Of a DNA stretch of 64,000 bases, positions 1-64,000 are shown in pieces. The DNA comes from an uncultured Bacilli bacterium (GTDB lineage: Bacteria > Bacillota_I > Bacilli_A > RF39 > UBA660), in the NCBI GenBank assembly GCA_934148015.1, contig CAKPCU010000002.1, forward strand, positions 30,672 to 94,671, written 5' to 3'. The translations under genes and the position numbers were made by a program. Numbering within the stretch: position 1 is the first letter of the stretch; each line of letters opens with the position of its first letter. The notes under the pieces were generated by a model. It saw only the letters and a program-made list of their open reading frames with translations, had not been told where the DNA came from and ran no database searches.

Positions 1-497
1 CTAACTGTTGTACCAGTTTTATTTGTTGTACCAATTTGCTTTAATGGACTATCTACTTTACCACCATCTTTAAATGATATCTCGTACTTACCACCATCTC
101 TTGATATTGTAACTTTCATCCATTTAGAAAGTGCATTAACAACTGATGCACCAACACCATGAAGACCACCAGATACTTTATATCCACCTTCTTGGAATTT
201 ACCACCAGCATGTAAAACTGTATATATAACCTCTGGAGTAGATTTACCAGATTCATGCATACCAACCGGAACACCACGTCCTTCATCCGATACAGATACT
301 GATCCATCATCATGAATAATAACTTTAATATGATTACCATAGCCATTTATTACTTCATCTATACCATTATCAACAATTTCCCAAACAAGGTGATGAAGTC
401 CTCTTTTATCAGTAGAACCAATATACATACCTGGTCTTTTTCTTACGGCTTCTAGCCCTTCTAATATTTTAATTGATGATTCATCATACTTATTCAT
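1..497 (-). CDS. Type IIA topoisomerase subunit B, N-terminal GHKL ATPase part (ParE favoured over GyrB); the 3' end runs off the window start
   Basis: Absent from the ORF track because it is truncated. Manual translation from the ATG at 495-497 gives [48 protein letters not shown]...[15 protein letters not shown]. The short N-terminus and the neighbourhood (yneF, tkt, lexA) resemble the Bacillus parE region. Confidence 0.85.
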
Positions 498-644
498 TTA
501 AATAATCATCTCCTTAATTTTCTTAACCTATAAAAGATTATATCACATAAAGAAAAGAAAATGCAAAGTTTATTTACACTTTATATAGCATATTTTTACG
601 TAAAATAACTTTACTTATTAAAGCAAAAGAAAAAAGTACATTAA

Positions 645-854
645 TTATTGTACTTTATTCATAGCCTTCATCATTTGATTAACCTGCTTTTGACTAGGTG
701 TTCTACCCATTTGTTGCATCATTATTTTTATCATTTTTTCGTTTATTGGTGGATTTTTCTTTAAGTATTTTTTCATAAATAATCTAGCTCCAAAAAATCC
801 CGCTACTAGTCCTACAACAAGACCTAATAGACACCATAAAATATTTTGTAACAT
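645..854 (-). CDS. yneF: UPF0154/YneF-family small membrane protein
   Basis: 69 aa with one N-terminal TM helix, followed by [40 protein letters not shown], which is typical of YneF. Confidence 0.8.
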
Positions 855-900
855 ATTAAATTCTTCCTTTCATAATACTATTTTACTAAAAAATCATAGT

Positions 901-1323
901 TTATACAAGGCTTTTTGATGTAACTTTACTAAGCCAAAAGTAATCTTTATTATTAAAATCACAAACTAATACATTACTTTCATTAGATAATATTTTAAAA
1001 AACTCAGTAATATTCTTATTTGTTTTAATTTTAATATAAGTTGTATATACACATAACTTAGTTTTTTCTATTCCATCATCTAAAATATGTTTATTTAAAG
1101 ATTTTGTATAATTTTGATCAAACGAAAAAGCTCTATACAAATTACTATTAACATTTGTTTTATCAAAGGTCTGTGCTATTTGTTCAAATAATCTGTATGA
1201 TATTATAAAGTCACTTTTACTTGATAAAGATATTTGTTCTAACATTTTATACAAGTAATATGTCTTATTATAGTATAATTTTGTAAATGAATCATTGATT
1301 TTAAATAAGTAATATACTCTCAT
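901..1323 (-). CDS. Small cytoplasmic protein at the position of B. subtilis yneE/sirA (between tkt and yneF); possible SirA-like protein
   Basis: 140 aa ORF with no TM helix. The call rests on synteny plus a loose resemblance of both termini to my recollection of SirA. It is not verified. Confidence 0.45.
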   Translation of the reverse strand: MRVYYLFKINDSFTKLYYNKTYYLYKMLEQISLSSKSDFIISYRLFEQIAQTFDKTNVNSNLYRAFSFDQNYTKSLNKHILDDGIEKTKLCVYTTYIKIKTNKNITEFFKILSNESNVLVCDFNNKDYFWLSKVTSKSLV

Positions 1324-1381
1324 ATTAAAACACCTCTCTTAAAGAATAATATATATTCTATAAGAAAGGTGTCGAATTATA

Positions 1382-3334
1382 TTACTTAAGTAATTTTTCA
1401 ATCCTTTTATAAATTGTATCATCATCTAATTTTAATTTTTTAAGAACATCTTCTTCTTTACCAGAGTATCCGAATTCATCTATACCCATTATATATTTAT
1501 CGTTGTAAACATATTTATGCCATCCAAATTTAGAAGCTCTTTCTATAACGAATGTTTTATAACCTATTGGAAGAATTTCATCTTTATAGCTTTGAGGTTG
1601 TTCGTTAAATAATCTTGTACAAGGCATTGAAACAACTCTTATTTCCATATTTTTACGTGATAATTTCTCTGCTATATCAATTGCAAGAGCAACTTCACTA
1701 CCTGTTGCTATTATTATGCCAAATAATTTTTTCTTTTCTTTTCTTACTATGTAAGCACCCTTTTTAACCATTAAAGGATCAGTTGTACTTAAATTAACCA
1801 CTTTGTTTCTTGAAATAACTATAGAACTTGGTTTGTCATTATTTAAAGCTGTATGCCATGAACCAATAACTTCATTAGCATCACATGGTCTATATACATA
1901 AAAATTAGGAATTGAACGAAGCATTGCTAATTGTTCAACTGGCTGATGTGTTGGTCCATCTTCACCAATATTTACGCTATCATGAGTAAATACAAATATA
2001 CTTGGAATATTCATCAAACTAGCCATTCTAATAGAAGGTTTTAAATAATCAGAAAAAGCTAAAAAAGTAGAAGCAAAAGGTCTTAATCCAGATAATGCAA
2101 TACCATTAGTAATAGCACCCATTGCATGTTCCCTAACACCATATCTAATATTTTTACCATTTAAAGATGTACTGTTAAAATCATCAAAACTTTTTAAATA
2201 AGTTTTACAAGATGATGCCGTATCAGCACTTCCACCTAAAAAACAAGGATAATTATCAGCTATTGTGTTCATAACTTTACTATTAATATTTCTTAACTCA
2301 TCATCATCAAATAATGCATCATTAAAAAGTTTAGTAACATCATATCTTTTATCTTCATTTAATGAAAGCAAAAATCTTTTAGTATCACTATCACAAGTAT
2401 TTAAGTAAGCATTATACTTAACTTCCCACTTCTTTTTATCGTGCATAACTCTTATTCTTATGAAATTAGCCATTTCTTTTCTTAAGCTTCTTATATTTTT
2501 AAATAGATCTGTATCAACGGATAATTTAACTCTTAATTGTCTTATGTCTTCTTTAGTTAATGTTCCTCCATGAACTTTATTTGTGCCTTGAAGTAAAGAA
2601 CCTTTTCCTATTACTGTTTTAACTTCAATGAATGATGGCTGTCCTTTACATCTTTTAGCTTTATTAATAGCCATATCAATAAGTAGTGGATTATTACCAT
2701 CTGCAACTACTTGTGTATACCACCCCATTGCCTCAAAACGTTTTAATATGTCCTCATCAAAAGAATCTTTTAAACTTCCATCTAACGTAACTTTATTTGA
2801 ATCTAATATAACAATTAAATTATCTAATTTTAAATTTCCGGCAAGTGAGCAAGCTTCATAGCTAACACCTTCCATTAAATCTCCTTCAGAACATAAAACA
2901 TAGGTGTTGTAACTTATAAGACCATTAAATTTTTCTTTTAAGTATTTAGCGGATATTGCCATACCAACTGCTGAAGCTATTCCTTGTCCTAAAGGACCAG
3001 TTGACATATCAACTCCTTTTGTTACTCCATACTCTGGATGACCTGGAGTTACAGAATCAATTTGTCTAAACTCTTTTAAGTCATTAATAGATATATCAAA
3101 ACCAGACATATAAAGCACGGAATATAATAAAGCTGATGCATGCCCTGCTGACAAAACAAATCTATCCCTATTTATCCATTTTTCATCTAAAACATCTATG
3201 TTTAAATGTTTACTATATAATGTATACAATATTGGTGCAGCTCCAAGAGCTATACCTGGATGTCCACTTCTAGCTTTTGATATCTGTGCAATAGATAATG
3301 CTTTAATAGCATTTATTATTCTTTCATCATTCAT
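1382..3334 (-). CDS. tkt: Transketolase
   Basis: 650 aa with the SGHPG, GPLGQG, EGDLMEGVS and GEDGPTHQP motifs. Confidence 0.95.
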   Translation of the reverse strand: MNDERIINAIKALSIAQISKARSGHPGIALGAAPILYTLYSKHLNIDVLDEKWINRDRFVLSAGHASALLYSVLYMSGFDISINDLKEFRQIDSVTPGHPEYGVTKGVDMSTGPLGQGIASAVGMAISAKYLKEKFNGLISYNTYVLCSEGDLMEGVSYEACSLAGNLKLDNLIVILDSNKVTLDGSLKDSFDEDILKRFEAMGWYTQVVADGNNPLLIDMAINKAKRCKGQPSFIEVKTVIGKGSLLQGTNKVHGGTLTKEDIRQLRVKLSVDTDLFKNIRSLRKEMANFIRIRVMHDKKKWEVKYNAYLNTCDSDTKRFLLSLNEDKRYDVTKLFNDALFDDDELRNINSKVMNTIADNYPCFLGGSADTASSCKTYLKSFDDFNSTSLNGKNIRYGVREHAMGAITNGIALSGLRPFASTFLAFSDYLKPSIRMASLMNIPSIFVFTHDSVNIGEDGPTHQPVEQLAMLRSIPNFYVYRPCDANEVIGSWHTALNNDKPSSIVISRNKVVNLSTTDPLMVKKGAYIVRKEKKKLFGIIIATGSEVALAIDIAEKLSRKNMEIRVVSMPCTRLFNEQPQSYKDEILPIGYKTFVIERASKFGWHKYVYNDKYIMGIDEFGYSGKEEDVLKKLKLDDDTIYKRIEKLLK

Positions 3335-3397
3335 AATAAAACCTTCCTATTCTATAAAATTATTATAAGTCAAAAAGGTATTTTTATCAATAATAAA

Positions 3398-3541
3398 TTA
3401 ATCATTTAAAACTATGCTAGTGTCATTTCTAACTTGTTTTTCACCTTCGTTTGTAGGAGCATTTACAACCCATAATACATTTACAATAGTAATTATTAAA
3501 AATATAATCATCATTCCTTTATAGTCTTTTAAAAAATTCAT
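3398..3541 (-). CDS. Small single-TM protein divergent from lexA; candidate SOS-induced division inhibitor (functional analogue of YneA/SosA)
   Basis: Not in the ORF track. Translation: MNFLKDYKGMMIIFLIITIVNVLWVVNAPTNEGEKQVRNDTSIVLND (47 aa). An AAGGAG RBS sits 8 nt upstream. An alternative ATG lies at 3547. Two LexA-box-like sites lie in the shared intergenic region. Confidence 0.5.
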   Translation of the reverse strand: MNFLKDYKGMMIIFLIITIVNVLWVVNAPTNEGEKQVRNDTSIVLND

Positions 3542-3585
3542 ATTCATCACTCCTTATCGTTTTAAATTACAATTACATCTTAACA

Positions 3586-3599
3586 CGAACATATGTATG
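3586..3599. promoter_or_regulatory. LexA (Cheo/SOS) box-like site CGAACATATGTATG
   Basis: Close to the Bacillota consensus CGAAC-N4-GTTCG, with two mismatches in the right arm. It lies between lexA and the divergent small gene. Confidence 0.6.
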
Positions 3600-3614
3600 T
3601 GTCAATAATAAAAT

Positions 3615-3628
3615 TGAACAAATGTTTG
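3615..3628. promoter_or_regulatory. LexA (Cheo/SOS) box-like site TGAACAAATGTTTG
   Basis: GAAC-N4-GTT core is intact, with one mismatch in each arm. It lies 54 nt upstream of the lexA ATG. Confidence 0.6.
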
Positions 3629-3681
3629 ACAATGTAAAGTAATTGTGTTATTATTAAATTGTAATAAAAAGGAGAAATACT

Positions 3682-4293
3682 ATGCAAAAATTAACAAATA
3701 GACAAAATGATGTATTAGATTGTATAAAAAGCTTTTCTGCAAAGCATGGCTATCCACCTACAGTAAGGGAAATTGGAGAGGTTTTGGGACTTAATTCACC
3801 TGCTACTATTCAATCTCATATAAATGCATTAGAGCATAAAGGATACATAAAAAAAACTAGTTCAAAATATAGGTCTTTAGAGATTGTTGGTAATAACGAA
3901 TATTTAAATGAGGATATTGCACAAGTTCCACTACTTGGAAAAGTAACTGCTGGAACACCTATTGAAGCTATTGAAACTCCTAATGAATTTTTTAGCTTAC
4001 CTGCATATTTAATACCAAAAAATGAAGAAGTATTCACTTTAAAGGTAAGTGGTGAAAGTATGATAAATGCTGGGATTTTAGATGGAGATATAGTAATAGT
4101 TAAAAGACAGAATGTAGCTAGAAATGGTGATATAATAGTAGCTATGACAGAGGAAAATGAAGTTACTTTAAAAACATTTTATAAGGAACAAGGATACATT
4201 AGATTACAACCAGAAAATGATACTATGAAACCAATAATACTTTCTACTTGTACCATTTTAGGCAAAGCTATTGGATTATATAGAAAATTTTAA
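3682..4293 (+). CDS. lexA: LexA repressor
   Basis: 203 aa with an N-terminal winged-helix region (LTNRQNDVLDCI...GYPPTVREIGE) and S24 self-cleavage motifs (GESM and VIVKRQ). Confidence 0.95.
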   Translation: MQKLTNRQNDVLDCIKSFSAKHGYPPTVREIGEVLGLNSPATIQSHINALEHKGYIKKTSSKYRSLEIVGNNEYLNEDIAQVPLLGKVTAGTPIEAIETPNEFFSLPAYLIPKNEEVFTLKVSGESMINAGILDGDIVIVKRQNVARNGDIIVAMTEENEVTLKTFYKEQGYIRLQPENDTMKPIILSTCTILGKAIGLYRKF

Positions 4294-4315
4294 AAGAGCT
4301 TAAAGGCTCTTTTTT
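4292..4315. terminator. Bidirectional hairpin between the convergent lexA and fic genes
   Basis: AAGAGC-ttaaag-GCTCTT followed by TTTTT. It overlaps the fic stop codon. Confidence 0.5.
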
Positions 4316-5445
4316 ACATGTATATTTTTAATTATATTGTCATCATAATCTACGTATTTAAAGTTAAATGCTAATTCATAATTATTTTTAAAGCTAGATA
4401 AGTGGCCATTAGTTTCCCTTGTTTTAATTAGTATATCTTTTTCTATTAAAGGTAATATCATTTCCTCTTCTATTTTTAATACTTTTTTCTTATTATTATA
4501 TCTATTATACATATTAGCAAAATCACTTACCGTTATATTTCCTTTTATTGAAAGAAGATAATGAAGAGTTTGATAATCTAATGTTTCTAATTTTTTTGAG
4601 CAAGAATTTGCAATTAATTGCATAATATATTCTTTTTCAAGTTCTGCAAGTACAGTATTCATCATGTATTTTAAAAATAGTGATATATCTGAATATTTTT
4701 TTGTTTCTCTTATTATTTTATAATATTCATTTTTATTTATCTGAATTCCCCTATTAAAAATTACATATGGATAAACATTATTATTTAATAAATACCACAT
4801 ACTAGTTGTTCTAGCTGTTCTACCATTAACATCATAATAAGGATGTATATAAACAAAGTAAAAGTGCAATATTTGAGATTTTAAGTAACTCATGGTCTTA
4901 GTATCATCAAAAGAATAATTATTCATAAAATCTAGTAACTCATCCATCTTATCTTCAATTAAACTTGCATCAAGTCCCATATCAGGTCTTTTAGTAACAT
5001 CACTAGAATAATAGATATAAACAGGATTCTTTCTATAATATTCTCCCATATTTTTATAATCTTCATCATCTAATAGTCCTTTACTCAAAATTGAATTTAA
5101 TTTTTTTAAAGTTTCCTTAGTAATATCTTTATTATCTAATATATATCTATATCCTTCATATAAGTTAATAATACGTAATTTATCTTTTTCTTGGCTATTT
5201 TTATATATTTTCTTTTCATTTACAATTTTTTTAATTTTTTCTATATCATCATAATATCCTTCAACACTATTGTTAGATTGTACCTCATTAAATAATAAAA
5301 CTTTTTTAGCAAAAGATAATGTATCCATTTTACCAGATTTTAATATAAATTCTTCTAATTCTTCTTCTTTTTCTTTTAACATATCTTCATTTATATAAAA
5401 ATATCTATTATTGTTTTTAAGTGGTAATATAATTTTTTTATTCAC
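4300..5445 (-). CDS. Fic/DOC family protein (AMPylase-type)
   Basis: 381 aa. The Fic motif reads HPYYDVNGRTAR, against the canonical HxFx(D/E)GNGRxxR, so one Gly is replaced by Val. There is an N-terminal NSVEG helix and a C-terminal wHTH-like tail. Confidence 0.8.
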   Translation of the reverse strand: MNKKIILPLKNNNRYFYINEDMLKEKEEELEEFILKSGKMDTLSFAKKVLLFNEVQSNNSVEGYYDDIEKIKKIVNEKKIYKNSQEKDKLRIINLYEGYRYILDNKDITKETLKKLNSILSKGLLDDEDYKNMGEYYRKNPVYIYYSSDVTKRPDMGLDASLIEDKMDELLDFMNNYSFDDTKTMSYLKSQILHFYFVYIHPYYDVNGRTARTTSMWYLLNNNVYPYVIFNRGIQINKNEYYKIIRETKKYSDISLFLKYMMNTVLAELEKEYIMQLIANSCSKKLETLDYQTLHYLLSIKGNITVSDFANMYNRYNNKKKVLKIEEEMILPLIEKDILIKTRETNGHLSSFKNNYELAFNFKYVDYDDNIIKNIHVKKSL

Positions 5446-5494
5446 AATAGATAGTCACCTCTTTTTGATTAAGTATTATACAACATAAAATAGT

Positions 5495-5526
5495 AAAAAG
5501 GAAGCTTAAAATAACATCAAGCTTCC
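5495..5526 (-). terminator. Rho-independent terminator after the dinD-like pseudogene
   Basis: Minus-strand reading: GGAAGCTT, an 11 nt loop, AAGCTTCC, then TTTTT. Confidence 0.7.
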
Positions 5527-5735
5527 TAATCTATATAAAAACGCTTTATCATGCATCAGCGTTCTACAATATTATATGGTTTGTAACTTTTTTGTTTACT
5601 ACTTTTTATACAAACCAATTTATGTACATTTATAATATATCCATTTTTATAATAAAATTACACATATATTTTATTATACGTTTAATTTTTTCTAATATAC
5701 TTCTTATCATAAAAGTTAAATTACTTTTTTATTAT

Positions 5736-6544
5736 TCATTTTTTATCTTTCGCTAATTCTTTTAAACTCTTTTCTGGTGTAAGTAATTTTTCTGGCATAG
5801 TTCCACCTAATCTTTCAATGCTATTTCTTACTTCTTTTCCTACTTCATATAAGCAGAATTTGCAGTGTATTCATTATCAACGTTTTCTCTTTTTAATTTA
5901 GCATCTGTTTGAGCTATTCGAAATATGTTATCTGCTAGTTCTTCACTCCCAATATTATCTAAGATGTCTTCTCTATATCTTAGTTTCTTTCTTTTGAAAA
6001 TATCATCTGCTGTTTCACCATTATATAGTCCTTTATATCCTGCATTATGAAATTTTGCTAAATTCTTTACTCCACTATTAATAGCTGTTTTATTTAAATT
6101 ATAATTGCCTCTTCTTGCTTGGTTTCTTCTATATAATCTTTTTTCATCTTCTGTTAGTTCATTGTATTCTTTTTCAGATAGTTCTTGTTTCCTTGTTTGA
6201 ATGGCAAAGTAGGTTTGACCTAAAGCTATAGCTTCTTTTCTAGAATCACCATTTTGTACAATTAGATAACATGCATATCTTGATAGCTTATAATCTAACA
6301 ATTTTCTCTTTGTTTTCGAACCTATCTGAACCATTTTCCCAACCCCGAGAAAATGGTCATTAGTATTATATCCACTTTTAAGACAAGATGTTTTTGCATA
6401 TTCTATGGCATTAGAAAATCTTTCCCATTTACTATATCCAAGTAACGGCATTAATTCTCTTGCCAACCAATATTCATTACCTTGTTCATCTATATGTTTA
6501 ATATCTTCAAATACTTTCTCTGTATATTCTTTTATTTCATTCAT
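5736..6544 (-). pseudogene. DinD-like (DNA-damage-inducible protein D family) gene, copy B, disrupted by a 1-nt deletion
   Basis: The ORF 5840-6544 stops at TAG. The remaining C-terminus (YEVGKEVRNSIERLGGTMPEKLLTPEKSLKELAKDKK) continues in the adjacent frame to the TGA at 5736 and aligns with the intact copy at 9028-9849. Confidence 0.75.
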
Positions 6545-6613
6545 CTTAAATCTCCTTTTTATAGATTTTAATTATAATTTACAATCTTATTTCATTTATT
6601 ATTAAACTTATCA

Positions 6614-7639
6614 TCACAATAATTCCAAATTTCTCTTCTCATCTTCAATTACATTAATGAACTCTTGTTTTGATGGTATTGTTAATTTAAACTCAGCCGA
6701 AAAGATCGTATTATTATCTTCTGGAAGCGTATATTTAACTATTGTTTCGTTTTTATCAGTTGATAATAATATTCCAATAGTTTTATTTTCATCCAACGCT
6801 TTTATATTTCTATCGTAATAGTTTACATACATCTGCATTTGCCCAATGTCCTTATGAGTTACTTTTCCTATTTTTAAATCTATAATTACAAAGCATTTAA
6901 GTATTCTATTATAAAATAGCAAATCAGGATAATAATGCTCTGTATCAAGTGTAATTCTAACTTGATTACCAACATAAGTAAATCCCTTACCTAACTCCAA
7001 CAAAAATTCTTTTAAATGATTTAAAATATTTTTTTCTAAATCAGACTCTAAATAATTTGTATTTTCTTTAATATCCAAAAACTCTAATACAAATGGGTCT
7101 TTTATTATATCCTTAGGTTCATTAACTATAAAACCTTTATTTGATATTTCTAATATTTTATTTTTATCTTTTGCATTATATACTCTTTCATATAAAAGTG
7201 TTGATCTTTGCCTTGCAAGTTCTCTAACATTCCAATTAGAATTAATACATTCATGCATATAAAAATTTCTTTTTACATCATCTTCTATTTTTATAAGTTC
7301 TAAATAATGAGACCATGATAATTGCGACGACAATGTTGTCGCAATTGGATAACATAAATAAAATTTTCTCATTCTTTCTAAATTTCTTTTTGAAAAACCT
7401 TTTCCAAAAACTGTTGTAAGCCTAATAGATAACTCATTGGTAATATAATCATTATATTTAGCCCTTTTATTTCCACTTTGTTTTTCTATTATCATTTTGC
7501 CTATGTTCCAATATAGTTTTATCATTTCTGTATTAACAGTCTTATATACTCTATTTCTGCTTTCTTCAACTAACTTTTTTATATCATTATATAGCACATC
7601 AACTTCCTTACTATCTATTAAATCAATTTTGCTTTTCAT
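6614..7639 (-). CDS. YhcG/DUF1016-family PD-(D/E)xK nuclease-like protein
   Basis: Motifs: LYWNIGKMI, LSWSHYLELIKI, NWNVRELARQ, DPFVLEFLD, and the core PDLLFYNRILKCFVIIDLKIGK. Start moved to MKSKIDL, which follows the RBS GAAAGGAAG. Confidence 0.8.
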   Translation of the reverse strand: MKSKIDLIDSKEVDVLYNDIKKLVEESRNRVYKTVNTEMIKLYWNIGKMIIEKQSGNKRAKYNDYITNELSIRLTTVFGKGFSKRNLERMRKFYLCYPIATTLSSQLSWSHYLELIKIEDDVKRNFYMHECINSNWNVRELARQRSTLLYERVYNAKDKNKILEISNKGFIVNEPKDIIKDPFVLEFLDIKENTNYLESDLEKNILNHLKEFLLELGKGFTYVGNQVRITLDTEHYYPDLLFYNRILKCFVIIDLKIGKVTHKDIGQMQMYVNYYDRNIKALDENKTIGILLSTDKNETIVKYTLPEDNNTIFSAEFKLTIPSKQEFINVIEDEKRNLELL

Positions 7640-7650
7640 ATTCTTCCTTT

Positions 7651-8220
7651 CTATGGCTTGCAATTTTTAACCTTATATCCATTCTTATTTAATCTAATTT
7701 CTACACTTCCATCCTTATCTGTTCGGTATATTTTACTATCCTTTAAAATATCTAACACTGCCTCTTTAGGATGACCATACCTATTATTTTCACCTACACT
7801 AATTAAACTATATTTAGGATTAATACTATCAATAAATTTTTTGCTACTACTTGTATTAGAGCCATGGTGTCCTACTTTTAAAAAGTCTATGTCATTTAAA
7901 TTATACATATCTAAAATATCATTTTCTCTTTTAATACTAGCATCTGCCATAAATAGAAATTTTAAATTTTTGTAATTAAAGTAAATTACACTAGAATTGT
8001 CATTTTCATTATCATATAAAGATGTATTTAAAAATTGGAATTTATACTTATCTATATTTAAATTATCAATACATGAATAATATTTAATTTTTTTATTTTC
8101 TAACGCTTTGATTAATTTATTTTCTAGATTATTAAAATTACCACAATTTAATATAACCTTTGAAACTCTAATATTATTTATCAAATTAACCGATTCTCCC
8201 ATATGATCATAATCACCATG
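7651..8220 (-). pseudogene. Displaced 3' fragment of comEC (metallo-beta-lactamase domain only)
   Basis: About 70% aa identity to the C-terminal 190 aa of the full comEC (HGDYDHMGESVNLINNIRVSKVILNCG...). It has no N-terminal domains and is preceded directly by a terminator. The M in the ORF track at 8241 is fortuitous. Confidence 0.8.
8141..8220. repeat. 80-nt block, 79/80 identical to 10356-10435 (junction of the comEC duplication)
   Basis: Direct comparison of the two stretches gives a single C/T difference (8191 versus 10406). Similarity ends abruptly at 8221/10436. Confidence 0.9.
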
Positions 8221-8255
8221 TGGCGACATACGTTTATGCATACGAATTTAAACAA

Positions 8256-8284
8256 AGAAAAAGAACTATCGTTTAAATAGTTCT
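8256..8284 (-). terminator. Rho-independent terminator after the 231 aa unknown gene
   Basis: Minus-strand reading: AGAACTAT, a 7 nt loop, ATAGTTCT, then TTTTTCTTT. Confidence 0.65.
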
Positions 8285-8978
8285 AATTATTTTTATTGGT
8301 GTCTTCTAGTGATAACACTTTCACTTTTGGTTGTTCTCCATCATTCACTGTATATTTTATAAAGATGTCATTATCTAAATTATGCAATAGTTCTTTCAAC
8401 TCATTTTCACCCATTCTGTTTAATAAAGTTATTAAACCAGTTTTATCCAATGAATCAAAATAAGAGTGTTTCATACTATCAATATATTCATTTTTCACTA
8501 CCTTAAAAGTTGGTGACTGTTCTAAATGTGTATAATATCTTTGAAATATAAAATATAAATAATTCTTTTTTAATTCCAAGTTTTCAAAATTTAGATTTAG
8601 CTCAATATCACCACAATTAATTCCCTTGACACTTCTCTCAGTCCAATTAATAGCAAATTTTAAATCAATTTCCAAATTACTAAAGTTTATATCTTTAATA
8701 AATTCGTGATCTTCCAAAAGAAAATCAATTATTTCGCTTATTTCTTCAAAATCAATAATATATGAAAACGTTGTTCGCTCTGGAACACTGCCCTTAAAAC
8801 TATTGTTACCAAACATAAACATTATTTGCGTTTCATTATTACAAATATTCAATACTACATCTAATTGTGGTGATTTTCCATTACTTAAAATCGATAATCT
8901 ATCTTCCACATAAGGGCAATATTTTAACAGTACACTTTTAACATATGAAATCAAATCTTGTTTTTTAATATTACTCAT
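8283..8978 (-). CDS. Hypothetical cytoplasmic protein (231 aa), no recognisable motif
   Basis: Long ORF. Start moved to MSNIKKQ, which follows a GGAGGT RBS. Acidic, with no TM helix. Confidence 0.6.
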   Translation of the reverse strand: MSNIKKQDLISYVKSVLLKYCPYVEDRLSILSNGKSPQLDVVLNICNNETQIMFMFGNNSFKGSVPERTTFSYIIDFEEISEIIDFLLEDHEFIKDINFSNLEIDLKFAINWTERSVKGINCGDIELNLNFENLELKKNYLYFIFQRYYTHLEQSPTFKVVKNEYIDSMKHSYFDSLDKTGLITLLNRMGENELKELLHNLDNDIFIKYTVNDGEQPKVKVLSLEDTNKNN

Positions 8979-9027
8979 AGTTACCTCCAAAATACATAAT
9001 TGTTTCCTATTATATCATAAATCATAC

Positions 9028-9849
9028 CTATTCTTTTAATTTTTTATTTTCTTTTTCTAATTCTTTTAAACTTGTTTTGGGTGTGGGTAGATTTTCTGGC
9101 ATGGTTCCACCTAATCTTTTAATGCTACTCCTTATTTCTCTACCTACTTCATAATGAATAAAATGTGCTGTATATTCATTGTTTACGTTATCTCTTTTTA
9201 ATTTAGCGTCCGTTTGAGCAATTCTAAATATATTGTCAGCAAGTTCTTCACTCCCCATATTATCTAAGATGTCTTCTCTATATCTTAGTTTCTTTCTTTT
9301 GAAAATATCATCTGCTGTTTCACCATTATATAGTCCTTTATATCCTGCATTATGAAATTTTGCTAAATCTTTTACTCCACTATTAACTGCTGTTTTATTT
9401 AAACTTAAATTACCTTTTCTTGCTTGATTTCTTCGATATAATCTTTTCTCATCTTCAGTAAGTTCATTATATTCTTTTTCACTTAGTTCCTGTTTTCTCG
9501 TTTGAATAGCAAAATATGTTTGGCCTAGAGCTATTATTTCTTTCTTGGGATTACCATTCATTACAATTAAATAACAAGCATATCTAGATAATTTATAATC
9601 TATTACATTTCTTATTGCTCCTTTTGCTAGTTTTATCATTTTGCGTTGTACCGCAAAATGATCATCTACATTATATTTACTTTCTTGGCAGGCAACTTTA
9701 GCTCTTTTAATTAAATCATTTAGGCTTCTCCATTGGTGATATCCTAATACTGATTGTAATTCTCTAGCTAACCAATATTCATTACCAAATTCATCTACAT
9801 GTTTAATATATTCAAATACCTTTTCTGTATATTCTTTTATTTCATTCAT
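9028..9849 (-). CDS. DinD-like (DNA-damage-inducible protein D family) protein, copy A, intact
   Basis: MNEIKEYTEKVFEYIKHVDEFGNEYWLARELQSVLGY...YACYLIVMNGNP matches the DinD-type N-terminus. Start placed at MNEIKEY, as in copy B, after the RBS GAAAGGAAG. Confidence 0.7.
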   Translation of the reverse strand: MNEIKEYTEKVFEYIKHVDEFGNEYWLARELQSVLGYHQWRSLNDLIKRAKVACQESKYNVDDHFAVQRKMIKLAKGAIRNVIDYKLSRYACYLIVMNGNPKKEIIALGQTYFAIQTRKQELSEKEYNELTEDEKRLYRRNQARKGNLSLNKTAVNSGVKDLAKFHNAGYKGLYNGETADDIFKRKKLRYREDILDNMGSEELADNIFRIAQTDAKLKRDNVNNEYTAHFIHYEVGREIRSSIKRLGGTMPENLPTPKTSLKELEKENKKLKE

Positions 9850-9865
9850 TTTATCATCTTCCTTT

Positions 9866-11857
9866 CTATGGACTACAAGTCTCAATTTTTAATTTATTAT
9901 TTTTAATTTTAAATATAATACTTCCATCTTGATCTGTTCTATACATTTTTGAATTACTCAAATTATTTATTACTTCTTTATTTGGATGGCCATACCTATT
10001 ATTCTTTCCAACACTAATAATTGAATATTTAGGACTAATCTCATTTATAAAATCTTTACTACTACTTGTTTTACTTCCGTGATGTCCTACTTTGAGTACA
10101 TCGATATCTGATAGATTATATTCTTCTAAAATATCTTTTTCTTTATCTATTCCTGCATCTCCCATAAACATGAACTCATAACCATTAAGTTCTGTATATA
10201 TAACATTACCATTATCATTTTCATTATCATATTCTTTCGTATTTAGAAATTGTAGTTTATACTTATCTATATTTAATTCTTTAATGCACAAATAATATTT
10301 GATTTTTTTTCTATCTAAAACTTCAATTAATTCATTTTCTAAATTATTAAACTCACCACAATTTAATATAACCTTTGAAACTCTAATATTATTTATCAAA
10401 TTAACTGATTCTCCCATATGATCATAATCACCATGAGTTAAAATAAGTACATCTATTCTGTTTATTCCTTTAGAATTAAGATAAGGAATTATTTTATTCT
10501 TTGCAAGTGAATAATTACTGTTAAATAAACCACCTGTATCTATTAAAACTGTTTTACCATGCGGAAGTATAATTACACTAGAATCCCCTTGCCCAACATC
10601 TAAATAAGTAATAGTTTGATTAAAAATAAACAATTTACTATTTACATTAATTACAAATATTAAAAGATACAGCATTATATATTTCTTATTTTTATTTATA
10701 AAAAGATATAAGAAAGCGTAATATAAAATAATCATAAAAATATTAGGTTTAGAAATAACAACTGAAAACACTTTTACTTTATTTAAAAAGCCTATAGTAT
10801 AGTTAAAGAACTTAATTAAATTGTAAAAAGAATTATCCAAGAATTTGAACATAAATGTTAGCAAACTAAAAGGAAATATTATAATTGTTACTACAGGAAT
10901 ATAAATTAAATTATATATAATCGTAAGTAAATTCACTTTAAAATAATATAAAGCTAAAATTGGAACTGATGATAAAAAACTAATTAAACTAGTATAAACT
11001 AAATTTTTTCTTTTTACACTAAGTATAAAAAAGGTTATAGTAAAAGAAAAAATAAAACCAATATTATAAGCTAAATATGGATTAAAAAGTAATAATATAA
11101 AAAATACAAATATAAGTAAATAATTTTTTTTATAATTAAGAGAATATCTTTTATTTAAAAAACATGCTAATAAAAAGAAGACACATCTTATAAGTGATAT
11201 CGCATAATTAGTTAAAAATAACATAAATAGTAAAAATATAAACATAACTTTTTCTTTTAATTTTTTATTTTTAATTAATTTATTAAGCACTAATAAAAAG
11301 AAATTAATATGCATACCAGAAATAGCAAAAAGATGACTGATACCTAAATTTTTGTACCATTCTTTATAGTCTTTTTCTATCATACTTTGATCTGCTATAA
11401 TAAAAGCTTTTAAATAATTACTAGATTTATATTTATCTATATGTTTGATAAAATCATTTTTTATTCTGTATAAAATATTTTTATTCTTGCTAATTAAAAG
11501 GGCCTTTTCCTCTACTAACACATATTTTATGTTTAATGATAATAAATACTTGCGATAATTAAAAAGATTAAATACCGAATTATTTTTAGAAGTCTTAATA
11601 CTACCACATACTTTAACTTTATCTCCTAAGTAATATTTAAAATTATCATATGTAGTAACTCTATATTTATAATTATTTTTAATATCATAAACATATCTAT
11701 TATCATATTTAATTACATTAACTATCTTACCTTTAATACATCCATCTTTTATAAATTCTTCCTTTTTATCATTAATTAATAAATAAAATGTTTTAATTAA
11801 TGAGATAACACAAATTAAAATTAATACTATACTTAATTTCTTTTTATCAAACTTCAA
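9866..11857 (-). CDS. comEC: DNA internalisation competence protein ComEC/Rec2
   Basis: 663 aa with a polytopic competence domain and a C-terminal metallo-beta-lactamase domain (LTHGDYDHMG, HHGS). TTG start overlaps the end of comEA. Confidence 0.9.
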   Translation of the reverse strand: MKFDKKKLSIVLILICVISLIKTFYLLINDKKEEFIKDGCIKGKIVNVIKYDNRYVYDIKNNYKYRVTTYDNFKYYLGDKVKVCGSIKTSKNNSVFNLFNYRKYLLSLNIKYVLVEEKALLISKNKNILYRIKNDFIKHIDKYKSSNYLKAFIIADQSMIEKDYKEWYKNLGISHLFAISGMHINFFLLVLNKLIKNKKLKEKVMFIFLLFMLFLTNYAISLIRCVFFLLACFLNKRYSLNYKKNYLLIFVFFILLLFNPYLAYNIGFIFSFTITFFILSVKRKNLVYTSLISFLSSVPILALYYFKVNLLTIIYNLIYIPVVTIIIFPFSLLTFMFKFLDNSFYNLIKFFNYTIGFLNKVKVFSVVISKPNIFMIILYYAFLYLFINKNKKYIMLYLLIFVINVNSKLFIFNQTITYLDVGQGDSSVIILPHGKTVLIDTGGLFNSNYSLAKNKIIPYLNSKGINRIDVLILTHGDYDHMGESVNLINNIRVSKVILNCGEFNNLENELIEVLDRKKIKYYLCIKELNIDKYKLQFLNTKEYDNENDNGNVIYTELNGYEFMFMGDAGIDKEKDILEEYNLSDIDVLKVGHHGSKTSSSKDFINEISPKYSIISVGKNNRYGHPNKEVINNLSNSKMYRTDQDGSIIFKIKNNKLKIETCSP
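10356..10435. repeat. Partner of the 8141-8220 near-identical block, inside full-length comEC
   Basis: 79/80 identity to 8141-8220. Confidence 0.9.
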
Positions 11858-12563
11858 TATTATCCTTTATTTTATTAAATATACTCTCTCCAATGCCAGA
11901 TACATTTAATATGTCTTCTATTTTTTCAAAATATCCATTAGTATTTCTATAATCTATTATCTTTTTAGCCTTTGCTTCTCCTATTCCTTTCAAAGTCATA
12001 AGTTCTTCCAAACTAGCCGTATTAATTGATATTTTACCTTGAATAGAATTTGTCTTTTCTTCTTCATTTTTACTTTCTTTGGAAGCTTTTGTAGTAGAGG
12101 CATCTTTAGCATTATTACATGCTTTATTACCAGTATCTGGACATACACACTCTGTTGATACACATTTTAAAGTTTTATTATCACTACTATTATTATTTTT
12201 CATATAGTCTTCTATTTCTTTAGTAGTATAAATAATTAAATACATTTCATCTTCTACTTTTTTACTTAAATTTAAATTTTTAGTATAAGAATCATTAGTA
12301 AGCCCTCCAGCAAGTTTTATAACATCAGTAATTCGTTTTCCCTCTTCTATTTCATACACTCCAGGTGAATCAACAGCCCCTTTAATATCAACAAACACCG
12401 TACCATTATCCTTAGACTCTTTTTTATTAATAACAGACATTTTTTTATCACTTTCAGTTTGAATAGTATCTTCTCTATCAGTGGTAAAGCTAATAGTAAG
12501 CATTAATATTACTACAAAAATAAATATAAAATATTTCCAATACCTTCTTAAAAAATTAAACAT
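11847..12563 (-). CDS. comEA: ComEA-type DNA receptor (SLBB domain plus tandem helix-hairpin-helix)
   Basis: N-terminal TM helix, VDIKGAVDSPGVYE (SLBB), and INTASLEELMTLKGIGEAKAKKIIDYR...ILNVSGIGESIFNKI (HhH). Confidence 0.9.
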   Translation of the reverse strand: MFNFLRRYWKYFIFIFVVILMLTISFTTDREDTIQTESDKKMSVINKKESKDNGTVFVDIKGAVDSPGVYEIEEGKRITDVIKLAGGLTNDSYTKNLNLSKKVEDEMYLIIYTTKEIEDYMKNNNSSDNKTLKCVSTECVCPDTGNKACNNAKDASTTKASKESKNEEEKTNSIQGKISINTASLEELMTLKGIGEAKAKKIIDYRNTNGYFEKIEDILNVSGIGESIFNKIKDNIEV

Positions 12564-12623
12564 TTTTACCTCCTTCTAATCATATTATTATCTACTTAAT
12601 ATGTAAAACCCTCTTCTAAAATT

Positions 12624-12654
12624 AAAAAAAGTTAGAATTTTTTTGATTCTAACT
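12624..12654 (-). terminator. Rho-independent terminator after the SEDS gene
   Basis: Perfect 9-bp stem AGTTAGAAT/ATTCTAACT with a T-run on the minus strand. Confidence 0.8.
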
Positions 12655-12695
12655 TAAAAAAATATTATTTAAACTTTTGCTTTTTCTTATATGTA

Positions 12696-13844
12696 TTATC
12701 TAACCAAATGCTTTTGTTCAAACATCTTATTTTCAACAGCTACTCTTTGAACTAGTCCTAAACAAATTAACAAATTAATCATAAATGATCCACCATACGT
12801 ATAAAAAGGAAGTGGAACACCAGTTAGTGGTATAACACCTAATACACCACCTAAATTAATTAATATATGAAGACTAATTAAAGAAGCTACTCCATAACAT
12901 ATTATAGTTCCAAATAAATTATAAGATCTTCTACCAATTCTTATAATTCTCCATATTATAATAAAATAAGCCGCTAACATTAATATACCTGATACTAATC
13001 CCATTTCTTCTATAATTATTGCAAAGATAAAATCAGTATGTGCTTCTGGTAAATATAAGAACTTCTGCTTACTATTACCATAACCACTACCAAGTAAGCC
13101 ACCTGTATTTATTGCAATATAACCATTACATACTTGATAACCAGTTTTTTGTCTATACCTAGTACAAGGATCTTTATAATTAAATCTACTTTTTTGACTA
13201 TCACTTAATCCTTTACCAGTTAAAAGCATTACAACTACTAAAATCAAAACTGAAATAACAGCAGATGATGTCATAACAAGTTTTGTCTTAGAATCATATG
13301 GAACAATTAAGAATATAACAACAGTTATTCCCATTATAACCATCATTGTACCAAAGTCAGGTTGTTTAAATACTAACAATATAAATATAAGTGGTACTAT
13401 ATATGGTAAAACTTTCATTGTATTACTTATGTTCCTTATCTTAATTAAATAAGAATATATAAAAGCAAAGTATAAAATAAGTACTGTCTTAGCAAACTCA
13501 CTAGGCTGAATACCAAAACTTCCTATAAAAAGCCAACCTTTAACACCATTACTAACATTATCATTAACAAGTACATATGCTAATAAACCGATTATTCCTA
13601 CAACAGATAAATAAACTAAATTTTTCCATCTTTTAAGTGGAACACTTATAATAATTCCAGCACAAAAAAGACCTATACATATAAATATCAATTGTCTTTT
13701 AAAGAAATAATAGCTATCTTGATACTTCATATATGCTTTTAGAGAAGATGCACTTCCTACCATCATAAGACCAAATACTAAACATATAAAGCTAATAATT
13801 AAAAGTGGTTTATCTATTTTATTAAGTACTCTTTTATTAAACAT
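12696..13844 (-). CDS. SEDS-family peptidoglycan polymerase (FtsW/RodA)
   Basis: About ten TM segments with QPSEFAK and QPDFGT motifs. Start moved to MFNKRVL, which follows a GGAG RBS. Confidence 0.9.
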   Translation of the reverse strand: MFNKRVLNKIDKPLLIISFICLVFGLMMVGSASSLKAYMKYQDSYYFFKRQLIFICIGLFCAGIIISVPLKRWKNLVYLSVVGIIGLLAYVLVNDNVSNGVKGWLFIGSFGIQPSEFAKTVLILYFAFIYSYLIKIRNISNTMKVLPYIVPLIFILLVFKQPDFGTMMVIMGITVVIFLIVPYDSKTKLVMTSSAVISVLILVVVMLLTGKGLSDSQKSRFNYKDPCTRYRQKTGYQVCNGYIAINTGGLLGSGYGNSKQKFLYLPEAHTDFIFAIIIEEMGLVSGILMLAAYFIIIWRIIRIGRRSYNLFGTIICYGVASLISLHILINLGGVLGVIPLTGVPLPFYTYGGSFMINLLICLGLVQRVAVENKMFEQKHLVR

Positions 13845-13972
13845 TTTTAATCTCCTAACATATATATAATACCACATCTTTTTTAAATTTTTAATACCTA
13901 GGTATTTTGTATAACACTTTGTTTACATTTAGAGTAAACTATAGTAGGTAATTATAAAGGAGGGATATTAGT

Positions 13973-14143
13973 ATGTATTATTATGGTTACCAAGGTGGTT
14001 ACGGATATAACTCTCCATGTTCAGGTGGTGCTTATGCTTATCCATCATATGGAAACAATAGTGGATATGGTGCTGCTATAATACTAGTTCTATTTATTTT
14101 ACTTGTTATAGTAATTGGTGCTAGATGGATAGGAAATAATTAA
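13973..14143 (+). CDS. YjcZ-like Gly/Tyr-rich small membrane protein
   Basis: Not in the ORF track. Translation: MYYYGYQGGYGYNSPCSGGAYAYPSYGNNSGYGAAIILVLFILLVIVIGARWIGNN. RBS is AAAGGAGGG. Confidence 0.6.
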   Translation: MYYYGYQGGYGYNSPCSGGAYAYPSYGNNSGYGAAIILVLFILLVIVIGARWIGNN

Positions 14144-14245
14144 AGACTACTTACTTAAGGAAGCATTTATTTGCTTTCTTTTCTTTTTCATTTTACTTTC
14201 TTATTAATTTATGATAGAATACATTTAAGTTTGGGGATGTATTAT

Positions 14246-14794
14246 ATGTTTAAGAAGTTAAAAATACTAGATGAAAAAGATAAAAGATTAAGAACTAAAA
14301 GTGAAAATGTAGTTTTTCCTATATCGAAAGAAGAAAAAGAAACCATAAAAATAGCTATGGATAACTTAAGATATAGTCAAATAGAAAAGTACGCTAAAAA
14401 GTATAACTTAAGAGCTGGTTGGGGACTTTCTGCTGTACAAATTGGTATATTAAAAAGATGGTTTATAATAGTAGAAGAACAAGATGATGGTTCATTTAAA
14501 GAATACTTTTTTGCTAATCCTAAAATAATTAGTAATTCACAAGAGAAAATATATGTTGAACAAGGAGAAGGATGCTTAAGTGTTAATCGTGATGTTCCTG
14601 GTATAATACCTAGATATGCAAGAGTAACAGTTGAAGCTTATGATATGAATGGTAATAAATTCACTTTAAGAGTAAGAGAAGATTTAGCTATATGTGTACA
14701 ACACGAATTAGATCACTTAGAGGGTATATTATTTGTTGATAGAATTGATAAAAAAAATCCTTTTAAAGACAAAGATAAATATAGATCAATATAA
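14246..14794 (+). CDS. def: Peptide deformylase
   Basis: Motifs GWGLSAVQIG, EGCLSV and QHELDHLEG. The ORF-track start at 14171 is an upstream extension. ATGs at 14237 or 14246 are plausible starts. Confidence 0.9.
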   Translation: MFKKLKILDEKDKRLRTKSENVVFPISKEEKETIKIAMDNLRYSQIEKYAKKYNLRAGWGLSAVQIGILKRWFIIVEEQDDGSFKEYFFANPKIISNSQEKIYVEQGEGCLSVNRDVPGIIPRYARVTVEAYDMNGNKFTLRVREDLAICVQHELDHLEGILFVDRIDKKNPFKDKDKYRSI

Positions 14795-14828
14795 AAACAT
14801 TTAAGTTATGAAACCTAAATGTTTTTTT
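14795..14828 (+). terminator. Rho-independent terminator after def
   Basis: AAACATTTA, a 12 nt loop, TAAATGTTT, then TTTT. Confidence 0.7.
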
Positions 14829-14831
14829 GTT

Positions 14832-15221
14832 TTATACTTTAGTTGGCACTAAATAATTAAAATAAGGAATATTTCTTAAAATCATATATATAAATAAAAC
14901 TATAATGATAACAATTAATATCTTAGTATTAAGAAATATTACTATTCCTTTAAATATATAATTATAAATTAATAATATTAAATATATAAAAAGCATAATA
15001 CTTAGAATAAACACTCCTGGATTATATCTAAAACTTTGATAAAAATCTAATTTTATCAAAGACTTAATCATTCTAGTTGTACCACAACCTGCACAGTAAA
15101 AATTAAACAGATACTTAAATAAACATCTAAAGTGTATTAAATCAAGTATTTTAATAGAAAGTAAAATAACTAATATAACTAAAGCAGTTATTAATATAAC
15201 TTTAAATAATCTTTTTTTCAT
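14832..15221 (-). CDS. DUF2752-like membrane protein
   Basis: The motif CLFKYLFNFYCAGCGTTRM is followed by TM helices. Start moved to MKKRLFK. Confidence 0.65.
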   Translation of the reverse strand: MKKRLFKVILITALVILVILLSIKILDLIHFRCLFKYLFNFYCAGCGTTRMIKSLIKLDFYQSFRYNPGVFILSIMLFIYLILLIYNYIFKGIVIFLNTKILIVIIIVLFIYMILRNIPYFNYLVPTKV

Positions 15222-15222
15222 A

Positions 15223-15657
15223 TTATAAAAACATGAACATAGTTTCAAATGGTAAAGTAAAATCTATGTTATTATTAGCATTATCAACTACATTAAAGAT
15301 AACACCTAAATAATATAATATAATCCATAATACAAGCATACACGCACTTATTATGATACCTGCTATTGCAAGTGATTTACCATCATTATTATACTTCTTT
15401 GATTCACATAATCCTATAATAGAAAACACTAATCCTATCCAAGATGATGCACCGCAACATAAAAGTGATACTAAAGATATTACAAATCCTGCTATTGCAA
15501 GACCATTTTTCTTAACCTTGTCACTTTTAACATTACTTTTATCATTAACTACACTTTCTTTTTCATTAGAATTATTTTTATTACTAAAATCACATTTACA
15601 ATTAGGACAAATCATATTTTCATCTAATGCATTACCACAATTTGAACAATATTTCAT
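15223..15657 (-). CDS. Zinc-ribbon plus DUF4190-like membrane protein
   Basis: N-terminal CSNCG...CPNCKC followed by two TM helices. Confidence 0.65.
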   Translation of the reverse strand: MKYCSNCGNALDENMICPNCKCDFSNKNNSNEKESVVNDKSNVKSDKVKKNGLAIAGFVISLVSLLCCGASSWIGLVFSIIGLCESKKYNNDGKSLAIAGIIISACMLVLWIILYYLGVIFNVVDNANNNIDFTLPFETMFMFL

Positions 15658-15658
15658 A

Positions 15659-18631
15659 CTAATTACCTCCGTTTATATTATCTTTATTATCAATATCCTC
15701 TAGTTTAACACTAACTAATTTAGACACACCAGACTCTTGCATAGTTATTCCATATAAACAATCTGCATATTCCATTGTCTTCTTTTTATGTGTAATTACT
15801 ATAAACTGAGTCTTTTTCTTAAATTCATTTAAAAACTTACCAAAATTATCAACATTTACTTCATCAAGTGCTGCCTCAACCTCATCTAATACACAAAATG
15901 GAACTGGTCTTACTTCTAATATTGCAAATAAAAGTGCTATTGCAGTTAATGTTTTTTCACCACCTGATAAAAGTGATATATGCTTAAGTGTTTTACCTGG
16001 TGGAAGAGCTTTTATATCAATACCAGTTTTTAATATATCATCTGGATCAGTTAATGAAAGTTCTGCATTACCACCACCAAATAATTTTTTAAATACTTCT
16101 TTAAATTTTTCTTTTATTTCATTAAATGTATTAATAAATTTTTCTTTCATAATATCATCTAATTCTTTAATTATTTCAAGTATTGTATCCTCAGCCTTTT
16201 CTAAATCATTTCTCTGATTAGTTAAAAATTCATGTCTTGTCTTTACTCTTTCATACTCTTCTATAGCCCCTAGATTAACTTCTCCTAGCCTTTTTATTTC
16301 AGCCCTACATTTATCAACAATCTGCCTAGCTTCTTTTTTATCCATATCTAAAAAGTAATTTTCTTTAGCTTTTTCATAAGTTATAGAATAGTCTTCAGTT
16401 AAAGTATTAAGTAAATTATCAAGCATTACATCTAATCTATTTACCTTTATTTCTAAATCTTTTAACTCATCTTTTTTCTTGTAATATAAAGAGTTATTTA
16501 ACCTAGACTCTTTTTCCATGTCTTCTATAGTTTCATTATTACTATTAATAATAGCTTTAATATTATTAACATTTAATTCTAAACTTTGTCTTTGTCTTTC
16601 TTTTTCATAGAACTCTTCTACTATCTTTTCTTCTTCTTTAGATAAAGTATTATTAATTAAACCTTTTATATTATTTACTTCTTCTTTTAAATTATCTAAT
16701 TCTTTTTCTAAAGAACTTTTCTTAAGCAATTCATAATTATAACTTGCTTCTAGCTTAGTTTTTTCATCTAGAGTTTTATTTTTTAAATTATCATAAACTT
16801 TATATTTATTATCTTCTATGTTTATCTTTTCTTCTTTTTCTTTTCTTTTTTCTTGAAGTTTTCTAAGAAGTTCACAGTTATAATTTAAGTCGTGTTTTTG
16901 TGTTATTATGTTTGTTTGATTTTTTATTACACCACCTGTTATAGCTCCTCCAGTATGAACTAGTTCTCCATCTAATGATACTACTTTATATCTATATGAT
17001 ATTTTTCTTGCAATAGAATTTGCACTATCTAAATCTTTTACTATAATAGTTGTACCTAGCCTATTTTTAATTATTCTATCATAAGTAGATTCATATCTAA
17101 CTAAGTTAGATGCAACATCAATAAAATCATTTTCTAATCTTAATATTCTAAGTGTTTCATTATCTATGTATCCTTCTTTAATTATATTAATAGGAAAAAA
17201 TGTTGCTCTTCCAAATTTATTTATTTTAAGATAATTAACCGCATCTTTAGCAGCTAATTCATCTGTTGTAACTATATAAGAAGATGCAGATGCTAAAGCT
17301 GTTGAAATAGCTGTAGCATAAAGGTCATCAACTTCAATTAATGATGCAATAGTTCCATGAATACCAGTAAGTTTTGGATTATCTAAAACACATTTAACAG
17401 CATATGGTAAACTAGAATTATTCTCTATAGAAGTCTTTAACATTTCTATTTTATACTTTGTTTCATTTTCTAATCTATTTTGAGTTAACATGTCATTTTC
17501 TAGAGCATCATGTATTTCTTTTAGTTTATTAAACTTAAAGATTATATCATCATAAGTTAAATTAACTTCATCTAATTTTTTCTTAATCATTGATATATTA
17601 TTATTACTTGCAAATATTTCATTTTCTTTTCTTAAAATATTTTCTTTTATATTAACTAAATTATCATGTACTTTCGTATCACTTGCATTATACTTTTGTC
17701 TTTCTGTAATAAGATTTTTTTTACCCTTTAATTCTTCAGCTTCTTTTGTTATAGCATTTAACTTATTTTGCATTTCAAATAATTCTTCATTATTTTTAGT
17801 TTGCTCTAATTTTAATTTTTGACTATTAGCCAAAAAAGTAGAATTATCAGTTTCCATTAAAGTAAGTTCATTAGTTAAATTAGATACTTTCATTTTATTT
17901 TCCTGATACTCAGTATTCATACTTTCTACTTCACTAACTATTAACGATACTTCAATTGAGTCTAATTTTTCTTTGTTTTCTAAATATTTTTTAGCATTAT
18001 CACTTTGTTTTTCAAGAGGTTTTAAGTTAGATTCTATTTCTAAAATAATATCATTTATTCTAGTCATATTATCATGAGTTCTATCTAGTTTTCTTAACGC
18101 TTCATCTTTTCTTTTTCTATATTTTAATACGTTAGAAGCTGATTCAAATATAATTCTTCTATCCTCTGGTTTATTAGATAATATTGCACCTATATCACCT
18201 TGTGAAATAATATTAAATGATTCTTTATTTACACCAGTATCAACAAGTAAATCTTGTATATCTTTAAGTCTACATTTTTCATTATTTAAATAATATTCAT
18301 TTTCTCCAGTTTTATATATACATCTTTTAATTTGCACTTCAGAATAATCTATTGGTAAATATTTATCAGTGTTATCAAAAATTAATGTAACACTTGCAAG
18401 ATTAGCTGCTTTTCTTGATTTACTACCAGAAAATATTACATCACTCATAGCACCTTCACCACGTAATTGTTTAACTGATTGTTCACCAAGTACCCATCTT
18501 ATAGCATCTACTATATTACTTTTACCAGAACCATTAGGTCCTACTATACCAGATATACCACTTGTTAAATTAATTGTAATTTTATCTGCAAAAGATTTAA
18601 AACCAGAAGTTCTAATTTCCTTTAAATACAT
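15659..18631 (-). CDS. smc: Chromosome segregation protein SMC
   Basis: GPNGSGKSN Walker A, long coiled coils, a hinge, LSGGEKT and VLDEVEAALD. ATG at 18631 follows a GGTGA RBS. The ORF-track GTG at 18640 is possible. Confidence 0.95.
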   Translation of the reverse strand: MYLKEIRTSGFKSFADKITINLTSGISGIVGPNGSGKSNIVDAIRWVLGEQSVKQLRGEGAMSDVIFSGSKSRKAANLASVTLIFDNTDKYLPIDYSEVQIKRCIYKTGENEYYLNNEKCRLKDIQDLLVDTGVNKESFNIISQGDIGAILSNKPEDRRIIFESASNVLKYRKRKDEALRKLDRTHDNMTRINDIILEIESNLKPLEKQSDNAKKYLENKEKLDSIEVSLIVSEVESMNTEYQENKMKVSNLTNELTLMETDNSTFLANSQKLKLEQTKNNEELFEMQNKLNAITKEAEELKGKKNLITERQKYNASDTKVHDNLVNIKENILRKENEIFASNNNISMIKKKLDEVNLTYDDIIFKFNKLKEIHDALENDMLTQNRLENETKYKIEMLKTSIENNSSLPYAVKCVLDNPKLTGIHGTIASLIEVDDLYATAISTALASASSYIVTTDELAAKDAVNYLKINKFGRATFFPINIIKEGYIDNETLRILRLENDFIDVASNLVRYESTYDRIIKNRLGTTIIVKDLDSANSIARKISYRYKVVSLDGELVHTGGAITGGVIKNQTNIITQKHDLNYNCELLRKLQEKRKEKEEKINIEDNKYKVYDNLKNKTLDEKTKLEASYNYELLKKSSLEKELDNLKEEVNNIKGLINNTLSKEEEKIVEEFYEKERQRQSLELNVNNIKAIINSNNETIEDMEKESRLNNSLYYKKKDELKDLEIKVNRLDVMLDNLLNTLTEDYSITYEKAKENYFLDMDKKEARQIVDKCRAEIKRLGEVNLGAIEEYERVKTRHEFLTNQRNDLEKAEDTILEIIKELDDIMKEKFINTFNEIKEKFKEVFKKLFGGGNAELSLTDPDDILKTGIDIKALPPGKTLKHISLLSGGEKTLTAIALLFAILEVRPVPFCVLDEVEAALDEVNVDNFGKFLNEFKKKTQFIVITHKKKTMEYADCLYGITMQESGVSKLVSVKLEDIDNKDNINGGN

Positions 18632-18649
18632 ATATTTCACCTACTATAC

Positions 18650-19315
18650 TTATAATTTGGCTTGTTTTCTTAAAGCATCATGTGCAGCATGTTGTTCTGC
18701 TTCTTTTTTGCTCTTAGCATTTCCACTACCTAAAATAATACCATCTACTATTACATTAACATAAAACGTTCTATCATGAGATGGACCATCTTCTTTTGAT
18801 AATTCATAGTGAACAGATTTTTTAGTTGTCTGAACAAGTTCTTGAAGTTTAGACTTATAATCCATAAAAAATATTTCTGGTTTATCTTTTATAAAAGGTA
18901 TAACTATCTCATATACTATTTGTCTAGCTTTAATATATCCTTGATCTAGATATACTGCTCCTAAAAACGATTCAAACATATCAGCAAGTGTTGCTTTTCT
19001 ATATCTTCCACCACTTTTTTCTTCTCCTTTTCCTATCTTTACATATTTTGGAAAATCAAGAAGCATAGCATACTCATATAAAGCATTTTCACAAACATAC
19101 ATTGATCTTATCTTAGTCATCTTACCTTCTTCATAATTAGTAGTATTATAAAGATAATCACTCATAATTAAATCAAGCACTTTATCACCTAAAAACTCTA
19201 ATCTTTGATAATCTTCTTTTAAATTATGCTCATTACAATATGATGAATGTGAAAATGCTGTATCATAAATATGCATATTATCAGTTTTAATATCAAATCT
19301 ATCTAATAGTTCCAT
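18650..19315 (-). CDS. rnc: Ribonuclease III
   Basis: QRLEFLGDKVLD signature and a C-terminal dsRBD (DGPSHDRTF...GNAKSKKEAEQHAA). Confidence 0.95.
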   Translation of the reverse strand: MELLDRFDIKTDNMHIYDTAFSHSSYCNEHNLKEDYQRLEFLGDKVLDLIMSDYLYNTTNYEEGKMTKIRSMYVCENALYEYAMLLDFPKYVKIGKGEEKSGGRYRKATLADMFESFLGAVYLDQGYIKARQIVYEIVIPFIKDKPEIFFMDYKSKLQELVQTTKKSVHYELSKEDGPSHDRTFYVNVIVDGIILGSGNAKSKKEAEQHAAHDALRKQAKL

Positions 19316-19366
19316 AATTATACCACCCAAACAAATTATAACAAAAAAACTAGAGTAAATCTAGCT

Positions 19367-20434
19367 TTATTTAATATTGTAATTGCTTTGTATATGATTA
19401 GCTGTCTCATTTATCACGTTTTTTTCATTTGTTAATTTTTCTAATAATCTTTTCTTATTTTCAACAGCTTCTTTTAAGGAAGTAATTTCTATATTTAGTT
19501 TTTCAACACTTAATTCATAATCTGATTGTTCCTTTTTTGTTAGAAGCAAAACTCTTTTAAATAATTCCATATCTTTTGGTACTTCACTTTTATAAGAATC
19601 AAGTAAACTTTTTAAGGTCAAATCAATAGCACTTTTTGTATTAATTTTATCTTCTAACAAAGACTCTCTACATTTTAACATAGCACATCTAAAATCAATT
19701 TCCAATTTTAATTCTTCTATATTTTTATAATATTCTTTATCCATACTATTTGATAAATTAATTATTGCATTAATAATTTCATAATTATTGGTTATAGAAC
19801 TATCCTCTTTAAAAAATGGTTTAAAATCTATATTTTTCTGTTTTTCTTTAACATCATCTTCACTTTTTTCTTCTGCAACACCATTATCTTTGTTGTTCAT
19901 GATATTGGCATTCTTCTTTTTTCTAGCAAGAGAAATAATGCTCTCACAACCATACTTTTCAATTTCTTCTTTAGTTATTAATATACCCCTATACTCTACA
20001 TCAATATTATCAAAGGCATTCTTTTCTATTTTCTCCACACCACTTGGTATAAATACCATACTAAGATTGTTGTGGTAAAACGCTCCAGTTTCTATTTTTT
20101 TTAAACTATTTGGTAAAATAATACTTTCTATATTATTTCTAAAAAACGATTCTCTTGGAATAATAGTAATTCCCTCTTTTAAAATAACCTCTTTTAATCT
20201 ATTAAGTGCAAAACAGTCCATTCCCATACTTTTAATAGTAGATGGTATTATAACTTTTTCTATTTTATTATTTGCAAAAGCATATGCACCAATAGACTCT
20301 AAGCCCTCTGGTAAACTCAAACTAGTAATTCCCATATTAGAATAAGCATTAACCGAAATATCTTTAGTACCATCAGCTATAACAACATTATCTCTTACAT
20401 TATCATTTATACCACTTTTAATATCATAAAACAT
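19367..20434 (-). CDS. BspA-type leucine-rich-repeat protein with a C-terminal coiled coil and no signal peptide
   Basis: Repeats of the form IxIPxxVxxIGxxAFxxC/N (for example LPEGLESIGAYAFANNKIEKVIIPSTIKSMGMDCF). Confidence 0.7.
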   Translation of the reverse strand: MFYDIKSGINDNVRDNVVIADGTKDISVNAYSNMGITSLSLPEGLESIGAYAFANNKIEKVIIPSTIKSMGMDCFALNRLKEVILKEGITIIPRESFFRNNIESIILPNSLKKIETGAFYHNNLSMVFIPSGVEKIEKNAFDNIDVEYRGILITKEEIEKYGCESIISLARKKKNANIMNNKDNGVAEEKSEDDVKEKQKNIDFKPFFKEDSSITNNYEIINAIINLSNSMDKEYYKNIEELKLEIDFRCAMLKCRESLLEDKINTKSAIDLTLKSLLDSYKSEVPKDMELFKRVLLLTKKEQSDYELSVEKLNIEITSLKEAVENKKRLLEKLTNEKNVINETANHIQSNYNIK

Positions 20435-20541
20435 TTAAGCACCTCTTTATCTATATACATATTAACATAACTTTATTAAATACGTCAAAATATTTATTAT
20501 AAAGTGTAAAATAAAGGTGACTTTTAAGCCACCTTTACAAA

Positions 20542-22731
20542 TTAATTAATTTCTAAATAATAATCTGTGAAAGAATCATTATTTAATTTAAATCCATCTT
20601 TTTCTATCAAGTAATATCCAATTTCATCAAAACCTGCATTACTAATTGAAATATTATCATTTAGTGTCGGATTAGTTGTAAAACTTTTTTTATTTTCAAA
20701 AGTTATTTTAGAATTTTTTATAGCTGTTTTTATTTCATTAAATTTATTACCAAACTTAACTGTAACTTTAAAATAAATTCTTTCAGCTCCTTTAAATACA
20801 TATTTTGGAACAATAACTTCATTTTTATAAGTTGACAAAATATTATCACTATTACCTTGCGGTTTAAAATTTATTATTTGCCAACCACATTTTTTACAAG
20901 TTTTAAACTCATACTGATATTTTCTAGCACATCCTTTTTTTATGTCAACTGTTAATTTAACATATGATTTATCATCATAATTGGAAATACTTTTATTTAT
21001 ATCATAATTAGTAACATAATTTTGATTATTTACTTTGCACACATTATCATCACATTCAATATTATGTGTATCTACTTTTAAATTAATATCAGATGAATAA
21101 ATTCTACCATAATCACCATCAATCAAACACATAAAGCTATCGGTTTCATGATTTACGTTAGCATATTCTAAAAGACCAAAAGCACTTATTGCACTATTAT
21201 TATTTAAAATAGAGACAATAGAACTTGTATTATCCTTACTTATATAATTCTTAGCATCGCTTAATATATTACCTAGGTTTGAAATTGGTGAATAATTTTT
21301 ATAATTATCATCTAAAGTTGTTATAAAACTTGGCATTAATTCACCACTTTGATTATTCTTTGAATTTTGCACAATATCGTTTAAATCAATTCCAAGAGAT
21401 ACAATTTTAGAAAGTCCTTCTGTAAATTTTTTAACATTATTATTTGTATTTTCAATTAAGTTTTTAATATCATCTGCAGTTAGTTCAGATATTTTTTTAC
21501 CCTTTATACTATCAAGTTTACTTTTTGCACTATCTATTAAGGTTTTAAATGAATGATTTTCATGATTGGTTACTGCGTCAGCCCCATATTCAACCTTATA
21601 TATTTCTCCATAATGGAATCCTATATCACTTATTGGATCTCCTGTAATTGAATATAAAACCAATCTACCACTACTTTTTATATCATCTGAATAATTTACT
21701 GTTCTATCACTATTTACCACATTACCATTTTTATCATGGGTTGATAAATAAATTAACGAATTATTAATATTAGTTGTAAATTTATTTGATACAAAAATTG
21801 GAGTTACACCCATTCCATTAAAATATGCAACTTGTTCTAAATGAGAATTACTAATTTTATATTTATCATTATAATCTTCTAATGAAGAAGCTTTTAATAC
21901 TTCTCTTGTTTCTGGACTTTCGGTTATTGAAGCTTCCTTATCAACTATTGCAGCTCCTCCTATTTGTGCTAAATAAGCTCCAAGAGAATGCCCTGTTACA
22001 TATATTTTAGCATTACTATTATCTTTTATTATTTTATCATATACTTCCTGTGCATAATTGTAAGCTTTCATAGACTGTGAATTTTGTCCATTAATAGAAT
22101 ATAAAACATCAGTTATCCACTCATATAAGTCTGGATAATCTGTACCTCTAAATGCTATTACATAATTATTTCCTTTTTTAAATGTAATTGCATCAAAAGC
22201 ATTATTCCAAGAAACATTATCAGGATCTTTTTTTCTTGCACTATCACTTTTATAATCAAATATTGACCAAGAGTCCTCTAATTCAGATACATTAGCAAAA
22301 TTTAAAAAGTAATATTTTTGTCCGTCTTCTTCATAAGCATCAGTTAAAACATTAACAACACTTTTAGCTTTTCTTTCACTCATTCCTTCTATATATTGCT
22401 TAACCTTATAATTTTCTTTAGAATTTTTAAGCTTAACCATTTTATTTTTTTGTGAAAAGAAACAGCCTTTTTTTAGTTTTCCATCAGAGTCAATACATCC
22501 ATTATTATCTTTTGAACTTCTCGTTAATGGATATTTATAAATATTATCATTGGGCACATCCTCATATACTAAGGATGCTAACATTGCAAGTTCTCTTGTA
22601 CTTACGTTTCCATCATTTGCAGATAGATAGTTTTGTCTTTCTGTTACAAAATTAGTAGAATAACTAATAATATATGATAATAAAAATATAAATACAGATG
22701 AAAGAATTATACTTACATTTAATTTTTTCAT
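20542..22731 (-). CDS. Secreted class-3 lipase / DUF2974-type alpha/beta hydrolase with a large C-terminal extension
   Basis: Signal/TM helix MKKLNVSIILSSVFIFLLS, then IAFRGTDYPDLYEWITD and the nucleophile elbow VTGHSLGAYLAQ. Start moved to MKKLNV, which follows an AGGAGG RBS. Confidence 0.75.
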   Translation of the reverse strand: MKKLNVSIILSSVFIFLLSYIISYSTNFVTERQNYLSANDGNVSTRELAMLASLVYEDVPNDNIYKYPLTRSSKDNNGCIDSDGKLKKGCFFSQKNKMVKLKNSKENYKVKQYIEGMSERKAKSVVNVLTDAYEEDGQKYYFLNFANVSELEDSWSIFDYKSDSARKKDPDNVSWNNAFDAITFKKGNNYVIAFRGTDYPDLYEWITDVLYSINGQNSQSMKAYNYAQEVYDKIIKDNSNAKIYVTGHSLGAYLAQIGGAAIVDKEASITESPETREVLKASSLEDYNDKYKISNSHLEQVAYFNGMGVTPIFVSNKFTTNINNSLIYLSTHDKNGNVVNSDRTVNYSDDIKSSGRLVLYSITGDPISDIGFHYGEIYKVEYGADAVTNHENHSFKTLIDSAKSKLDSIKGKKISELTADDIKNLIENTNNNVKKFTEGLSKIVSLGIDLNDIVQNSKNNQSGELMPSFITTLDDNYKNYSPISNLGNILSDAKNYISKDNTSSIVSILNNNSAISAFGLLEYANVNHETDSFMCLIDGDYGRIYSSDINLKVDTHNIECDDNVCKVNNQNYVTNYDINKSISNYDDKSYVKLTVDIKKGCARKYQYEFKTCKKCGWQIINFKPQGNSDNILSTYKNEVIVPKYVFKGAERIYFKVTVKFGNKFNEIKTAIKNSKITFENKKSFTTNPTLNDNISISNAGFDEIGYYLIEKDGFKLNNDSFTDYYLEIN

Positions 22732-22744
22732 TAATAAGCCTCCT

Positions 22745-23251
22745 TTATTTTTTTGTTCCACATTTAGTAAACTGATTAATTTTTCCATTTTCATCAAACA
22801 AACTTAAATATAACTTAGTCATATAAAACGTATAAGATTTATTTTCACCAATATCTTCTTCCCAATCACTACTTTTATTAATATTTAACTTGCTAAAATC
22901 ATAAGTATTAATTGTTTTTTGTCCTTCTTTAGTAGCATATACACTATAAATCAAATCATTATTTTCCATATGAACCAATACGTACATTTTATCAATATTT
23001 TCGTTTTTTTCATCTAATTGATAATCATACATACAATAATCACTATTATTAATTACATTGTCAGCTTTTATATTTTCTACCTGTCTTGACACACTAGTAA
23101 AAAATGCTTTTTCTTTTGCAATTTTAACCTGCTTTATAATATTTGGTATCGTAAAAGTTAATAATATTCCAAGTATTACTATAACAGCAAGTATTTCTAT
23201 AAGTGTAAATCCACGACGTTTTTTCTTTAATTTCTTTTTTGTTTTATCCAT
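22745..23251 (-). CDS. Type IV pilin/pseudopilin-like protein (prepilin N-terminal cleavage/methylation motif)
   Basis: KKRRGFTLIEILAVIVILGILL at the N-terminus. Confidence 0.8.
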   Translation of the reverse strand: MDKTKKKLKKKRRGFTLIEILAVIVILGILLTFTIPNIIKQVKIAKEKAFFTSVSRQVENIKADNVINNSDYCMYDYQLDEKNENIDKMYVLVHMENNDLIYSVYATKEGQKTINTYDFSKLNINKSSDWEEDIGENKSYTFYMTKLYLSLFDENGKINQFTKCGTKK

Positions 23252-23347
23252 ACTTCCTCCTATCCTTTAAATTAATTATACTGTTGTTCGTAGAATTAGT
23301 CAATAAATTAAATTGTTATTTAAGCACTTATTTTGCTTGTGGAAAAC

Positions 23348-26215
23348 TCATACTTTTCTTATTTCAAATGCAACTATCTGCATTTTAGAAAATCTTTTTT
23401 CCACTTTACCAGTTAATAGATAAACACATGGTATATCAATATTAAAATATTTTTCATAAATTTTAGGAAACAATACAACGTCTATTTTACCAAAAGAATC
23501 ACTAGCTTCTATAAACATCATTCTTTCATTATTCTTCGTAGTTATTTCTCTTCTTCTTTCAAAATATAATACTATTTTTATATTCTTATCAAAATAATTA
23601 TCTATGTTTTTAGTAGTTATACTATTATCATTTATATATTTATTAGTTGGATGATTACTTATATAATAGCCATATATCATAAACTCATACTCTGATAATT
23701 TATTATTTTCATACTCATCATATAATTTTATCTCTGGTTCAATTATTATGTTATCTTCCAAATCAGATGAGATATCAGCATAATTAATAATAGCTTCCAT
23801 ATTTTCTATTAAAGTTCTTTTGTTATAACCAAACTCATCTAAAGAACCAGATAAAATAATATTTCTAATTACGTCTTTACCTAACTTATAGTTTCTTTTA
23901 ACAAAATCTATATATGACTTATATGTACCATTATCACATCTTTCATTTACAATTCTATTAGATGATAAAACACCTATATCTTTAATAATAGAAAATGGAG
24001 ATAAAATATTATTATCTTTAACTTCATAATAAGACGTAGATAAATTTATACTAGGTTTTAATACATTAATATTAAGAACTTTAGCTTCATCTATTTCTTT
24101 TTTTATCTTTTGTTTATTACCTATAGAATTATTTAACATCTCACACATAAATACTAAAGGATAATGTACCTTTAAATAAGCTATTTTATAACCTATAATA
24201 GCATAACTAACAGAATGTGCTTTATTAAATCCATAATTAGCAAACTTCTCTATTAAATCATAAACTTCCATAGCTTCTTTTTTGCTATACCCATTATTTA
24301 TACTACCTAAAATAAAATCATTTCTATAAGAAAGAAGTAAGTCTTCCTTTTTCTTACTCATCGCTCTTCTTAACATATCAGCTTTCGCATAAGAAAAAGA
24401 TGCCATAGAAGATGCAATTTGCATTATCTGTTCCTGATAAATAATTATTCCATACGTACTTTTTAATATACTTTCTAATTTTTCATTAATATAAGTAGTT
24501 TTTTCCTTTCCATTTCTTCTTTTAATATATAAAGGTATATTATCTATTGGTCCAGGTCTAAAAAGTGCTACAGCATCAATTAAATCATTTATATTAGTAG
24601 GTTTTAAGTCAGTTATAAACTTTTTCATACCATTAGATTCAAACTGAAATATGCCATCTAATAATCCAAGAGAAAATAACTCATATGTTTTTTTATCATC
24701 AAGTGGTATATCATTAAAAGAAATACCTACTTTTTTAATAATACTATCTACTAAACTTAAATTTTTAAGAGATAAAAAATCCATCTTAAGAAGACCTAAA
24801 TCCTCTATATAATTCATAGTATAACCACATAAATAATTACCAGAAGAATCAGTTAAAAGAGGTACATAATTTCTTAAGGTTTTACTAGATATAATAACAC
24901 CTGCTGCATGAATAGAAGTATGTCTTTTAATACCTTCTAAATGAAGTGCTATGTCATATAATTTTCTTAACTCTTCATCACTATTTAATATTTTTCTAAC
25001 ACTAATATTATCTAATTCTTTTTTTAAAGTACTCTTATCATCAAAACTCTTAACTAAATTATCTATTTTATAACTACTAACATTAAGTATTCTAGCTAAA
25101 TCCCTTATTACTTGCTTTGCAAGTAAATTAGAAAAAGTAACTATTTGACAAACTTTATCCTTACCATATTTATTTGTAACATAATCTATAACCTGATCTC
25201 TTTTATCAGCGTCAAAATCAATATCAATATCAGGCATAGTAACCCTATCTGGATTTAAAAAGCGTTCAAAAAGTAAATCATACTTTAAAGGATCAATATC
25301 AGTTATACCAAGACTATAAGATACCAAAGAAGATGCAGCAGACCCCCTACCAGGTCCAACTAAAATATCATGTCTTTTAGCATACTTAACATAGTCCCAT
25401 ACTACTAAAAAATAATTACTAAAACCCATTTTTATAATAATATTAAGTTCATGTTTTAATCTATCAATATAATCTTTAGTAACATTATCATTTAATCTTT
25501 TCTTAAGACCAATAATACATAAATCTGTTAAATATTTATTATAATTAAAATTATCATCACTATTATAAACTGGTAGTAGAAAATTATTTTTAGGTATTAC
25601 TAAATCTATTTTATTTAGAAAAAACATAGTTGTTTTTGTAAACTCAATAGGCACGTTACCCTCTAGAGTAACACTTGATTCAAAGTCATAAGTATTATCA
25701 TCTATTTTATATAGAAAAGGTAAATACTTTTCATAAGATTTATCTAATGTTAAATACTTTTTAATATATACTTTATCTACATCAATTAAGTCATATTCTT
25801 CTTTAGAAGAAAACCCAATAAATACATCAGATGAGTACTTTTTTATTTCATTAAAATACCCTTTATAACAAAAAGGAATAACTACAATTATATCACTTAA
25901 AAACTCATATAATTTTTTCAAATTAAGTAATCCTTCATTTTTTAAAGTATTTATATTACATAAATTTTGATATCCTTTATAATTTTTAGCATAAAGTAAA
26001 AGAGTATAATCTAAATTAACTTCAAGTCCTATAATAGGTTTAATATTATTTTCCCTGCACTTTTTATAAAACTCCATAGTTCCATATAAATCATCATCAC
26101 ATAATGCACAAGCTTTAATATCATAACTAATTAACTTTTCAATTAAATCATCTATTTTAATTAAACTTTTTAAAATAGAATAATCACTTTTAACATATAA
26201 AGGAACATAATTCAT
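23348..26215 (-). CDS. dnaE: DNA polymerase III alpha subunit, DnaE type
   Basis: 955 aa with a PHP-like N-terminus, polymerase core (GPGRGSAASSLVSYSLGITDIDP, PDIDIDF, FNKAHSVSYA) and an OB fold. Confidence 0.95.
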   Translation of the reverse strand: MNYVPLYVKSDYSILKSLIKIDDLIEKLISYDIKACALCDDDLYGTMEFYKKCRENNIKPIIGLEVNLDYTLLLYAKNYKGYQNLCNINTLKNEGLLNLKKLYEFLSDIIVVIPFCYKGYFNEIKKYSSDVFIGFSSKEEYDLIDVDKVYIKKYLTLDKSYEKYLPFLYKIDDNTYDFESSVTLEGNVPIEFTKTTMFFLNKIDLVIPKNNFLLPVYNSDDNFNYNKYLTDLCIIGLKKRLNDNVTKDYIDRLKHELNIIIKMGFSNYFLVVWDYVKYAKRHDILVGPGRGSAASSLVSYSLGITDIDPLKYDLLFERFLNPDRVTMPDIDIDFDADKRDQVIDYVTNKYGKDKVCQIVTFSNLLAKQVIRDLARILNVSSYKIDNLVKSFDDKSTLKKELDNISVRKILNSDEELRKLYDIALHLEGIKRHTSIHAAGVIISSKTLRNYVPLLTDSSGNYLCGYTMNYIEDLGLLKMDFLSLKNLSLVDSIIKKVGISFNDIPLDDKKTYELFSLGLLDGIFQFESNGMKKFITDLKPTNINDLIDAVALFRPGPIDNIPLYIKRRNGKEKTTYINEKLESILKSTYGIIIYQEQIMQIASSMASFSYAKADMLRRAMSKKKEDLLLSYRNDFILGSINNGYSKKEAMEVYDLIEKFANYGFNKAHSVSYAIIGYKIAYLKVHYPLVFMCEMLNNSIGNKQKIKKEIDEAKVLNINVLKPSINLSTSYYEVKDNNILSPFSIIKDIGVLSSNRIVNERCDNGTYKSYIDFVKRNYKLGKDVIRNIILSGSLDEFGYNKRTLIENMEAIINYADISSDLEDNIIIEPEIKLYDEYENNKLSEYEFMIYGYYISNHPTNKYINDNSITTKNIDNYFDKNIKIVLYFERRREITTKNNERMMFIEASDSFGKIDVVLFPKIYEKYFNIDIPCVYLLTGKVEKRFSKMQIVAFEIRKV

Positions 26216-26340
26216 AAGTTATACCCTCCTTCATTTATTATTTTACTACAAAAAGCTTAATTTTTAAATTTTAATTTGACTATTTTATGATAATATGTTA
26301 AAGTTATTAAGCAAACACGCACTTTAAGGAGGAATTAAAC

Positions 26341-26511
26341 ATGGCTAAAAATGTATCTAGTAAGAAACCATTATTTGGAAATAGTCGTTCACATGCACTA
26401 AATGCAACTAGAAAAAAACAAAAGGTTAATTTACAAAATGTAACTTTAAATGGAGTTAAAGTTGTAATGAGTGCAAAAGAAGCTAAAAAGTTTAGAAAAA
26501 ATAATGCATAA
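26341..26511 (+). CDS. rpmB: 50S ribosomal protein L28
   Basis: Not in the ORF track. Translation: MAKNVSSKKPLFGNSRSHALNATRKKQKVNLQNVTLNGVKVVMSAKEAKKFRKNNA. RBS is AAGGAGG. Confidence 0.9.
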   Translation: MAKNVSSKKPLFGNSRSHALNATRKKQKVNLQNVTLNGVKVVMSAKEAKKFRKNNA

Positions 26512-26537
26512 TAAAACTACCAAGAACGGTAGCTTTT

Positions 26538-27503
26538 TTATTTAAAAACTAAACGATCACCTAACGTATCAACCTGATAATAAATTCCATCTTCATCATC
26601 AAAATAACCAACGTAAAATTGATCTGCACTTTTTCCAAATGCTAACACTATATTGTTTGAAATTAAAACATCATCAAATGAAACTAATGTTTTTAAAGCG
26701 TTTAAACTTAAACTTTCAGTCATGCTTTTAGGTTTTAAAATTTTATTATTTTTATTATTCTTTTTTATAGTATTCACGATATATTTAGCCACCAAATACT
26801 TCATGTTACCGTTATTACCATTAGCTATCGTATCAGATTTTAAAGTCTCACCCTCATAATATAAATAACAATTACTATCAACGTTTTCAAATCCCGATTC
26901 TTTTTTAAGTTCTTCTTTTTCATTTTTTGCTAATGACATTACTAGTACACCTTTATTTTCATTAACCTCATATAATTTTCGTATTCTTTCACCAATAGTA
27001 TTATATTTTGTATAAGTATTGCTGCCAATTGTAACCTCTAGATTTTCTTTGTTAAACAAAAAATCTTCTGAAGTCGAATCAGCTAAAGTAAGTTTTTCAT
27101 TTAATGTAGAATTTAAACTTAGATAAAATTTATCTGTAGAAAATCCATCAGCACTTACATTTGTATCTTTCGTGCAACTATTATCTGTACAAGTAATTAC
27201 AAAAATATTAGCATTATCACTACCTTGATGTTCTTTTCCAGTATTAGGATCAGTAAAATTACCCTCTAAATAACCTTCATCAACTAAAGTTTTTGTACTT
27301 ACAAAATAAACATTATTAGTAGACATATAAGCTTTAGCTATTTCTATTATTTCTTCTGCAGCTTGCACTTTTACCTTTTCTTTTGAAGTCTTAACATATT
27401 TAGTAACCCCAATAGAAACTAATGTGATTAAAATACCAACTATTACTATTACTGCTAATAACTCTATTAATGTAAAACCTTTACTTTTTTTCACCTTTAT
27501 CAC
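26538..27503 (-). CDS. Type IV pilin/pseudopilin-like protein, 321 aa
   Basis: KSKGFTLIELLAVIVIVGILITL at the N-terminus. Confidence 0.8.
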   Translation of the reverse strand: MIKVKKSKGFTLIELLAVIVIVGILITLVSIGVTKYVKTSKEKVKVQAAEEIIEIAKAYMSTNNVYFVSTKTLVDEGYLEGNFTDPNTGKEHQGSDNANIFVITCTDNSCTKDTNVSADGFSTDKFYLSLNSTLNEKLTLADSTSEDFLFNKENLEVTIGSNTYTKYNTIGERIRKLYEVNENKGVLVMSLAKNEKEELKKESGFENVDSNCYLYYEGETLKSDTIANGNNGNMKYLVAKYIVNTIKKNNKNNKILKPKSMTESLSLNALKTLVSFDDVLISNNIVLAFGKSADQFYVGYFDDEDGIYYQVDTLGDRLVFK

Positions 27504-27587
27504 CTATCCTATATTAATATTAACATTATGATATAAATTAGTCAATTTATTAATAACAAAAAAAGAAAAGCATTCATGCATTTCTTA

Positions 27588-28034
27588 CTACTTACTACCA
27601 GTAGATCCAAAGCCTGCTTCTCCTCTTTTAGTATCATCTAATTCATTTACTTCTTTAAATACAGCTTTTAAATAAGGCATTATAACTAATTGTGCAATTC
27701 TCTCTTGCGGTTCAATTTGTCTTACCTCATTTGAATGGTTATGAAGTGCAACCATTACCTCTCCTCTATAATCAGAATCTACAACTCCTACTTTATTAGC
27801 TGGTGCTAATCCTTTTTTAGAAGCTAAGCCACTTCTTGCAAATATAAAAGAAGCATATCCGATAGGCGTTTCTATAGCAATACCTGTTTTAATTAATTTA
27901 GTTTCTCCTGGATTTAATACTTCTGCACTTTCTATGCAAGCATATAAATCACAACCAGCTGCATATTCTGTACCATAAGTTGGTATAGTAGCTTTTTCAT
28001 TTACTTTTTTTAATTTTATTTCTTGTGTTAACAT
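27588..28034 (-). CDS. dut: dUTP diphosphatase
   Basis: Motifs AGCDLYA, ARSGLASKKG, VDSDYRGEV and GFGSTG. Confidence 0.95.
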   Translation of the reverse strand: MLTQEIKLKKVNEKATIPTYGTEYAAGCDLYACIESAEVLNPGETKLIKTGIAIETPIGYASFIFARSGLASKKGLAPANKVGVVDSDYRGEVMVALHNHSNEVRQIEPQERIAQLVIMPYLKAVFKEVNELDDTKRGEAGFGSTGSK

Positions 28035-28036
28035 AT

Positions 28037-28549
28037 TTATACTCCTACTAATTCTTTTTCTTTTAATAGTACTATTTTATTATTTTTAAGTGTTTTTTTA
28101 ACATCTATTACTCTTTGATTAGAAGATCCTTTCCATTTTAATGTAAAGTCATGTAATTCATCTTCATATCTTCCATCTACTAATACATCTATATAATTTA
28201 GTACTTCTTTATCTTTTAAGTCTCTATCAAATAAGAAACCACTCCATACCCATATTGTCTTATCTGGGTATATTTCTTTAAATTTTTTAGCTAGTTTAGT
28301 AGTGCCTTTAATATTATTAGGATGCATAGGTTCTCCTCCTAATATAGAAAGTCCCTTTATATAATCATTATTTGCTAAATCAATTATTTTATCTATAGTC
28401 TCATCAGTAAATTCTGTTCCACTTTTAAAATCCCATGTCTCAGGGTTAAAGCAATTCTTGCAATGAAATGAACAACCTTGCATAAAAATTGAAACTCTAA
28501 CACCTGGTCCATTAGATATATCCATTTTTCTTATTTTATTATATCTCAT
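28037..28549 (-). CDS. nrdG: Anaerobic ribonucleotide reductase activating protein (radical SAM)
   Basis: GCSFHCKNCFN cluster. The gene lies directly downstream of nrdD. Confidence 0.9.
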   Translation of the reverse strand: MRYNKIRKMDISNGPGVRVSIFMQGCSFHCKNCFNPETWDFKSGTEFTDETIDKIIDLANNDYIKGLSILGGEPMHPNNIKGTTKLAKKFKEIYPDKTIWVWSGFLFDRDLKDKEVLNYIDVLVDGRYEDELHDFTLKWKGSSNQRVIDVKKTLKNNKIVLLKEKELVGV

Positions 28550-28552
28550 ATA

Positions 28553-30706
28553 TTACGCATCCTTATTATCTATATGTATTACTCTTTCTTTTATTTCTTG
28601 TGTTCTTCCTTTATTCCAGAAGTTAGTTCCTATGTATCCACAAGTTCTTCTTGCAACATTTAATTTATCATGATCTCTATTACCACAATTTGGACAATAC
28701 CATTCTAAATCATCATCTAAAAGTATTTCACCTTCATAACCACATTCTTGGCAGTAATCAGACTTTGTATTTAACTCAGCATACATAATGTTATCATAAA
28801 TAAATTTAATAACTTCCATAACAGCATCTAAGTTATTAGTTAAGTTAGGTGTTTCTATGTAACTTATAGCACCACCTGGTGAAAGAGTTTGAAATTCACT
28901 TTCTAATTTTAACTTAGTAAATGCATCTATCTCTTCAAATACAGGTACATGATATGAGTTTGTAATATAATCTCTATCTGTAATTCCTTTAATTTTACCA
29001 AAACGTTCTCTTAAACACTTAGCAAATTTATAAGTAGTTGATTCTATTGGCGTACCATAAACACTATAATCAATATCCTCTTCAGACTTCCACTTAGCAC
29101 ACATATCATTTAACTTTCTCATAACTTCAAGGCCAAATTCTTTACCCTTACCATTATCTGTGTGAGAATGACCTGTCATAAATTTAACACATTCATAAAG
29201 TCCAGCATAACCAAGTGATATAGTTGAATATCCATGATGTAATAATTCATGAATACTTTCTCCCTTACCTAATCTTGCAAGTGCTCCATGTTGCCATAAA
29301 ATAGGTGCAACATCACTAGTTACTTTAGATAATCTTTTATGTCTTGCTTGTAATGCTCTATGACATAACTCTAATCTTTCATCCATAAGATGCCAGAATA
29401 ATTCCATATCTTTATCAGCTGATAAGGCAACATCAACTAAATTTATTGTAACAACACCTTGATTAAATCTACCATAATATTTAGGTTTACCATCAGAATC
29501 TACATAAGGAGTCAAAAATGATCTGCATCCCATACAAGGATAACATTGTCCATTACCATTTTTATCTATCTTTAATTGTTTCATTATCTTTTCAGATATA
29601 TAATCTGGAACCATACGTTTTGCAGTACATTTAGCTGCTAATTCTGTTAAATAATAATACTTACTATTTTTATGAATATTATCTTCTTCTAGTACGTATA
29701 AAAGTTTAGGAAAAGCTGGAGTTATATAAACACCTTTTTCGTTCTTCATACCCATAATTCTTTGTTTTAAAACTTCCTCAATAATCATTGCAAGCTCTTC
29801 TTTATATTCTTCTGTTTCTCCTAAATATAAGCATACAGATAAAAATGGAGCTTGACCATTAGTTGTAGTCATAGAATTAATTTGATATTGAAATGTTTGT
29901 ACACCATCAGTTATTTCTTTAGCTAAATCTTCTTTAGCATATTTTTCACAATCTTCTAATTTAAATTTTCTTTTTTTATATTTATCTAAAAAACGTTTAT
30001 AACTTTCTCTAACAAAAGGTGCTAAATGTGTCATTGTAATAGTTGCACCACCATACTGACTTGAATTAACTGCAGTAATTAATTGTGTTGCAATAGTCAT
30101 AGCAGTTAAAAAACGATGAGGCTTTTCTATCATAACACCATTTATATTAGTTCCATTTTCAAGCATATCTTCTAAGTTTATTAAATCACAATTATGAAGT
30201 GCATTTTGTGCAAAATAATCCATATCATGAAAATGTATTATACCTTCATCATGTGCCTTTACAATGTCTTCAGGAAGTAAAAATCTTCTTGATATATCAG
30301 TAGATGTAATACCTGCTATATAATCTCTTTGAGTAGTAACTACTTTAGCATTCTTATTAGAATTTTCAGTATTCCAATAATCACTTTCACCATCTATTAA
30401 TTCTTTAATAGAAAGGTCTGTTGTATTACTTTTTCTAACTAATTCTCTTGTGTATCTATAAGTAATATATTCTTTAGCTAAAGCAAACTTATTTAAAGAC
30501 ATTAATCTCATTTCTATAATATCTTGAATGTCTTCAACAAGCATTCTTTTTTTCTTTAATCCTTCTATATATTTAATAATATTTTTAATTTGAATATCAG
30601 TTACTCTATCTTCTTCACTAACTTCACTATTGGCCTTTGAAATAGCTCTTTCAATCTTTTCTGGACAATAATCTACTATATGTCCATCTCTTTTAATTAT
30701 TTTCAT
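28553..30706 (-). CDS. nrdD: Anaerobic ribonucleoside-triphosphate reductase
   Basis: 717 aa with an ATP-cone N-terminus, a C-terminal zinc ribbon (CQECGY...CPNCGN) and the glycyl-radical motif RRTCGYIG. Confidence 0.95.
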   Translation of the reverse strand: MKIIKRDGHIVDYCPEKIERAISKANSEVSEEDRVTDIQIKNIIKYIEGLKKKRMLVEDIQDIIEMRLMSLNKFALAKEYITYRYTRELVRKSNTTDLSIKELIDGESDYWNTENSNKNAKVVTTQRDYIAGITSTDISRRFLLPEDIVKAHDEGIIHFHDMDYFAQNALHNCDLINLEDMLENGTNINGVMIEKPHRFLTAMTIATQLITAVNSSQYGGATITMTHLAPFVRESYKRFLDKYKKRKFKLEDCEKYAKEDLAKEITDGVQTFQYQINSMTTTNGQAPFLSVCLYLGETEEYKEELAMIIEEVLKQRIMGMKNEKGVYITPAFPKLLYVLEEDNIHKNSKYYYLTELAAKCTAKRMVPDYISEKIMKQLKIDKNGNGQCYPCMGCRSFLTPYVDSDGKPKYYGRFNQGVVTINLVDVALSADKDMELFWHLMDERLELCHRALQARHKRLSKVTSDVAPILWQHGALARLGKGESIHELLHHGYSTISLGYAGLYECVKFMTGHSHTDNGKGKEFGLEVMRKLNDMCAKWKSEEDIDYSVYGTPIESTTYKFAKCLRERFGKIKGITDRDYITNSYHVPVFEEIDAFTKLKLESEFQTLSPGGAISYIETPNLTNNLDAVMEVIKFIYDNIMYAELNTKSDYCQECGYEGEILLDDDLEWYCPNCGNRDHDKLNVARRTCGYIGTNFWNKGRTQEIKERVIHIDNKDA

Positions 30707-30768
30707 ATTTTAACTCCTGTATTTTTATTTTTACAATACAAATATAGCACAAACAAATTAATATAGAC

Positions 30769-30784
30769 TGTTGCAATTGCAACA
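30769..30784. promoter_or_regulatory. Perfect 16-bp palindrome TGTTGCAATTGCAACA in the nrdD / Crp-Fnr divergent intergenic region; candidate operator
   Basis: The palindrome was read directly from the sequence. It lies 42 nt upstream of the regulator ATG. Confidence 0.4.
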
Positions 30785-30825
30785 TTTTAAAAAAAATGAT
30801 ATTATTTTATTAAGAGGTGTAAAGT

Positions 30826-31452
30826 ATGAAAAATCTATTTAAAAATATTGATGAAAAAAACATAAACAAACTTCTAAAAAAGTTAGAATCTACTATTATA
30901 AATTTTAAAAAAGATAGTGTTATTCTATCAACATCTAAAAATGAAAATATAATTGGTATTATAACAAAAGGATTAATAAAAATAATTAGAACCGACTATA
31001 ATGGAAATAGGACTATAATAGAAGAATTGGGTCAAAATGATATATTTAGCTCTTACATATACTCTATTAAAAATAGTGAATATGATATCGTTACAGTAGA
31101 AGATACAGAAATAATAATCATTGATTATTTAAACATAATAAATTATGATGAAAATAGTTTATATTATATACAGTTTATAAAAAACATACTAGAGATAACA
31201 AACGATAAAGTACAAGAAAAAAACAATAGAATAGAAATACTAACAAAAAAGTCAATAAGAGATAAATTATTAGAATATTTTAATCAAATATCAAAAAAAA
31301 ATGGCTCTAAAAATATCTATTTGCCATTTACTTTTACAGATTTAGCTGATTATTTATCAGTTGATAGAAGTGCTATGTCAAGAGAATTAAAAAATTTAAA
31401 AGATGAGGGATTTATTAATATAAAACAAAAAAGAATTACTTTACTTTATTAA
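30826..31452 (+). CDS. Crp/Fnr-family transcriptional regulator
   Basis: cNMP-binding-like beta-roll plus a C-terminal HTH (FTFTDLADYLSVDRSAMSRELKNLKDEGFI). There is no Fnr-type Cys cluster. Confidence 0.8.
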   Translation: MKNLFKNIDEKNINKLLKKLESTIINFKKDSVILSTSKNENIIGIITKGLIKIIRTDYNGNRTIIEELGQNDIFSSYIYSIKNSEYDIVTVEDTEIIIIDYLNIINYDENSLYYIQFIKNILEITNDKVQEKNNRIEILTKKSIRDKLLEYFNQISKKNGSKNIYLPFTFTDLADYLSVDRSAMSRELKNLKDEGFINIKQKRITLLY

Positions 31453-32331
31453 TTCTTTTAATTCTTTTCCAAGTTCGTTATCTGAGTATTTTCTTCTTAT
31501 TTTTCCAAGAGCTTTTTGTTCAATTTGTTGAACTCTTTGTCTAGTCATTCCAAGTACCTTTCCAACTTCTTTTAATGTTTTAAAAGTACCATCATCAAAT
31601 CCATATCTCATTTTTATAACTTCAATTTCCATACTATTTAACCTAACTGATTTTAGCATATTATGTACTTCTTTTATCATAAGACTTTTTTCAACAACAT
31701 CTTCCATAGATTCTTCTTCATATGGTATTAATTGTATAATTTCAGTATCATTTGCATCTTCACTTCTATTTCCGCCTTGAATTGTTTCATTTAAGCTAAT
31801 TTTATCTTTAAAATACCTTTCTAATTTTATTAACGTATCAATAGAAATATTTAATTCATTTGCAATTTCGTGTTTTGATGGTTCTCTTCCTAGTTTAGAA
31901 GATAATAAATTATATGCATTTTTATATTCATACATTTGTCCATATCTAAAATTAGCTAATCTTATAGTTCTAGAATTATCTTCTGCATATCTTTTGATAT
32001 GTTGTCTTATCCAAAATGTTGCATATGTTGAAAATTCTGCACCTACATTTACATCAAATTTTTCAGCAGCTTTCATAAGCCCAATATTTCCAGCTTGAAT
32101 TAAATCTAAATAATCAATACCATAATGAACGTATTTTTTTGCTATCGGTATAACTAATCTTAAATTTCTTTCAACTAATATCTTTCTTGCTTCATCTTTA
32201 TTATTTAATAACATTTTATATACTTTTTCTTTTTCTTCTTTATTAAGTGGTTCCTTTAAAGAATCCAAATAAAGTCTTAAACCATCATCTTCTAAGTCTA
32301 TATATTCGACTTCTTTTAATTTGCGTCCCAT
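31441..32331 (-). CDS. RpoD-like sigma-70 family factor lacking region 1.1
   Basis: Motifs RNLRLVIPIAKKY, DLIQAGNIGLMKAAEKFD, FSTYATFWIRQ and region 4 VGKVLGMTRQRVQQIEQKAL. Confidence 0.85.
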   Translation of the reverse strand: MGRKLKEVEYIDLEDDGLRLYLDSLKEPLNKEEKEKVYKMLLNNKDEARKILVERNLRLVIPIAKKYVHYGIDYLDLIQAGNIGLMKAAEKFDVNVGAEFSTYATFWIRQHIKRYAEDNSRTIRLANFRYGQMYEYKNAYNLLSSKLGREPSKHEIANELNISIDTLIKLERYFKDKISLNETIQGGNRSEDANDTEIIQLIPYEEESMEDVVEKSLMIKEVHNMLKSVRLNSMEIEVIKMRYGFDDGTFKTLKEVGKVLGMTRQRVQQIEQKALGKIRRKYSDNELGKELKELIK

Positions 32332-32352
32332 ATAAAATTCCCCCAATATATT

Positions 32353-33036
32353 TTATTTATGTAATTTACAAATTTTTTCTTTTTCTTCTTTTATATTATC
32401 AACATATTTAAATAATTTATCTTTATTATTATCTATAATTTTCAAACTAGTTTCAAAGTATTTTTTAGCTTGATATGGATCTATTGGATTTCTTTTAATA
32501 ATTGCTTTTAATACTTGTTTATTCTCATAATACCAAGAGTCACTTCCATATATATAAGCTTCCATTTTAGAATCGTTTTTATTATATACTGAAACAGAAT
32601 CGAAAAGTCCTTGTCTTATCTTATATAATTCAAGTGTTATAGGGTCATATATAAAATAATTATTATTATCTATTATAAAATTTAAATATCCCATATTTCC
32701 ATTCTTATCATATGTAACCAATCTTTGTGAATTGCTTATATATTCTTTTCTTCTAGGAAATCTAATTGTTTCAAACTTTTCATCATTGCTAATAATATCA
32801 TGTAATAAATTAACACTGCTAATGTTATTTACATCACCCATCACAACATCTTGAGCTTCAAAGCTATTAGTATTAAATTTAAGCTCTTCTTTAGATAAAT
32901 AACCATTAACTAAAAGATTAGAATATAAATAACATTTTAATAAAATTGAATCATCAACCGATAATTCTCCCAACAAATTATTTGTCTTTTCAATAAAACT
33001 ATTATAGTATTGATCTAATAAATCATTTTTTTTCAT
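32353..33036 (-). CDS. Cytoplasmic transglutaminase-fold-like protein, apparently inactive paralogue of 33160-33954
   Basis: It aligns by eye with its neighbour (LKCYLYSNLLVNGYLS versus LCNLYLYLLYSGNLS; YFIYDPIT versus FCYDAT) but lacks the Cys and His residues. Confidence 0.45.
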   Translation of the reverse strand: MKKNDLLDQYYNSFIEKTNNLLGELSVDDSILLKCYLYSNLLVNGYLSKEELKFNTNSFEAQDVVMGDVNNISSVNLLHDIISNDEKFETIRFPRRKEYISNSQRLVTYDKNGNMGYLNFIIDNNNYFIYDPITLELYKIRQGLFDSVSVYNKNDSKMEAYIYGSDSWYYENKQVLKAIIKRNPIDPYQAKKYFETSLKIIDNNKDKLFKYVDNIKEEKEKICKLHK

Positions 33037-33159
33037 TTTTTAATCTTCCTTTCTTAAAATACTGCCAGAAAAAGAGACTGGTTATTATTATAATACACAT
33101 ACAAAATAATTTCAATTACTTTTTACATTAATATAAATATGTAAATTTACTAAGTTTCT

Positions 33160-33954
33160 TTAAAACTTATGATTTTTTCTTAAAGTTTTACAAATAAAAT
33201 CCATTTTTTCATAATTATCATCATAGAATGATTTTATTAATTTATCATTATCTTTAAATTTAATTAAATCTTCTTTAAAAATATTTTTAAATTCCTGGTT
33301 TGTATAGCAATTAAGTCTTTTAAGCTCTTTTAAATACTGTTTTGTTTTCTCAGTTTCTTTATAGCAATAATCCATAAAATTACGCTCAAAATGAAGTATT
33401 TTCATTTTACCACTGCTATTTATCATTTTTAAATTATTATTACATAATTTTAAAATAAATCCCCAAGTTGCATCATAACAAAAACACTTATCTTTATCAA
33501 TAATAAGATTTAACTCATGTAAAGAACTATAATCTTTTTTAAATAAATTATTAAGTGTGATATTACTAATTACTTTTTTATTAAAAAGAGGATCATACCT
33601 AAAAATTATTAAATTTTGTTTAATTTGAGTTGTTAATATATAATTTTCTATCTTATTTTTATCTAGTAACTCTTTTAAACCAGCAGATATATTACGACAA
33701 CATCCATAACCAAGTATTAAGTTAATGGCACCATCATTTATTATATTATCACTTTTTTGAATAAATGTTTTATTTATTGATAAATTACCACTATATAGCA
33801 AATACAGATATAAATTGCATAGCGATAAAGAAGAGTTTATGTTTATACTGCTCGCTAAATACATAATACTTTTAAATATTTCATCACACTTAAATAATGC
33901 TTCTTTAAGTATTATGTCATCTTCATTAATTGAAAAGTATCCAGGAATAATCAT
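33160..33954 (-). CDS. Cytoplasmic transglutaminase-like (papain-fold) protein
   Basis: GYGCCRNISAGLKELL (Cys), then SSLHELNLII...CFCYDATWG (His and Asp), with spacing typical of a transglutaminase core. No signal peptide. Confidence 0.5.
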   Translation of the reverse strand: MIIPGYFSINEDDIILKEALFKCDEIFKSIMYLASSININSSLSLCNLYLYLLYSGNLSINKTFIQKSDNIINDGAINLILGYGCCRNISAGLKELLDKNKIENYILTTQIKQNLIIFRYDPLFNKKVISNITLNNLFKKDYSSLHELNLIIDKDKCFCYDATWGFILKLCNNNLKMINSSGKMKILHFERNFMDYCYKETEKTKQYLKELKRLNCYTNQEFKNIFKEDLIKFKDNDKLIKSFYDDNYEKMDFICKTLRKNHKF

Positions 33955-34019
33955 AAATATTTCCCTCCTTTTATATTATTAAAACACCCAATATTTTAGA
34001 ATACTGGGTATAAAATAAA

Positions 34020-35222
34020 CTAAAAATTAAATTTTATTGATTTAACAATGTCATCTGATGAACCCTCATCTAAAGAGCTATAACTATCTTTCGTAACATA
34101 TACATAAACTTCTATTAATTTATTATCTGGCAACATAACAAAGTATGAATTTACAATTCTTTCTTTATCATACTTATTTAATTTTAAATATAACGTATTA
34201 TTACCATTAAATGTTTTATTTTTTTCTAATGCTATTTCAGATGAGTCTAATAAACTTTTTATTGATGATGAAAATAAATTATAATCTTTTTCATATTCAA
34301 ATGATGGATAATAATATATTTCAACAATTTGAATATCTGATTTACTAATATCCATAGATAAATAACTATAATAATATGTGTCTACATCTTCTTCGGTATC
34401 TTTTTCTTTTTCATCTAATTCCATACAATCTGGCAACATTAAAGTCATTTCATCTTCTTTGTACTCGATTATTTCACCATTATTGCCACCTGTTTTATTT
34501 ATATCTTTCGTATTAGGTACAACAAAAACATTCCATGATATTGTTATTAATACTAAAAAATATATAGAAATTAATAAACCGTATTTTAAATTTCTTTTTT
34601 TAGGGTCAAAATACCATTTATCTTTTTTATTTTTTATATAAATATTTTTTATGGTATCTAAGTAAAATATTTTCTTAAATTTACTAGTCTTAATATTAGA
34701 AATGTCATTCTTAATAACTTTTTTAGAGACAGCTGTATCTTTTGAAATAGCACCATACTTATTAAAGATTTCTTCAACTTCTTCTATAAACATTTGAATA
34801 TCTGCTTTACCTGTTTTTTCATTCTTAAAGTCTAATGGAAAGAATATAGCAGGTGGTAAAGTCATTAATAAAGCTAAAGTAAGATCATCACTTATTACAG
34901 ATATAAACTCATCATTAGTATATAATATTTTAAACGATTCTAAATTAACACCTACCCCTTGTTTTATCATAACAATTATTGGCATTAATATTAAAACATT
35001 TAAAAGTGTTATTAAACAAGATGATATAATAAGATATTTTTTTGTTTTTCTATCATTATATATTTCTTTATTTACTACCTTATATCCTAAGATGATTCCA
35101 AATACTATTAAACAATTTAAATATCCAACTGAAAAGTTAAAAAACACATAAACAAGCAGCCATGGAATAGAAAATATTAATCCACCTAGTATCCCAGAAA
35201 GATACTTAACTACTCCTTTCAT
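34020..35222 (-). CDS. Polytopic membrane protein with a C-terminal extracytoplasmic domain, unknown function
   Basis: 400 aa: four N-terminal TM helices, a soluble loop and a fifth TM helix. Its start lies 1 nt after the thrS stop. Confidence 0.6.
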   Translation of the reverse strand: MKGVVKYLSGILGGLIFSIPWLLVYVFFNFSVGYLNCLIVFGIILGYKVVNKEIYNDRKTKKYLIISSCLITLLNVLILMPIIVMIKQGVGVNLESFKILYTNDEFISVISDDLTLALLMTLPPAIFFPLDFKNEKTGKADIQMFIEEVEEIFNKYGAISKDTAVSKKVIKNDISNIKTSKFKKIFYLDTIKNIYIKNKKDKWYFDPKKRNLKYGLLISIYFLVLITISWNVFVVPNTKDINKTGGNNGEIIEYKEDEMTLMLPDCMELDEKEKDTEEDVDTYYYSYLSMDISKSDIQIVEIYYYPSFEYEKDYNLFSSSIKSLLDSSEIALEKNKTFNGNNTLYLKLNKYDKERIVNSYFVMLPDNKLIEVYVYVTKDSYSSLDEGSSDDIVKSIKFNF

Positions 35223-35223
35223 A

Positions 35224-36993
35224 TTATTTATCTTCCTTACCTTTTTTATTTTTTATTTCATTAACAAGTAGGCTAACAAACATATTTTTTTCTACACTAT
35301 AAGTTTTATTTGATCCATGTCTTCTATAGCTTACTAAGTTTTCACTACATTCTTTATCTCCTATAATAATATTAATAGGTATTTTCTTAATTTGAGCTTC
35401 TCTCATCTTATAAGATAATTTTTCATCTCTATCATCTAATTCTACTCTTACATTTGAATCTTTTAACATATCATATATTTCATTTGAATATTCTAAATGA
35501 TAATTATTATTAACTGGTATTATATTTACTTGAACTGGTGCAAGCCAAGTTGGCAAGTTACCCTTAGTTTCTTCTAATATATAAGCCATAAATCTATCTA
35601 ATGAACCAAGTATTGCTCTATGAAGTACAACAGGAGTCTTCTTTTCACCATTTTTATCAACGTATTTTAAATCAAATTTAGCTGGAAGACAAAAATCTAA
35701 CTGACAAGTTGATAAAGTATATTCAGCTCCAACAGCTGGTTTTACATTAACATCTAACTTAGGTCCATAAAATGCAGCTTCTCCTATTTCTTCTGTATAA
35801 GGAATGTTTAAATCATCTAAAACCTTTCTAAGTTCACTTTCAGCTTTCTCCCACATTTCATCATCTGGATAATATTTTTCTTTATCTTCTTTATCTCTTA
35901 AAGATAAAACACATCTATAATTAGTAATATTAAAATCTTTATAAACATCAAAAATTAAGTCTACAACAGATTTAAATTCAGACTCTATTTGTTCTGGAGT
36001 AACAAATAGATGAGCATCATTTTGACAAAAATGTCTTCCTCTTTCAATACCCTTTAAAGCTCCTGATGCTTCAAATCTAAAGTCATGAGCTATCTCACCT
36101 ATTCTAATAGGTAAATCCTTATATGAATGTAATTTATTAGCATAAATCATCATATGATGCGGACAATTCATTGGACGAAGTACAAATTCTTCATCTTCAA
36201 CTTTCATCATAGGAAACATATTTTCTTTATAATGATCCCAGTGTCCAGATGTTTTATATAAACCTACCGTACCAACACATGGTGTCATAACATGTTTATA
36301 TCCTAAACTTATTTCTTTATTTCTTATATAATTTTCAAGTTCTTGCCATACTATGTAACCATTAGGTAAAAACATTGGCATTCCCTTACCTACTAAATCA
36401 TGAGTCATAAATATTTCTAAATCTTTACCTAGTTTTCTATGATCTCTTTCCTTAGCTTCTTCTAATTCTTTTAAGTAATTATTTAAATCTTCTTCACTCT
36501 CAAAGCATACACCATATATTCTTTGAAGCATTTTATTTTTAGAATCACCCTTAAAGTATGCACCAGAATGTTTAATTAACTTAAAATATTTCATCTTTTT
36601 AGTAGATTCAACATGTGGACCTCTACATAAATCAGTAAAATCTCCTTGGCTATAGCATGATATAACAGTATCATTTTCATCCATTCTAGATATTAAATCT
36701 ATTTTATATGGATCATCTTTAAATTTTTCTAATGCTTCTTCTTTAGTTAATTCATGTCTATATATTCTTTTATCTGCTTTAGCACATTTTTTCATTTCTT
36801 TTTCAATAACAGGTAAATCTTCATCATTCAAAGTCTTATCACCTAAGTCTATATCATAGTAAAAACCATCTTCTATTACTGGTCCTACCCAGAACTTAGC
36901 ATCTGGATATAAGTGTTTTACAGCTTGTGCAAGTAAATGGGCACAAGAATGATTAAGTATGTTTAATTTTTCATTTTCTTTAATATTTTCCAT
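35224..36993 (-). CDS. thrS: Threonine--tRNA ligase (short form without an N-terminal TGS domain)
   Basis: HSCAHLLAQAV lies close to the N-terminus. Class II motifs are present (RPMNCPHH, FRFEASGALKGIERGRHFCQNDAH, GPKLD), followed by an anticodon-binding domain. Confidence 0.95.
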   Translation of the reverse strand: MENIKENEKLNILNHSCAHLLAQAVKHLYPDAKFWVGPVIEDGFYYDIDLGDKTLNDEDLPVIEKEMKKCAKADKRIYRHELTKEEALEKFKDDPYKIDLISRMDENDTVISCYSQGDFTDLCRGPHVESTKKMKYFKLIKHSGAYFKGDSKNKMLQRIYGVCFESEEDLNNYLKELEEAKERDHRKLGKDLEIFMTHDLVGKGMPMFLPNGYIVWQELENYIRNKEISLGYKHVMTPCVGTVGLYKTSGHWDHYKENMFPMMKVEDEEFVLRPMNCPHHMMIYANKLHSYKDLPIRIGEIAHDFRFEASGALKGIERGRHFCQNDAHLFVTPEQIESEFKSVVDLIFDVYKDFNITNYRCVLSLRDKEDKEKYYPDDEMWEKAESELRKVLDDLNIPYTEEIGEAAFYGPKLDVNVKPAVGAEYTLSTCQLDFCLPAKFDLKYVDKNGEKKTPVVLHRAILGSLDRFMAYILEETKGNLPTWLAPVQVNIIPVNNNYHLEYSNEIYDMLKDSNVRVELDDRDEKLSYKMREAQIKKIPINIIIGDKECSENLVSYRRHGSNKTYSVEKNMFVSLLVNEIKNKKGKEDK

Positions 36994-37230
36994 AAAAATT
37001 TCTCCTTATCTTCACTTTTTTTCTCTTTCCTTTTTCTTCTCTATAATTTTGCTTCATTTTATTTATTAACACCGGATTATCACACATTACAAATGGTAAT
37101 AATAACTTATTAATCTAGTAGTTCAAATAATGTACTATAATTTAAATTTAAACTATCTACATATCTATATTTTGTGATAAAATTATCATCCTCATTTTCT
37201 AAATATTATATTAGTATTTCTTTTTCTATA

Positions 37231-38001
37231 TTAGATATCAAAATCTTCTCTTGTAACAAAGACTCTGATGTTAAAACCTCCCTCTTTTTTATAATAATAA
37301 TTTACTAAACTTTCTATGTTTTTTAACATTGTACTTGCCTTATCAAGCTTGGAGCAATTTAAATACAATTTAATAAATTCTTCTTCTGGTAATTTATATA
37401 TATGACACTTTCTTCTATATTCATAATCTGTTAGCACTTTATATATTTCATCTTCTTTAAGTTTTGGCACTCCTAAATATTCTAAATAGCTATTAAATAC
37501 CATATCAAGTAATTTATAGTAAGTTAGATTAAACTGCATATTATTTTCCTTTAAATTAGATTTAAGTTCATTTAAGTAATTCCATATATGATAATTATTA
37601 TAGTTAACTTTATCAGAACTTATCACTTTTAAATTACTATCTATATAATCTAATGATATATTAGATAACTCTTTTACACTATCATCTAAATCATATATAA
37701 CTTTTCCATATGCAAATATTTTAGCAGTAGTTAAATATCCATTGTCAAATTCATTTTTAATGGTATCTTTTATCTTACTTACTGGTTCCATGATATATTC
37801 AGTTAAATAACTATTCGAATCAAAGAATCCTTTTTCTTTATAATTAGCACCATCTTTAAGAACCAAATAAACCTTTATATTAGAATACTCATTTTGAATA
37901 CCTAATGCATAACTATCATAAAGTACTGCACCAACTACCATTTCATCTTCCTCATATTTTTTTAGGAATTCTTTTAGTGCTAACTTCCATTTATCAATCA
38001 T
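37231..38001 (-). CDS. Nucleotidyltransferase-fold-like protein with a degenerate active-site motif
   Basis: VVGAVLYDSYALGIQNEYSNIKVYLVL resembles the G[SG]x9-13DxD strand-helix-strand but lacks the Ser and Asp residues. Start moved to MIDKWKL, which follows the RBS AGAGGTGG. The ORF-track start overlaps the T-box terminator. Confidence 0.5.
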   Translation of the reverse strand: MIDKWKLALKEFLKKYEEDEMVVGAVLYDSYALGIQNEYSNIKVYLVLKDGANYKEKGFFDSNSYLTEYIMEPVSKIKDTIKNEFDNGYLTTAKIFAYGKVIYDLDDSVKELSNISLDYIDSNLKVISSDKVNYNNYHIWNYLNELKSNLKENNMQFNLTYYKLLDMVFNSYLEYLGVPKLKEDEIYKVLTDYEYRRKCHIYKLPEEEFIKLYLNCSKLDKASTMLKNIESLVNYYYKKEGGFNIRVFVTREDFDI

Positions 38002-38021
38002 TTTACCACCTCTTTTTAAAC

Positions 38022-38238
38022 AAAAAAGCACTTCCTTAAAAAGGAGTGCTTAAAACACGGTACCATCCTTACCTTTAACTTAATTTGATAACGTGTTATA
38101 TAACACGGAAAAACCCATTACAGGTATCTGCTTAGAAGTAGTAATTTTATAATTAGTTTATCTACTTTACACCATATAATAGACTCTCTTTAAAACATCA
38201 TCATAAAATCATGTCTTCATCAATGCATTTATACCAAA
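38022..38238 (-). promoter_or_regulatory. T-box riboswitch leader
   Basis: Minus-strand reading shows an AAGAGAGTC and GGTGTAAAG stem I region, a CGTTA F-box-like element, the T-box AAGGATGGTACCGTG (38056-38070) and the terminator AGCACTCC-tttttaa-GGAAGTGCT followed by TTTTTT. Confidence 0.8.
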
Positions 38239-38267
38239 ATAATACTACTTTTATCCATTTTAGTCAA
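38239..38267 (-). promoter_or_regulatory. Sigma-A-type promoter for the T-box leader
   Basis: TTGACT, a 17 nt spacer, then TATTAT, immediately after the dnaI stop codon. Confidence 0.6.
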
Positions 38268-39194
38268 TTATTTTCTATTATTTTTACTAATCATTTCTGT
38301 ATCTATCGTTAATTGTTTTATTCTTTCTATTATTCTTCTTGCTTTTACTTTCTCAGTACTTTTATTAGTTGTTATACTAAGATGTTCTTCTAATTCTTTT
38401 ATATTTAAATTAGAAGTAATAAACGTAGGAAGACCTTCTTGCATTCTATATTGAAGTACGCATCCTAATACCTCATCTCTACTCCACGCTGTTACTCCTT
38501 CTGCTCCTAAATCATCTATTAAAAGTATTTTAGCATATTTTATCTCATTAAATTTATTTTTAAATTCATCAGATGAAGAAGATGAATAAGATGCCTTTAA
38601 ACTTCTTAAATATTCAGGCCAGTATACTATAACACTTTTAACGTTATTTTTAGCAAGCTCATTTATCATAGCAGAAATAAGATACGTTTTACCAGAACCA
38701 AAATTACCATGTAAAAATAAGCCCTTACCTATAATACCTTTTTTGTAATCTTTTATATAATTTAATATCCATTTAATAACACTTGTTCTATTATTATCAT
38801 CAGTATAAATATCTTTTATTTTAGCTTCTTTAATTTCTCTTGGTATATCAAAACTAGTTACATTACTTAAATAATTAGTATCTTTAATATATGCATTTTT
38901 ATACTTACAAGAAACATATGAAAAAGATATATCACCTTCATTTATAGTAGGCAAATAACAATAACCATTTATATTATTTTTACATGTAACAAGTCCCTTA
39001 CAAGTTTTACAATTCTTAAACTCTTTAAAACTATCTTCTAAAAGAGAAGTATATTTCATTAATTTTTCATCACTTAAATTAATACTATCTACAAAATCTT
39101 TAAATTCATTATCTTTTTTAGCATTATGATATGCTACTTTAAGTTTATAATTTAAATCATTTACTTCTTTAATAGAATTATTTATCTTTTCCAT
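38268..39194 (-). CDS. dnaI: Primosomal helicase loader DnaI
   Basis: N-terminal Cys-rich region (CKTCKGLVTC) and an AAA+ domain (LHGNFGSGKTYL, LLIDDLGAE). ATG at 39194 follows the RBS AAGGTGA. Confidence 0.9.
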   Translation of the reverse strand: MEKINNSIKEVNDLNYKLKVAYHNAKKDNEFKDFVDSINLSDEKLMKYTSLLEDSFKEFKNCKTCKGLVTCKNNINGYCYLPTINEGDISFSYVSCKYKNAYIKDTNYLSNVTSFDIPREIKEAKIKDIYTDDNNRTSVIKWILNYIKDYKKGIIGKGLFLHGNFGSGKTYLISAMINELAKNNVKSVIVYWPEYLRSLKASYSSSSSDEFKNKFNEIKYAKILLIDDLGAEGVTAWSRDEVLGCVLQYRMQEGLPTFITSNLNIKELEEHLSITTNKSTEKVKARRIIERIKQLTIDTEMISKNNRK

Positions 39195-39215
39195 AACTTT
39201 CACCTTATTTCTTTA

Positions 39216-40511
39216 TTATGAAAATTCTCTTAACATATCCTTAAGTGATTTTTCATCTTCTACACTAATTTTTTCTTTATTTATATTTTGATCAAACCAT
39301 TCTGGTAAATTTTCTTTGCCTATACTTTGTCCTTTAGGCATTTCATTTAGTTTTTTCATCTTTTTATACTCTTTTTCAGCTGCCTTCATAGCTTCTTCTA
39401 CCGTTTCTATATTAAGTCTTTTCCACTGTGATGCTATAGCTTCTAAAAAGTTTTTTGTAAGTTTTTTATTATTTATTTTAAGTACATAGTCAATTAAAAC
39501 ATTAACAACTCCTGGATTTAACTTAAAGTCATTTAAAAGGGATTCTAATATTCCTAAATCTCTAGTTGATGGTTTAGCACCATTACTTCTTCCTCTTAAA
39601 AAATTATAAGGAGAAGTATTTTCAAATACGTATATCATTTTAGCTCTTTTACTTTCACTACCAACAGGAGATTTTAAGTATTCAGGCTGACTTTTATAAA
39701 CAAGTTTAGGGAGTTTATTTTCATTAGAAAACTTATAATAATTTTTAACATTTTTTCTTAAAGCTACTTTATCTATAAGACCATTTTCTTTTATAGAACT
39801 TAGTATGGAAGACTTCATCTCCATCTCATCTAAATTATATACAAAAGATAAATTATTAATAAGTTCTTTAACTTCCTTAGAAAACGTTTTATTAGTAATT
39901 ACACCACTAGGTACAGAAGATATTAAAAGATCAAAATCAAACGTTTTATCTATTTTTATATCACCGGTTTTATTTACTCTTAAGTCTTCATTTAAATTAT
40001 CATAAACAGTACCAGGTGCTGAATCAAACACACTATCAAATGATGATGTAATATCCTCATATGAAGAAAGATTAATACGAGGCACTTTAAAATATTTAAG
40101 TAAATTCTCATATTCTTTTTTTCCAATATTATTATATAAAACTATGTTAAGTATAGGATGATTAAAGAATTCTGATGCTGAAATTGGTGAAAAAAGTTCA
40201 TATACAAAAGAATTAACATCACTTTTTTTAACGTATGTTTTAACAAGGCCTACCGCTTCTAACTTTTTTCTAGCTATTACGATATGTTCCATTTTTATTC
40301 TAAGACTAGACATTAAATGATGATGAGTATATTCACTACTTAATATTTCAGCTTTATCTAAATCAGCCCACAAAGTATAATACAAGCTAGTTGCAATACT
40401 TCCTATAATAGGTTGATATAGCATACTTATTATCTTTCTATCATTCTCACTTAAAATAGTACGGTTAACTACTATAAAAGTATCAGCAGGTAAAATATTT
40501 ATTTCTTTCAT
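39216..40511 (-). CDS. dnaB: Bacillus-type DnaB (replication initiation and membrane attachment protein with a DnaD-like domain; not the helicase)
   Basis: MLYQPIIGSIATSLYYTLW N-terminus and a C-terminal DnaD-like domain (FLEAIASQWKRLNIETVEEAMKAAE). It lies upstream of dnaI. Confidence 0.8.
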   Translation of the reverse strand: MKEINILPADTFIVVNRTILSENDRKIISMLYQPIIGSIATSLYYTLWADLDKAEILSSEYTHHHLMSSLRIKMEHIVIARKKLEAVGLVKTYVKKSDVNSFVYELFSPISASEFFNHPILNIVLYNNIGKKEYENLLKYFKVPRINLSSYEDITSSFDSVFDSAPGTVYDNLNEDLRVNKTGDIKIDKTFDFDLLISSVPSGVITNKTFSKEVKELINNLSFVYNLDEMEMKSSILSSIKENGLIDKVALRKNVKNYYKFSNENKLPKLVYKSQPEYLKSPVGSESKRAKMIYVFENTSPYNFLRGRSNGAKPSTRDLGILESLLNDFKLNPGVVNVLIDYVLKINNKKLTKNFLEAIASQWKRLNIETVEEAMKAAEKEYKKMKKLNEMPKGQSIGKENLPEWFDQNINKEKISVEDEKSLKDMLREFS

Positions 40512-40596
40512 AGTAAGTCACTCCTTTAATAACTATTTTAATCTATTTTCCTTATTATTTCAATAAATAATAAAAGAAGAATTAAAAAATTCTCCC

Positions 40597-41631
40597 TTAT
40601 TTACTTTCTTTATGATAAAGTTGTGGGTACACAAATTCTTGTCCATTGCCTGTTATCTTACCATCTAAGAAGTGATCAGAGTTTATATTATCTCCTTGAC
40701 AAAAATATTTATACTTATAAATATTAACATTTGAATCACCCTCAATTATAGGATCATCAAACGTAACATCAACTGCATACCATATATCGTTGACCTTAAC
40801 ATAATTCCACATATGAGCTTCTTCACTTCCATCATCACCAACCGACGTTCCACTAACTAATATGCAAGGTATATCAAGATAATCTAGCAAATATTTAAAA
40901 GCCTTAGCATATCCCTCACAAACTGCCTTTTCATTAATTAATGCACCATATATATCTCTAATACCAATAGAATTTCTAGTTTCATCATAAGATAATTTTT
41001 CGACTAAATAATCATGTACATATCTTATTTTATTATAGTTACTACCATCAGCTTTTTTTAATATATTAGTTTTTAAATATTCTATTTCTGATAATAATTT
41101 ATTTAAATCTTCTAAAGAAGTAATATAATCTTGAAAATAATTACCATTATCAGATGATGGTGCTATACTAAGTTCATATCTAGTTTCCTTATTACTTATA
41201 TAAGTTTTTGTATTTAAAACTAGTTTAGAAAAATCCACATAAAATAAATCTACATTATCATAATTAAGAGCATTAATTGCATTTTGAAATTCATAATTTA
41301 GTAAATCATTATCAGTTAAAACATTACTCATACCATTTGTATCTATATCAATTTTAAAATTACCACTTTTCATATTATCTTTATTATTTAAAACAGAGTC
41401 ATATATATTTTTAGCTTCACTACTAAGTTGATTATAATAATATTTTTTTTCCTTACCATTTGAGTTATTTAAATTCTTATCATCTATTGATAATCCATTA
41501 TTAACTATTCTATTAAATAATAATGAATTATTGTAAGCACCTGCTAAATCAATTAAATTAAATTCTGCTCCTAAAAATAAAGCTACAATACTAAATAAAA
41601 CTATAAGTATAAACGTTAAAAACTTTTTCAA
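40597..41631 (-). CDS. Secreted or membrane-anchored transglutaminase-like cysteine protease domain protein
   Basis: Signal/TM helix, then KAVCEGYAKAFKYLLDYLDIP...HMWNYVKVNDIWYAVDVTFDDP, giving the Cys-His-Asp core. Confidence 0.8.
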   Translation of the reverse strand: MKKFLTFILIVLFSIVALFLGAEFNLIDLAGAYNNSLLFNRIVNNGLSIDDKNLNNSNGKEKKYYYNQLSSEAKNIYDSVLNNKDNMKSGNFKIDIDTNGMSNVLTDNDLLNYEFQNAINALNYDNVDLFYVDFSKLVLNTKTYISNKETRYELSIAPSSDNGNYFQDYITSLEDLNKLLSEIEYLKTNILKKADGSNYNKIRYVHDYLVEKLSYDETRNSIGIRDIYGALINEKAVCEGYAKAFKYLLDYLDIPCILVSGTSVGDDGSEEAHMWNYVKVNDIWYAVDVTFDDPIIEGDSNVNIYKYKYFCQGDNINSDHFLDGKITGNGQEFVYPQLYHKESK

Positions 41632-41685
41632 TCTAATCCCCTCTTCACATAATTATCATAATATAATAAGATAATATAAGTCAAG

Positions 41686-42327
41686 CTACTTTGTTATTTC
41701 TATTTTAAAAGGTGATGTAAATGATGGATCTTTCTTTTCCTTGTACTCAAATAAAATATTAACCATAAAATATAATATCAAAATCAAAATAACTATTTCC
41801 ATAACATTTATTATATTTCTAATTAAAGGATTTCTTCCAGATTTTTTATTTAATTGATAGCTACCACATCTTTTGCAATAAGTATCACTTGAAAATATCT
41901 TTTCTCCACAATTAGAGCAATATTTATCTCCAGTTAAAACAACTTCTTTAATTATTTCCTTTTTAACTATCTTCAAATTCTCGTTAATCTTTTTCTTTTT
42001 ATTTAATGCTTTATCATTTGTTTTTTGCTCTTTAATAGGCACTTCATCTATTATAGTATCTGTTTTACTATTATATGATTTATTACTCATAAATTCTATA
42101 ATTTTTATACAAAAATATATTATAAATCCACCTATAGATATATATAAATACGTTTTAAGTCCAGTTAATATTTGTATCATAGTTGCAGCATTATTTATAA
42201 TTCTATAATTAACAATATTAAAAATATATAAAATAAGTGCAGAAATACCTATACCAAGAGGAATGAATTTAAGTAATTTCTTCAAGATAAAACACCCCCA
42301 ATAAATAATTGATTTTATTATAATCAT
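41686..42327 (-). CDS. Membrane protein with an internal zinc ribbon
   Basis: TM helices flank CSNCGEKIFSSDTYCKRCG. Confidence 0.55.
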   Translation of the reverse strand: MIIIKSIIYWGCFILKKLLKFIPLGIGISALILYIFNIVNYRIINNAATMIQILTGLKTYLYISIGGFIIYFCIKIIEFMSNKSYNSKTDTIIDEVPIKEQKTNDKALNKKKKINENLKIVKKEIIKEVVLTGDKYCSNCGEKIFSSDTYCKRCGSYQLNKKSGRNPLIRNIINVMEIVILILILYFMVNILFEYKEKKDPSFTSPFKIEITK

Positions 42328-42371
42328 TTTAAAAAAAAAGTAAAGAAATTTATATCACTTCCCTACTACTT

Positions 42372-42992
42372 TTACTTAAGCTCATTTATTCTATCGCTAT
42401 AATTACTACTATTTGTTATAAAGGATCCTGATACTACCATATCACATCCTGCATATTTGCATAAACTTACGGTTTTATTATTTACACCACCATCTATACT
42501 TATTATTAAATCTTTAGGAGCTAATTTTTTAAAATTAATTATTTTGTCTATGACTTCTTCTTTAAATTCTTGACCACCTTCTCCAGGTGTAACACTCATA
42601 AATAATACAAGATCAATATCATCTACAAACTGAGCTAACTTATCTATTTTTGTTTCTGGATTAATAGCAAGCCCTACTTTTATACCATGACTTTTAACAT
42701 AATCAATTATCTTAAAATCATCTATTACTTCAACATGAAAAGTTAACATATCTGGTTTTAATAAAGCATATTCTTTAATTAAATCCAAATCTTCTACCAT
42801 TAAATGTAAATCTATTTTCTTTTTACTAATACTAATTATATCTTTTACCATTTCTTTAGTAAATTTAGTATTATTAACAAACTTACCATCCATTACATCA
42901 ATATGTAAAAAGTCTGCATTAGAATCATTTACTTTTTTTACAGCATTAATTAATCTGTCATATTCTTTTAATATTGATACTGAAACTTTCAT
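42372..42992 (-). CDS. rpe: Ribulose-phosphate 3-epimerase
   Basis: LHIDVMDGKFVNN and MSVTPGEGGQ motifs, in the conserved position after rsgA. Confidence 0.85.
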   Translation of the reverse strand: MKVSVSILKEYDRLINAVKKVNDSNADFLHIDVMDGKFVNNTKFTKEMVKDIISISKKKIDLHLMVEDLDLIKEYALLKPDMLTFHVEVIDDFKIIDYVKSHGIKVGLAINPETKIDKLAQFVDDIDLVLFMSVTPGEGGQEFKEEVIDKIINFKKLAPKDLIISIDGGVNNKTVSLCKYAGCDMVVSGSFITNSSNYSDRINELK

Positions 42993-42995
42993 ATT

Positions 42996-43838
42996 TTACC
43001 TCTTATTTTGATTTATTTGTTCTATAAATTTTTTATAATTATCATATCTAGAATCTAATATAGTTTTTTCTTTTAACATTTCTTTTATATAACAACCATC
43101 TTCTTTTATATGCATACAATCTTGATATTTACATTTATCTTGATTTTCATAAAATTCTATAAAGTTATCTTTTATATCATTTTTATTCATACCTATAAAA
43201 TCAAGTGAAGAAAAACCAGGTGTATCTGCAACTAAACCATCTTCTATTTTAAGTAATTCAACATGTCTTGTTGTATGTCTTCCTCTACCTAATGCTTTAG
43301 AAATTTCTCCAGTTTTTAAGTTAAGATCTTCTTTTAAACGATTTAGTAAAGATGATTTACCAACACCAGTTTGACCTGTTAAAACACTTACCTTTTTATT
43401 TAAAATTTTTTTAATATTATCTATTTCATCATTTATAAATACATCATATCCTATTTTTTTATAATACGTTATTATACTATCAATGTAAGTTTTATCCTCT
43501 AATAAATCATATTTAGTAAAACAAATAATAGGTTTTATGTTATTGTATTCTATTATAACAAGCATCTTATCAAGTAAGTTACTAGAAAAAGAAGGCTCTA
43601 TAGTGCTTGTTAATATAAGAGCTTGATCTATATTGGCAACAGGAGGTCTTATAAGTACGTTTTTTCTTGGTAATATTTTATTAATAACTTTATTTTCTTC
43701 ATCAACTATAACCAAGTCACCTACTAAAGGTGACTCTTTTAAATACTTAAATTTACCTATGCATGAACATTCTAATAATCCATTATCAGTTAAAACAGTC
43801 CATTTATTACTTATTAATTTAATTACTCTTCCTTGCAT
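42996..43838 (-). CDS. rsgA: Ribosome small-subunit biogenesis GTPase RsgA
   Basis: TGQTGVGKSSLLN and GRHTTRHVEL motifs plus a C-terminal zinc knuckle (CKYQDCMHIKEDGC). Confidence 0.9.
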   Translation of the reverse strand: MQGRVIKLISNKWTVLTDNGLLECSCIGKFKYLKESPLVGDLVIVDEENKVINKILPRKNVLIRPPVANIDQALILTSTIEPSFSSNLLDKMLVIIEYNNIKPIICFTKYDLLEDKTYIDSIITYYKKIGYDVFINDEIDNIKKILNKKVSVLTGQTGVGKSSLLNRLKEDLNLKTGEISKALGRGRHTTRHVELLKIEDGLVADTPGFSSLDFIGMNKNDIKDNFIEFYENQDKCKYQDCMHIKEDGCYIKEMLKEKTILDSRYDNYKKFIEQINQNKR

Positions 43839-43849
43839 ATTTACCTTTC

Positions 43850-45625
43850 TTAATTGTTTTCATTTGTTTTTTCACCAGATGTATTACTTGTTTGTGTAGT
43901 TGTATCTTTTTTAGGTTCTGTAGTTGTTGTAACAGGCTTTTTAGATACTGTTATTTTAAGAGTATCTTTCTTAAATATTTCTTCACCTGGTTTTGGAGAT
44001 TGTGCTAAAACGGTATTTTCATCCACACCATCCTTTTCCATAGGTATAACCTTTAAAGTCAAACCATACTTTTCACAAAATTCTTGAGCTCTATCTAAAG
44101 ACCAAGCATCCGTTACCATATCTGGATACTTATTAACTATTTTAGGTATATATAATGTAACTTTTTCACCAGACGCAACCTTTGTACCACTTTTTGCACT
44201 TTGATCTATTATTAACTGTTCTTTTCCTTCGTACTTAGTAGAGTCATCTACTTCTTTTTCTTCTATATTAACTACTATACCACTAAGCTCTAACTTAGCT
44301 TTAACTTCATATGCATTTTGACCAACATAATCTTCCATAGAAAGTTTAGTAGAACCAGTAGAATAAATTATTGTAATTACAGTATTTTTCTTAGCATATC
44401 TATTTTTTGTTGGATTAGTTTCTATTACTAAATTATTATCAACTTCATCACTTGCTTTTCCTTTAGAATTAATTTTAAATCCTGTTTTTTTAAGTAAAGC
44501 TTCAGCCTTTGATATCTCCATTCCATATACATCTGGAATCTTTATATCCTTTGATGCAGATATTTTAGGAAATACTAATACTACTAATACTAAAACAAGA
44601 ATAAATATAAATATTATTGATGCTATTAACATTATTTTTTTGTTATTACTCTTTTCTTCTTTTTCTTCATTAGTAATTTGTTTTACTATAGGTTTATCTT
44701 CTTTTTCTATTTTTTTATTTTCTTTAGCTAAATTGATGGCTTTGGTATCAGAAAAGTCTGTTTCTGGATACTTAAATACTATTTTTTCTTCATCTTTTCT
44801 ATCTTCATCTAAACAAGTTTTAATATCTTCTGCCATAGCTCTTGCATCACGATATCTATTCTTTGGATTTTTAGCTGCTGCTTTTAAAATAATATTTTCA
44901 ACCGATTGTGGAATTACTGGATTAAGTTCTTTTGGACTTGGTAATTCTTCTTTCATATGTTTTAAAGCTATCTCAACTGCTGTATCACCTCTAAAAGGCA
45001 TTTTACCAGTTAACATTTCAAACATTAAAATACCAAGAGAATATATATCACTTCTAATAGTAGATCCTTTTCCACTAGCTTGTTCTGGTGGAAGATAATG
45101 TACAGATCCCATAACTGAATTAGTTTGTGTAAGCTGTGCACTATTTAAAGCCATAGCTATACCAAAATCTGTTATCTTAACTAACCCACTATCTTTAATC
45201 ATTATATTTTGAGGTTTAATATCTCTATGAATAATATAAGAATCATGAGCTGTTGCAAGTGCATCTAGTAATTGAAGCATAATATCCATAACTTCTGGAA
45301 GTGATAAAACTCCACGCTTTTTAATTAATTGTTTTAACGTTTTACCTTCAATATATTCCATTACTATGTAAAAATTGCCTTCATCTTCACCAACATCATA
45401 TATTTCAACTATATTAGGATGTGAAAGTGAAGATGCTGAAAGTGCTTCTCTTTGAAATCTTCTAACAAATTTTTCATCACCAGCAAGATCTCCTCTTAAA
45501 ACTTTAACAGCTACTTTTCTTCCTAATATTGTATCAGTTGCTAAATAAACATTAGCCATACCACCTTCGCCTATTAATTTTTCAATTTCATAACGATCAC
45601 TAATTTTTTGCCCCTTTGTAATCAT
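43850..45625 (-). CDS. prkC: Ser/Thr protein kinase with PASTA repeats (PrkC/PknB type)
   Basis: Motifs GEGGMANVY, HRDIKPQNIM and DFGIA, a TM helix, and PASTA-like C-terminal repeats. Confidence 0.9.
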   Translation of the reverse strand: MITKGQKISDRYEIEKLIGEGGMANVYLATDTILGRKVAVKVLRGDLAGDEKFVRRFQREALSASSLSHPNIVEIYDVGEDEGNFYIVMEYIEGKTLKQLIKKRGVLSLPEVMDIMLQLLDALATAHDSYIIHRDIKPQNIMIKDSGLVKITDFGIAMALNSAQLTQTNSVMGSVHYLPPEQASGKGSTIRSDIYSLGILMFEMLTGKMPFRGDTAVEIALKHMKEELPSPKELNPVIPQSVENIILKAAAKNPKNRYRDARAMAEDIKTCLDEDRKDEEKIVFKYPETDFSDTKAINLAKENKKIEKEDKPIVKQITNEEKEEKSNNKKIMLIASIIFIFILVLVLVVLVFPKISASKDIKIPDVYGMEISKAEALLKKTGFKINSKGKASDEVDNNLVIETNPTKNRYAKKNTVITIIYSTGSTKLSMEDYVGQNAYEVKAKLELSGIVVNIEEKEVDDSTKYEGKEQLIIDQSAKSGTKVASGEKVTLYIPKIVNKYPDMVTDAWSLDRAQEFCEKYGLTLKVIPMEKDGVDENTVLAQSPKPGEEIFKKDTLKITVSKKPVTTTTEPKKDTTTQTSNTSGEKTNENN

Positions 45626-46365
45626 TTATCTTCACCACTTTCTCTTTCTAAATAAGCAATTGAAACATTATCAGTTCCACCCCTTAAATTACTTTTTCTA
45701 ACTAATTTAACTATCTTTTCTTCTAATGATAAATCACTATTTAATACTTTTTCAATTTGTTCTTTAGTAAGCATATTAGTAAGTCCGTCACTACATAATA
45801 ATATAGCATCACTATTAATATCAACATCAAATATATCAACATCTATAGGGTTATTAGCTCCAAGAGCTCTCATAAGTACATTCTTTCTTGGATGATTAAC
45901 AGCTTCTTCTTTTGTTAATTCACCAGATTCTACTAATAAATTTACTAAAGTATGATCTTTAGTTACTTTGTATAGTACTTTTTTCTTCATTACAAAACCA
46001 GATGAATCACCAACGTTTCCAAATAATATATAATCATCTGTTATAACGGATAATACTAAAGTAGTACCCATTCCTTTACTTGCAGGAAATTCATCAGTAT
46101 ATTTAAAAATTGCATCATTAAGTTTAATAGCATTTTTTCTTATCCAACTAACAGCTTCTTCTTTAGTACCTATATCTTCTAAATTTTTAAATTCTTCTGT
46201 AAATCCATTAACTACTATAGACGATGCAACTTCTCCAGCCTTATGACCACCCATTCCATCTGCAACAATCATAAGATACTGCCCAGATAAATTTTTAACT
46301 ATCATTACTGAATCTTCATTATGAGTCCTAACTTTTCCAGTATCTGTTATGTAATATGCTTTCAT
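45622..46365 (-). CDS. stp: PP2C-family Ser/Thr phosphatase
   Basis: Motifs ADGMGGHKAGE, GTT and CSDGLTN. It overlaps the prkC start by 4 nt. Confidence 0.9.
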   Translation of the reverse strand: MKAYYITDTGKVRTHNEDSVMIVKNLSGQYLMIVADGMGGHKAGEVASSIVVNGFTEEFKNLEDIGTKEEAVSWIRKNAIKLNDAIFKYTDEFPASKGMGTTLVLSVITDDYILFGNVGDSSGFVMKKKVLYKVTKDHTLVNLLVESGELTKEEAVNHPRKNVLMRALGANNPIDVDIFDVDINSDAILLCSDGLTNMLTKEQIEKVLNSDLSLEEKIVKLVRKSNLRGGTDNVSIAYLERESGEDK

Positions 46366-46367
46366 AA

Positions 46368-47408
46368 TTATTTCTCCATTTCATTTATTTGTTCACTACG
46401 AAGCTGTCCACATGCTGCTGACACCTTTCTTCCAAATTCTCTTCTTATTGTTACATTTATACCTTGCATCTTTAATATATCATAAAACTGATCAATTGTC
46501 ACTTTACTACTAGCTTTAAATCCTATATTACTAGTTTCATTATATGGAATTAAATTAACATAACAATTTAAGTTCTTAAGCTTTGATGCTAATTCATAAG
46601 CACAATCTTTACTATCATTAATATCTTTTAATAATATATATTCAAAAGTAACACGTCTATTAGTTTCCTTTATATAATCTTTAACTGCATCCATTATATC
46701 ATTAATTTTATATGCTTTATTAATTGGCATTATTTTATTTCTTATTTCATCTGTTGGTGCATGAAGACTAATCGCTAAATTAACACCAAGCTTTTCTTTA
46801 GCAAATTCTCTTATTTTAGGAACAACTCCACAAGTTGACACAGTAATATGTCTAATACCTATATTAATTCCCTTAGGATCATTTATTATGTTAATAAACT
46901 TCATAACATTATCATAGTTATCAAATGGTTCACCAATGCCCATTAAAACAACATGACTTATTCTCATCTTTATATCTTCTTCTACTTTTAAAACTTGCAT
47001 AACAAGTTCATATGCATAAAGATTTCTTTTTTTCTTTAATCTTCCACTTTCACAAAATGAGCATCCCATATTACATCCGACTTGTGATGATACACATAAA
47101 CTATTACCATAATCATGCTTCATTAAAACAGCTTCTATCAATTTACCATCAAATAATTCAAATAAGTACTTTTTAACATCAACATCTTCTTGTTTTTTTA
47201 TTATTTTTAATTCACCCATACTAAAATTTTCTTTTAAATACTTTATTAAATCTTTTTTTAAATTTGTCATTAAATCAAAACTTTTAGCTCTTTTTACATA
47301 AAGCCAGTCAAACACTTGCCTAGCTCTAAACTTAGACTCACCAATTTCTTCAAAATAGTTTTGTAAATCTTCAAGTGAATAATTATATATATTGTTCACA
47401 AAAAACAC
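46368..47408 (-). CDS. rlmN: 23S rRNA/tRNA A-C2 methyltransferase RlmN (radical SAM)
   Basis: CNMGCSFCESG cluster and a C-terminal CGQL motif. Non-ATG start: GTG at 47408 or 47399. Confidence 0.9.
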   Translation of the reverse strand: MFFVNNIYNYSLEDLQNYFEEIGESKFRARQVFDWLYVKRAKSFDLMTNLKKDLIKYLKENFSMGELKIIKKQEDVDVKKYLFELFDGKLIEAVLMKHDYGNSLCVSSQVGCNMGCSFCESGRLKKKRNLYAYELVMQVLKVEEDIKMRISHVVLMGIGEPFDNYDNVMKFINIINDPKGINIGIRHITVSTCGVVPKIREFAKEKLGVNLAISLHAPTDEIRNKIMPINKAYKINDIMDAVKDYIKETNRRVTFEYILLKDINDSKDCAYELASKLKNLNCYVNLIPYNETSNIGFKASSKVTIDQFYDILKMQGINVTIRREFGRKVSAACGQLRSEQINEMEK

Positions 47409-47563
47409 TTCCTTTTAACTAGTAAATATTATATCAAATTAATATTAAAAGGTTAACTAGTTTGCATGTAAATATAAGTAAATTTTAAAGTTTTTCTAGC
47501 ATTCTTTACACTTTTTTTAATAATTTATTAAATATTGTTAATAATATTTGTGGAGGATGAAAA

Positions 47564-47734
47564 ATGAAAAAAGATAATAAAAAAATAAAATGTGACGTAG
47601 AATCTTGCAAACATAATGATTGTGAATGTAAAAACTGCACTTTAGATGAAATAAAAGTAAGTGCACAAGGCGATAAAAAAGAAGCTTGTAAAAAAGAAAC
47701 AATCTGTGATAGCTACGAAGAAAAAAATAATTAA
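47564..47734 (+). CDS. Small Cys-rich DUF1540-like protein
   Basis: Not in the ORF track. Translation: MKKDNKKIKCDVESCKHNDCECKNCTLDEIKVSAQGDKKEACKKETICDSYEEKNN. RBS is GGAGGA. Confidence 0.6.
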   Translation: MKKDNKKIKCDVESCKHNDCECKNCTLDEIKVSAQGDKKEACKKETICDSYEEKNN

Positions 47735-47742
47735 TTGTAAAA

Positions 47743-47778
47743 ATGAGAGAGAAAAAAATAAGTTCTCTCTCATTTTTA
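47743..47778 (+). terminator. Rho-independent terminator after the DUF1540-like gene
   Basis: ATGAGAGAGAA, a 9 nt loop, TTCTCTCTCAT, then TTTT. Confidence 0.8.
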
Positions 47779-47842
47779 TTATAAACTTATTTCAATCATT
47801 TTATGGATGTAAGTAAAATGGCCAAATTTTTTTTACATAATT

Positions 47843-47870
47843 AAAAAATGCAGAATATTAATTTCTGCAT
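47843..47870 (-). terminator. Rho-independent terminator closing the SipW/TasA-like locus
   Basis: Minus-strand reading: ATGCAGAA, a 7 nt loop, TTCTGCAT, then TTTTTT. Confidence 0.75.
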
Positions 47871-47905
47871 TGTATTTATTATTTCGACAAAATTTGACAT
47901 ATAAA

Positions 47906-49108
47906 TTATTTTTTTAAACTATTTTTACTAGCTATTATAACTGGTACAACCTTGCATGTTTTGTCTTTTGATACCATATTTATACTTGATGTATCATTAT
48001 CTATTTTAGCTAAACTATAAGCAAATGTACTATTATCATGTCCATCTAAAAAGTAACATGTATTACTAGCTAGATATAAAAATGTACTATTTTTAAATAC
48101 ATAAGAAGCATTATTATTAGAATTATTATCTAATATGGTAGATGCCCTTGTTTTATAATCTACTTTTCCAAGTATTAAATCTGAAAGTCCTTCTTTTTTT
48201 ATAATAGTATTATCTATATCAGTTGAAATAACTTTTAATACATCTTCTACACTTAATTTTCTAGTATTAGCACTCCAACTTGATATTATATTGTTATATA
48301 ACGAATCACTATTATAAAATGTATTTTCTAAATAATTATTATCAAAACTTGGTAATAATGTAACAGTATCATCTGCTATTTTATTTTTTGTATCAATAAC
48401 ATGAGTTTTAATACATGTACTACTTATGTTATTGCATGCTTTATTATCTTTAACATCATATAAAATAAGTTTACCAAGGTCATAGTTATGATCTAATTCA
48501 TTTTCATCATCTTCTATAACCTGCTCTGCAATTAAACTTATTCCAAGTTTTATTAATGGAGATGAATTATTTGTATCTTTTTGATATTGATAAGCCTTAT
48601 TTCCCCATAAACTATCTAATTTATCATCACCAGAGTCAAGTGGCCAAGAAACAGATATTTTAAACCTATTTTCTTCACCCTTTAGTAGTACATTATTTCT
48701 ATCTAGTCCAATATTTATATGAAATGGATAGTTATGTGCTATAACATCTTCTATATAATCTGATGTGGTATCTAATGATGATGTCATATTATCTTCATTT
48801 AGTATTTTAACATATTCTATTTTATATTTAATACTTGCATCAGAATCACCTTTATTATTTATTACTATTTCTTCTTTATTCGTTTCCATGCCAGGCTTTA
48901 CATCATCAAGTGATATTACTATATCTTTTGTTGCAACCTCTTCTCCTCTTTTAAACTCTATATACCATGATTTTACAGTAACATCAGTATCTACCTTTGA
49001 TAATCCGCTATATGCAAACCAAGCAAGAGTAACTGAAATAAATGAAATAACCATAAATGTAATAGACATAATGCTAAGTCTTATATTAACTTTTCTTCTT
49101 TTATCCAT
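47906..49108 (-). CDS. Secreted TasA/camelysin-like protein (400 aa) with a SipW-cognate-type signal
   Basis: The N-terminal helix ends in VTLAWFAYS. It is followed by ISLDDVKPGMETNKEEIVINNKGDSDASIKYKI, resembling the TasA-type LKPGD...N.G strand pattern. Confidence 0.6.
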   Translation of the reverse strand: MDKRRKVNIRLSIMSITFMVISFISVTLAWFAYSGLSKVDTDVTVKSWYIEFKRGEEVATKDIVISLDDVKPGMETNKEEIVINNKGDSDASIKYKIEYVKILNEDNMTSSLDTTSDYIEDVIAHNYPFHINIGLDRNNVLLKGEENRFKISVSWPLDSGDDKLDSLWGNKAYQYQKDTNNSSPLIKLGISLIAEQVIEDDENELDHNYDLGKLILYDVKDNKACNNISSTCIKTHVIDTKNKIADDTVTLLPSFDNNYLENTFYNSDSLYNNIISSWSANTRKLSVEDVLKVISTDIDNTIIKKEGLSDLILGKVDYKTRASTILDNNSNNNASYVFKNSTFLYLASNTCYFLDGHDNSTFAYSLAKIDNDTSSINMVSKDKTCKVVPVIIASKNSLKK

Positions 49109-49136
49109 TTACTCCTCCTTGATAATATTTATTTTG

Positions 49137-49697
49137 TTATTTACTTCTTCTTTTTTCTTCTTTTTCTAACATAAATGACAATATCTCTGAACCTATTACA
49201 TAAAATAATGGTATTATTACGAATATTAACATTCCATATTTAGTACTAACTATTTTATAAATAAGTGATAATAATTTTACTTTATATACTACAACACCAT
49301 ATAATTGATCTTGATAAACTAATGGATCTTCTACTAAGTTAGCAGTACCTTTAGTTCTAAATACATATTTACCCTTTTCATCTTTTTCTATTCCAACAAC
49401 TTTATGTGTTATAACTTTATCTCTAAAGCTTCCAGCTCTACCTAAATAACTAATAGTATCTCCTACTTTTATTTTAGAAGCATCAGTTTCTTTTGATATT
49501 AAAACATCTCCTATATCATAAGTAGGCTTCATACTTCCAGATACAACGGTAAACATTCTAAGATTGAAAAATGATAATTTATTATTACTAAATCTTTGTA
49601 ATACAACTACTATTACAAATAGTATAACTAAAAGTGCTATAACAAAGTTTAAAACACTTTTAACTATTTTTAATCCTTTATTTTCCTTCTTTTCCAT
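49137..49697 (-). CDS. sipW: Signal peptidase I, SipW/Sec11 (ER-archaeal) type
   Basis: 186 aa: N-terminal TM helix, VVSGSMKPTYDIGD (Ser), ITHKVVG (His), TKGTANLVEDP, and a C-terminal TM helix. Confidence 0.8.
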   Translation of the reverse strand: MEKKENKGLKIVKSVLNFVIALLVILFVIVVVLQRFSNNKLSFFNLRMFTVVSGSMKPTYDIGDVLISKETDASKIKVGDTISYLGRAGSFRDKVITHKVVGIEKDEKGKYVFRTKGTANLVEDPLVYQDQLYGVVVYKVKLLSLIYKIVSTKYGMLIFVIIPLFYVIGSEILSFMLEKEEKRRSK

Positions 49698-49700
49698 AAA

Positions 49701-50831
49701 TTATAAATAATCCTTTATCCTTTCCATATATTCATCCATTTCTTTTTTAAACTTTCTTTTTACCGCATCACTACCACTAGACTGTATTTTCTTTTGTTTC
49801 TTTATTTCATCTGAAATAAATCTCATAAACTCATTTTCATCTATTTTAATACCAAGAGACATTAGTAAAGAAATTATTTTATCTATTTCTTCTGCACACA
49901 TAAGTATTGCATATTTAGATAATTTTTCTTTTTGCTCTTTCTTTGATGCAGCGATAGAATCTAAAACAAAATAATTCATTAAGAAAGATCTATCTAAAAA
50001 AACTTTAATTATATTATTTCCATCAGTATCAAAATTTTCTTTTAAATTCTTAGTATCATTTAAATAATAATTTCTTAAATAATCCCATAGTTTAACAGCT
50101 ATTTGGAAGTTAGGATTCTTAAGTATAATATTTGTCTTTTTAACTTGTGAATTAATAAGTGTTATATGAGCTTTATCTAAAGCTTTAACCATTTCACTTC
50201 TCTGCCAACTTGTAATATATTCTTTTACCCTTTTTATTCTTTGTTTAATATTTTCTATTTCTTCTTCTATATTTTTATTAGTATCATCATTAGGTATTGA
50301 AGTAGAAGTTATTTTAAGTGATATATCTACTTTTTCTTTTAACGTAGTAGTATCAGCTTTATATTCTAATACTTTCTTATTATTTACTTCTAGCTCATTA
50401 AGCAAATCTTCTTTTTCTAATATAAATTTATTCATTGTATATATAAGAGAATATAAAAATCTATTTTCATATATATTATAAGTTTCTTCATTTCTTATAT
50501 CTAGTATTTTTTTAGGCTCTATATCTTTTGTTTTTTCATTTAATTTTGAAATGTAATTAGTATGTCTTGCTAAATCTTTTACACTTGCAACAGTTATCTT
50601 TTTGGCTTTTTCAACTTTAACTACCATTTCTTCTTGAACTAAAGCCATTTTTGGATTTCTAACTATTATATCAATAAAAGGACAAGCTTTTTCCATCTCA
50701 TCCATCCATTCAAAAGAAAGGGAATCTCCTAAAAAGTCAGATTTAAAGTGCATATCAGAATTAGTATTTTTCAAAAAAACTTTTGAATTTTCATTTAATG
50801 TTTCATCAACTAAGTTTTCTAATTTAGCCAT
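49701..50831 (-). CDS. Cytoplasmic partner of the AAA+ protein; McrC-N/DUF2357-like region, no PD-(D/E)xK nuclease motif found
   Basis: 376 aa. ETYNIYENRFLYSLIYTM resembles the ENRF(L/V)K element of McrC/DUF2357 proteins. The gene is tightly packed (gaps of 18 and 3 nt). Confidence 0.45.
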   Translation of the reverse strand: MAKLENLVDETLNENSKVFLKNTNSDMHFKSDFLGDSLSFEWMDEMEKACPFIDIIVRNPKMALVQEEMVVKVEKAKKITVASVKDLARHTNYISKLNEKTKDIEPKKILDIRNEETYNIYENRFLYSLIYTMNKFILEKEDLLNELEVNNKKVLEYKADTTTLKEKVDISLKITSTSIPNDDTNKNIEEEIENIKQRIKRVKEYITSWQRSEMVKALDKAHITLINSQVKKTNIILKNPNFQIAVKLWDYLRNYYLNDTKNLKENFDTDGNNIIKVFLDRSFLMNYFVLDSIAASKKEQKEKLSKYAILMCAEEIDKIISLLMSLGIKIDENEFMRFISDEIKKQKKIQSSGSDAVKRKFKKEMDEYMERIKDYL

Positions 50832-50849
50832 TTATATCCCTTCCCTTTA

Positions 50850-52358
50850 TTATATACTCTTCTTTAATGTTTCTAGGTAAGATATACATTCTTTCATTAC
50901 ACCTTTACCTACCCTTTTATTTAAATATGATATAAAAGGATCTATTTCATCTCTAATAAATGAAACACTTAATTGATCAAATTTTCTAAGTATTTTCTTA
51001 GCTAAAAAGTAATCAATTCCTTCTATTTCACTACCACCACATCCAACATATACTGGAACGAAAGTATTAAGTTGTTTCATAATACGATTACCAAATGATA
51101 TTCTAAAGTGCTTTATTACATAATCATCCATTTCACTAACTAAATCTAAGTTTGCTTTTGAAACAGGATGTTTTTCAATTGCATCTTGAAATAAACTTTC
51201 TAAATAACTAGAATTTATTTCTAATGCTTCTTGATCTCTGCATTCAAAAGGATCTACCTTAGTATTTATATCAAGTGGCATAGCACGGTCATAAACTTTA
51301 TCTGTTACCATGAATGTTGAATCATCATTATTTATAGTACCAATATACCAAAGGTTTCCTGGTAATTTAAGTTTTCCATTTGGAATTTTCTTTGGATCTT
51401 TTTCCCAACTACTTGGTACTATATCAATTATCCATTCATCTCTATTAGGCATTTCAAGGATTGATAAAAGGTCCGCAAAGTAATATTCTACTCTAGCTAA
51501 GTTCATTTCATCTAGTATGATTGTATGAACATTATCATCAAACGATGCTGTGTATATCTCACCTAATGCCTTTGTTTCAGTAAACTTCTTAGTAAACTCA
51601 TTAAAGTATCCTAAAAAGTCTGATCTATCTCTCCAAGATGGTTCAACAGAAACAACACAAGAATCTACTTTAACAAACTTACCCCAAGCGTACGCAAGTG
51701 ATGTTTTACCAGTACCAGAAATACCTTGTAATATAATTAACTTACCACAAGCTAGTCCTGCAAAAAATGGTCTTAATATATCAAAATCATAATATAATTT
51801 TAATTTACTTGCAGCAAAACATCTAAAGTCATCTATTATTTCGGTTAAACTTTCACTATTGTTATATTTTTTAACTTTATAATTAGCTAATGCTTCATCA
51901 ATAGAAACAAGCTTTGGAAATCTTATATTTGGATCTCCTTTTATTTCATCTGAAACGTCATCAGCTTCTTCATCTTCTTTTTCCTCTTCATTAGGATTAA
52001 TACCTAACTGAGAAACTTTCATTGCCATTATCTTTTCTTTTTCTTTCATAAGTTGTTTAACTTGTTCATTTAAATTACCAATTTCATTTAATAATTCATC
52101 TTTATTTAATTTTCTATTAGCTTTTCTAATCATCTTTTTAATAAATAAAACTATAAGTCCAATTACTAATAAAACAATTATAACAAGAAAAGCAATACCT
52201 ATGTATAAAAAAGACTTTTCTCCTTTACTAAAGCTTCCACTATAACTATCTATTATTTTAGCATAAGCTTTAAAATCAAACATCTTTTTTATACCGCCAA
52301 ACAGCCCTTCAAAAAAGACAGAAAGAAATTCATAAAAGAATCTTAAAAACGTATTCAT
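50850..52358 (-). CDS. Membrane-tethered McrB-family (AAA_5/COG1401-like) AAA+ NTPase
   Basis: TM helix FLYIGIAFLVIIVLLVIGLIVLFI, then a coiled/acidic linker. Walker A is LQGISGTGKTS. McrB-type elements are ILDEMNLARVEYYFADLLSILE and WYIGTINNDDSTFMVTDKVYDRAMPL. Confidence 0.7.
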   Translation of the reverse strand: MNTFLRFFYEFLSVFFEGLFGGIKKMFDFKAYAKIIDSYSGSFSKGEKSFLYIGIAFLVIIVLLVIGLIVLFIKKMIRKANRKLNKDELLNEIGNLNEQVKQLMKEKEKIMAMKVSQLGINPNEEEKEDEEADDVSDEIKGDPNIRFPKLVSIDEALANYKVKKYNNSESLTEIIDDFRCFAASKLKLYYDFDILRPFFAGLACGKLIILQGISGTGKTSLAYAWGKFVKVDSCVVSVEPSWRDRSDFLGYFNEFTKKFTETKALGEIYTASFDDNVHTIILDEMNLARVEYYFADLLSILEMPNRDEWIIDIVPSSWEKDPKKIPNGKLKLPGNLWYIGTINNDDSTFMVTDKVYDRAMPLDINTKVDPFECRDQEALEINSSYLESLFQDAIEKHPVSKANLDLVSEMDDYVIKHFRISFGNRIMKQLNTFVPVYVGCGGSEIEGIDYFLAKKILRKFDQLSVSFIRDEIDPFISYLNKRVGKGVMKECISYLETLKKSI

Positions 52359-54367
52359 TATTCTCCCCCCACGTAATTTCCAGTTTTATTTAAAATATCA
52401 TCAAAGACAACTCTTTCTAATAATTCTTCTGGAATTGAATCATATATTACAGAAGATACATTTTTCTTAAGACCTACAAATATGTATTTAACTAAATATA
52501 AATCTTTCTTTTCTTTTTCATTTAAAGATTTTTCTTCTTCTAAACTTATTGCAAACTTAAAACCTATCTTCATTAATTTTTTAATTATTTTCTTATTTTC
52601 TCTAAATTCATTTTCTCTAATTAAAATAATTATACTATTTTTAACAAATTCATCATTTAGTTTTTCAATTATTTTATTTAGTTTATTTTCTTTTTCATAT
52701 AAGGTATTAGGTAAATATATAATGTATTTATCTTTAAAGTTAAATGAGAACATATTTTTAACTAATTTACTTAATAATAAGCTAACTAGTATAATTATTT
52801 TATCTTCTGCAATTACACCTTCACTATATGTTTTATCAACAATATAATCACTATAAGCTTTACTAAAAGTTATATTATGTTCTAGATTAATACCATGTAA
52901 ATCCTTTTTAGAAGTAATACCTTTAATGTTTAGCTCAAACATACCAGTTTCTAATTTTTCTAAACTTTGTTTAATCATACCAGTATGTATTTTTTGTAAC
53001 CTTATAATTCTATTTACATTTATTAGTATATCTTCTACTTCAGAATAATTTTTTATATATTTTAGTATCTCACTTTTATATAATTCTCTTTTAGCTTTTA
53101 TATCCATATCTACTAAACTGTAATGATCTAAACTAATAATAACATTAAATATAGATAAATACTTTTCTACTTTAAGTCCATACTTTAAGTCAGTACCCTT
53201 ATATTTTTTTATTAAATTAATAGCTTCTTCTTTCATTATATCTTTAGTTTTCTTAATAGCATTACGACCATTATACATCGTATTAACATCACCAGAATAA
53301 TTGTAATACTTTCCATCTATATAAGAATTTAATAATGACTCTTTAATAGTTGCTTCATTAACTTTTAGCTTCTTATCAGTATCTAAAATACTAATTATTT
53401 CATCTAATTCTAACTTTTTAATATAAATAGCTTTTTCTAAAATACTATTAAACTTTTTCTTTCTTTCATTTAGCATTTCTAAATTACTTTCTATAATAGA
53501 TGCATCATCTTCTTCATCCTTTTTATCTTCTAACGCTACTTTTTTTATAGACTCTTTATTATCATCAATAGAAGTTTCTGCAATCTTTAAATAAGTATTA
53601 TCAAGTTCTGTTTCATCAACATTTACCATTCTAAAGAACATAGTTTTATCCAAATCTTCAGGATTAGGTCTTGCCTCTATCTCTAAATTAAGATTATTAA
53701 CAGCCTCATCTTCTTCATCTATTTCTTTTTTATTATCTACTTTTAATTCTTTAATTATTTCTTCCTTGATAGGTTTTTTATCTTCTTTTATTTTTATATT
53801 AGATAATTTATCTTTTATTTTTTTTATAAAATCTTTTCTATTTGGTGATACTTTATCAATTAATTTATTAATCTTATTATCATTTGAATTAAGATTAGCT
53901 ACATAAACTATTAAAAGTAAAAGTATAATTATAAATGGATTAAATAAAGTCTTCTTAACAAATCCAAAATGAGGAAGTACTTTAACTACTTTACCAACTA
54001 TTTGTTTTTTACTTATTGCATCATCTTTAGTATTATTAGCATCACCTTTAGTAACGTAAGTATTCTTATAAGCTTCAACTACTCTATGTGTTATAAAATT
54101 CTTACCTTTTTTATACGTAACTACATCATTTAATGAGATATCATCTGTATATTTAACTATTATCCAGTCTCCTATATTTATTTCATTTTTCATACTACCT
54201 GTTTGAACTTCAAACAATGAATATCCAAAGAAGCTAGCATAATCATTTCCTAACACTTTTACTTCTATATTGTTATATATAAATACAATTAGAACAAATC
54301 CTAGTAAAAATATTAAAATATCTAAAATAACGTTTAACACTAACTCTTTAACACTTTTTTTGCTCAT
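52358..54367 (-). CDS. SipW-type signal peptidase I fused to a roughly 500 aa C-terminal extension
   Basis: N-terminal TM helix, QTGSMKNEINIGD (Ser), ITHRVVEAY (His), TKGDANNTKDD, a second TM helix (FIIILLLLIVYVANL), then a Lys/Glu-rich linker and a roughly 200 aa alpha/beta-looking C-terminal domain. Its stop overlaps the next ATG (TAATG). Confidence 0.75.
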   Translation of the reverse strand: MSKKSVKELVLNVILDILIFLLGFVLIVFIYNNIEVKVLGNDYASFFGYSLFEVQTGSMKNEINIGDWIIVKYTDDISLNDVVTYKKGKNFITHRVVEAYKNTYVTKGDANNTKDDAISKKQIVGKVVKVLPHFGFVKKTLFNPFIIILLLLIVYVANLNSNDNKINKLIDKVSPNRKDFIKKIKDKLSNIKIKEDKKPIKEEIIKELKVDNKKEIDEEDEAVNNLNLEIEARPNPEDLDKTMFFRMVNVDETELDNTYLKIAETSIDDNKESIKKVALEDKKDEEDDASIIESNLEMLNERKKKFNSILEKAIYIKKLELDEIISILDTDKKLKVNEATIKESLLNSYIDGKYYNYSGDVNTMYNGRNAIKKTKDIMKEEAINLIKKYKGTDLKYGLKVEKYLSIFNVIISLDHYSLVDMDIKAKRELYKSEILKYIKNYSEVEDILINVNRIIRLQKIHTGMIKQSLEKLETGMFELNIKGITSKKDLHGINLEHNITFSKAYSDYIVDKTYSEGVIAEDKIIILVSLLLSKLVKNMFSFNFKDKYIIYLPNTLYEKENKLNKIIEKLNDEFVKNSIIILIRENEFRENKKIIKKLMKIGFKFAISLEEEKSLNEKEKKDLYLVKYIFVGLKKNVSSVIYDSIPEELLERVVFDDILNKTGNYVGGE

Positions 54368-54405
54368 AAATACCCCTACCTTCTAGTATCATATCTTACT
54401 AAATT

Positions 54406-54434
54406 ATTTTATCATAATAAGATGCATATTACAA
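54406..54434 (-). promoter_or_regulatory. Candidate promoter of the five-gene cassette (TTGTAA, 17 nt spacer, extended -10 TGATAAAAT)
   Basis: Read on the minus strand. It lies between the upstream terminator and the RBS of 52358-54367. Confidence 0.45.
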
Positions 54435-54458
54435 CAAAATACGACTATTTTTTTAAAG

Positions 54459-54487
54459 AAAAAACTACCAGTATTCATAACTGATAG
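54459..54487 (-). terminator. Rho-independent terminator after the inactive peptidase paralogue
   Basis: Minus-strand reading: CTATCAGT, a 7 nt loop, ACTGGTAG (one mismatch), then TTTTTTC. Confidence 0.6.
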
Positions 54488-54500
54488 CAAATGCTTATTC

Positions 54501-55031
54501 TTAAGCCTCTTCTTTTGAACCATATTTTATTTCTACAATTAAAGCATATAATTCATAAATAAATATTAAAAATGATGGAAGTAAAACTATAAATAAGAAT
54601 CCCCATTTAGACTCTATTACTGATAAAAACGTACCAACATCATGATATACCTTTCCAGGTGTTCCAACAACGTAATTAATAGAATAAGTTGAACCATTTT
54701 CATACGTAATAGCTTGTTCTTGTTCATATATTTCACCAATCTTGCCATAGTCTATGCTAACAGATCCTTTAGCATCTACTTTATACGCAAAAACATTATC
54801 ACCAACTTTTAAGTTTTCTAACTTTTGTTTTTGAACTAAAACTAAATCTCCTTTTTTATAATCATTAGTAGAAATAGCTTCTTTTAAAATAACTAATGTT
54901 TTATCCCCAAACTCAGTAAGTCCATAATCATTATAATTTAATAATAACACTGTCATAAAAATAACAAATCCAAAGAATACAACTGCTAGTATTCCTAAAA
55001 ATATATTTTTAATAAGTTTTAATGCTTTCAT
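54501..55031 (-). CDS. SipW-fold paralogue lacking the catalytic Ser and His (pseudo-peptidase)
   Basis: Same N-terminal and C-terminal TM architecture and length as sipW. However, SGSM is replaced by LKEAIS, THKV by DYGKI, and TKGxAN by YENGST. Start at MKALKLI follows an AGGAGG RBS. Confidence 0.65.
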   Translation of the reverse strand: MKALKLIKNIFLGILAVVFFGFVIFMTVLLLNYNDYGLTEFGDKTLVILKEAISTNDYKKGDLVLVQKQKLENLKVGDNVFAYKVDAKGSVSIDYGKIGEIYEQEQAITYENGSTYSINYVVGTPGKVYHDVGTFLSVIESKWGFLFIVLLPSFLIFIYELYALIVEIKYGSKEEA

Positions 55032-55136
55032 AATACCTCCTATACTACTATCCAAAATTATATCATACTTTTAAAACCTTATCAATAATAATAATTTAAT
55101 AATTTAAATCTATAAATTTATAATATTTTATAATTG

Positions 55137-56012
55137 TCAATTATTTAAATTTATCTTAAAATCATTTTTATCATAGGTTTTACCTAAATCTGTTTTATAA
55201 AAAACTATCTTAATATTTTTATTACTATCTAAATCAAATGCAATTTTATTAATAAAATCATTAGAATCTTTAGATTCTTCTTTTAAATTGCTAGTCATAT
55301 CTACTCTTAATTTATCTGAGTCAAAATAAAGTGTATAAGTCTTTTTACTATCTAAAAGATTAGATACTATAACCTCTACTTTTTCATCGTAATTATTACA
55401 ATTAAGTGTAACATCATCATTAATATTTAGCTGCCTTGAAAGAGAAAACTTTCCCTTTAAAATCTTTTTATAAGGACTTGTTGATGTAACTATTATATTA
55501 ACTTCAGCATCATTTATCTTAGTGTTATCTAAGCTTACTAGATTAAAATAAAGTTTTGCTTCACTTTTATTATCAAGCCATTCATATCCATTTTTAATAC
55601 AATCATCAAGATTATTAATATCTGTTATAACATCAGAGGTAGTATTAAAACATACTTTAGATGAAGATAACGTGCCATTATAAGTACTATCATTATCATT
55701 TATAATACATTTATAATTACTATTATTAGTAGAACACTCTACTTTATAAGATATATCATAATCAGTTATTAATGAATCATTTAAATAGTTTTTAATATCA
55801 AAATATGTATTACTACCATCCCAAGCATTATTAACATTAGATACTTCTTCTAAATCAAGACTATTACTAGAAAAGTAAAAATCTTTAGACTTATAATAAT
55901 AGTTTAAAACGTTATTATAAGCATACTTAGCAAAGGATACACCATATGTTAAAACAAGTGTAAGTACTAATATTAATATAATCATAATTCTTATCTTGCC
56001 ACTTTTTTTCAT
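55137..56012 (-). CDS. Secreted protein (291 aa) with a SipW-cognate-type signal
   Basis: The N-terminal helix ends in VSFAKYAYN. It shares the NAWDGS element with the giant protein (NTWDGS). Confidence 0.55.
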   Translation of the reverse strand: MKKSGKIRIMIILILVLTLVLTYGVSFAKYAYNNVLNYYYKSKDFYFSSNSLDLEEVSNVNNAWDGSNTYFDIKNYLNDSLITDYDISYKVECSTNNSNYKCIINDNDSTYNGTLSSSKVCFNTTSDVITDINNLDDCIKNGYEWLDNKSEAKLYFNLVSLDNTKINDAEVNIIVTSTSPYKKILKGKFSLSRQLNINDDVTLNCNNYDEKVEVIVSNLLDSKKTYTLYFDSDKLRVDMTSNLKEESKDSNDFINKIAFDLDSNKNIKIVFYKTDLGKTYDKNDFKINLNN

Positions 56013-56019
56013 AATTCAC

Positions 56020-56562
56020 CTACTTTTGCCAGCTTTTTATTTCAATATCAATATAATCAGTTATATTTGAATAACTACTATCATTATAATCTTGTGGAAA
56101 ACTAATATTTAATCTATAATTATCATTAATTTTTTCATTATAAACCATTTCAAATACATCTGAATTACATACTAAAGCATTTTCTTCATTTCTACTATAT
56201 GTTTCATCACAAGTTAAAACTAAATTACTTTTATTACTCTCTTCTTTATATAAATTAATATTTAATGGAATAAAATGATAAGTTTTTATAGTTATTGTAT
56301 AATTTAAAGTAACATCACTACTATAATTTTCATTATTATTAGAAACAGTAAAGGTATAATCTTTTAAATCACCTGGTTTTAACTCATCTAACGAAATATT
56401 TATATTATCTGTTTTCTTCCCGTCAAAAACAAATGATGCTATTTTTTCATCATCACTTGTAAGTGATGCTTTAGAATTAAATTTAGAGTATGTTATACCT
56501 GATATAAATAAAGTACTAACTATTAAAATTACTAAAATAATTATTTTCTTTTTCATAATCAT
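56020..56562 (-). CDS. Small TasA/camelysin-like secreted protein (180 aa)
   Basis: The helix ends in ITYSKFNSK. It is followed by ISLDELKPGDLKDYTFTVSNNNE, a TasA-like pattern. Confidence 0.65.
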   Translation of the reverse strand: MIMKKKIIILVILIVSTLFISGITYSKFNSKASLTSDDEKIASFVFDGKKTDNINISLDELKPGDLKDYTFTVSNNNENYSSDVTLNYTITIKTYHFIPLNINLYKEESNKSNLVLTCDETYSRNEENALVCNSDVFEMVYNEKINDNYRLNISFPQDYNDSSYSNITDYIDIEIKSWQK

Positions 56563-56569
56563 ACTCCTT

Positions 56570-59500
56570 TTATTTTGTTATAAATGCTTTATCTGTAAAA
56601 CTTATCATTTTATCATTATCGTATAAGTAAAATCTTAACTTATACAAATTATAATCTAAACTATTAGGTTTTAAATTAATAGTTATCTTATTATTAAAAT
56701 CATTTTTATTATCTACTAATAAATACATATTATCTTTATATAGTGTTAAATTATCAGATGTATAATCATTTATATTTATTTGTTTATAACTTACATCTAA
56801 TGCTGATAATACACTTTTTTTAAGTAATGATACATATATTTTAGGATTTGATAATTTACCCTTATACAATATATTATAATTCATACTGTAATTATCTAAA
56901 GTTTTCTTAATTATCTTTTCGTTACTATCTTGTATATCAAATGAGTAATTATGAGTATTCTTCTTATTTGTAACATTTAAAGGAATATTTATAGAATCTA
57001 TAGATAATATGTTATCTAATACTCCATCAAATGATAAATAAGCTTCTATATCAAAGTAGTATTTACCCTCATCTAAAATGCTATTATCTACTTTAGTTAT
57101 AATATTAAGAACTTTATTTAAAGTATCACTACTATTTGATAAATTAATATTTATTACATCTTTATTCATAGAATATTTATTATCATCTATCATAAATTTA
57201 ATGTTCTTTAAATACTTATGATCTACTATATTTTTATTTGAATCTAATACTTTTATCTTTAATCCCCATACCATGTTAAGTAAATTACTATCTATAATCT
57301 TATTTTTATTTATATAGCTATATACTTTTGATAAATTAATATCTATATTATTTTCAGAGTTACTATTATACATAACTTCATCACTATAATTAGATTTTAT
57401 TTGAGCATTAGAAGTCATATTATTGTATATATTTATTTCTTTTAAACTATTCTTTAAAGAACCTCTAACTTCGTTTTTCTTATTATCTAAAACTGAAACT
57501 GATAATATTAAACCGCTAATTTCTTCATCTATATTACAATGAGAAAAATCTACAGTTATTTTATAGGTATCATCTATATTTTTAGTTACATCTTTTTTAA
57601 ATACTTCTTTAGAAGATTTTCCAATTAAACTAAATAAGTCAAATGAATATAAGTAATATGAATCTTTTAATAAATAGTCATCTTCTTTTACATTATAAGT
57701 ATACATACTATTATTTAAATTCAAAGTTATTTTAGTATTAACAGGTAATATTTTATTTGACTTTAAGTAAAATGTATCATTATCATTAAATTTATAATCT
57801 GATTTATAAGTATATTTTAATAAAATACTAGAATTACTTGTTATATTTAATTTATCGTATGACTCATCATAGTTATTTAATATGTATAATCCTTCACACT
57901 TATAACCCTCATACAAAATTAAGTCTGATGAAGCATAAGATGCAATACCTATATTATCTAAAGCTTTAATATAAATAATAGAACTTTTATTATTTATAGT
58001 TATCTTATCTTTATAATTAGTCCATAAACTATCATCTATTAAATCTAGTTTTTCTTTATTTAAGACCCCTTCTGAAACATAATACTTAATAGATTTAACA
58101 CCAGACATTTCATCTTTAGCATTTACAAAAATGTCTAAATTTTCATTTATAAAATATATAGATGGATTATCATTTAAAGTATTTAAAGTTTTATTATTAT
58201 AACTTATCTCTATATCACATCCACTTAAATCAAGTACTAATATATCAGAATTAATATACGTAATATTATCATTATAATCAACTATTTTAGCATATATAAT
58301 GTAATACCCTTCTTCACTAATTTTCTTTGATGATGTAAATAACTGCCAGTCAGTTATATTGTTTAATTCATCATAAGATAATGCATTCTTATCTTTTTTT
58401 ATGTAATAGTATATTTCTTTAACCTTATTTAAATTATCATCTTCTTTAATATTAAACGTAATATCATTACTTACTAAAACTTCATTTAAGCTGTAGCTTA
58501 CATTATTCCAAGAATAAGAATTAATATTAATGCTCGCTAAAGGCTTATTAATATCATCGGTATATAATATTGGATAAGAATCATCTTCATATACCCAAAC
58601 ACTATTAATGTTATTTTTTATGTTATCTAAATCTGTAAATTCACTAAAGCCTAGTGTGTTAACTAAAAAGTTTTTATTTTTTAAATTAGAAGTATAAGTT
58701 ATTTTACCTGTATAATTACCTGAAAATGCATATTTACTTGATGAAGCGTATGAATTTGTTATGCTAATAGATGAAGATAATATGTTTAAAATAAAGTAAG
58801 AATCAGTTGCATTAAAAGTATTTTTTATAGAAAAGTTATTTGTATTATTTATATTTCCTATAATACCAGATGAGTTTTCTGCACTTATCTCTCCTGCGTT
58901 ATAAGTATTTGATATTAAACCAGATGCATTATTTAAGTAAGATATAATACCTGATGCTATCATTTTACTATTTATAGAGCCTGTATTATATGAATTATTA
59001 ATATTTATTTTTTCCCTTCCTAATGAAACTATACCAGATGAATAATTATAACCATATACATATGCCTTATTAATAGTATTTAAAATATTAGTATTACTAG
59101 CTTCTGAAGCAATTCCAGATGAAATACCAAGTTTATATTTTACTTTGTATTTTAAATTAGTTATTTTAATATCTTCTATCGTGTTTAATTTATATAAAAT
59201 AGATAAATTACTAGCACTACTATCTACATTTATACTAAAGTTACTACTATCTATACTATTATTATTTATAGATATACTAGATAAGCTAGAAAAGTTATCT
59301 ATTACACCTTCTAAAGTAATACTTTCTATATCATAGTAAGATAAGTTAATATTACTTAAATCTATATTTGATGAAGTACTATCTTTTGATAATAAAATAT
59401 CATCTAAACTTATTTCATTTTCTTCATAAGTATTATTATCACTACCAATTACATATCCACCATAAATAGTATTTTCTATTAAACCATTATCTACATTTGA

Positions 59501-60118
59501 TGCAATACCACCAGTTATATTTCCACCATAAATAAGTGAATTTTGTACATATAAATCTTTAACAGTTCCATTTAAATTAGTAAATAATCCAAGATATTTA
59601 GTATCTTTTTTAGTTATATAAGCACCGTATATAGTATGAGAATTACCATTAAATGTACCCTTAAAATTATTAATTGAATCAAATAAGTTAATACTACCAA
59701 CTTTATTTGTCATATCACTAGAAGAATAATAATTAGATGAATATTTATCTACAAAATAAGTATTACCATCTAATATATATTTAATTAAATTATCTTCATA
59801 TTTAAATGTACCTTTATTTATTATAATATCATTACTTAACTCAAAATAAGTATTACTATAACTTGTAGTTTTAAGCATATTACTAAAATAAGCTAACTCT
59901 GATGCATTAGAAATAATAAAAGGATCATCCTGACTTCCTGAACCACTTCTATAACTAGAAGAAATAGAGCCATCCCAAGTATTATCAATGTTTAAAGGAT
60001 TTCTATTTTTTTGTCTTGCAAAAGTCGCTATTGAAACAGATGATAGTATCAAAATAAAAATTGCTATAAGTATTATATATATTTTATTTTTTTTACTTTT
60101 AAGGTTAAACTTTTTCAT
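56570..60118 (-). CDS. Giant secreted protein (1182 aa) with GLUG-like repeats and Ig-like C-terminal modules; no LPXTG motif
   Basis: The N-terminal helix ends in IATFARQKN and is followed by NTWDGS...GSQDDPFIISNASELAYF. Repeats include GGIASNVDNGLIENTIYGGYV, SGIASEASNTNILNTINKAYVYG and SGIVSL...NNSYNTGSI. Confidence 0.7.
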   Translation of the reverse strand: MKKFNLKSKKNKIYIILIAIFILILSSVSIATFARQKNRNPLNIDNTWDGSISSSYRSGSGSQDDPFIISNASELAYFSNMLKTTSYSNTYFELSNDIIINKGTFKYEDNLIKYILDGNTYFVDKYSSNYYSSSDMTNKVGSINLFDSINNFKGTFNGNSHTIYGAYITKKDTKYLGLFTNLNGTVKDLYVQNSLIYGGNITGGIASNVDNGLIENTIYGGYVIGSDNNTYEENEISLDDILLSKDSTSSNIDLSNINLSYYDIESITLEGVIDNFSSLSSISINNNSIDSSNFSINVDSSASNLSILYKLNTIEDIKITNLKYKVKYKLGISSGIASEASNTNILNTINKAYVYGYNYSSGIVSLGREKININNSYNTGSINSKMIASGIISYLNNASGLISNTYNAGEISAENSSGIIGNINNTNNFSIKNTFNATDSYFILNILSSSISITNSYASSSKYAFSGNYTGKITYTSNLKNKNFLVNTLGFSEFTDLDNIKNNINSVWVYEDDSYPILYTDDINKPLASININSYSWNNVSYSLNEVLVSNDITFNIKEDDNLNKVKEIYYYIKKDKNALSYDELNNITDWQLFTSSKKISEEGYYIIYAKIVDYNDNITYINSDILVLDLSGCDIEISYNNKTLNTLNDNPSIYFINENLDIFVNAKDEMSGVKSIKYYVSEGVLNKEKLDLIDDSLWTNYKDKITINNKSSIIYIKALDNIGIASYASSDLILYEGYKCEGLYILNNYDESYDKLNITSNSSILLKYTYKSDYKFNDNDTFYLKSNKILPVNTKITLNLNNSMYTYNVKEDDYLLKDSYYLYSFDLFSLIGKSSKEVFKKDVTKNIDDTYKITVDFSHCNIDEEISGLILSVSVLDNKKNEVRGSLKNSLKEINIYNNMTSNAQIKSNYSDEVMYNSNSENNIDINLSKVYSYINKNKIIDSNLLNMVWGLKIKVLDSNKNIVDHKYLKNIKFMIDDNKYSMNKDVININLSNSSDTLNKVLNIITKVDNSILDEGKYYFDIEAYLSFDGVLDNILSIDSINIPLNVTNKKNTHNYSFDIQDSNEKIIKKTLDNYSMNYNILYKGKLSNPKIYVSLLKKSVLSALDVSYKQININDYTSDNLTLYKDNMYLLVDNKNDFNNKITINLKPNSLDYNLYKLRFYLYDNDKMISFTDKAFITK

Positions 60119-60170
60119 ACTTATATCACTATCCCTTCTACTTCTTTTTATCTAGTTTATATACATTAAA

Positions 60171-60179
60171 ATTATAACA
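60171..60179 (-). promoter_or_regulatory. Extended -10 element TGTTATAAT upstream of the giant gene
   Basis: Minus-strand reading. It lies just downstream of the terminator at 60199-60232. The -35 element is weak. Confidence 0.4.
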
Positions 60180-60198
60180 TAGATTTGACAAATTTAGA

Positions 60199-60232
60199 CA
60201 AAAAAATGCACCAATCATAACCAATTGGTACA
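60199..60232 (-). terminator. Rho-independent terminator after the 541 aa gene
   Basis: Minus-strand reading: TGTACCAAT, an 8 nt loop, ATTGGTGCA (one mismatch), then TTTTTTT. Confidence 0.65.
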
Positions 60233-60239
60233 TATTATA

Positions 60240-61865
60240 TTATTTCTTAATGCTTTCCTTACTTAGTATTTTTTCAACTTCTGTCATAAACCATATTTTA
60301 TTTGCAGAAGTACTACTATTATTAATTTTATTAATTCTTAATATAAGTAATATTTTATTTAATAAGTTATCTAAATTATCTGGATCCAACTCTTCTAAAG
60401 TTAACTTAATATTACTAAGTCTATACTTATTAATTATTATTTTAGCTATATCAGTATCAGAAAATACTAAAAGACCATTAACTATTATATTAGTAGGATT
60501 CATAGCATATAAATCAAACTTTTCACTTAATTCTTCTATTTCTTCATAAGTACTTAAATTATATACTCTTTGAATAGTTATCTTTTTAAAGTAATCATAA
60601 CTATAATATAAATTTAATACATCAGATATTGAAATAGTATTATTTAATATTTGAAGAACTTTATCTTTAAAATATGCTTTATCATATTTTTGATATAATT
60701 CATATAATTCTTTAGCTATACATACTGAATTAATCTTCATTTGTTTTAAATTAGAATCACTTTTAAATTCAAAGAATCCAGGTCTTCCACCAAATATCTT
60801 TTTATTTAATTTATAAAGTTCTTTTTCTTTAGCTTCTATTTTATCTACTACTTCTTTTAATTCTTTATATTCAGTTTTTTCTTTAGCATCTACTTCTTTT
60901 TTATACTCTTTTTTAAAGTCTTCAAAAAGAGGTAAAAACATAGCATAATTACTATACTCTATAACATTTAATTTTAATTTTTCTAAAATATCACATATCT
61001 TATTTAATTTATCTTTATCATTAAAATCATTTTCATCATAAAATAACGATTGTACTGCATTTGTCTTAACTTTACTATTTTCTAAATATTCATTTATATT
61101 TATTTTACCAGTCTTTGCTAAATTAGCTATATCATATATATTTTCTTTATTAGCAAAATTAAGTTCTATGTATGCTGATTTTAATTTTTCTAAACAATCT
61201 TGATAGTTTTTAATATTATTATTAACCATTACTTCTTTTTGTAATTTTATAATATAACTATTAAATTTTCTATGATTATCTTTTATTAATTTTCTAAAGT
61301 TCAACTCTATATGACTTATAATATCAGGATTTACCCAGTATATTTGCTCAAATATTTCTGATACTTTTTCATATGATAAGCTCTTTTTATTTCTAACGTC
61401 TAAAAAAGAAGACATATATTCATGTACATAGCATGTATATTTAAAATCATCACTTGTTAACTTAATACCTGCTAGTTCAAACTTATCTAAAAAGCCGTTT
61501 ATTATTTCATTTAATGATTTAAAATTAAATGTATAATAATTGTTTAATCTATATAGTAAATCATCAAAACCCATCTTTTCAAAATAACTATTTGATGGAT
61601 TAAGTAAAAATTTTACGTTTTCTAAATTTATTAGAGTATCATTTAATTTATCAAGGTTTTCTCTATCATCTTTTATTTTAATAGCTCTGTTTTTTGCTAA
61701 TATATAATTTCTAACACTATCTTTATATTCGTTATATTTATTTTCCATATCTTTTATATTAGCATTAAATTTTTTCTTATTAGTTTTTGTTTTTGTTGGA
61801 AGTGTTGATAAAAGCGTTTTCTTTGCATTAATATCTTTTACGATAAAGTCTAAAAAGTTATTCAT
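60240..61865 (-). CDS. Cytoplasmic helical protein (541 aa), unknown function
   Basis: No signal peptide or TM helix. Lys/Glu/Asn-rich with coiled-coil-like segments. ATG at 61865 is preferred over the ORF-track GTG at 61874. Confidence 0.6.
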   Translation of the reverse strand: MNNFLDFIVKDINAKKTLLSTLPTKTKTNKKKFNANIKDMENKYNEYKDSVRNYILAKNRAIKIKDDRENLDKLNDTLINLENVKFLLNPSNSYFEKMGFDDLLYRLNNYYTFNFKSLNEIINGFLDKFELAGIKLTSDDFKYTCYVHEYMSSFLDVRNKKSLSYEKVSEIFEQIYWVNPDIISHIELNFRKLIKDNHRKFNSYIIKLQKEVMVNNNIKNYQDCLEKLKSAYIELNFANKENIYDIANLAKTGKININEYLENSKVKTNAVQSLFYDENDFNDKDKLNKICDILEKLKLNVIEYSNYAMFLPLFEDFKKEYKKEVDAKEKTEYKELKEVVDKIEAKEKELYKLNKKIFGGRPGFFEFKSDSNLKQMKINSVCIAKELYELYQKYDKAYFKDKVLQILNNTISISDVLNLYYSYDYFKKITIQRVYNLSTYEEIEELSEKFDLYAMNPTNIIVNGLLVFSDTDIAKIIINKYRLSNIKLTLEELDPDNLDNLLNKILLILRINKINNSSTSANKIWFMTEVEKILSKESIKK

Positions 61866-62010
61866 TTTTATCACTTTCCTTTTCTTCTATATCAAACTTA
61901 TTATCATCCAAAAACTGTAAGAAATCTACTATATCTTGATAAACTTTTATTAGATCTTCCAAGCTTAATTTTGAAAGATCAAATCCCACTTTATTATTCT
62001 CCATTTTCAT
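61858..62010 (-). CDS. Small acidic protein (50 aa)
   Basis: Not in the ORF track. Translation: MKMENNKVGFDLSKLSLEDLIKVYQDIVDFLQFLDDNKFDIEEKESDKNE. Its stop overlaps the next ATG (ATGAATAA). Confidence 0.45.
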   Translation of the reverse strand: MKMENNKVGFDLSKLSLEDLIKVYQDIVDFLQFLDDNKFDIEEKESDKNE

Positions 62011-62028
62011 AATCTATACCTTCCCTTT

Positions 62029-63117
62029 TTAATTAAATGATGTATATCCTGTTGTATCTTTTATAAAATTAATTGAAATAGCAAGTTCAGCCCCAGATGA
62101 ATCTGTCTCTAGACTATCTATATCTTGTCCTTCTATCCATACATAGACTCTCATTTTAGTAACTCCATTTGGAATTGAAAATAACGGAGTATCAAATTCT
62201 GTATCTGTAATAGTTTGTTGTTCTTCAAAATAATTCATATCCATTGCAGAAGAGCCTGATACTGTATCTTTTACATATATTGGTCCTCCAGCTTTTTTAT
62301 AAGCATATGTTGGAAACTTTTCGCCATCCTTTAAATTTATACCATATTCTTTAGCTTTTTCTTTTGACATATTAGTATGAATTCTACTATTAGGTTCAAA
62401 TATAATTGATCTGCAATTATTATTACAAGATAAATTTTGTATTGTTCTATAATCAGTATCTAAAGGTGCACTACCTACTTTAACAAATCCTATTCTAGTT
62501 GAATTAACAAGACCTTGCATTTCCTCTGTTTCTCCATCATCTATGGTAACTTCTGTTCCAAAGTCTAAAAATAAATTATCATCTACAGGAGAACCTGTAT
62601 CATTCTTAACAAATAAATCAAATGCTATAAATGAGCTGTAAGGATATATTCCTTTTTCTGTTAATAATTTAGTATTAACAAATCCATTTTTTTGATTTTT
62701 ATTTCTGTACATAACCCCTGCACTAGAATATATTTCAAATTTTGATTTATTACTATCTCTAACACCTAGTGTAGATACTGGAGTAAGTCCCATCGCAGCC
62801 CACTGACTAGTATTATTAGGATATGTATTTTTTAAGTTATTTATAAGCGTTTCTCTAGATATTTCAACATAATTATCATAGTTAATAGCATCAAAAGATA
62901 TTTGAAGACCACTATTTTTTGTTACTATCATATTAAACGTTTTAACCTTAACATTTAAGTTTGTTGAAAACCATGCATATGTTGCTGCAATTAAAGTAAT
63001 TCCTAAAAAAACAATACTTGTAATTAAAAGAGGGCGATTTTTCTTATGAAGTAATACTCTTTCTTTTACTTTGTTTTTTCTTTTAGCTCTGCTTTTAACA
63101 GTCTTAGTATTTTTCAT
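62029..63117 (-). CDS. Secreted protein with a SipW-cognate-type signal; paralogue of 63191 to beyond 64000 (candidate fibre subunit)
   Basis: The helix ends in ATYAWFSTN. The C-terminus KMRVYVWIEGQDIDSLETDSSGAELAISINF matches its neighbour. Start at MKNTKTV follows the RBS AAAGGTGGTGA. Confidence 0.6.
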   Translation of the reverse strand: MKNTKTVKSRAKRKNKVKERVLLHKKNRPLLITSIVFLGITLIAATYAWFSTNLNVKVKTFNMIVTKNSGLQISFDAINYDNYVEISRETLINNLKNTYPNNTSQWAAMGLTPVSTLGVRDSNKSKFEIYSSAGVMYRNKNQKNGFVNTKLLTEKGIYPYSSFIAFDLFVKNDTGSPVDDNLFLDFGTEVTIDDGETEEMQGLVNSTRIGFVKVGSAPLDTDYRTIQNLSCNNNCRSIIFEPNSRIHTNMSKEKAKEYGINLKDGEKFPTYAYKKAGGPIYVKDTVSGSSAMDMNYFEEQQTITDTEFDTPLFSIPNGVTKMRVYVWIEGQDIDSLETDSSGAELAISINFIKDTTGYTSFN

Positions 63118-63143
63118 ATAATCACCACCTTTTAAATACAAAC

Positions 63144-63174
63144 GAAGAGTAATTATAAATATTTATTACTCTTC
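63144..63174 (-). terminator. Perfect 10-bp intercistronic hairpin (possible attenuating terminator) between the two paralogues
   Basis: GAAGAGTAAT, an 11 nt loop, ATTACTCTTC, followed on the minus strand by GTTTGTATTT. Confidence 0.5.
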
Positions 63175-63190
63175 ATTTATTTATAATTTT

Positions 63191-64000
63191 TTATTCTCCA
63201 TCTTGAGATGTTGTTGGAGTAATATCAGTACTTGGTCCTTCATAATTTACATCAGTTTCAGTAAATCTTTCTTTAGTGAATCCAAAGTTAATTGATATTT
63301 TCTTTCCAAGTGATGCGAAATCATAGTTATCAACATCTTGACCTTCGATAAATACATATACTCTAACCTTTGTAATACTATTAGGAGCTAAAGTCATAAA
63401 TGTAGGTCTTTCAGTTCCTTTTTTATTTTTCATAGTATCTGTAAAGTATGGAAAATCAACTAATTTGTATTGTGATTTATCTTCTGCTTGAGCATATGTA
63501 GCATAATCTACAGTACTGTTTTCATAACTGTTATAACCAGCTCCATCATATACATCAACGTTATCAGCTATAGTAAGTGCTCTTGAAATAGCATATGTTG
63601 GTTTAGCTTCTGTAGTAGTAAATGTTGCACAGTTAGTTTTTGCACCATCTCCTAATGTAGTATCATAAGAAGCTGCATCAGTAACATTAGTTCCTTCTGG
63701 TTTTCTCTTTAAGCATGAAGTTTCATACCAATTAATAGCATTTTGAACGTGTGCAGTATCATTTGGTTCCCAAATTTGAGCACTACGGCAAATACCAGTT
63801 ACTTGAGCTTTACCATCTGCTGCTTCAACATTAGAACATGTAATACCAGTTATATTAGTTGCATCAGTAGTATCTCCTTTAACACGACCAATTTGTGCAA
63901 AGGCAACTCTAACAGAGTTTTCAATACCAGTTCCATTTTGACCAGTTGAAGCAACTTTAACAGCTGAATTAGTTGTTAAATAAATAGCTTCTTCGTTTAA
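63191..64000 (-). CDS. Secreted paralogue of 62029-63117 (candidate major subunit); the 5' end lies beyond the window
   Basis: The ORF-track 80 aa ORF (63191-63433) is only the tail. The same frame stays open with no stop up to 64000. Manual translation: ...VRVAFAQIGRVKGD...GICRSAQIWEPNDTAHV...KVRVYVFIEGQDVDNYDFASLGKKISINF. Confidence 0.7.
   Translation of the reverse strand, partial: LNEEAIYLTTNSAVKVASTGQNGTGIENSVRVAFAQIGRVKGDTTDATNITGITCSNVEAADGKAQVTGICRSAQIWEPNDTAHVQNAINWYETSCLKRKPEGTNVTDAASYDTTLGDGAKTNCATFTTTEAKPTYAISRALTIADNVDVYDGAGYNSYENSTVDYATYAQAEDKSQYKLVDFPYFTDTMKNKKGTERPTFMTLAPNSITKVRVYVFIEGQDVDNYDFASLGKKISINFGFTKERFTETDVNYEGPSTDITPTTSQDGE

Follow-up and report, generated by a model that had tools for sequence, protein, structure and literature searches.

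A membrane-anchored McrB-type NTPase encoded with SipW signal peptidases and exported proteins in an uncultured Bacilli bacterium matches the core of the CoCoPALM system

The five minus-strand genes at 47906-54367 of the window (the whole 64,000-nucleotide stretch of DNA analysed here) match the core of the CoCoPALM system, a class already named, and left uncharacterised, by Bell et al. (eLife 2024; PMC11090510, section 7), who gave the association two sentences and deferred its analysis. The original prediction had taken this association to be undescribed, and in that respect it had been preceded. Across hundreds of gut Firmicutes species, a GTPase of this kind always adjoins SipW peptidases and their exported substrates, and we consider the chances somewhat better than even that the locus is a dedicated surface-fibre apparatus, with the GTPase pair as its cytoplasmic motor or switch. 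The locus comprises the following features:

63191..64000, minus strand: U3', a second exported-protein gene of the U3 family, present as its 3' part up to the window end
62029..63141, minus strand: U3, exported protein of 370 aa (362 aa in public gene calls)
61858..62010, minus strand: U2, acidic small protein of 50 aa
60240..61874, minus strand: U1, 544 aa
60206..60233, minus strand: terminator-like hairpin between U1 and G1, 12 bp stem, then TTTTTTTGTCT
56570..60118, minus strand: G1, large surface protein of 1182 aa, exported
56020..56562, minus strand: G2, 180 aa, exported
55137..56012, minus strand: G3, 291 aa, exported
54501..55055, minus strand: G4, predicted dead SipW paralogue
54464..54488, minus strand: terminator-like hairpin closing the G1-G4 unit, 9 bp stem, then TTTTTTCTTT
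54406..54440, minus strand: candidate sigma-A-type promoter of the five-gene unit, read by eye
52358..54367, minus strand: G5, ORF of 669 aa
50850..52358, minus strand: G6, ORF of 502 aa
49701..50831, minus strand: G7, ORF of 376 aa
49137..49697, minus strand: G8, ORF of 186 aa
47906..49108, minus strand: G9, ORF of 400 aa
47847..47871, minus strand: terminator-like hairpin closing the five-gene unit, readable on both strands

The locus extends over at least 16 kb, from 47.9 kb to the window end, in three co-directional units. The ORF coordinates of the five-gene unit agree exactly with those first proposed, including the one-base TAATG stop/start overlap of G5 and G6 at 52358 and the gaps of 18, 3 and 28 nt after G6, G7 and G8. 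The terminators that had been placed on both flanks correspond to the hairpins at 54488-54464 and 47871-47847; on the minus strand between 47000 and 61000, five terminator-like sites were observed against 1.1 +/- 1.0 in shuffled sequences, so that terminators are present above chance. The candidate promoter, first placed at 54406-54434, can be read as TTGTAA, a 17 nt spacer and TG-n-TAAAAT, followed by a ribosome-binding site, GGTAGGGG, and is plausible, but it does not rise above chance: the scan did not rank it within its 60 best sites, and promoter-like sites were not enriched in this AT-rich DNA (115 found, 130.8 expected). The description of the cassette as self-contained did not hold, because the conserved system also takes in G1-G4 (54501-60118) and what is encoded between 60240 and the window end, among them a dead SipW paralogue, five further exported-type proteins and the conserved U1. 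Since these upstream neighbour units belong to the same conserved system, unit boundaries are not functional boundaries here.

Linkage was counted over 42 related loci whose 10 kb flanks were complete; their source MAGs carry the labels Bacilli, 'Tenericutes', Clostridia, Oscillospiraceae and Ruminococcus. The conserved linkage on which the original prediction had staked itself was found throughout: GTPase, DUF2357 protein and SipW occurred together in 42/42 loci, each of which also carried at least one exported-protein family. Conservation of the remaining genes was graded, with G9 in 33, G3 in 31, G4 in 30 and U1 in 15 of the 42, and G1 conserved only in the closest group of 15 loci. The modules of the system are reshuffled without parting: in the window, U3 and U1 are found upstream of the core, and in loci L002, L005 and L016 downstream of it. 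Three locus architectures were distinguished, the smallest of which, in Clostridia, consists of two or three U3 paralogues, SipW, the GTPase and a coiled-coil DUF2357 protein, with no large adhesin.

The 502 aa G6 is predicted from its sequence to be a membrane-anchored McrB-type NTPase of the NxD branch, in keeping with the McrB-like assignment made at first. It is built of a conserved N-terminal segment, one TM helix (45-80), a short coiled-coil-like stretch and an AAA+ domain. This domain shares its side of the membrane with the positively charged flank, taken here to face the cytoplasm. Searched against the PDB, the single sequence matched McrB at 1.5e-3, and with the family profile McrB chains were the sole matches at E <= 0.01 (best 1.3e-5). 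In the family alignment, Walker A residues G212, G215, G217, K218 and T219 are invariant, as are D283 of Walker B, whose E284 is kept at >=90%, and the signature N343-x-D345. In a more distant clade of TM-anchored McrB-like proteins SipW is mostly absent, so that a membrane anchor by itself is no sign of the fibre role proposed below.

Its neighbour G7 consists of a DUF2357 domain (6.4e-12), which is the McrC N-terminal domain, and a helical tail, without a TM segment. DUF2357 was matched by 28/28 family members and nuclease families by 0/28, and the D...ExK pattern is not conserved in the family alignment. G7 is thus predicted to be the McrC N-terminal domain alone, the nuclease-less partner originally proposed. 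Clostridia homologues carry 300-500 aa of coiled coil in place of the short helical tail.

Both peptidases of the cassette were of the SipW type as predicted, with TIGR02228 matched at 5.6e-22 by G8 and at 3.8e-19 by G5. G8 (TM segments 7-41 and 149-178) keeps both the SGSM and THK boxes and is, as judged from these motifs, a catalytically intact SipW-type signal peptidase. The N-terminus of G5 appears likewise to be an intact SipW peptidase, with S58, H94, D109 and D115 invariant in the family alignment and the order TM (4-40), outside catalytic domain, TM (134-163). It is followed by a cytoplasmic region of ~480 aa comprising a linker, a helical bundle and an alpha/beta domain that resembles, by fold in a structure model (pLDDT 78.5), a degenerate EAL domain; the ten best PDB fold matches were all EAL domains (E ~3e-3, TM ~0.4), led by that of FimX (PDB 4ag0). 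No EAL sequence match was obtained for this region, and no conserved c-di-GMP-binding residues were identified in it. In lineages at 55-57% GTPase identity, the C-terminal part of G5 is a separate soluble gene of ~330 aa immediately before the GTPase; the SipW fusion belongs to the lineage of the window. The third paralogue, G4 (TM segments 8-43 and 146-176), gave weak SipW matches, and throughout its family alignment other residues stand in for the catalytic Ser of the SGSM box and the catalytic His of the THR/THK box, from which we take it to be catalytically dead.

Six proteins of the locus are of exported type: the partial U3', U3, G1, G2, G3 and G9. The five complete ones begin with a signal-anchor whose end reads [ST]x[AS]x[FY], the SipW-cleaved type, as in G9 (...VTLAWFAYSG), G2 (...GITYSKFNS), G3 (...GVSFAKYAY), G1 (...SVSIATFARQ) and U3 (ATYAWFSTN); across the 64 kb window this motif was found only in proteins of the locus, plus one antisense artefact. 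The identity of these proteins as fibre subunits or pilins is a weak assignment. G9, with a beta-sandwich (50-196) and an alpha/beta domain (214-394), had been called TasA-like, a label that proved weak: its model (pLDDT 83) had no fold match at E <= 1e-3, and the best relevant match was the TasA fibre 8aur_A at E = 0.015 and TM 0.29. One G9 homologue has an inserted LysM domain. The most TasA/camelysin-like member is instead G2, for which the signal is faint: Peptidase_M73 was matched at E = 0.02, and 6/35 family members gave sub-threshold M73 matches (best 3.7e-4). The G2 and G9 families aligned in hhalign with 85% probability (E = 5.9e-6, 89 columns). G1 gave a weak match, below the cut-off, to an OmpL47-type beta-barrel domain (3.1e-5). 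U3, a putative fibre subunit with no match in Pfam, NCBIfam or the PDB, has 63 family ORFs in related loci, in Clostridia also directly before SipW-GTPase, with A56, W57 and a C-terminal Y..EG.D invariant. The U3' frame runs uninterrupted between the window end and 63191. The C-terminus that it encodes, ITKVRVYVFIEGQDVDNYDF, fits the U3-family motif, and phmmer with U3' matched 49 ORFs in related loci.

The features shared with CoCoPALM are an McrB-like GTPase that has the NxD motif and is anchored by an N-terminal TM and coiled coil, an adjacent McrC homologue (DUF2357), association with signal-peptidase-family genes and, in the Clostridia relatives, coiled coils on the McrC homologue, whereas G7 of the window has the short helical tail. 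Not given in the main text of PMC11090510 are the SipW::adaptor fusion and the dead SipW paralogue, the U3, G2, G3, G9 and U1 families, and the three locus architectures with the relative conservation of their genes. With McrBC of E. coli (PDB 6hz4, 6ut6, 7vsr) and CoCoNuT the locus shares a GTPase core of the AAA+ type that carries Walker A/B and the asparagine/aspartate signature, and a partner bearing the McrC N-terminal domain, the element that enters the McrBC ring and stimulates its GTP hydrolysis. It differs from them in that the motif is NxD where they have NxxD, a membrane anchor stands in place of the N-terminal domain that binds DNA or RNA, PD-(D/E)xK, HEPN or other nucleases are missing, and the neighbours are exported proteins and peptidases instead of methyltransferases or nucleases. 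Like tapA-sipW-tasA (Bacillus subtilis) and sipW-bsaA (Clostridium perfringens), it encodes a dedicated ER/archaeal-type (Ser-His) signal peptidase with its substrates, which have a T-x-A-x-F type signal end and, in G2, the faint camelysin/TasA signal; those operons, however, lack an NTPase, an McrC-like protein, a dead peptidase paralogue and a cytoplasmic adaptor, and the present locus joins three SipW paralogues with six putative substrates, mostly of no known family.

On the reading that we favour, this chromosomal apparatus would make and process a set of exported proteins for the cell surface; a TasA-type fibre or pilus, together with accessory subunits, is its most likely product. By analogy with McrBC and from gene order, G6 would form the usual McrB hexamer, its GTPase stimulated by G7, and the G5 tail may couple the ring to the peptidase and its membrane helices, so that GTP turnover would drive or gate processing, membrane extraction or outside-cell polymerisation of the subunits. 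The working logic could resemble that of the ATPase, platform and prepilin peptidase of type IV pili. The likeness to type IV pili, type II secretion and the archaellum is a functional analogy only: in each case a signal peptidase of its own would serve several small, paralogous subunits that begin with a hydrophobic helix, and an NTPase hexamer (here presumed) would sit at the membrane, facing the cytoplasm, but no component is homologous; cleavage by SipW is expected outside, following a Sec-type signal, and prepilin peptidase cleaves on the cytoplasmic face, and the NTPase is of the McrB/AAA+ clade and not the PilB/GspE family. Alternatively, the logic could be inside-out protease control as in LapD/LapG. 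There, as in FimX, a cytoplasmic, catalytically degenerate EAL-like domain (here by fold only) is linked to events across the membrane, namely extracellular protease or adhesin control in LapD and pilus assembly in FimX; in the locus, by contrast, the peptidase is on the same polypeptide as the domain.

Counting for the fibre apparatus are the identity of the parts, the strict linkage in all 42 loci, each with an exported-protein family, the cohesion of the modules through reshuffling, the slow evolution of G6, the housekeeping surroundings with no full-length match in plasmid or phage records, the negative result for nuclease and toxin domains in the nine genes scanned, the G5 tail, free beside the GTPase in some lineages and fused to SipW in that of the window, the confinement of the signal motif to locus proteins, and the published census (PMC11090510), which independently reached the same association. 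Against it, known TasA fibres are reported to assemble by donor-strand exchange, without any NTPase (PMC9674648), so a motor is not obviously needed.

A less probable explanation, to which we give perhaps one chance in five, is a membrane quality-control or secretion-assistance module without a fibre, in which the AAA+ ring would extract or recycle signal-anchors left uncleaved, or act as a chaperone in the export of large adhesins like G1, or else an envelope- or division-linked function. The membrane-anchored AAA+ domain, the length or multi-domain build of several exported proteins and the weak evidence for a polymer are consistent with it. McrB-type rings, however, are not known to act as protein unfoldases; the smallest Clostridia architecture manages without a large adhesin, and fibres typically have several small, paralogous subunits that are exported. 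For the division-linked variant, PMC11090510 asserts that the anchor has FtsB-like homology, but no FtsB/DivIC family was matched in Pfam at E <= 0.1.

Of the two roles first suggested, the motor or regulator of fibre biogenesis is thus the one favoured, and envelope-linked anti-phage defence, in which a membrane McrBC-derived sensor or motor would trigger a non-nuclease effector on infection (e.g., proteolysis or envelope remodelling by the SipW paralogues), is unlikely and has no positive evidence. In its favour, defence is the role of McrBC and of its NxD/CoCoNuT relatives (PMC11090510), the exported proteins vary, and the PADLOC candidate model PDC-M26A matched G6 at 2.5e-37; that match, however, spans only the AAA+ core, at positions 314-437 of the 724 in the profile, and the partner genes match no PADLOC model. 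No nuclease, toxin or other known effector domain was found in the nine locus genes scanned, and structural exported proteins dominate the locus. The surroundings are chromosomal housekeeping genes (rlmN, PP2C, prkC, rsgA, rpe), and there was no full-length homologue in 72,556 plasmid and 50,697 phage records. Moreover, G6 is the slowest-evolving gene of the locus (48-73% identity across species, 19-65% for all others), which fits a constrained machine part and not an arms-race gene. Finally, an McrBC-like pair inserted by chance in an ordinary, functionally unrelated sipW/tasA-type cluster, which the division of the locus into units by terminators might suggest, is very improbable and contradicted by the comparison of loci, given co-occurrence in every full locus across two bacterial classes, conserved gene order with a stop/start overlap, the SipW-adaptor fusion, and the replacement of the DNA-binding domain by a membrane anchor in the McrB homologue and loss of the nuclease from the McrC homologue.

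Of the two remaining genes, U1 has no predicted TM segment, signal motif or family match and is presumably cytoplasmic; its 23 related ORFs lie upstream or downstream of the core. U2 is conserved in 4 close loci and is called as a gene in public assemblies.

The five genes of the cassette lie on the minus strand of a window of ~24% G+C, in which this strand carries nearly all of the long ORFs. The ORF coordinates agree exactly with the positions in the original prediction and reproduce the spacing claimed there, a one-base stop/start overlap followed by gaps of 18, 3 and 28 nt:

52358-54367, minus strand: G5, ORF of 669 aa, SipW-type peptidase with a C-terminal tail
50850-52358, minus strand: G6, ORF of 502 aa, McrB-like NTPase
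49701-50831, minus strand: G7, ORF of 376 aa, DUF2357 protein
49137-49697, minus strand: G8, ORF of 186 aa, SipW-type peptidase
47906-49108, minus strand: G9, ORF of 400 aa, predicted exported protein

The flanking terminators were recovered as terminator-like hairpins on the coding strand (54488-54464 and 47871-47847), and five sites of this kind turned up when 14 kb were scanned, where 1.1 would be expected. The proposed promoter is legible as TTGTAA, 17 nt and TG-n-TAAAAT, with a good ribosome-binding site; because promoter-like hexamers are no commoner here than in shuffled sequence, it is retained as a candidate only. No RNA families were found by Rfam across the whole window at gathering thresholds. 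The cassette is confirmed as an observation, and its earlier interpretation is partly supported.

The description of the five genes as self-contained does not hold for a functional unit; the genes upstream of them, past the terminator, recur in related loci. These comprise the G1-G4 unit and, beyond a further terminator, the U genes:

54501-55055: G4, ORF of 184 aa (176 aa in public gene calls)
between G4 and G2: G3, 291 aa
56020-56562: G2, ORF of 180 aa (178 aa in public gene calls)
56570-60118: G1, 1182 aa
60233-60206: terminator between the G1-G4 unit and U1
60240-61874: U1, ORF of 544 aa (541 aa in public gene calls), no predicted TM or signal motif
between U1 and U3: U2, 50 aa
62029-63141: U3, ORF of 370 aa (362 aa in public gene calls)
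continuing past the window end: second U3 paralogue, 3' part only

The ORF starts of G4, G2, U1 and U3 were set mechanically, at TTG/GTG or, for the 180 aa ORF, at an upstream ATG; translation probably begins at the ATGs downstream of these.

The prediction that G6 is McrB-like was borne out by searches against the PDB, in which G6 matched McrB at E = 1.5e-3 as a single sequence and at 1.3e-5 as a family profile, McrB chains being the sole matches of the profile at E ≤ 0.01. The protein has a Walker A motif (GISGTGKT), a Walker B motif (LDEMN) and the signature GTINNDDST; even distant homologues all retain its N343 and D345 (alignment A3), with D or E at position 346. This conforms to the NxD branch of McrB GTPases, where 'NxD [is] usually followed by D/E' (Bell et al., 2024; PMC11090510), whereas canonical McrB has an NxxD signature. 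Canonical McrB also has an N-terminal nucleic-acid-binding domain; in G6, by contrast, residues 1-150 run from a conserved hydrophobic segment through a TM helix into a linker, and a Pfam search found no DNA-binding family in this region. The single strong TM segment (45-80) is followed by basic residues and, by inspection only, a heptad-like stretch at approximately residues 84-118; no FtsB/DivIC match was found in Pfam at E ≤ 0.1. On the PDB matches, the motifs and the TM segment, G6 belongs to the NxD branch of McrB-type NTPases and has a membrane anchor where others have a DNA-binding domain.

G7 lies 18 nt behind G6 and matched DUF2357 (6.4e-12), which is the domain found at the N-terminus of McrC; DUF2357 was also matched by 28 of the 28 homologues tested. 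In canonical McrBC, McrC carries a PD-(D/E)xK nuclease. By contrast, a nuclease family was matched by 0 of the 28 G7 homologues and no conserved acidic/lysine triad was found in alignment A7, in keeping with the nuclease-less partner originally proposed. The tail of the window G7 is helical, ~130 aa long and poorly conserved; in its Clostridia relatives the tail is a K/E/A-rich coiled coil, 300-500 aa long except in the shortest example, where it measures ~100 aa. The G7 family profile gave no meaningful match in the PDB.

Both peptidases of the cassette proved to be of the SipW type, as had been claimed. Against TIGR02228 (ER/archaeal-type signal peptidase I; cut-off 51.85 bits), G8 scored 78.3 bits and the G5 N-terminus 69.1 bits, SipW was the second-best family model for G8 and for the first ~165 residues of G5, and alignments showed the catalytic Ser and His boxes to be conserved in both, which also have the flanking TM helices. 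G4, a further SipW paralogue, retains its two TM helices but does not qualify as a catalytic SipW because Ser and His are both replaced; the locus would comprise two active SipW proteins and one dead one. The tail of G5 is predicted to be cytoplasmic because it is positioned behind the second TM helix. Its AlphaFold2 model (pLDDT 78.5) combines an alpha/beta domain with a bundle of helices. The top ten PDB fold matches to this model were all EAL domains, FimX first, at weak values (E 2.8e-3 to 3.2e-2, TM ~0.4). The EAL sequence family was matched by 0 of 25 G5 homologues at E ≤ 1, and by fold alone we tentatively propose a degenerate EAL-like domain in this tail. c-di-GMP signalling is unsupported here because no GGDEF motif occurs within the 64 kb window.

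These features correspond to a class that has already been named. Bell, Makarova, Wolf and Koonin (eLife, 2024; PMC11090510) described a large clade among the NxD McrB GTPases in which the GTPase is fused to an FtsB-like domain of TM and coiled-coil segments; CoCoPALM was named there in two sentences and its analysis deferred to a future paper. The CoCoPALM GTPase has an N-terminal TM segment and coiled coil, and its McrC homologue 'usually' has a coiled coil too (PMC11090510). Like CoCoPALM, the window locus has an NxD-motif McrB-like protein, an adjacent McrC homologue (DUF2357) and associated genes of the signal-peptidase family. Since the testable features of CoCoPALM are found here, the coupling of McrB to SipW is real and represents a named, uncharacterised class, contrary to the suggestion that it had not been described. 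Literature searches found no follow-up paper on CoCoPALM, and those on SipW with McrB, on McrB with pilus and signal peptidase, and on SipW with TasA-like proteins and pili found no characterisation beyond this mention.

Related loci were examined with family HMMs. Among those with full 10 kb flanks, G6, G7 and SipW occurred together in 42 of 42, each with at least one exported family, so that the AAA+ pair does retain its SipW and exported neighbours. G6 alone has thousands of relatives in public metagenomes; in the protein collection they number > 8000, of which the best 120 were 68-100% identical over almost the full length, most at ~70%. An exhaustive search gave 731 representatives below 1e-30, and a survey in which each species was represented by a single genome gave at least 597 G6-encoding loci, in MAGs labelled Bacilli, 'Tenericutes', Erysipelotrichaceae, Clostridia, Oscillospiraceae, Acutalibacteraceae and Ruminococcus. 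Plasmid and phage records yielded no full-length G6 homologue; what matched there was the AAA+ part of other McrB-like proteins, and only partially. G6 was always the most conserved component (48-73% identity), compared with G7 (22-56%), G8 (24-65%) and the exported proteins (19-53%).

The window-type architecture, U3(n)-U2-U1 followed by G1-G2-G3-G4 and then G5(fusion)-G6-G7-G8-G9, is one of three. In the intermediate type, the G5 tail is a free soluble protein of ~330 aa directly before G6 (L020, 8963-9961, encodes one such homologue), and G9 is short; the minimal Clostridia type has two to three U3 paralogues, SipW, G6 and a G7 with a long coiled coil. The U3/U1 module lies upstream of the core in the window and downstream in three related loci (L002, L005 and L016), so the modules change place yet remain together. 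In L002, a 430 aa Wzy_C gene (O-antigen ligase/polymerase-like; 6549-7841) lies between G4 and G5, which hints at a glycosylation or polysaccharide link.

McrB-like proteins with a TM anchor also form a more distant clade (33-39% identity), whose loci mostly combine two or three McrB paralogues with a long DUF2357 protein and lack SipW. Its four-gene set, seen in loci including L087, L090, L093, L094, L113, L120 and L123, encodes a large protein (~1100 aa in most) that the G6 HMM matches, followed in the list by proteins of ~450 aa (McrB-like), ~600 aa (DUF2357) and ~470 aa (McrB-like); SipW was undetected in most of the longer of these loci. Extension of the SipW link to this clade was therefore rejected, and the link is specific to the clade at least ~48% identical to G6. 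One locus, L150, bridges both types, with SipW, U1 and a U3/G9-like gene present.

The N-termini of G1, G2, G3, G9 and U3 each consist of a charged stretch, a hydrophobic helix and, behind it, [ST]x[AS]x[FY], as in ATYAWFSTN and VTLAWFAYSG, and resemble the SipW-dependent signal of TasA and camelysin. This simple pattern matched no real ORF outside the locus proteins in the 64 kb window; TIGR04088, the model for the SipW-dependent signal, matched one U3 homologue only, weakly (15 bits against a cut-off of 19). The model of G9 (pLDDT 83) starts with a helix, continues into a beta-sandwich and has a second domain of alpha/beta type. The label 'TasA-like' given to G9 is weak because no solved structure matched at E ≤ 1e-3 and the TasA fibre (8aur_A) ranked second at E = 0.015 (probability 0.72, TM 0.29). 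G2, a relative of the N-terminal region of G9 (hhalign 85%, E = 6e-6), scored 15.2 bits against Pfam Peptidase_M73, the camelysin family (cut-off 22.5), and sub-threshold matches occurred in 6 of 35 G2 homologues (best E = 3.7e-4), with none in G9, G3, G1 or U3. G2 is a better camelysin/TasA candidate than G9. The G2 and U3 family profiles had no meaningful PDB match, and Pfam and NCBIfam yielded no family for G1, G3, G9, U1 or U3. The only domain match in G1, whose gene is retained solely in the closest relatives, was a weak OmpL47-type one; its N-terminal third holds G-rich repeats, such as GNSHTIYG and GGNITGGIASNV, that are reminiscent of beta-helix or GLUG-type adhesin regions. In G9, an exported-type protein mostly of gut and rumen metagenome assemblies, C225, C351 and C385 are invariant and C232 nearly so, and could possibly form disulfides or bind metal. 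One G9 homologue (P0524) has an inserted LysM domain (PF01476; alignment A4, columns ~311-364), a peptidoglycan-binding module, which suggests that G9 is a cell-wall protein that perhaps serves as an anchor.

In the predicted topology, the peptidase domains and their substrates are outside and the AAA+ domain, G7, the G5 tail and U1 are inside. By extension from McrBC biology, G6 would form a hexamer whose GTPase is stimulated by G7, while gene order and fusion suggest that the G5 tail would link the G6 ring to the membrane SipW. From the identities of the parts, the predicted topology, the strict linkage and the fusion, we read the McrBC-like pair, with some preference, as a motor or switch on the cytoplasmic side of a putative apparatus for processing and assembling SipW-dependent surface subunits, in line with the first of the two roles originally suggested. 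The logic of the locus is analogous to that of type IV pilus machines, which have an NTPase, a dedicated peptidase and several small subunits, and the EAL-like G5 tail recalls the inside-out protease control of LapD. A more specific version is possible, if somewhat less likely than not: a GTP-powered Gram-positive surface-fibre machinery of abundant uncultured gut Bacilli and Clostridia, in which the McrB-like ring and nuclease-less McrC, docked to SipW via the EAL-like adaptor, would drive or gate subunit cleavage, membrane extraction, polymerisation and possibly retraction, some of the subunits being faintly TasA-like. The motor or switch reading is weakest on fibres: the fibre identity of the exported proteins is poorly supported, TasA-type fibres do not require an NTPase, and no other SipW-dependent fibre is known to require one.

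A role in secretion or quality control without a fibre seems unlikely. The second role originally suggested, anti-phage defence, we judge to be improbable: the McrBC ancestry and a partial PADLOC match to the candidate defence model PDC-M26A are all that speaks for it, that match covers profile positions 314-437 of 724, the AAA+ core only, and the conservation pattern, the genomic context and the failure to find an effector tell against it. Assignment to PDC-M26 itself was rejected, as only this core and no other gene of the window locus or the related loci matched a PADLOC model; a literature search on PDC-M26 found nothing. Chance adjacency of the McrBC-like pair and the SipW genes is effectively ruled out.

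If the motor or switch reading is true, a cell-surface structure is built or controlled by a co-opted motor of a kind otherwise known from DNA restriction alone. At least about 600 species-level genomes carry the system, and it is very common among gut Firmicutes; most of its hosts belong to uncultured gut Bacilli (their MAGs bear the label Bacilli or 'Tenericutes') and Clostridia, groups with a hardly known surface biology; adhesion or matrix fibres in such hosts would bear on gut colonisation. Because the class is named but unanalysed in print, the anatomy described here (minimal core, fusion, dead peptidase and substrate families) makes the function of CoCoPALM directly testable. The minimal Clostridia architecture, with U3 paralogues, SipW, the GTPase and a coiled-coil McrC-like protein, offers a compact experimental handle, and the natural SipW-adaptor fusion predicts which proteins touch.

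The locus is flanked by housekeeping genes (rlmN, PP2C, prkC, rsgA and rpe). Between the cassette and rlmN lies a 56 aa cysteine-rich ORF on the plus strand (47564-47734), which is a called gene in public assemblies with a weak DUF1540 match; a hairpin at 47747-47771, directly past its stop, may terminate it. Identical G6 occurs on further contigs, including human faecal assemblies such as Hadza samples. In one locus with an identical G6 (L166, 14500-21509), the upstream gene order is unchanged, while G9 is directly followed by a prenyltransferase, a thioredoxin and a weak TrbL_4 match instead of DUF1540-rlmN-prkC, which points to the edge of the cluster having been rearranged or having received an inserted element.

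Follow-up and report, generated by a model that had tools for sequence, protein, structure and literature searches.

Known systems closest to the locus

Archaeal-type signal peptidases are encoded beside their substrates in the TasA/TapA/SipW system of Bacillus subtilis, the CalY/SipW system of B. cereus and the BsaA/SipW system of Clostridium perfringens. These systems have no sortase, and the signal helices of their substrates end in the motif T-[WYF]-A-x-F. No TasA-type fibre is known to require an NTPase for its assembly. In Streptococcus pyogenes, the signal-peptidase-like protein SipA/LepA is needed for the polymerization of a sortase pilus; it is a bacterial S26A-type protein whose partners are sortases and LPXTG pilins. 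From a different field, the AAA+ GTPase McrB of the E. coli type IV restriction system McrBC is activated by the DUF2357 domain of McrC (PMC11090510). Finally, Bell et al. (eLife 2024; PMC11090510) named in one paragraph, without characterising it, a class called CoCoPALM ("pilus assembly linked to McrBC"), whose analysis they deferred to a later publication (PMC11090510); no follow-up was found in the literature searched. The locus described below shares traits with each of these systems, and as judged from its sequence it is a conserved 15-gene system in which SipW-type peptidases and motif-bearing cargo proteins form a dedicated secretion and assembly locus.

Extent and organization of the locus

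The window analysed was a stretch of 64,000 nucleotides. As the original prediction had stated, and as the ORF calls bore out, all 13 genes between positions 64000 and 47906, including a 50-aa ORF at 61858-62010, lie on the minus strand. The predicted size of at least 16 kb and 13 genes was exceeded when the locus was followed past base 64000, since it runs about 2.6 kb further, through the remainder of gene d and then genes c (424 aa) and b (238 aa), to give 15 genes in about 18.7 kb. It is therefore larger and more complex than the TasA-type operons of about three genes, as had been proposed. The widest intergenic gap is of 133 nt, between 54367 and 54501.

The genes are arranged in three modules, separated at 60206..60233 and at 54464..54488. 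Terminator-like hairpins were found at six sites on the minus strand, against 1.3 expected. The one at the boundary of modules 1 and 2 (60206..60233, minus strand) has a 12-bp stem followed by seven T, the hairpin scan placed another at the boundary of modules 2 and 3 (54464..54488, minus strand), and a third, with a 9-bp stem and a T run, closes the locus just 3' of the last gene, p (47847..47871, minus strand). The terminators expected near 60199-60232 and 54459-54487 were thus located at 60233-60206 and 54488-54464. Both inter-module hairpins coincide with boundaries that are rearranged between genomes, each of the three blocks moving as a whole, in agreement with the three transcription units that had been suggested. 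Of the sigma-70-like sites in the region, the best is at 55085-55057, just upstream of gene k. The spacings of genes l, m, n and o (1 nt, corresponding to the overlap of the l stop and m start codons, 18 nt and 3 nt) suggest coupled expression.

The locus sits in fixed housekeeping surroundings, upstream of rlmN, prpC and prkC. A cluster of glycosyltransferases and a cadherin-like protein adjoin it as well, but this is confined to close relatives.

No LPXTG motif is present in any protein, and Pfam and NCBIfam scans of the locus proteins gave no match to sortases or to components of type IV pili. The predicted absence of these elements consequently stands, but an AAA+ NTPase of the McrB type is present; this GTPase, its DUF2357 partner and a cytoplasmic pair of 541 and 50 aa had been overlooked.

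Conservation and synteny

The family of gene e was found in 232 species-representative genomes, and synteny was followed in 80 species-level loci of uncultured gut Bacilli. Every match in these loci was co-directional and the gene order inside the modules was stable. The three modules were always adjacent, although their order was permuted (1-2-3, n=33; 3-1(-2), n=8; 2-1-3, n=5), and all 15 genes fell within 21 kb in four loci. Genes m and n were kept in every locus reaching that far, irrespective of the module order. The genes are therefore tightly co-conserved across genomes and not scattered. In a distant relative, in which the identity of m is only 48%, the order is a pilin-like gene (WIEGFDIDG), SipW, the McrB-like gene, an EAL gene and a DUF2357-like gene. 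One distant homologue adjoins a prophage lysis module.

SipW-fold peptidases

The presence of three SipW-fold genes was confirmed: two score above the TIGR02228 cutoff, and the third shares their two-helix topology. Gene o (49137..49697, minus strand) encodes a SipW-like, archaeal/ER-type signal peptidase I of 186 aa with helices at both termini (78.3 bits, E 5.6e-22; cutoff 51.85), whose SGSM serine, THKV histidine and ED aspartate align to the catalytic residues of SEC11A. The product of gene l (52358..54367, minus strand) joins a SipW-like peptidase with two helices (residues 1-160; 69.1 bits, E 3.8e-19, above the cutoff), in which the TGSM serine, THRV histidine and KDD aspartate are all present, to some 500 aa of cytoplasmic sequence with unassigned fold, for which no PDB or Pfam match was obtained. 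With Ser, His and Asp intact, o and l are predicted to be active peptidases.

Gene k (54501..55031, minus strand), the last of module 2, encodes a SipW-fold protein of 176 aa with the two-helix topology of SipW and only 13.6 bits against TIGR02228. The catalytic Ser and His are replaced in every orthologue sampled and, as a consequence, k is classified from its alignments as a conserved, catalytically dead pseudo-peptidase. TasA-type operons differ in this respect, since the peptidase fold occurs three times here, once in an inactive form. A signal-peptidase fold without catalytic residues recalls SipA/LepA, which is encoded in a pilus locus and may be a functional parallel to k; however, k belongs to the SipW/SEC11 type, and neither sortase nor LPXTG motif accompanies it. 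The PDB entries 4n31 and 4k8w, by their names pilus assembly factors of the SipA/LepA type, surfaced weakly in the PDB search with the C-terminal region of l.

Exported proteins

The five visible N-termini for which a single hydrophobic helix and a related motif had been described were all seen as such. After this helix, the motif T-[YLF]-[AS]-x-[FY] is kept across orthologues, and since its core residues are 82–100% conserved per family (alignments of 11–94 orthologues), its recurrence in these sequences is not attributable to chance. All six motif proteins originally listed are present, but the count rises to eight, plus a ninth, b, with a degenerate form. The cargo proteins are acidic and rich in N-x-S/T sequons. 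The assignment to the SipW-cognate signal class held in part: the motif is TasA-like and conserved, whereas TIGR04088, the curated model of that signal, matched none of the eight N-termini, a further difference from TasA-type operons.

Genes c, d and e encode the dominant cargo, which on sequence grounds is a new family of 362–433 aa. Gene e (62029..63117, minus strand) specifies an exported protein of 362 aa with one helix, the motif ATYAWFSTN and a Lys/Arg-rich tail. Of gene d, the window holds the last 269 codons (63191..64000, minus strand); that this was a paralogue with its N-terminus beyond the window proved correct, as the same contig in public metagenomes gave a protein of 433 aa whose N-terminal region carries STYAWFIG. 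STYAWF is the motif of the three paralogues (362, 424 and 433 aa), and hhalign gave a probability of 100% for each pairing of c, d and e. The homologues of e form 598 clusters, none with a Pfam domain. The AF2 model of e (pLDDT 82, pTM 0.80) shows, like that of i, an N-terminal helix and a beta sandwich, joined by a low-confidence linker that directly follows the motif. For this family there was no PDB sequence match, Foldseek returned nothing below E 0.01, with the TasA fibre 8aur only at a probability of 0.20, and none of 50 sequences matched Peptidase_M73. The main subunits, of 360–430 aa, thus belong to another family than those of TasA-type operons. The copy number of c and d differs between genomes. 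Protein b, a relative of smaller size, has no small residue in its motif where cleavage is predicted.

Gene h (56570..60118, minus strand), the first of module 2, encodes an exported protein of 1182 aa with SGI[AIV][SG] repeats and the motif IATFAR (PTLAR[FY] in the family); it had neither Pfam nor PDB match and is a candidate adhesin or tip component. Gene p (47906..49108, minus strand), the last of module 3, encodes an exported protein of 400 aa with one N-terminal helix and the motif TLAWFAYSG, which all 11 orthologues aligned keep at 100%. By hhalign (89%), the N-terminal regions of p and of the 362-aa family can be aligned, and neither Pfam nor PDB gave a match for p.

The link with TasA/camelysin, which had been suggested from the shared motif, is real only for i and its neighbour j. 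Gene i (56020..56556, minus strand) encodes an exported beta-sandwich protein of 178 aa (AF2 pLDDT 76.6) with the motif GITYSKF (GITYSxF in the family). Against a TasA sequence entered by hand, which also served in the other hhalign comparisons, hhalign gave a probability of 87% (E 3.8e-6) over the first 81 columns only, that is, the signal peptide and the first strand; there GITYS.F pairs with GGTWAAF of TasA and LxPGD with LKPGD. Peptidase_M73 was matched at E<=0.1 by 34 of 49 orthologues (best 4.7e-5), the copy in the window staying under the Pfam threshold, and Foldseek gave generic jelly-roll matches with TasA absent from the top 50. The LxPGD strand and the weak Peptidase_M73 similarity indicate, at sequence level, that i is a divergent relative of TasA/camelysin. 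Gene j (55137..56012, minus strand) encodes an exported protein of 291 aa with the motif VSFAKY ([TS][YF]AKY in the family), whose N-terminal region is related to that of i (hhalign 95%, E 2.7e-8 across 87 columns).

GTPase pair and cytoplasmic proteins

Gene m (50850..52358, minus strand) encodes a membrane-anchored McrB-like AAA+ GTPase of 502 aa. Its first 50 residues are conserved, residues 55-73 form a helix, and a charged helical linker leads to the AAA+ core. As in McrBC, this core has Walker A (GISGTGKTS), Walker B (ILDEMN) and the N-x-D-D signature (GTINNDDST). McrB was the sole PDB match of the family profile (E 2.4e-5), and identity is 63–74% over seven complete orthologues aligned. 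The NxD-type signature is kept in relatives; among the 150 closest representative relatives, GT[AI]NxDDSTF with membrane helices upstream of it is the typical pattern, such helices being predicted in 86 of them. Gene n (49701..50831, minus strand) encodes a partner of 376 aa with a helical C-terminal half and DUF2357, the McrB-activating domain of McrC (E 6.4e-12, 45.7 bits, above cutoff), and neither a nuclease nor any other domain was detected in it by Pfam and NCBIfam scans. By homology, m and n correspond to McrB and to the N-terminal DUF2357 part of McrC and appear to form the core of the locus. Unlike McrBC, m has a membrane anchor in place of the DNA-binding N-terminal domain, no PD-(D/E)xK nuclease was detected, and m and n are flanked by signal peptidase genes within a secretion locus.

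These features match the CoCoPALM class at sequence level: the McrB-type GTPase belongs to the NxD clade and has a membrane helix and a helical linker fused at its N-terminus, its partner is an McrC homologue with DUF2357, and signal-peptidase-family genes adjoin the pair. The FtsB homology of the N-terminus, a CoCoPALM feature, was not detected in m. Five features of the locus are absent from the description in that paper, namely its cargo families, the pseudo-peptidase k, the SipW fusion l, the f/g pair and the three-module architecture.

Gene g (60240..61865, minus strand), present in 78 of the 80 species loci and always after f, encodes a protein of 541 aa of unassigned family, without predicted membrane helix or signal sequence, whose profile had no PDB match. 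Gene f (61858..62010, minus strand) encodes an acidic protein of 50 aa (net charge -7), overlaps g by 8 nt at its end and was found in 69 of the 80 loci, always adjoining g. No homologue of known function was obtained for f, g or the C-terminal region of l. Together, m, n, f and g, all integral to the locus, set it apart from an enlarged TasA operon.

Proposed assembly and alternatives

We infer a fibre function and a motor role for the GTPase from what the locus encodes, which of its peptidases keep their catalytic residues, the conservation of the motif and of the gene set, and the McrB and DUF2357 homologies; the gene order that recurs in the distant relative and the association described by Bell et al. 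give independent support. We give a probability of roughly 55% to the reading that the locus is a complete system that assembles a protein fibre or pilus outside the cell, dependent on Sec and SipW and coupled to an NTPase. Several observations count against it: c, d and e show no detectable similarity to TasA or to any solved pilin, TIGR04088 does not match the signals, Foldseek groups i with generic jelly rolls, f, g and the C-terminal region of l lack homologues of known function, and TasA-type fibres are not known to need an NTPase. Sec would insert the eight cargo proteins, each held in the membrane by its single N-terminal helix, and the active o and l would cut after T-[YLF]-[AS], freeing the subunits. 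The new N-terminus, aromatic-rich and then flexible, may act as a donor strand in polymerization, as in TasA. The paralogues c, d and e would form the shaft, and b, whose motif lacks the small residue, would remain in the membrane as the base. The giant h, with i and j, could be the tip or adaptor set, and the dead k may hold the motif of these three proteins without cutting. Finally, m, the nuclease-less activator n, the cytoplasmic part of l, f and g may act together in the cytoplasm as an NTP-driven or gating unit that is tied to the processing and assembly steps.

An alternative that we consider unlikely, but the strongest of the competitors, is that c, d, e, h, i, j and p are abundant surface proteins, associated with the wall or membrane, which the SipW peptidases process and which form a surface coat or act as single exported adhesins, with the GTPase unit regulating or quality-controlling export. 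The fold of c, d and e without pilin or TasA match, the appearance of b as a permanent anchor, the acidic, sequon-rich cargo and the neighbouring glycosyltransferase cluster and cadherin-like protein of close relatives agree with it. However, the motif and the similarity of i to TasA point to strand-donating subunits, one giant, several small and three major paralogous proteins resemble a tip, adaptors and a shaft, and the dead peptidase resembles a pilus assembly factor of the SipA/LepA type, as the names of those PDB entries suggest.

More doubtful still is a role in conflict or defence, in which a membrane-tethered sensor and motor derived from McrBC, of a CoCoNuT-like clade, would direct secreted proteins against phages or competitors, for example by receptor masking or triggered release. 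Bell et al. placed the NxD clade, to which m belongs, beside CoCoNuT restriction systems (PMC11090510); McrBC relatives are otherwise conflict systems, which counts against a fibre, and the variable copy number of c and d and the homologue beside a prophage fit as well. Nevertheless, Pfam and NCBIfam scans found no nuclease or nucleic-acid-binding domain, the housekeeping neighbourhood is fixed, and the spread over 232 genomes, the stable order in 80 loci and the conservation of m are unlike patchy defence islands.

An ordinary enlarged TasA/SipW biofilm operon with an unrelated McrBC pair inserted by chance, despite its SipW genes, TasA-like motif and weak Peptidase_M73 match, is highly improbable and contradicted by the synteny data, as m and n are internal to module 3, with a SipW gene on either side and spacings of 1–18 nt, persist under any module order, have a membrane anchor where McrB has a DNA-binding domain and lack a nuclease, and recur with the same linkage in a distant lineage.

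If the locus is indeed a fibre-building system, these bacteria probably make a surface fibre in a way that nobody has yet studied, with a membrane-anchored motor pair that would be derived from a DNA-restriction system.

Organization and extent of the locus

From position 47906 to 64000 of the window, ORFs of any size were all found on the minus strand, and a composition scan gave a G+C content of about 25% across the locus. Following this strand, the 13 genes are d (63191 onwards, with 269 codons inside the window and the remainder beyond it), e (62029–63117, 362 aa), f (61858–62010, 50 aa, with an 8-nt overlap with g), g (60240–61865, 541 aa), h (56570–60118, 1182 aa), i (56020–56556, 178 aa), j (55137–56012, 291 aa), k (54501–55031, 176 aa), l (52358–54367, 669 aa), m (50850–52358, 502 aa), n (49701–50831, 376 aa), o (49137–49697, 186 aa) and p (47906–49108, 400 aa). 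Gene spacing from an 8-nt overlap to a 133-nt gap, as given in the original prediction, was confirmed at both extremes. Hydropathy scans placed a single N-terminal helix in each of e, h, i, j and p, one helix in m (residues 55–73), none in n or g, and two in o, in k and in residues 1–160 of l, one near either end of the peptidase domain. Protein e, in its ATG-start form of 362 aa, has exact copies on many human-gut metagenome contigs; a 370-aa TTG-start form was discarded after the exact-sequence look-up returned nothing.

The region past base 64000 was covered by L001, a 134-kb Hadza contig. In it, the full d has 433 aa and the N-terminal sequence VSTYAWFIGMK, c is a 424-aa paralogue with an identical motif, and in b (238 aa) the N-terminal helix leads into LVSYFVIGIIYN, while the C-terminal region has the motif WIEGSDPECTD, resembling those of c, d and e. 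Upstream of b there are a 185-aa protein and a glycosyltransferase cluster that were found only in close relatives and, therefore, the conserved unit extends from b to p. The start of the locus was thus reached at b, about 2.6 kb beyond the window, and the unit comprises 15 genes in about 18.7 kb. The non-conserved upstream part (L001 1575–5742 and 192–1463), limited to this species and its closest relatives, encodes the 185-aa protein, a membrane-anchored cadherin-like protein and the cluster of five glycosyltransferases (Alg14-like, Glyco_tran_28_C, GT1, GT2 and WecA-like GT4).

Terminator-like hairpins were identified on the minus strand at 60233–60206 and 54488–54464, and a third, at 47871–47847, ends the locus; in all, the terminator-like sites numbered six, compared with 1.3 expected in shuffled sequence. 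At Rfam gathering thresholds neither the 64-kb window nor the 21-kb L001 extension contained an RNA family, and a c-di-GMP riboswitch was discarded on this same basis. The best sigma-70-like site of the 16.7-kb region (55057–55085, minus strand; 11 of 12 matches, with extended TG) is directly upstream of k, so this gene may also be transcribed alone.

Conservation of the locus among gut Bacilli

Relatives of e were present in 232 genomes of a scan with one genome per species, and the best 80 of these 232 all came from uncultured gut MAGs (Bacilli, Tenericutes, Mollicutes, Candidatus Coprovivens and the like). The closest sequence, CAKPIS010000005, showed 99% identity to the window. Synteny was studied by BLASTP of 17 proteins against the ORFs of 89 loci, and all matches were co-directional with e. 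The genes were kept together in related genomes, not scattered, in three blocks (1, b c d e f g; 2, h i j k; 3, l m n o p) that always adjoin but whose order varies: 1-2-3 in 33 loci, 3-1(-2) in eight and 2-1-3 in five; contig or flank ends truncate the remaining loci. All 15 genes lie inside 21 kb in four loci. In the window, the block boundaries are the two internal hairpins (60233–60206 and 54488–54464). Hairpins and block shuffling are two independent lines of evidence, and both support the three transcription units that had been proposed.

Some variation was observed within the blocks. The c/d-type paralogues differ among species in copy number and order (L044, L069, L072, L075, L078 and L081, among other homologous loci), as in the order b c d c d c d e of L044. 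Some loci (L071, L073, L076 and L085) have the f-g pair in duplicate or at another place, and in one strain (L004, about 12880–13030) g has 150 nt inserted in frame close to its 3' end. An apparent split of g in L002 was an artefact of a scaffold gap (N bases).

SipW-fold proteins

The locus had been described as containing three SipW-fold genes, and two of these, o and l, are members by profile. Both match TIGR02228 (archaeal-type signal peptidase I) above its curated cutoff of 51.85 bits (78.3 and 69.1 bits, respectively), as well as the Bacillus SipW model below its equivalog cutoff. Protein o aligned with human SEC11A and SEC11C with an E-value of about 7e-6, its SGSM, THKV and ED motifs falling on the catalytic Ser, His and Asp; the corresponding motifs of l are TGSM, THRV and KDD. 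Alignment to SEC11A showed that the three catalytic residues are kept in o, l and their orthologues. The third protein, k, fared differently. It has a SipW-like length and two-helix topology and retains the KKGDLV strand, but it reached only 13.6 bits with TIGR02228, so it is not a member by the curated cutoff, and the Ser and His positions are substituted in every sampled orthologue. Judging by this loss, k is a conserved pseudo-peptidase.

After its second helix, l has an extra region of about 500 aa with no similarity in Pfam or the PDB. A degenerate EAL domain was suspected in this tail because of the pattern KLMKIGFKFAIS and of a true EAL protein at the equivalent place in a distant relative. 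The profile search of the PDB gave no EAL match and hhalign gave a probability of 0.15%, so this reading was rejected at that sensitivity.

The shared motif of the exported proteins

In orthologue alignments of 11–94 sequences per family, the residues after the N-terminal helix are among the most conserved of each exported (cargo) protein. The motif is S-T-Y-A-W-F-I-G-M in c and d (T 92–96%, Y 85–98%, A 96–97%, W 100% and F 98–100%), S-T-Y-A-W-F-S in e (Y, A and W 100%), T-L-A-W-F-A-Y-S-G in p (L-A-W-F-A-Y and G 100%, T and S 81%), G-I-T-Y-S-x-F in i (T 96%, Y 98% and S 96%), G-x-[TS]-[YF]-A-K-Y in j and I-P-T-L-A-R-[FY]-K-N-R in h. The consensus, T-[YLF]-[AS]-x-[FY], is the same pattern as the GTWA/AF motif of TasA, and the two line up both in hhalign and by eye. 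At this site b has Y-F-V-I-G, without a small residue at the predicted cleavage position, and for that reason it is probably not cleaved.

The resemblance to the motif of TasA agrees with the SipW-cognate signal class that had been proposed, but TIGR04088, the NCBIfam model of that signal, matched neither the full proteins nor any of the eight isolated N-termini at E<=10. Therefore, these signals resemble that class without being recognised members of it. A match to archaellin N-termini was weak (E 0.034) and below threshold.

Relationship of the exported proteins to TasA

A TasA/camelysin relationship, towards which the original prediction also pointed, was supported for one small subunit only. 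The window copy of i scored 15 bits (E 0.02) against Peptidase_M73 (PF12389), below the gathering score of 22.5 bits, and 34 of its 49 orthologues matched at E<=0.1, the best at 4.7e-5. In hhalign against TasA, the i family gave a probability of 87% (E 3.8e-6) over 81 columns spanning the signal, the motif and an LxPGD...F.F.N strand. The AF2 model of i (pLDDT 76.6) consists of a helix, a disordered segment (residues 28–41) just past the motif and a sandwich of 9–10 strands; Foldseek matched it to generic jelly rolls and beta sandwiches only (Cry11Aa domain III, Pgp3, PPC and collagen-binding domains), and TasA was absent from its top 50 matches. We consider i a divergent TasA/camelysin relative. 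Protein j is akin to it at the N-terminus (hhalign 95%).

The dominant family, formed by the mutual paralogues c, d and e (hhalign 100%), showed no such relationship in sequence searches. None of the 598 homologue clusters of e is named or has a Pfam domain, Peptidase_M73 matched 0 of 50 members of the e family, and the family profile found no sequence match in the PDB. Similarly, d, j, p and h had no Peptidase_M73 match. With the AF2 model of e (pLDDT 82, pTM 0.80) Foldseek retrieved nothing below E 0.01, the best E-value being 0.028; the top probabilities, both of 0.20, corresponded to the TasA fibre 8aur and the archaeal thread 7pnb, a likeness of the predicted model that is suggestive at most. 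The c/d/e family is thus new. Searches of the PDB with the g-family profile and with h and p as single sequences were also empty.

Two invariant features were noted in the e family: a C-N-N-N-C pair (residues 231–235) and, near the C-terminus, an acidic W-x-E-G-Q-D-I-D-S-L-E-T-D-S-x-G stretch (residues 327–340). A WIEG.D motif related to the latter is present in b, c, d and a protein of the distant locus L090. It is a speculation that this could be a metal or calcium site. In addition, N-x-S/T sequons are numerous in the cargo (35 in h), for which reason these proteins may be glycosylated.

The GTPase pair m and n

The closest PDB matches of m were McrB chains (E 0.0015 with the single sequence, 2.4e-5 with the profile), and no other AAA+ family was listed with the profile. 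It contains a Walker A (GISGTGKTS), a Walker B (ILDEMN) and the signature GTINNDDST, the GT[AI]N-x-D-D-S-T-F pattern being conserved in the window copy and in the relatives where it was located. Among 1.84 billion representative proteins, m had 8206 relatives at E<=1e-3 and 731, representing 50%-identity clusters, at E<=1e-30; in 86 of the best 150, between one and four membrane helices are predicted ahead of Walker A. In m itself, helix 55–73 is followed by a charged helical stretch, and no FtsB/DivIC match was found in Pfam or NCBIfam. The segment before the helix (residues 1–47; MNTF.RFFYEF.S.FF.G) is highly conserved and may contact the peptidases or the cargo. Protein n matched DUF2357 (PF09823), the N-terminal domain of McrC (E 6.4e-12, 45.7 bits against a cutoff of 23.3), and no other domain or nuclease family.

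Bell et al. (PMC11090510) named as CoCoPALM a class of pilus assembly linked to McrBC in which an NxD-type McrB GTPase is fused to an FtsB-like membrane helix and a coiled coil. They described coiled coils on both homologues and deferred the analysis to a later paper, which was not found in the literature searched; SipW and McrB gave irrelevant co-mentions only. The locus shares with CoCoPALM the McrB-like GTPase with the NxD signature (m), the McrC homologue with DUF2357 (n) and the signal-peptidase-family neighbours, since l and o flank m and n, with k nearby, across loci. In contrast to McrBC type IV restriction, m begins with a membrane anchor instead of a DNA-binding domain, and n has no PD-(D/E)xK nuclease match. 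Other surface systems also differ, in agreement with what had been noticed from the sequence alone: [LIV]PX[TSA]G occurs in 0 of 16 proteins, and the Pfam and NCBIfam matches of the locus proteins include no sortase and no PilB/TadA-type ATPase, platform or prepilin peptidase of type IV pili, Tad or archaellum. We would place the locus in CoCoPALM, a class with a name but no characterisation so far, as an elaborate and complete example of it. The locus has a new cargo family and is widespread in uncultured gut Bacilli. The initial picture of a SipW-centred, co-conserved secretion locus in three units was sound, although too narrow on TasA/camelysin, and it overlooked the GTPase core.

More distant relatives of the pair were also found. 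In L090, whose nucleotide sequence is visibly more G+C-rich, m shares 48% identity, and the genes encode, in order, a c/d/e-like protein (...FIWIEGFDIDG), SipW (E 3e-29), a membrane-anchored McrB-like protein, EAL and a DUF2357-like protein; the linkage of GTPase, SipW and cargo thus recurs far away. The EAL gene (c-di-GMP phosphodiesterase family; L090 3396–4373), placed between the McrB-like and McrC-like genes, hints at c-di-GMP control of this type of system. The tail of l in the window has a neighbourhood like that of this EAL gene, with no significant EAL similarity by hhalign. L093 encodes a four-helix McrB-like protein followed by DUF2357, and a prophage lysis module (holin and M23/LysM endolysin-like protein) immediately precedes an McrB-like homologue in L092 (2686–4341).

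Proposed mechanism

The following scheme is a proposal; what was observed is the gene composition, the predicted helices, which peptidases keep their catalytic residues, how the motif is conserved, the synteny and the homologies. Either o or l would cut the cargo after the [AS] residue, and the new N-terminus would serve as donor strand. The shaft would be made of c, d and e on a membrane base formed by b, with h, i and j as tip or adaptors, while k would bind the motif without cutting. In the cytoplasm, m, n, the l tail, g and f would constitute a GTP-driven or gating unit; the l-m-n-o spacing of 1, 18 and 3 nt fits a complex. The boldest reading is that an McrBC-derived membrane GTPase and its activator, together with a SipW-fusion protein, would drive or gate the cutting of a new pilin family, its extraction and its donor-strand polymerisation, in a so far unrecognised NTP-powered filament pathway of Gram-positive-type bacteria. 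This reading is tentative, with a probability of roughly one in three (0.35). TasA-type fibres are thought to form outside the cell without energy input and, because they need no energy source, the GTPase role is the weakest step.

The same proteins might build a surface coat instead of a fibre, for which we see perhaps an outside chance. It is less probable still that the locus is a conflict system: the ancestry of m makes this possible, but both the high conservation and the fixed housekeeping neighbourhood (rlmN, PP2C phosphatase, PASTA kinase, rsgA and rpe) fit poorly with it. Finally, a restriction system inserted by chance in a TasA operon is contradicted by the synteny and was rejected as very improbable.

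The recognised Gram-positive alternatives to TasA-type fibres are sortase pili and type IV pili. If SipW processing and a membrane-anchored McrB-like GTPase are combined in one filament pathway, this would be a further class of pilus assembly and would show that a restriction-enzyme motor was reused in cell-surface biogenesis, being, if true, the first non-defence use of McrBC machinery. Several of its protein families are new as well (the c/d/e fold, g, f and the l tail), and the predicted mature N-termini (W-F-...) are searchable in existing gut metaproteomes. Conservation of the system is strong in gut Bacilli that cannot yet be grown, and this makes the system likely central to their gut attachment or aggregation. 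If true, it would be, for an uncultured order living in the human and animal gut, a dominant organelle of the cell surface.

Follow-up and report, generated by a model that had tools for sequence, protein, structure and literature searches.

A predicted membrane-tethered McrB-like GTPase and its McrC-like partner in a conserved SipW-containing operon of uncultured Bacilli

McrBC is the textbook GTP-dependent restriction motor, and in this complex the N-terminal domain of McrC plugs the McrB ring. The locus described here raises the question what such a motor does when both of its DNA-facing parts are missing and it is bound to the membrane instead. The locus lies in a stretch of 64,000 nucleotides from an uncultured Bacilli bacterium (GCA_934148015.1, CAKPCU010000002.1:30672-94671; hereafter the window), and all genes discussed below are on its minus strand. 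The 502-residue membrane-tethered McrB-like GTPase is encoded at 50850..52358 and the 376-residue McrC-like partner at 49701..50831, downstream on the same strand with a spacing of 18 bp. A sequence-only reading of the window had described the two proteins as a repurposed McrBC-like machine; both open reading frames were found exactly where it had placed them, and all sequence strings that it quoted were located in the translations. The proposed repurposing is upheld by the present analysis, but its novelty is smaller than assumed, because the architecture has already been named CoCoPALM by Bell et al. 2024 (eLife; PMC11090510), who described it in two sentences as 'likely pilus assembly' without gene lists. 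No follow-up CoCoPALM paper was found in the literature up to August 2026. Nor were any names for the operon proteins found in the source databases.

The assignment of the larger protein was based on hhalign, alignments and a profile search of the Protein Data Bank, which together place a McrB-type AAA+ GTPase core at residues 187-404 (51147..51800). The Walker A motif GISGTGKTS (residues 212-220, 51699-51725), the Walker B motif (D283 E284, 51501-51518) within the segment ILDEMNLARVEYYFADLLS (residues 281-299), the NNDD signature N343-N-D-D346 (51321-51332) within the segment WYIGTINNDDSTFMVTDKVYDRAMPL (residues 337-362) and residue R358 are all invariant among 31 homologs with 70-87% identity, which bears out the McrB-type motifs reported for this protein. 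Alignment to E. coli McrB gave an hhalign probability of 96.4% (E 1.4e-9), at an identity to EcoK McrB of 22%. A profile of the GTPase family searched against all PDB sequences retrieved McrB entries only (6hz4, 6ut6, and 7vsr). MoxR, RavA, and dynein-type AAA+ proteins were not matched in this search at E values up to 10, and such an identity is ruled out. The signature motif can be read in two ways: N343-N-D345-D346 aligns with NHDE of the coiled-coil GTPases from helicase-x-GTPase-DUF2357 clusters, to which the identity is 35-36%, giving NxD and a second D in agreement with Bell et al., and is also readable as NxxD in a gap-free hhalign alignment to EcoK NTAD. The family is large, with more than 8000 matching clusters at 90% identity, far beyond chance. 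Judged from its sequence, the 502-residue protein belongs to the McrB clade of GTPases and retains every catalytic motif, and its use of GTP is extrapolated from distant relatives.

The N-terminal part does not contain the DNA-reading domain of McrB, as had been proposed. Residues 1-143 consist of a helix, a transmembrane helix, a coiled coil, and an acidic linker, and no DNA-binding family in Pfam or NCBIfam matched this region. The first helix (residues 1-24, 52287..52358; MNTFxRFFYEF..F..G) is amphipathic to hydrophobic, with a hydrophobicity under the transmembrane threshold. Its residues M1, N2, T3, F4, R6, F7, Y9, E10, F11, F15, G18, and G22 are invariant in the homolog alignment, and the pattern is kept in 45-55% identical relatives from the distant loci L082, L083, and L090. 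The second helix (residues 50-73, FLYIGIAFLVIIVLLVIGLIVLFI; 52140..52211) qualifies as a genuine transmembrane helix by hydrophobicity and flanking charge: over residues 55-73, Kyte-Doolittle hydropathy averages 3.67 and the Hessa free energies sum to -7.4 kcal/mol. It is followed by KKMIRKANRK, so that the net charge is +5 in the C-terminal flank compared with 0 in the N-terminal flank, and this difference predicts that the GTPase domain lies on the cytoplasmic side of the membrane. In the remaining part (residues 85-143, 51930..52106), the coiled coil (residues 85-120) is conserved and ends in an invariant AMKVSQLG, whereas the acidic linker, with EEEKEDEEADDVSDE at residues 124-138, varies in both length and sequence.

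By eye, the end of the coiled coil, AMKVSQLGxxPxEE, resembles the C-terminal motif of DivIC/FtsB. Combined with the HHpred similarity to FtsB that Bell et al. (PMC11090510) report for the CoCoPALM N-terminal fusion, this resemblance would fit a divisome-associated factor, in which an FtsB-like transmembrane helix and coiled coil direct the GTPase to the septum, with the operon building or remodelling an envelope structure at the division site. However, E. coli FtsB was not matched significantly by the GTPase family in hhalign (probability 0.4%), Pfam DivIC was not matched, the coiled coil is predicted to be cytoplasmic and hence opposite to FtsB, and the cluster is free of division genes. A role in the divisome is thus very improbable.

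The 376-residue partner matches Pfam DUF2357 (PF09823) with an E value of 6.4e-12 and 45.7 bits against a cut-off of 23.3, and 1651 clusters at 50% identity match it, far beyond chance. Its ENRF segment (ETYNIYENRFLYSLI, residues 116-130) falls within the Pfam match, in agreement with its earlier description as McrC/DUF2357-like. Homology to McrC is predicted from this Pfam match; an hhalign comparison of the partner family with E. coli McrC did not reach significance. No transmembrane segment was found in the partner. A first AlphaFold run with 31 close homologs gave a pLDDT of 58.8, and its Foldseek search returned noise only. With 72 diverse sequences, a model with a pLDDT of 83.4 and a pTM of 0.54 was obtained (m207bb443e88b). 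In this model the McrC N-terminal (DUF2357) alpha/beta domain leads to a beta-hairpin at residues 151-177, flanked by helices 121-145 and 182-220, the latter long, and then to the motif PxKKTNxILKNPNF..LW at residues 229-249 and a helical C-terminal domain. Beyond residue 182 the modeled chain is helical to residue 375 save for one 5-residue strand, which leaves no room for the alpha/beta core of a PD-(D/E)xK nuclease. When this second model was compared with the PDB by Foldseek, no match, whether to McrC or to a nuclease, had an E value below 1e-3; because the model is elongated and multi-domain, as reflected in its pTM, this result is uninformative rather than negative.

The claim that the partner lacks a nuclease was supported from several directions. 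Pfam, NCBIfam, and PADLOC gave no nuclease match for the partner, and no nuclease family was found in 10 long partner relatives. Across the 72 diverse homologs only E74, L87, Y121, E122, N123, N234, and W249 are invariant, and the conserved residues include neither a D...(D/E)xK pattern nor an acidic-Lys triad. The model and these searches suggest that the partner has kept the McrC N-terminal domain and carries helices in place of the nuclease.

A pointer to the function of the pair is its position within a conserved SipW/TasA-like envelope operon. The operon comprises at least 11 genes, including a tightly packed unit of sip669, the GTPase, the partner, sip186, and sec400. Relatives are encoded in at least 564 matching stretches from species-representative genomes, all belonging to uncultured gut or rumen Bacilli. 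Synteny was followed in 80 related loci, and wherever a locus is long enough, the order big1182-p180-p291-sip184-sip669-GTPase-partner-sip186-sec400 is essentially always retained. With 60-75% identity across the 80 loci, the GTPase is conserved more strongly than any other gene of the operon; the corresponding values are 50-68% for SipW, 42-58% for the partner, and 27-50% for the secreted proteins. Such a pattern of rates is typical of surface-structure machines. SipW-like genes also adjoin the pair in four distant loci (L082, L083, L090, and L091), where the GTPase is 45-55% identical.

The distribution also bears on whether the pair could still serve in defence, as a membrane-linked anti-phage or abortive-infection system on a CoCoNuT-like branch, in which infection is sensed by the pair and the response is carried out by the envelope proteins or by an effector that escapes recognition. 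The McrBC ancestry of the pair would fit this reading. Furthermore, the closest annotated relatives are coiled-coil McrB-like GTPases (35-40% identity, E about 1e-52) in plasmid-borne helicase-x-GTPase-DUF2357 clusters with CoCoNuT-like gene order, the best PADLOC match of the GTPase is the defence candidate PDC-M26A (2.5e-37; the canonical PADLOC McrB model gave no match), and a relative of the GTPase domain is found on a human-gut phage contig. On the other hand, no full-length copy was found on plasmid or phage records, and in L090 the module is placed among the core genes topA, trmFO, hslVU, and hisS. A gene order fixed over hundreds of species and a highly conserved GTPase are unlike patchy defence islands with their fast turnover. 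In addition, no nuclease was found by Pfam, NCBIfam, or PADLOC in any of the 11 cluster proteins, and neither the pair nor its neighbors show a HEPN domain or any other recognisable effector, whereas the nuclease-less McrC homologs of CoCoNuT systems are always accompanied by another nuclease according to Bell et al. (PMC11090510). A defence function of the pair is therefore improbable.

Three genes of the SipW family surround the pair. Directly upstream, sip669 (52358..54367) encodes a 669-residue fusion in which a SipW-type peptidase domain between two transmembrane segments (residues 14-157) is followed by a Lys/Glu-rich linker and a cytoplasmic C-terminal domain (residues 338-654). The peptidase domain matches TIGR02228 with an E value of 3.8e-19 and 69.1 bits (cut-off 51.85), and its GSM, THR, and KGD motifs are conserved. 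Downstream, sip186 (49137..49697) begins 3 bp past the partner gene and encodes a 186-residue SipW-type (ER/archaeal-type) signal peptidase I, which matches the same family with an E value of 5.6e-22 and 78.3 bits; the motifs SGSMxP, TH, and DP are conserved in 69 orthologs. From their conserved Ser and His motifs, both sip186 and sip669 are predicted to be active peptidases. The third gene, sip184 (54501..55055), encodes a 184-residue paralog with two transmembrane segments that was recognised by hhalign against the sip186 family (96.5%, E 9.6e-10). It does not contain the SGSM motif with the catalytic Ser, the corresponding region is poorly conserved, and it is probably a pseudo-peptidase.

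The stop codon of sip669 overlaps the start codon of the GTPase by 1 nt (gap -1). The C-terminal domain of sip669 matches a stand-alone 325-residue protein in L083 (hhalign 99.2%), which is encoded directly upstream of the GTPase in that locus. The overlap and the separate L083 gene are hints of a physical coupling.

A fused peptidase that is translationally coupled to the GTPase could also point to a regulatory checkpoint rather than a motor, that is, a nucleotide switch, perhaps responsive to a signal in the cytoplasm such as c-di-GMP, which gates SipW activity or the release of surface proteins and performs no mechanical work. The conservation of a SipW paralog without catalytic activity is what one typically sees in regulatory pseudo-enzymes, the distant cluster L082 includes a gene with an EAL domain, and when the sip669 C terminus is aligned to the product of this gene, the best local match, although non-significant, lies in the DDFG region. 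A degenerate EAL domain in that part of sip669 is nevertheless not supported, as the alignment reached an hhalign probability of only 0.3% and the cytoplasmic domain has no Pfam match. To our knowledge, McrB-type AAA+ rings are mechano-enzymes in all characterised cases, which argues against a pure switch, yet a switch and a motor are partly overlapping readings that sequence can hardly tell apart. Overall, the checkpoint is an unlikely explanation, if less so than defence.

The other members of the cluster are mostly secreted proteins, at least five of which carry TasA/camelysin-type signal peptides. The last gene, sec400 (47906..49108), is syntenic in 72 loci and encodes a 400-residue secreted protein with a conserved SipW-type signal (..TLAWFAYSG..); a terminator-like hairpin lies near it at 47871-47847. 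Upstream of the SipW genes, p291 and p180 (55137..56562) encode small secreted proteins of 291 and 180 residues with related N termini (hhalign 95.7% across the first 90 residues). The p180 protein is weakly TasA/camelysin-like, with a match to Peptidase_M73 (PF12389) in 10 of 43 orthologs (best E 1e-5), and a profile of its family gave no match to the solved TasA structures. The candidate adhesin big1182 (56570..60118), a secreted surface protein of 1182 residues, is syntenic in 43 loci, across which its identity is 30-50% and its length varies; a weak match to an OmpL47-type domain was obtained. Further upstream, u544 and u370 (60240..63141) are conserved in 33 and 34 loci, respectively, and encode a cytoplasmic helical protein of 544 residues and a secreted protein of 370 residues with the signal ..ATYAWFST.., neither with any match in Pfam, NCBIfam, or PADLOC. 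A terminator-like site at 60233-60206 suggests that these two genes form a separate transcription unit. Among the operon proteins, none has a closer characterised homolog than SipW.

Taken together, we consider it probable, at roughly 60%, that the pair serves a CoCoPALM-type system as its NTPase core and is a McrBC derivative that has moved from DNA restriction to cell-envelope biogenesis. The most likely function is that of a GTP-driven cytoplasmic module coupled to both processing and assembly of a SipW-dependent surface fibre, and not restriction. We know of no NTPase in the assembly of TasA-type fibres in Bacillus, which makes an energy requirement unexpected a priori and argues against a fibre-assembly model. 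By analogy to the structures of McrBC (Nirwan 2019; Niu 2020), the GTPase would form a hexameric ring under the membrane on six coiled-coil tethers, and the partner would insert into this ring and stimulate GTP hydrolysis. The genomic context suggests that the GTP cycle may be coupled to SipW-dependent processing of subunits and to their assembly or anchoring into a TasA-like fibre or pilus, possibly via the transmembrane and N-terminal segments of the GTPase and the cytoplasmic domain of sip669. Such a module would be functionally alike, but not homologous, to the type IV pilus trio of cytoplasmic ATPase, membrane platform, and prepilin peptidase. A more far-reaching and clearly tentative proposal is that CoCoPALM constitutes a fourth bacterial pilus or fibre machine beside the chaperone-usher, sortase, and type IV systems. 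Here, a membrane-tethered GTPase ring plugged by a nuclease-less McrC would drive or time, through GTP hydrolysis, SipW cleavage and donor-strand polymerisation of TasA-like subunits, and the machine would be a core envelope organelle of uncultured, reduced-genome gut Bacilli.

The locus is a clean case of a McrBC motor that has lost both DNA-facing parts, is bound to the membrane, and is under strong purifying selection; in hundreds of uncultured Bacilli of the gut and rumen it has retained its place next to signal peptidases and surface proteins. If the pair indeed powers or gates fibre assembly, this would represent an unrecognised class of envelope machinery and would account for the presence, in these lineages, of an NTPase alongside TasA-like fibres, which are regarded as self-assembling. 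A further implication would be a conserved surface organelle, possibly one that interacts with the host, in lineages that are abundant in the human gut and lack a cultured model. CoCoPALM was named without a published analysis, and the locus supplies a concrete and complete parts list for it.

Compared with the brief CoCoPALM description, the locus shares a McrB-like GTPase of the NxD(D/E) branch with an N-terminal transmembrane helix and coiled coil, adjoining genes of the signal peptidase family, here three of the SipW family, and a McrC homolog with long helices or coiled coil and no nuclease. Nothing contradicting membership was found, and the locus is probably a further example of this class, named but never studied. 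What the locus adds to the published description is the extent of the operon, with at least 11 genes, a SipW paralog that is dead, another SipW fused with a cytoplasmic domain, five proteins with TasA-type signals, and the invariant N-terminal helix. CoCoNuT systems share the GTPase sub-clade, with 35-40% GTPase-domain identity to plasmid-borne coiled-coil GTPases, the motifs LQGISGTGKTSL, LDEMNL.R.E.YFA, and N-x-D-(D/E), and a McrC homolog that often has no active PD-(D/E)xK domain. Unlike CoCoNuT, in which CnuB and CnuC occur with HEPN or other nucleases, the locus has no nuclease, helicase, or RNA-binding domain, its GTPase is membrane-anchored, its neighbors are envelope proteins, and its distribution looks core-like rather than island-like.

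With canonical McrBC (EcoKMcrBC; 6hz4, 6ut6, and 7vsr) the pair shares the order and orientation of the GTPase and DUF2357 partner genes, as well as the Walker A, Walker B, and signature Asn/Asp motifs and the Arg that follows the signature. It differs in that a membrane anchor replaces the DNA-binding domain and helices replace the McrC nuclease, with the low identity to EcoK McrB given above. The TapA-SipW-TasA system of Bacillus and the SipW-BsaABC system of Clostridium perfringens likewise combine a dedicated ER/archaeal-type SipW with several secreted proteins whose signal peptides carry an aromatic-rich motif past the hydrophobic core, and one locus protein, of 180 residues, is weakly similar to camelysin/TasA. 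(The 'McrB' mentioned in the C. perfringens BsaA paper is merely an E. coli strain genotype.) Those operons contain no NTPase, whereas here the GTPase module is the best-conserved component and three SipW paralogs are present, among them an inactive one and a fusion with a cytoplasmic domain. The comparison to type IV pili and type II secretion (PilB, PilC, and PilD) is by analogy only: the scheme proposed here likewise groups a cytoplasmic hexameric NTPase, a dedicated leader peptidase, and both major and minor subunits in one set of genes, but no component is homologous, SipW being a type I and not a class III prepilin peptidase, and the GTPase belonging to the McrB-type AAA+ proteins and not to the PilB/GspE ATPases.

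The 502-aa membrane-tethered McrB-like protein (GTPase, 50850-52358) and its 376-aa McrC-like partner (49701-50831) are neighbours on the minus strand in the ORF listing, at the coordinates given in the sequence-only reading and with 18 bp between them, and every motif string quoted in that reading was found in the translations. The hydrophobic N-terminal helix that the reading had described as a membrane anchor corresponds to GTPase residues 55-73, for which a mean Kyte-Doolittle value of 3.67 and a summed Hessa free energy of -7.4 kcal/mol unambiguously predict a transmembrane helix. Net charge is +5 on the C-terminal side of this helix versus 0 on the N-terminal side, and the part downstream of it is therefore placed in the cytoplasm. 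Across 31 GTPase homologs of 70-87% identity, Walker A (G212-S220), Walker B (D283, E284), N343-N-D-D346 and R358 are invariant, as are the extreme N-terminus (MNTFxRFFYEF..F..G) and the coiled-coil end (AMKVSQLG); the acidic linker varies in length.

Pfam gave no significant AAA_5 match for the GTPase. E. coli McrB was the sole phmmer match among PDB sequences, and a family profile retrieved only the McrB entries 6hz4, 6ut6 and 7vsr (E about 7e-5), with MoxR, RavA and dynein absent up to E = 10; a MoxR or dynein clade was rejected on this search. Over its core, the GTPase was aligned with EcoK McrB by hhalign at 96.4% probability and E 1.4e-9, in agreement with the McrB-family AAA+ identity assigned earlier. 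The protein is thus an intact GTPase of the McrB clade, predicted to be membrane-anchored with the catalytic domain on the cytoplasmic side. The best PADLOC match was the candidate PDC-M26A (E 2.5e-37), a model of roughly 720 positions in which the GTPase falls within the C-terminal half. Plasmid relatives found by tblastn, 'AAA family ATPases' of roughly 800 aa, share the GTPase domain only (E about 1e-52, 35-40% identity). Their genes lie between a large one of AAA/helicase type, a hypothetical one and one for a DUF2357 protein, which we infer to be the gene order described for CoCoNuT systems (Bell et al., eLife 2024, PMC11090510). When aligned, the window GTPase has INNDDST at the signature, where the plasmid proteins read ANHDETT and E. 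coli McrB reads MNTADRS; the window string fits the NxD-branch signature, NxD then E or a second D, and also aligns ungapped to NxxD. No full-length copy of the GTPase was found in the plasmid or phage collections searched. An unannotated human-faecal 'Bacteriophage sp.' contig (MT835511.1, 40007-41104) encodes a relative of the domain, with 33.7% identity across GTPase residues 159-459 (E 2e-44).

The likeness of the partner to McrC/DUF2357 N-domains was substantiated by Pfam, DUF2357 matching residues 53-155 with E 6.4e-12, above the curated cut-off. Beyond this domain the partner has no match in Pfam, NCBIfam, PADLOC or PDB sequences, and it contains no hydrophobic segment. An exhaustive profile search gave 1651 clusters of relatives at 50% identity. 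Many of these are of similar length (360-385 aa), and many others, of 450-1150 aa, align to partner residues about 30-295 only and then continue into long extensions; in the 10 long relatives scanned, Pfam detected DUF2357 and no nuclease. Among 72 diverse members only E74, L87, Y121-E122-N123, N234 and W249 are invariant, the final ~120 residues are unconserved, and no D...(D/E)xK pattern is conserved. A first AlphaFold model drew on a shallow alignment and came out poor (pLDDT 58.8); a second, based on the 72 members, was good (pLDDT 83.4). The second model runs from an N-terminal alpha/beta domain through a helix (121-145), a beta-hairpin (151-177) and a long helix (182-220) into helices only up to residue 375, save one 5-residue strand, and the modelled topology thus cannot hold a PD-(D/E)xK core. 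Foldseek against the PDB gave no significant match for either model, which is neutral on the absence of a nuclease. The partner is a nuclease-less McrC-N protein, and the nuclease motif that the sequence-only reading could not find is indeed missing: the C-terminal half is modelled as helical and matches no nuclease family.

All cluster neighbours of the GTPase lie on the minus strand and are named here by length in aa. From upstream they are secreted u370 (signal ..ATYAWFST..), cytoplasmic, Lys/Glu-rich u544 (60240-61874), secreted big1182, p180 and p291, the SipW paralog sip184 (54501-55055), the SipW fusion sip669, GTPase and partner, the SipW sip186, and secreted sec400 (signal ..TLAWFAYSG..). 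Spacing from sip669 through GTPase, partner and sip186 to sec400 is -1, 18, 3 and 28 bp. The genes u544, sip184 and sec400 are each followed by a terminator-like hairpin, and sip184 is preceded by the best promoter-like site; the gene thus has a promoter-like site (55085-55057) and a hairpin (54488-54464) of its own. No family in Pfam, NCBIfam or PADLOC matches u544; 33 loci carry it in a syntenic position upstream of the cluster (54-62% identity), and it may be a further cytoplasmic component.

Both sip186 (78.3 bits) and the N-terminal 157 residues of sip669 (69.1 bits) pass the 51.85-bit cut-off of TIGR02228 (NCBIfam, ER/archaeal-type signal peptidase I), and their Ser, His and Asp motifs are kept in 69-71 orthologs. 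The third protein, the conserved paralog sip184, shows homology to sip186 (hhalign 96.5%), but its catalytic Ser motif is missing, which makes it a pseudo-peptidase. Each has two transmembrane segments, as expected of SipW, which for sip669 places the 500-residue extension in the cytoplasm. This C-terminal domain matched no known family; its residues 338-654 (52406-53356, minus strand) resemble a stand-alone 325-aa protein (hhalign 99.2%) encoded directly upstream of the GTPase in the distant locus L083 (708-1685). Related N-terminal regions are common to p180, p291 and sec400, and camelysin/TasA (PF12389) matches 10 of 43 p180 orthologs weakly (best E 1e-5).

With one genome scanned per GTDB species, at least 564 stretches encode a relative. 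The 80 loci retained all belong to uncultured Bacilli of the gut or rumen with 'Tenericutes' or 'Mollicutes' MAG labels, including Candidatus Coprovivens, and tblastn of the window proteins recovered this gene order in essentially all loci of sufficient length. Identity to the window proteins is 60-75% for the GTPase, 50-68% for sip186, 42-58% for the partner, 33-60% for sip669 and 27-50% for the secreted proteins. SipW-like genes also flank the pair in four distant loci (L082, L083, L090, L091) with GTPases 45-55% identical, reached via the partner search; in L090 the four-gene module is surrounded by core genes, topA and hslVU among them. Linkage of the pair to SipW peptidases, predicted active or inactive, and to proteins bearing SipW-type signals is tight and conserved, a context unseen in the sequence-only reading, whose account of the architecture stands. 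An anti-phage system is improbable, as no effector was detected, the distribution is core-like and synteny is fixed. Four genes upstream of the GTPase, the CoCoPALM-like cluster of L082 contains an EAL-domain gene of the c-di-GMP phosphodiesterase family (4087-4896), which hints at second-messenger control; the last ~80 residues of sip669 align locally, without significance, to the DDFG region of its product.

The window is colinear with L001, a same-species MAG contig, from 62358 down to 47893 (98.7% identity), and the two diverge completely just past the sec400 terminator (47847-47906). Downstream lie rlmN, a PP2C phosphatase and a PASTA Ser/Thr kinase (43850-47408, minus strand), the usual Bacillota trio, missing from 80 of 80 related loci; the break, at the end of the operon, reflects either a rearrangement at strain level or a join introduced in assembly. 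The PASTA domains point to peptidoglycan synthesis in this organism, even though related MAGs are labelled 'Tenericutes'. Within the 497-bp sec400-rlmN gap, a 56-aa Cys-rich ORF (MKKDNKKIKCDVESCKHNDCECKNC...) lies opposite to the operon (47564-47734, plus strand), with flanking hairpins (47871-47847 and 47771-47747).

The proposal of a repurposed McrBC-like pair with neither DNA reader nor nuclease is judged correct. By analogy with the McrBC structures of Nirwan et al. (2019) and Niu et al. (2020), as summarised by Bell et al., the GTPase would form a hexameric ring and insertion of the partner would stimulate GTP hydrolysis. From gene context, we propose that the GTP cycle is coupled to how a TasA-like surface fibre is processed and assembled, with the GTPase's transmembrane and N-terminal segment and the sip669 cytoplasmic domain as the link. 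We favour this coupling with some reservation; that the pair is instead a nucleotide-gated regulator of SipW activity appears unlikely. The coupling would resemble in logic, with no homology, the ATPase-platform-peptidase core of type IV pili.

In their survey of McrBC systems, Bell et al. (PMC11090510) named CoCoPALM, with a GTPase fused to an FtsB-like transmembrane helix and a coiled-coil domain, and left its treatment to a future paper; our literature search found no later paper mentioning it. FtsB homology of the window GTPase was not reproduced by Pfam or hhalign, and a role of the pair as a divisome factor is highly improbable. The locus differs from canonical McrB, its GTPase having no DNA-binding domain, from canonical McrC, its partner having no nuclease, and from CoCoNuT, no nuclease accompanying the pair. 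With CoCoPALM it shares the signal peptidases, the coiled coil and the NxD(D/E) signature; the transmembrane-plus-coiled-coil architecture is present too, short of the FtsB homology. Membership in this class is very probable, and we put at roughly 85% the probability that the locus is an envelope-associated, non-restriction CoCoPALM module. The architecture is already named in print, though unstudied, so the window locus is a further case of a known class; the operon-level anatomy found here appears to go beyond the published account.
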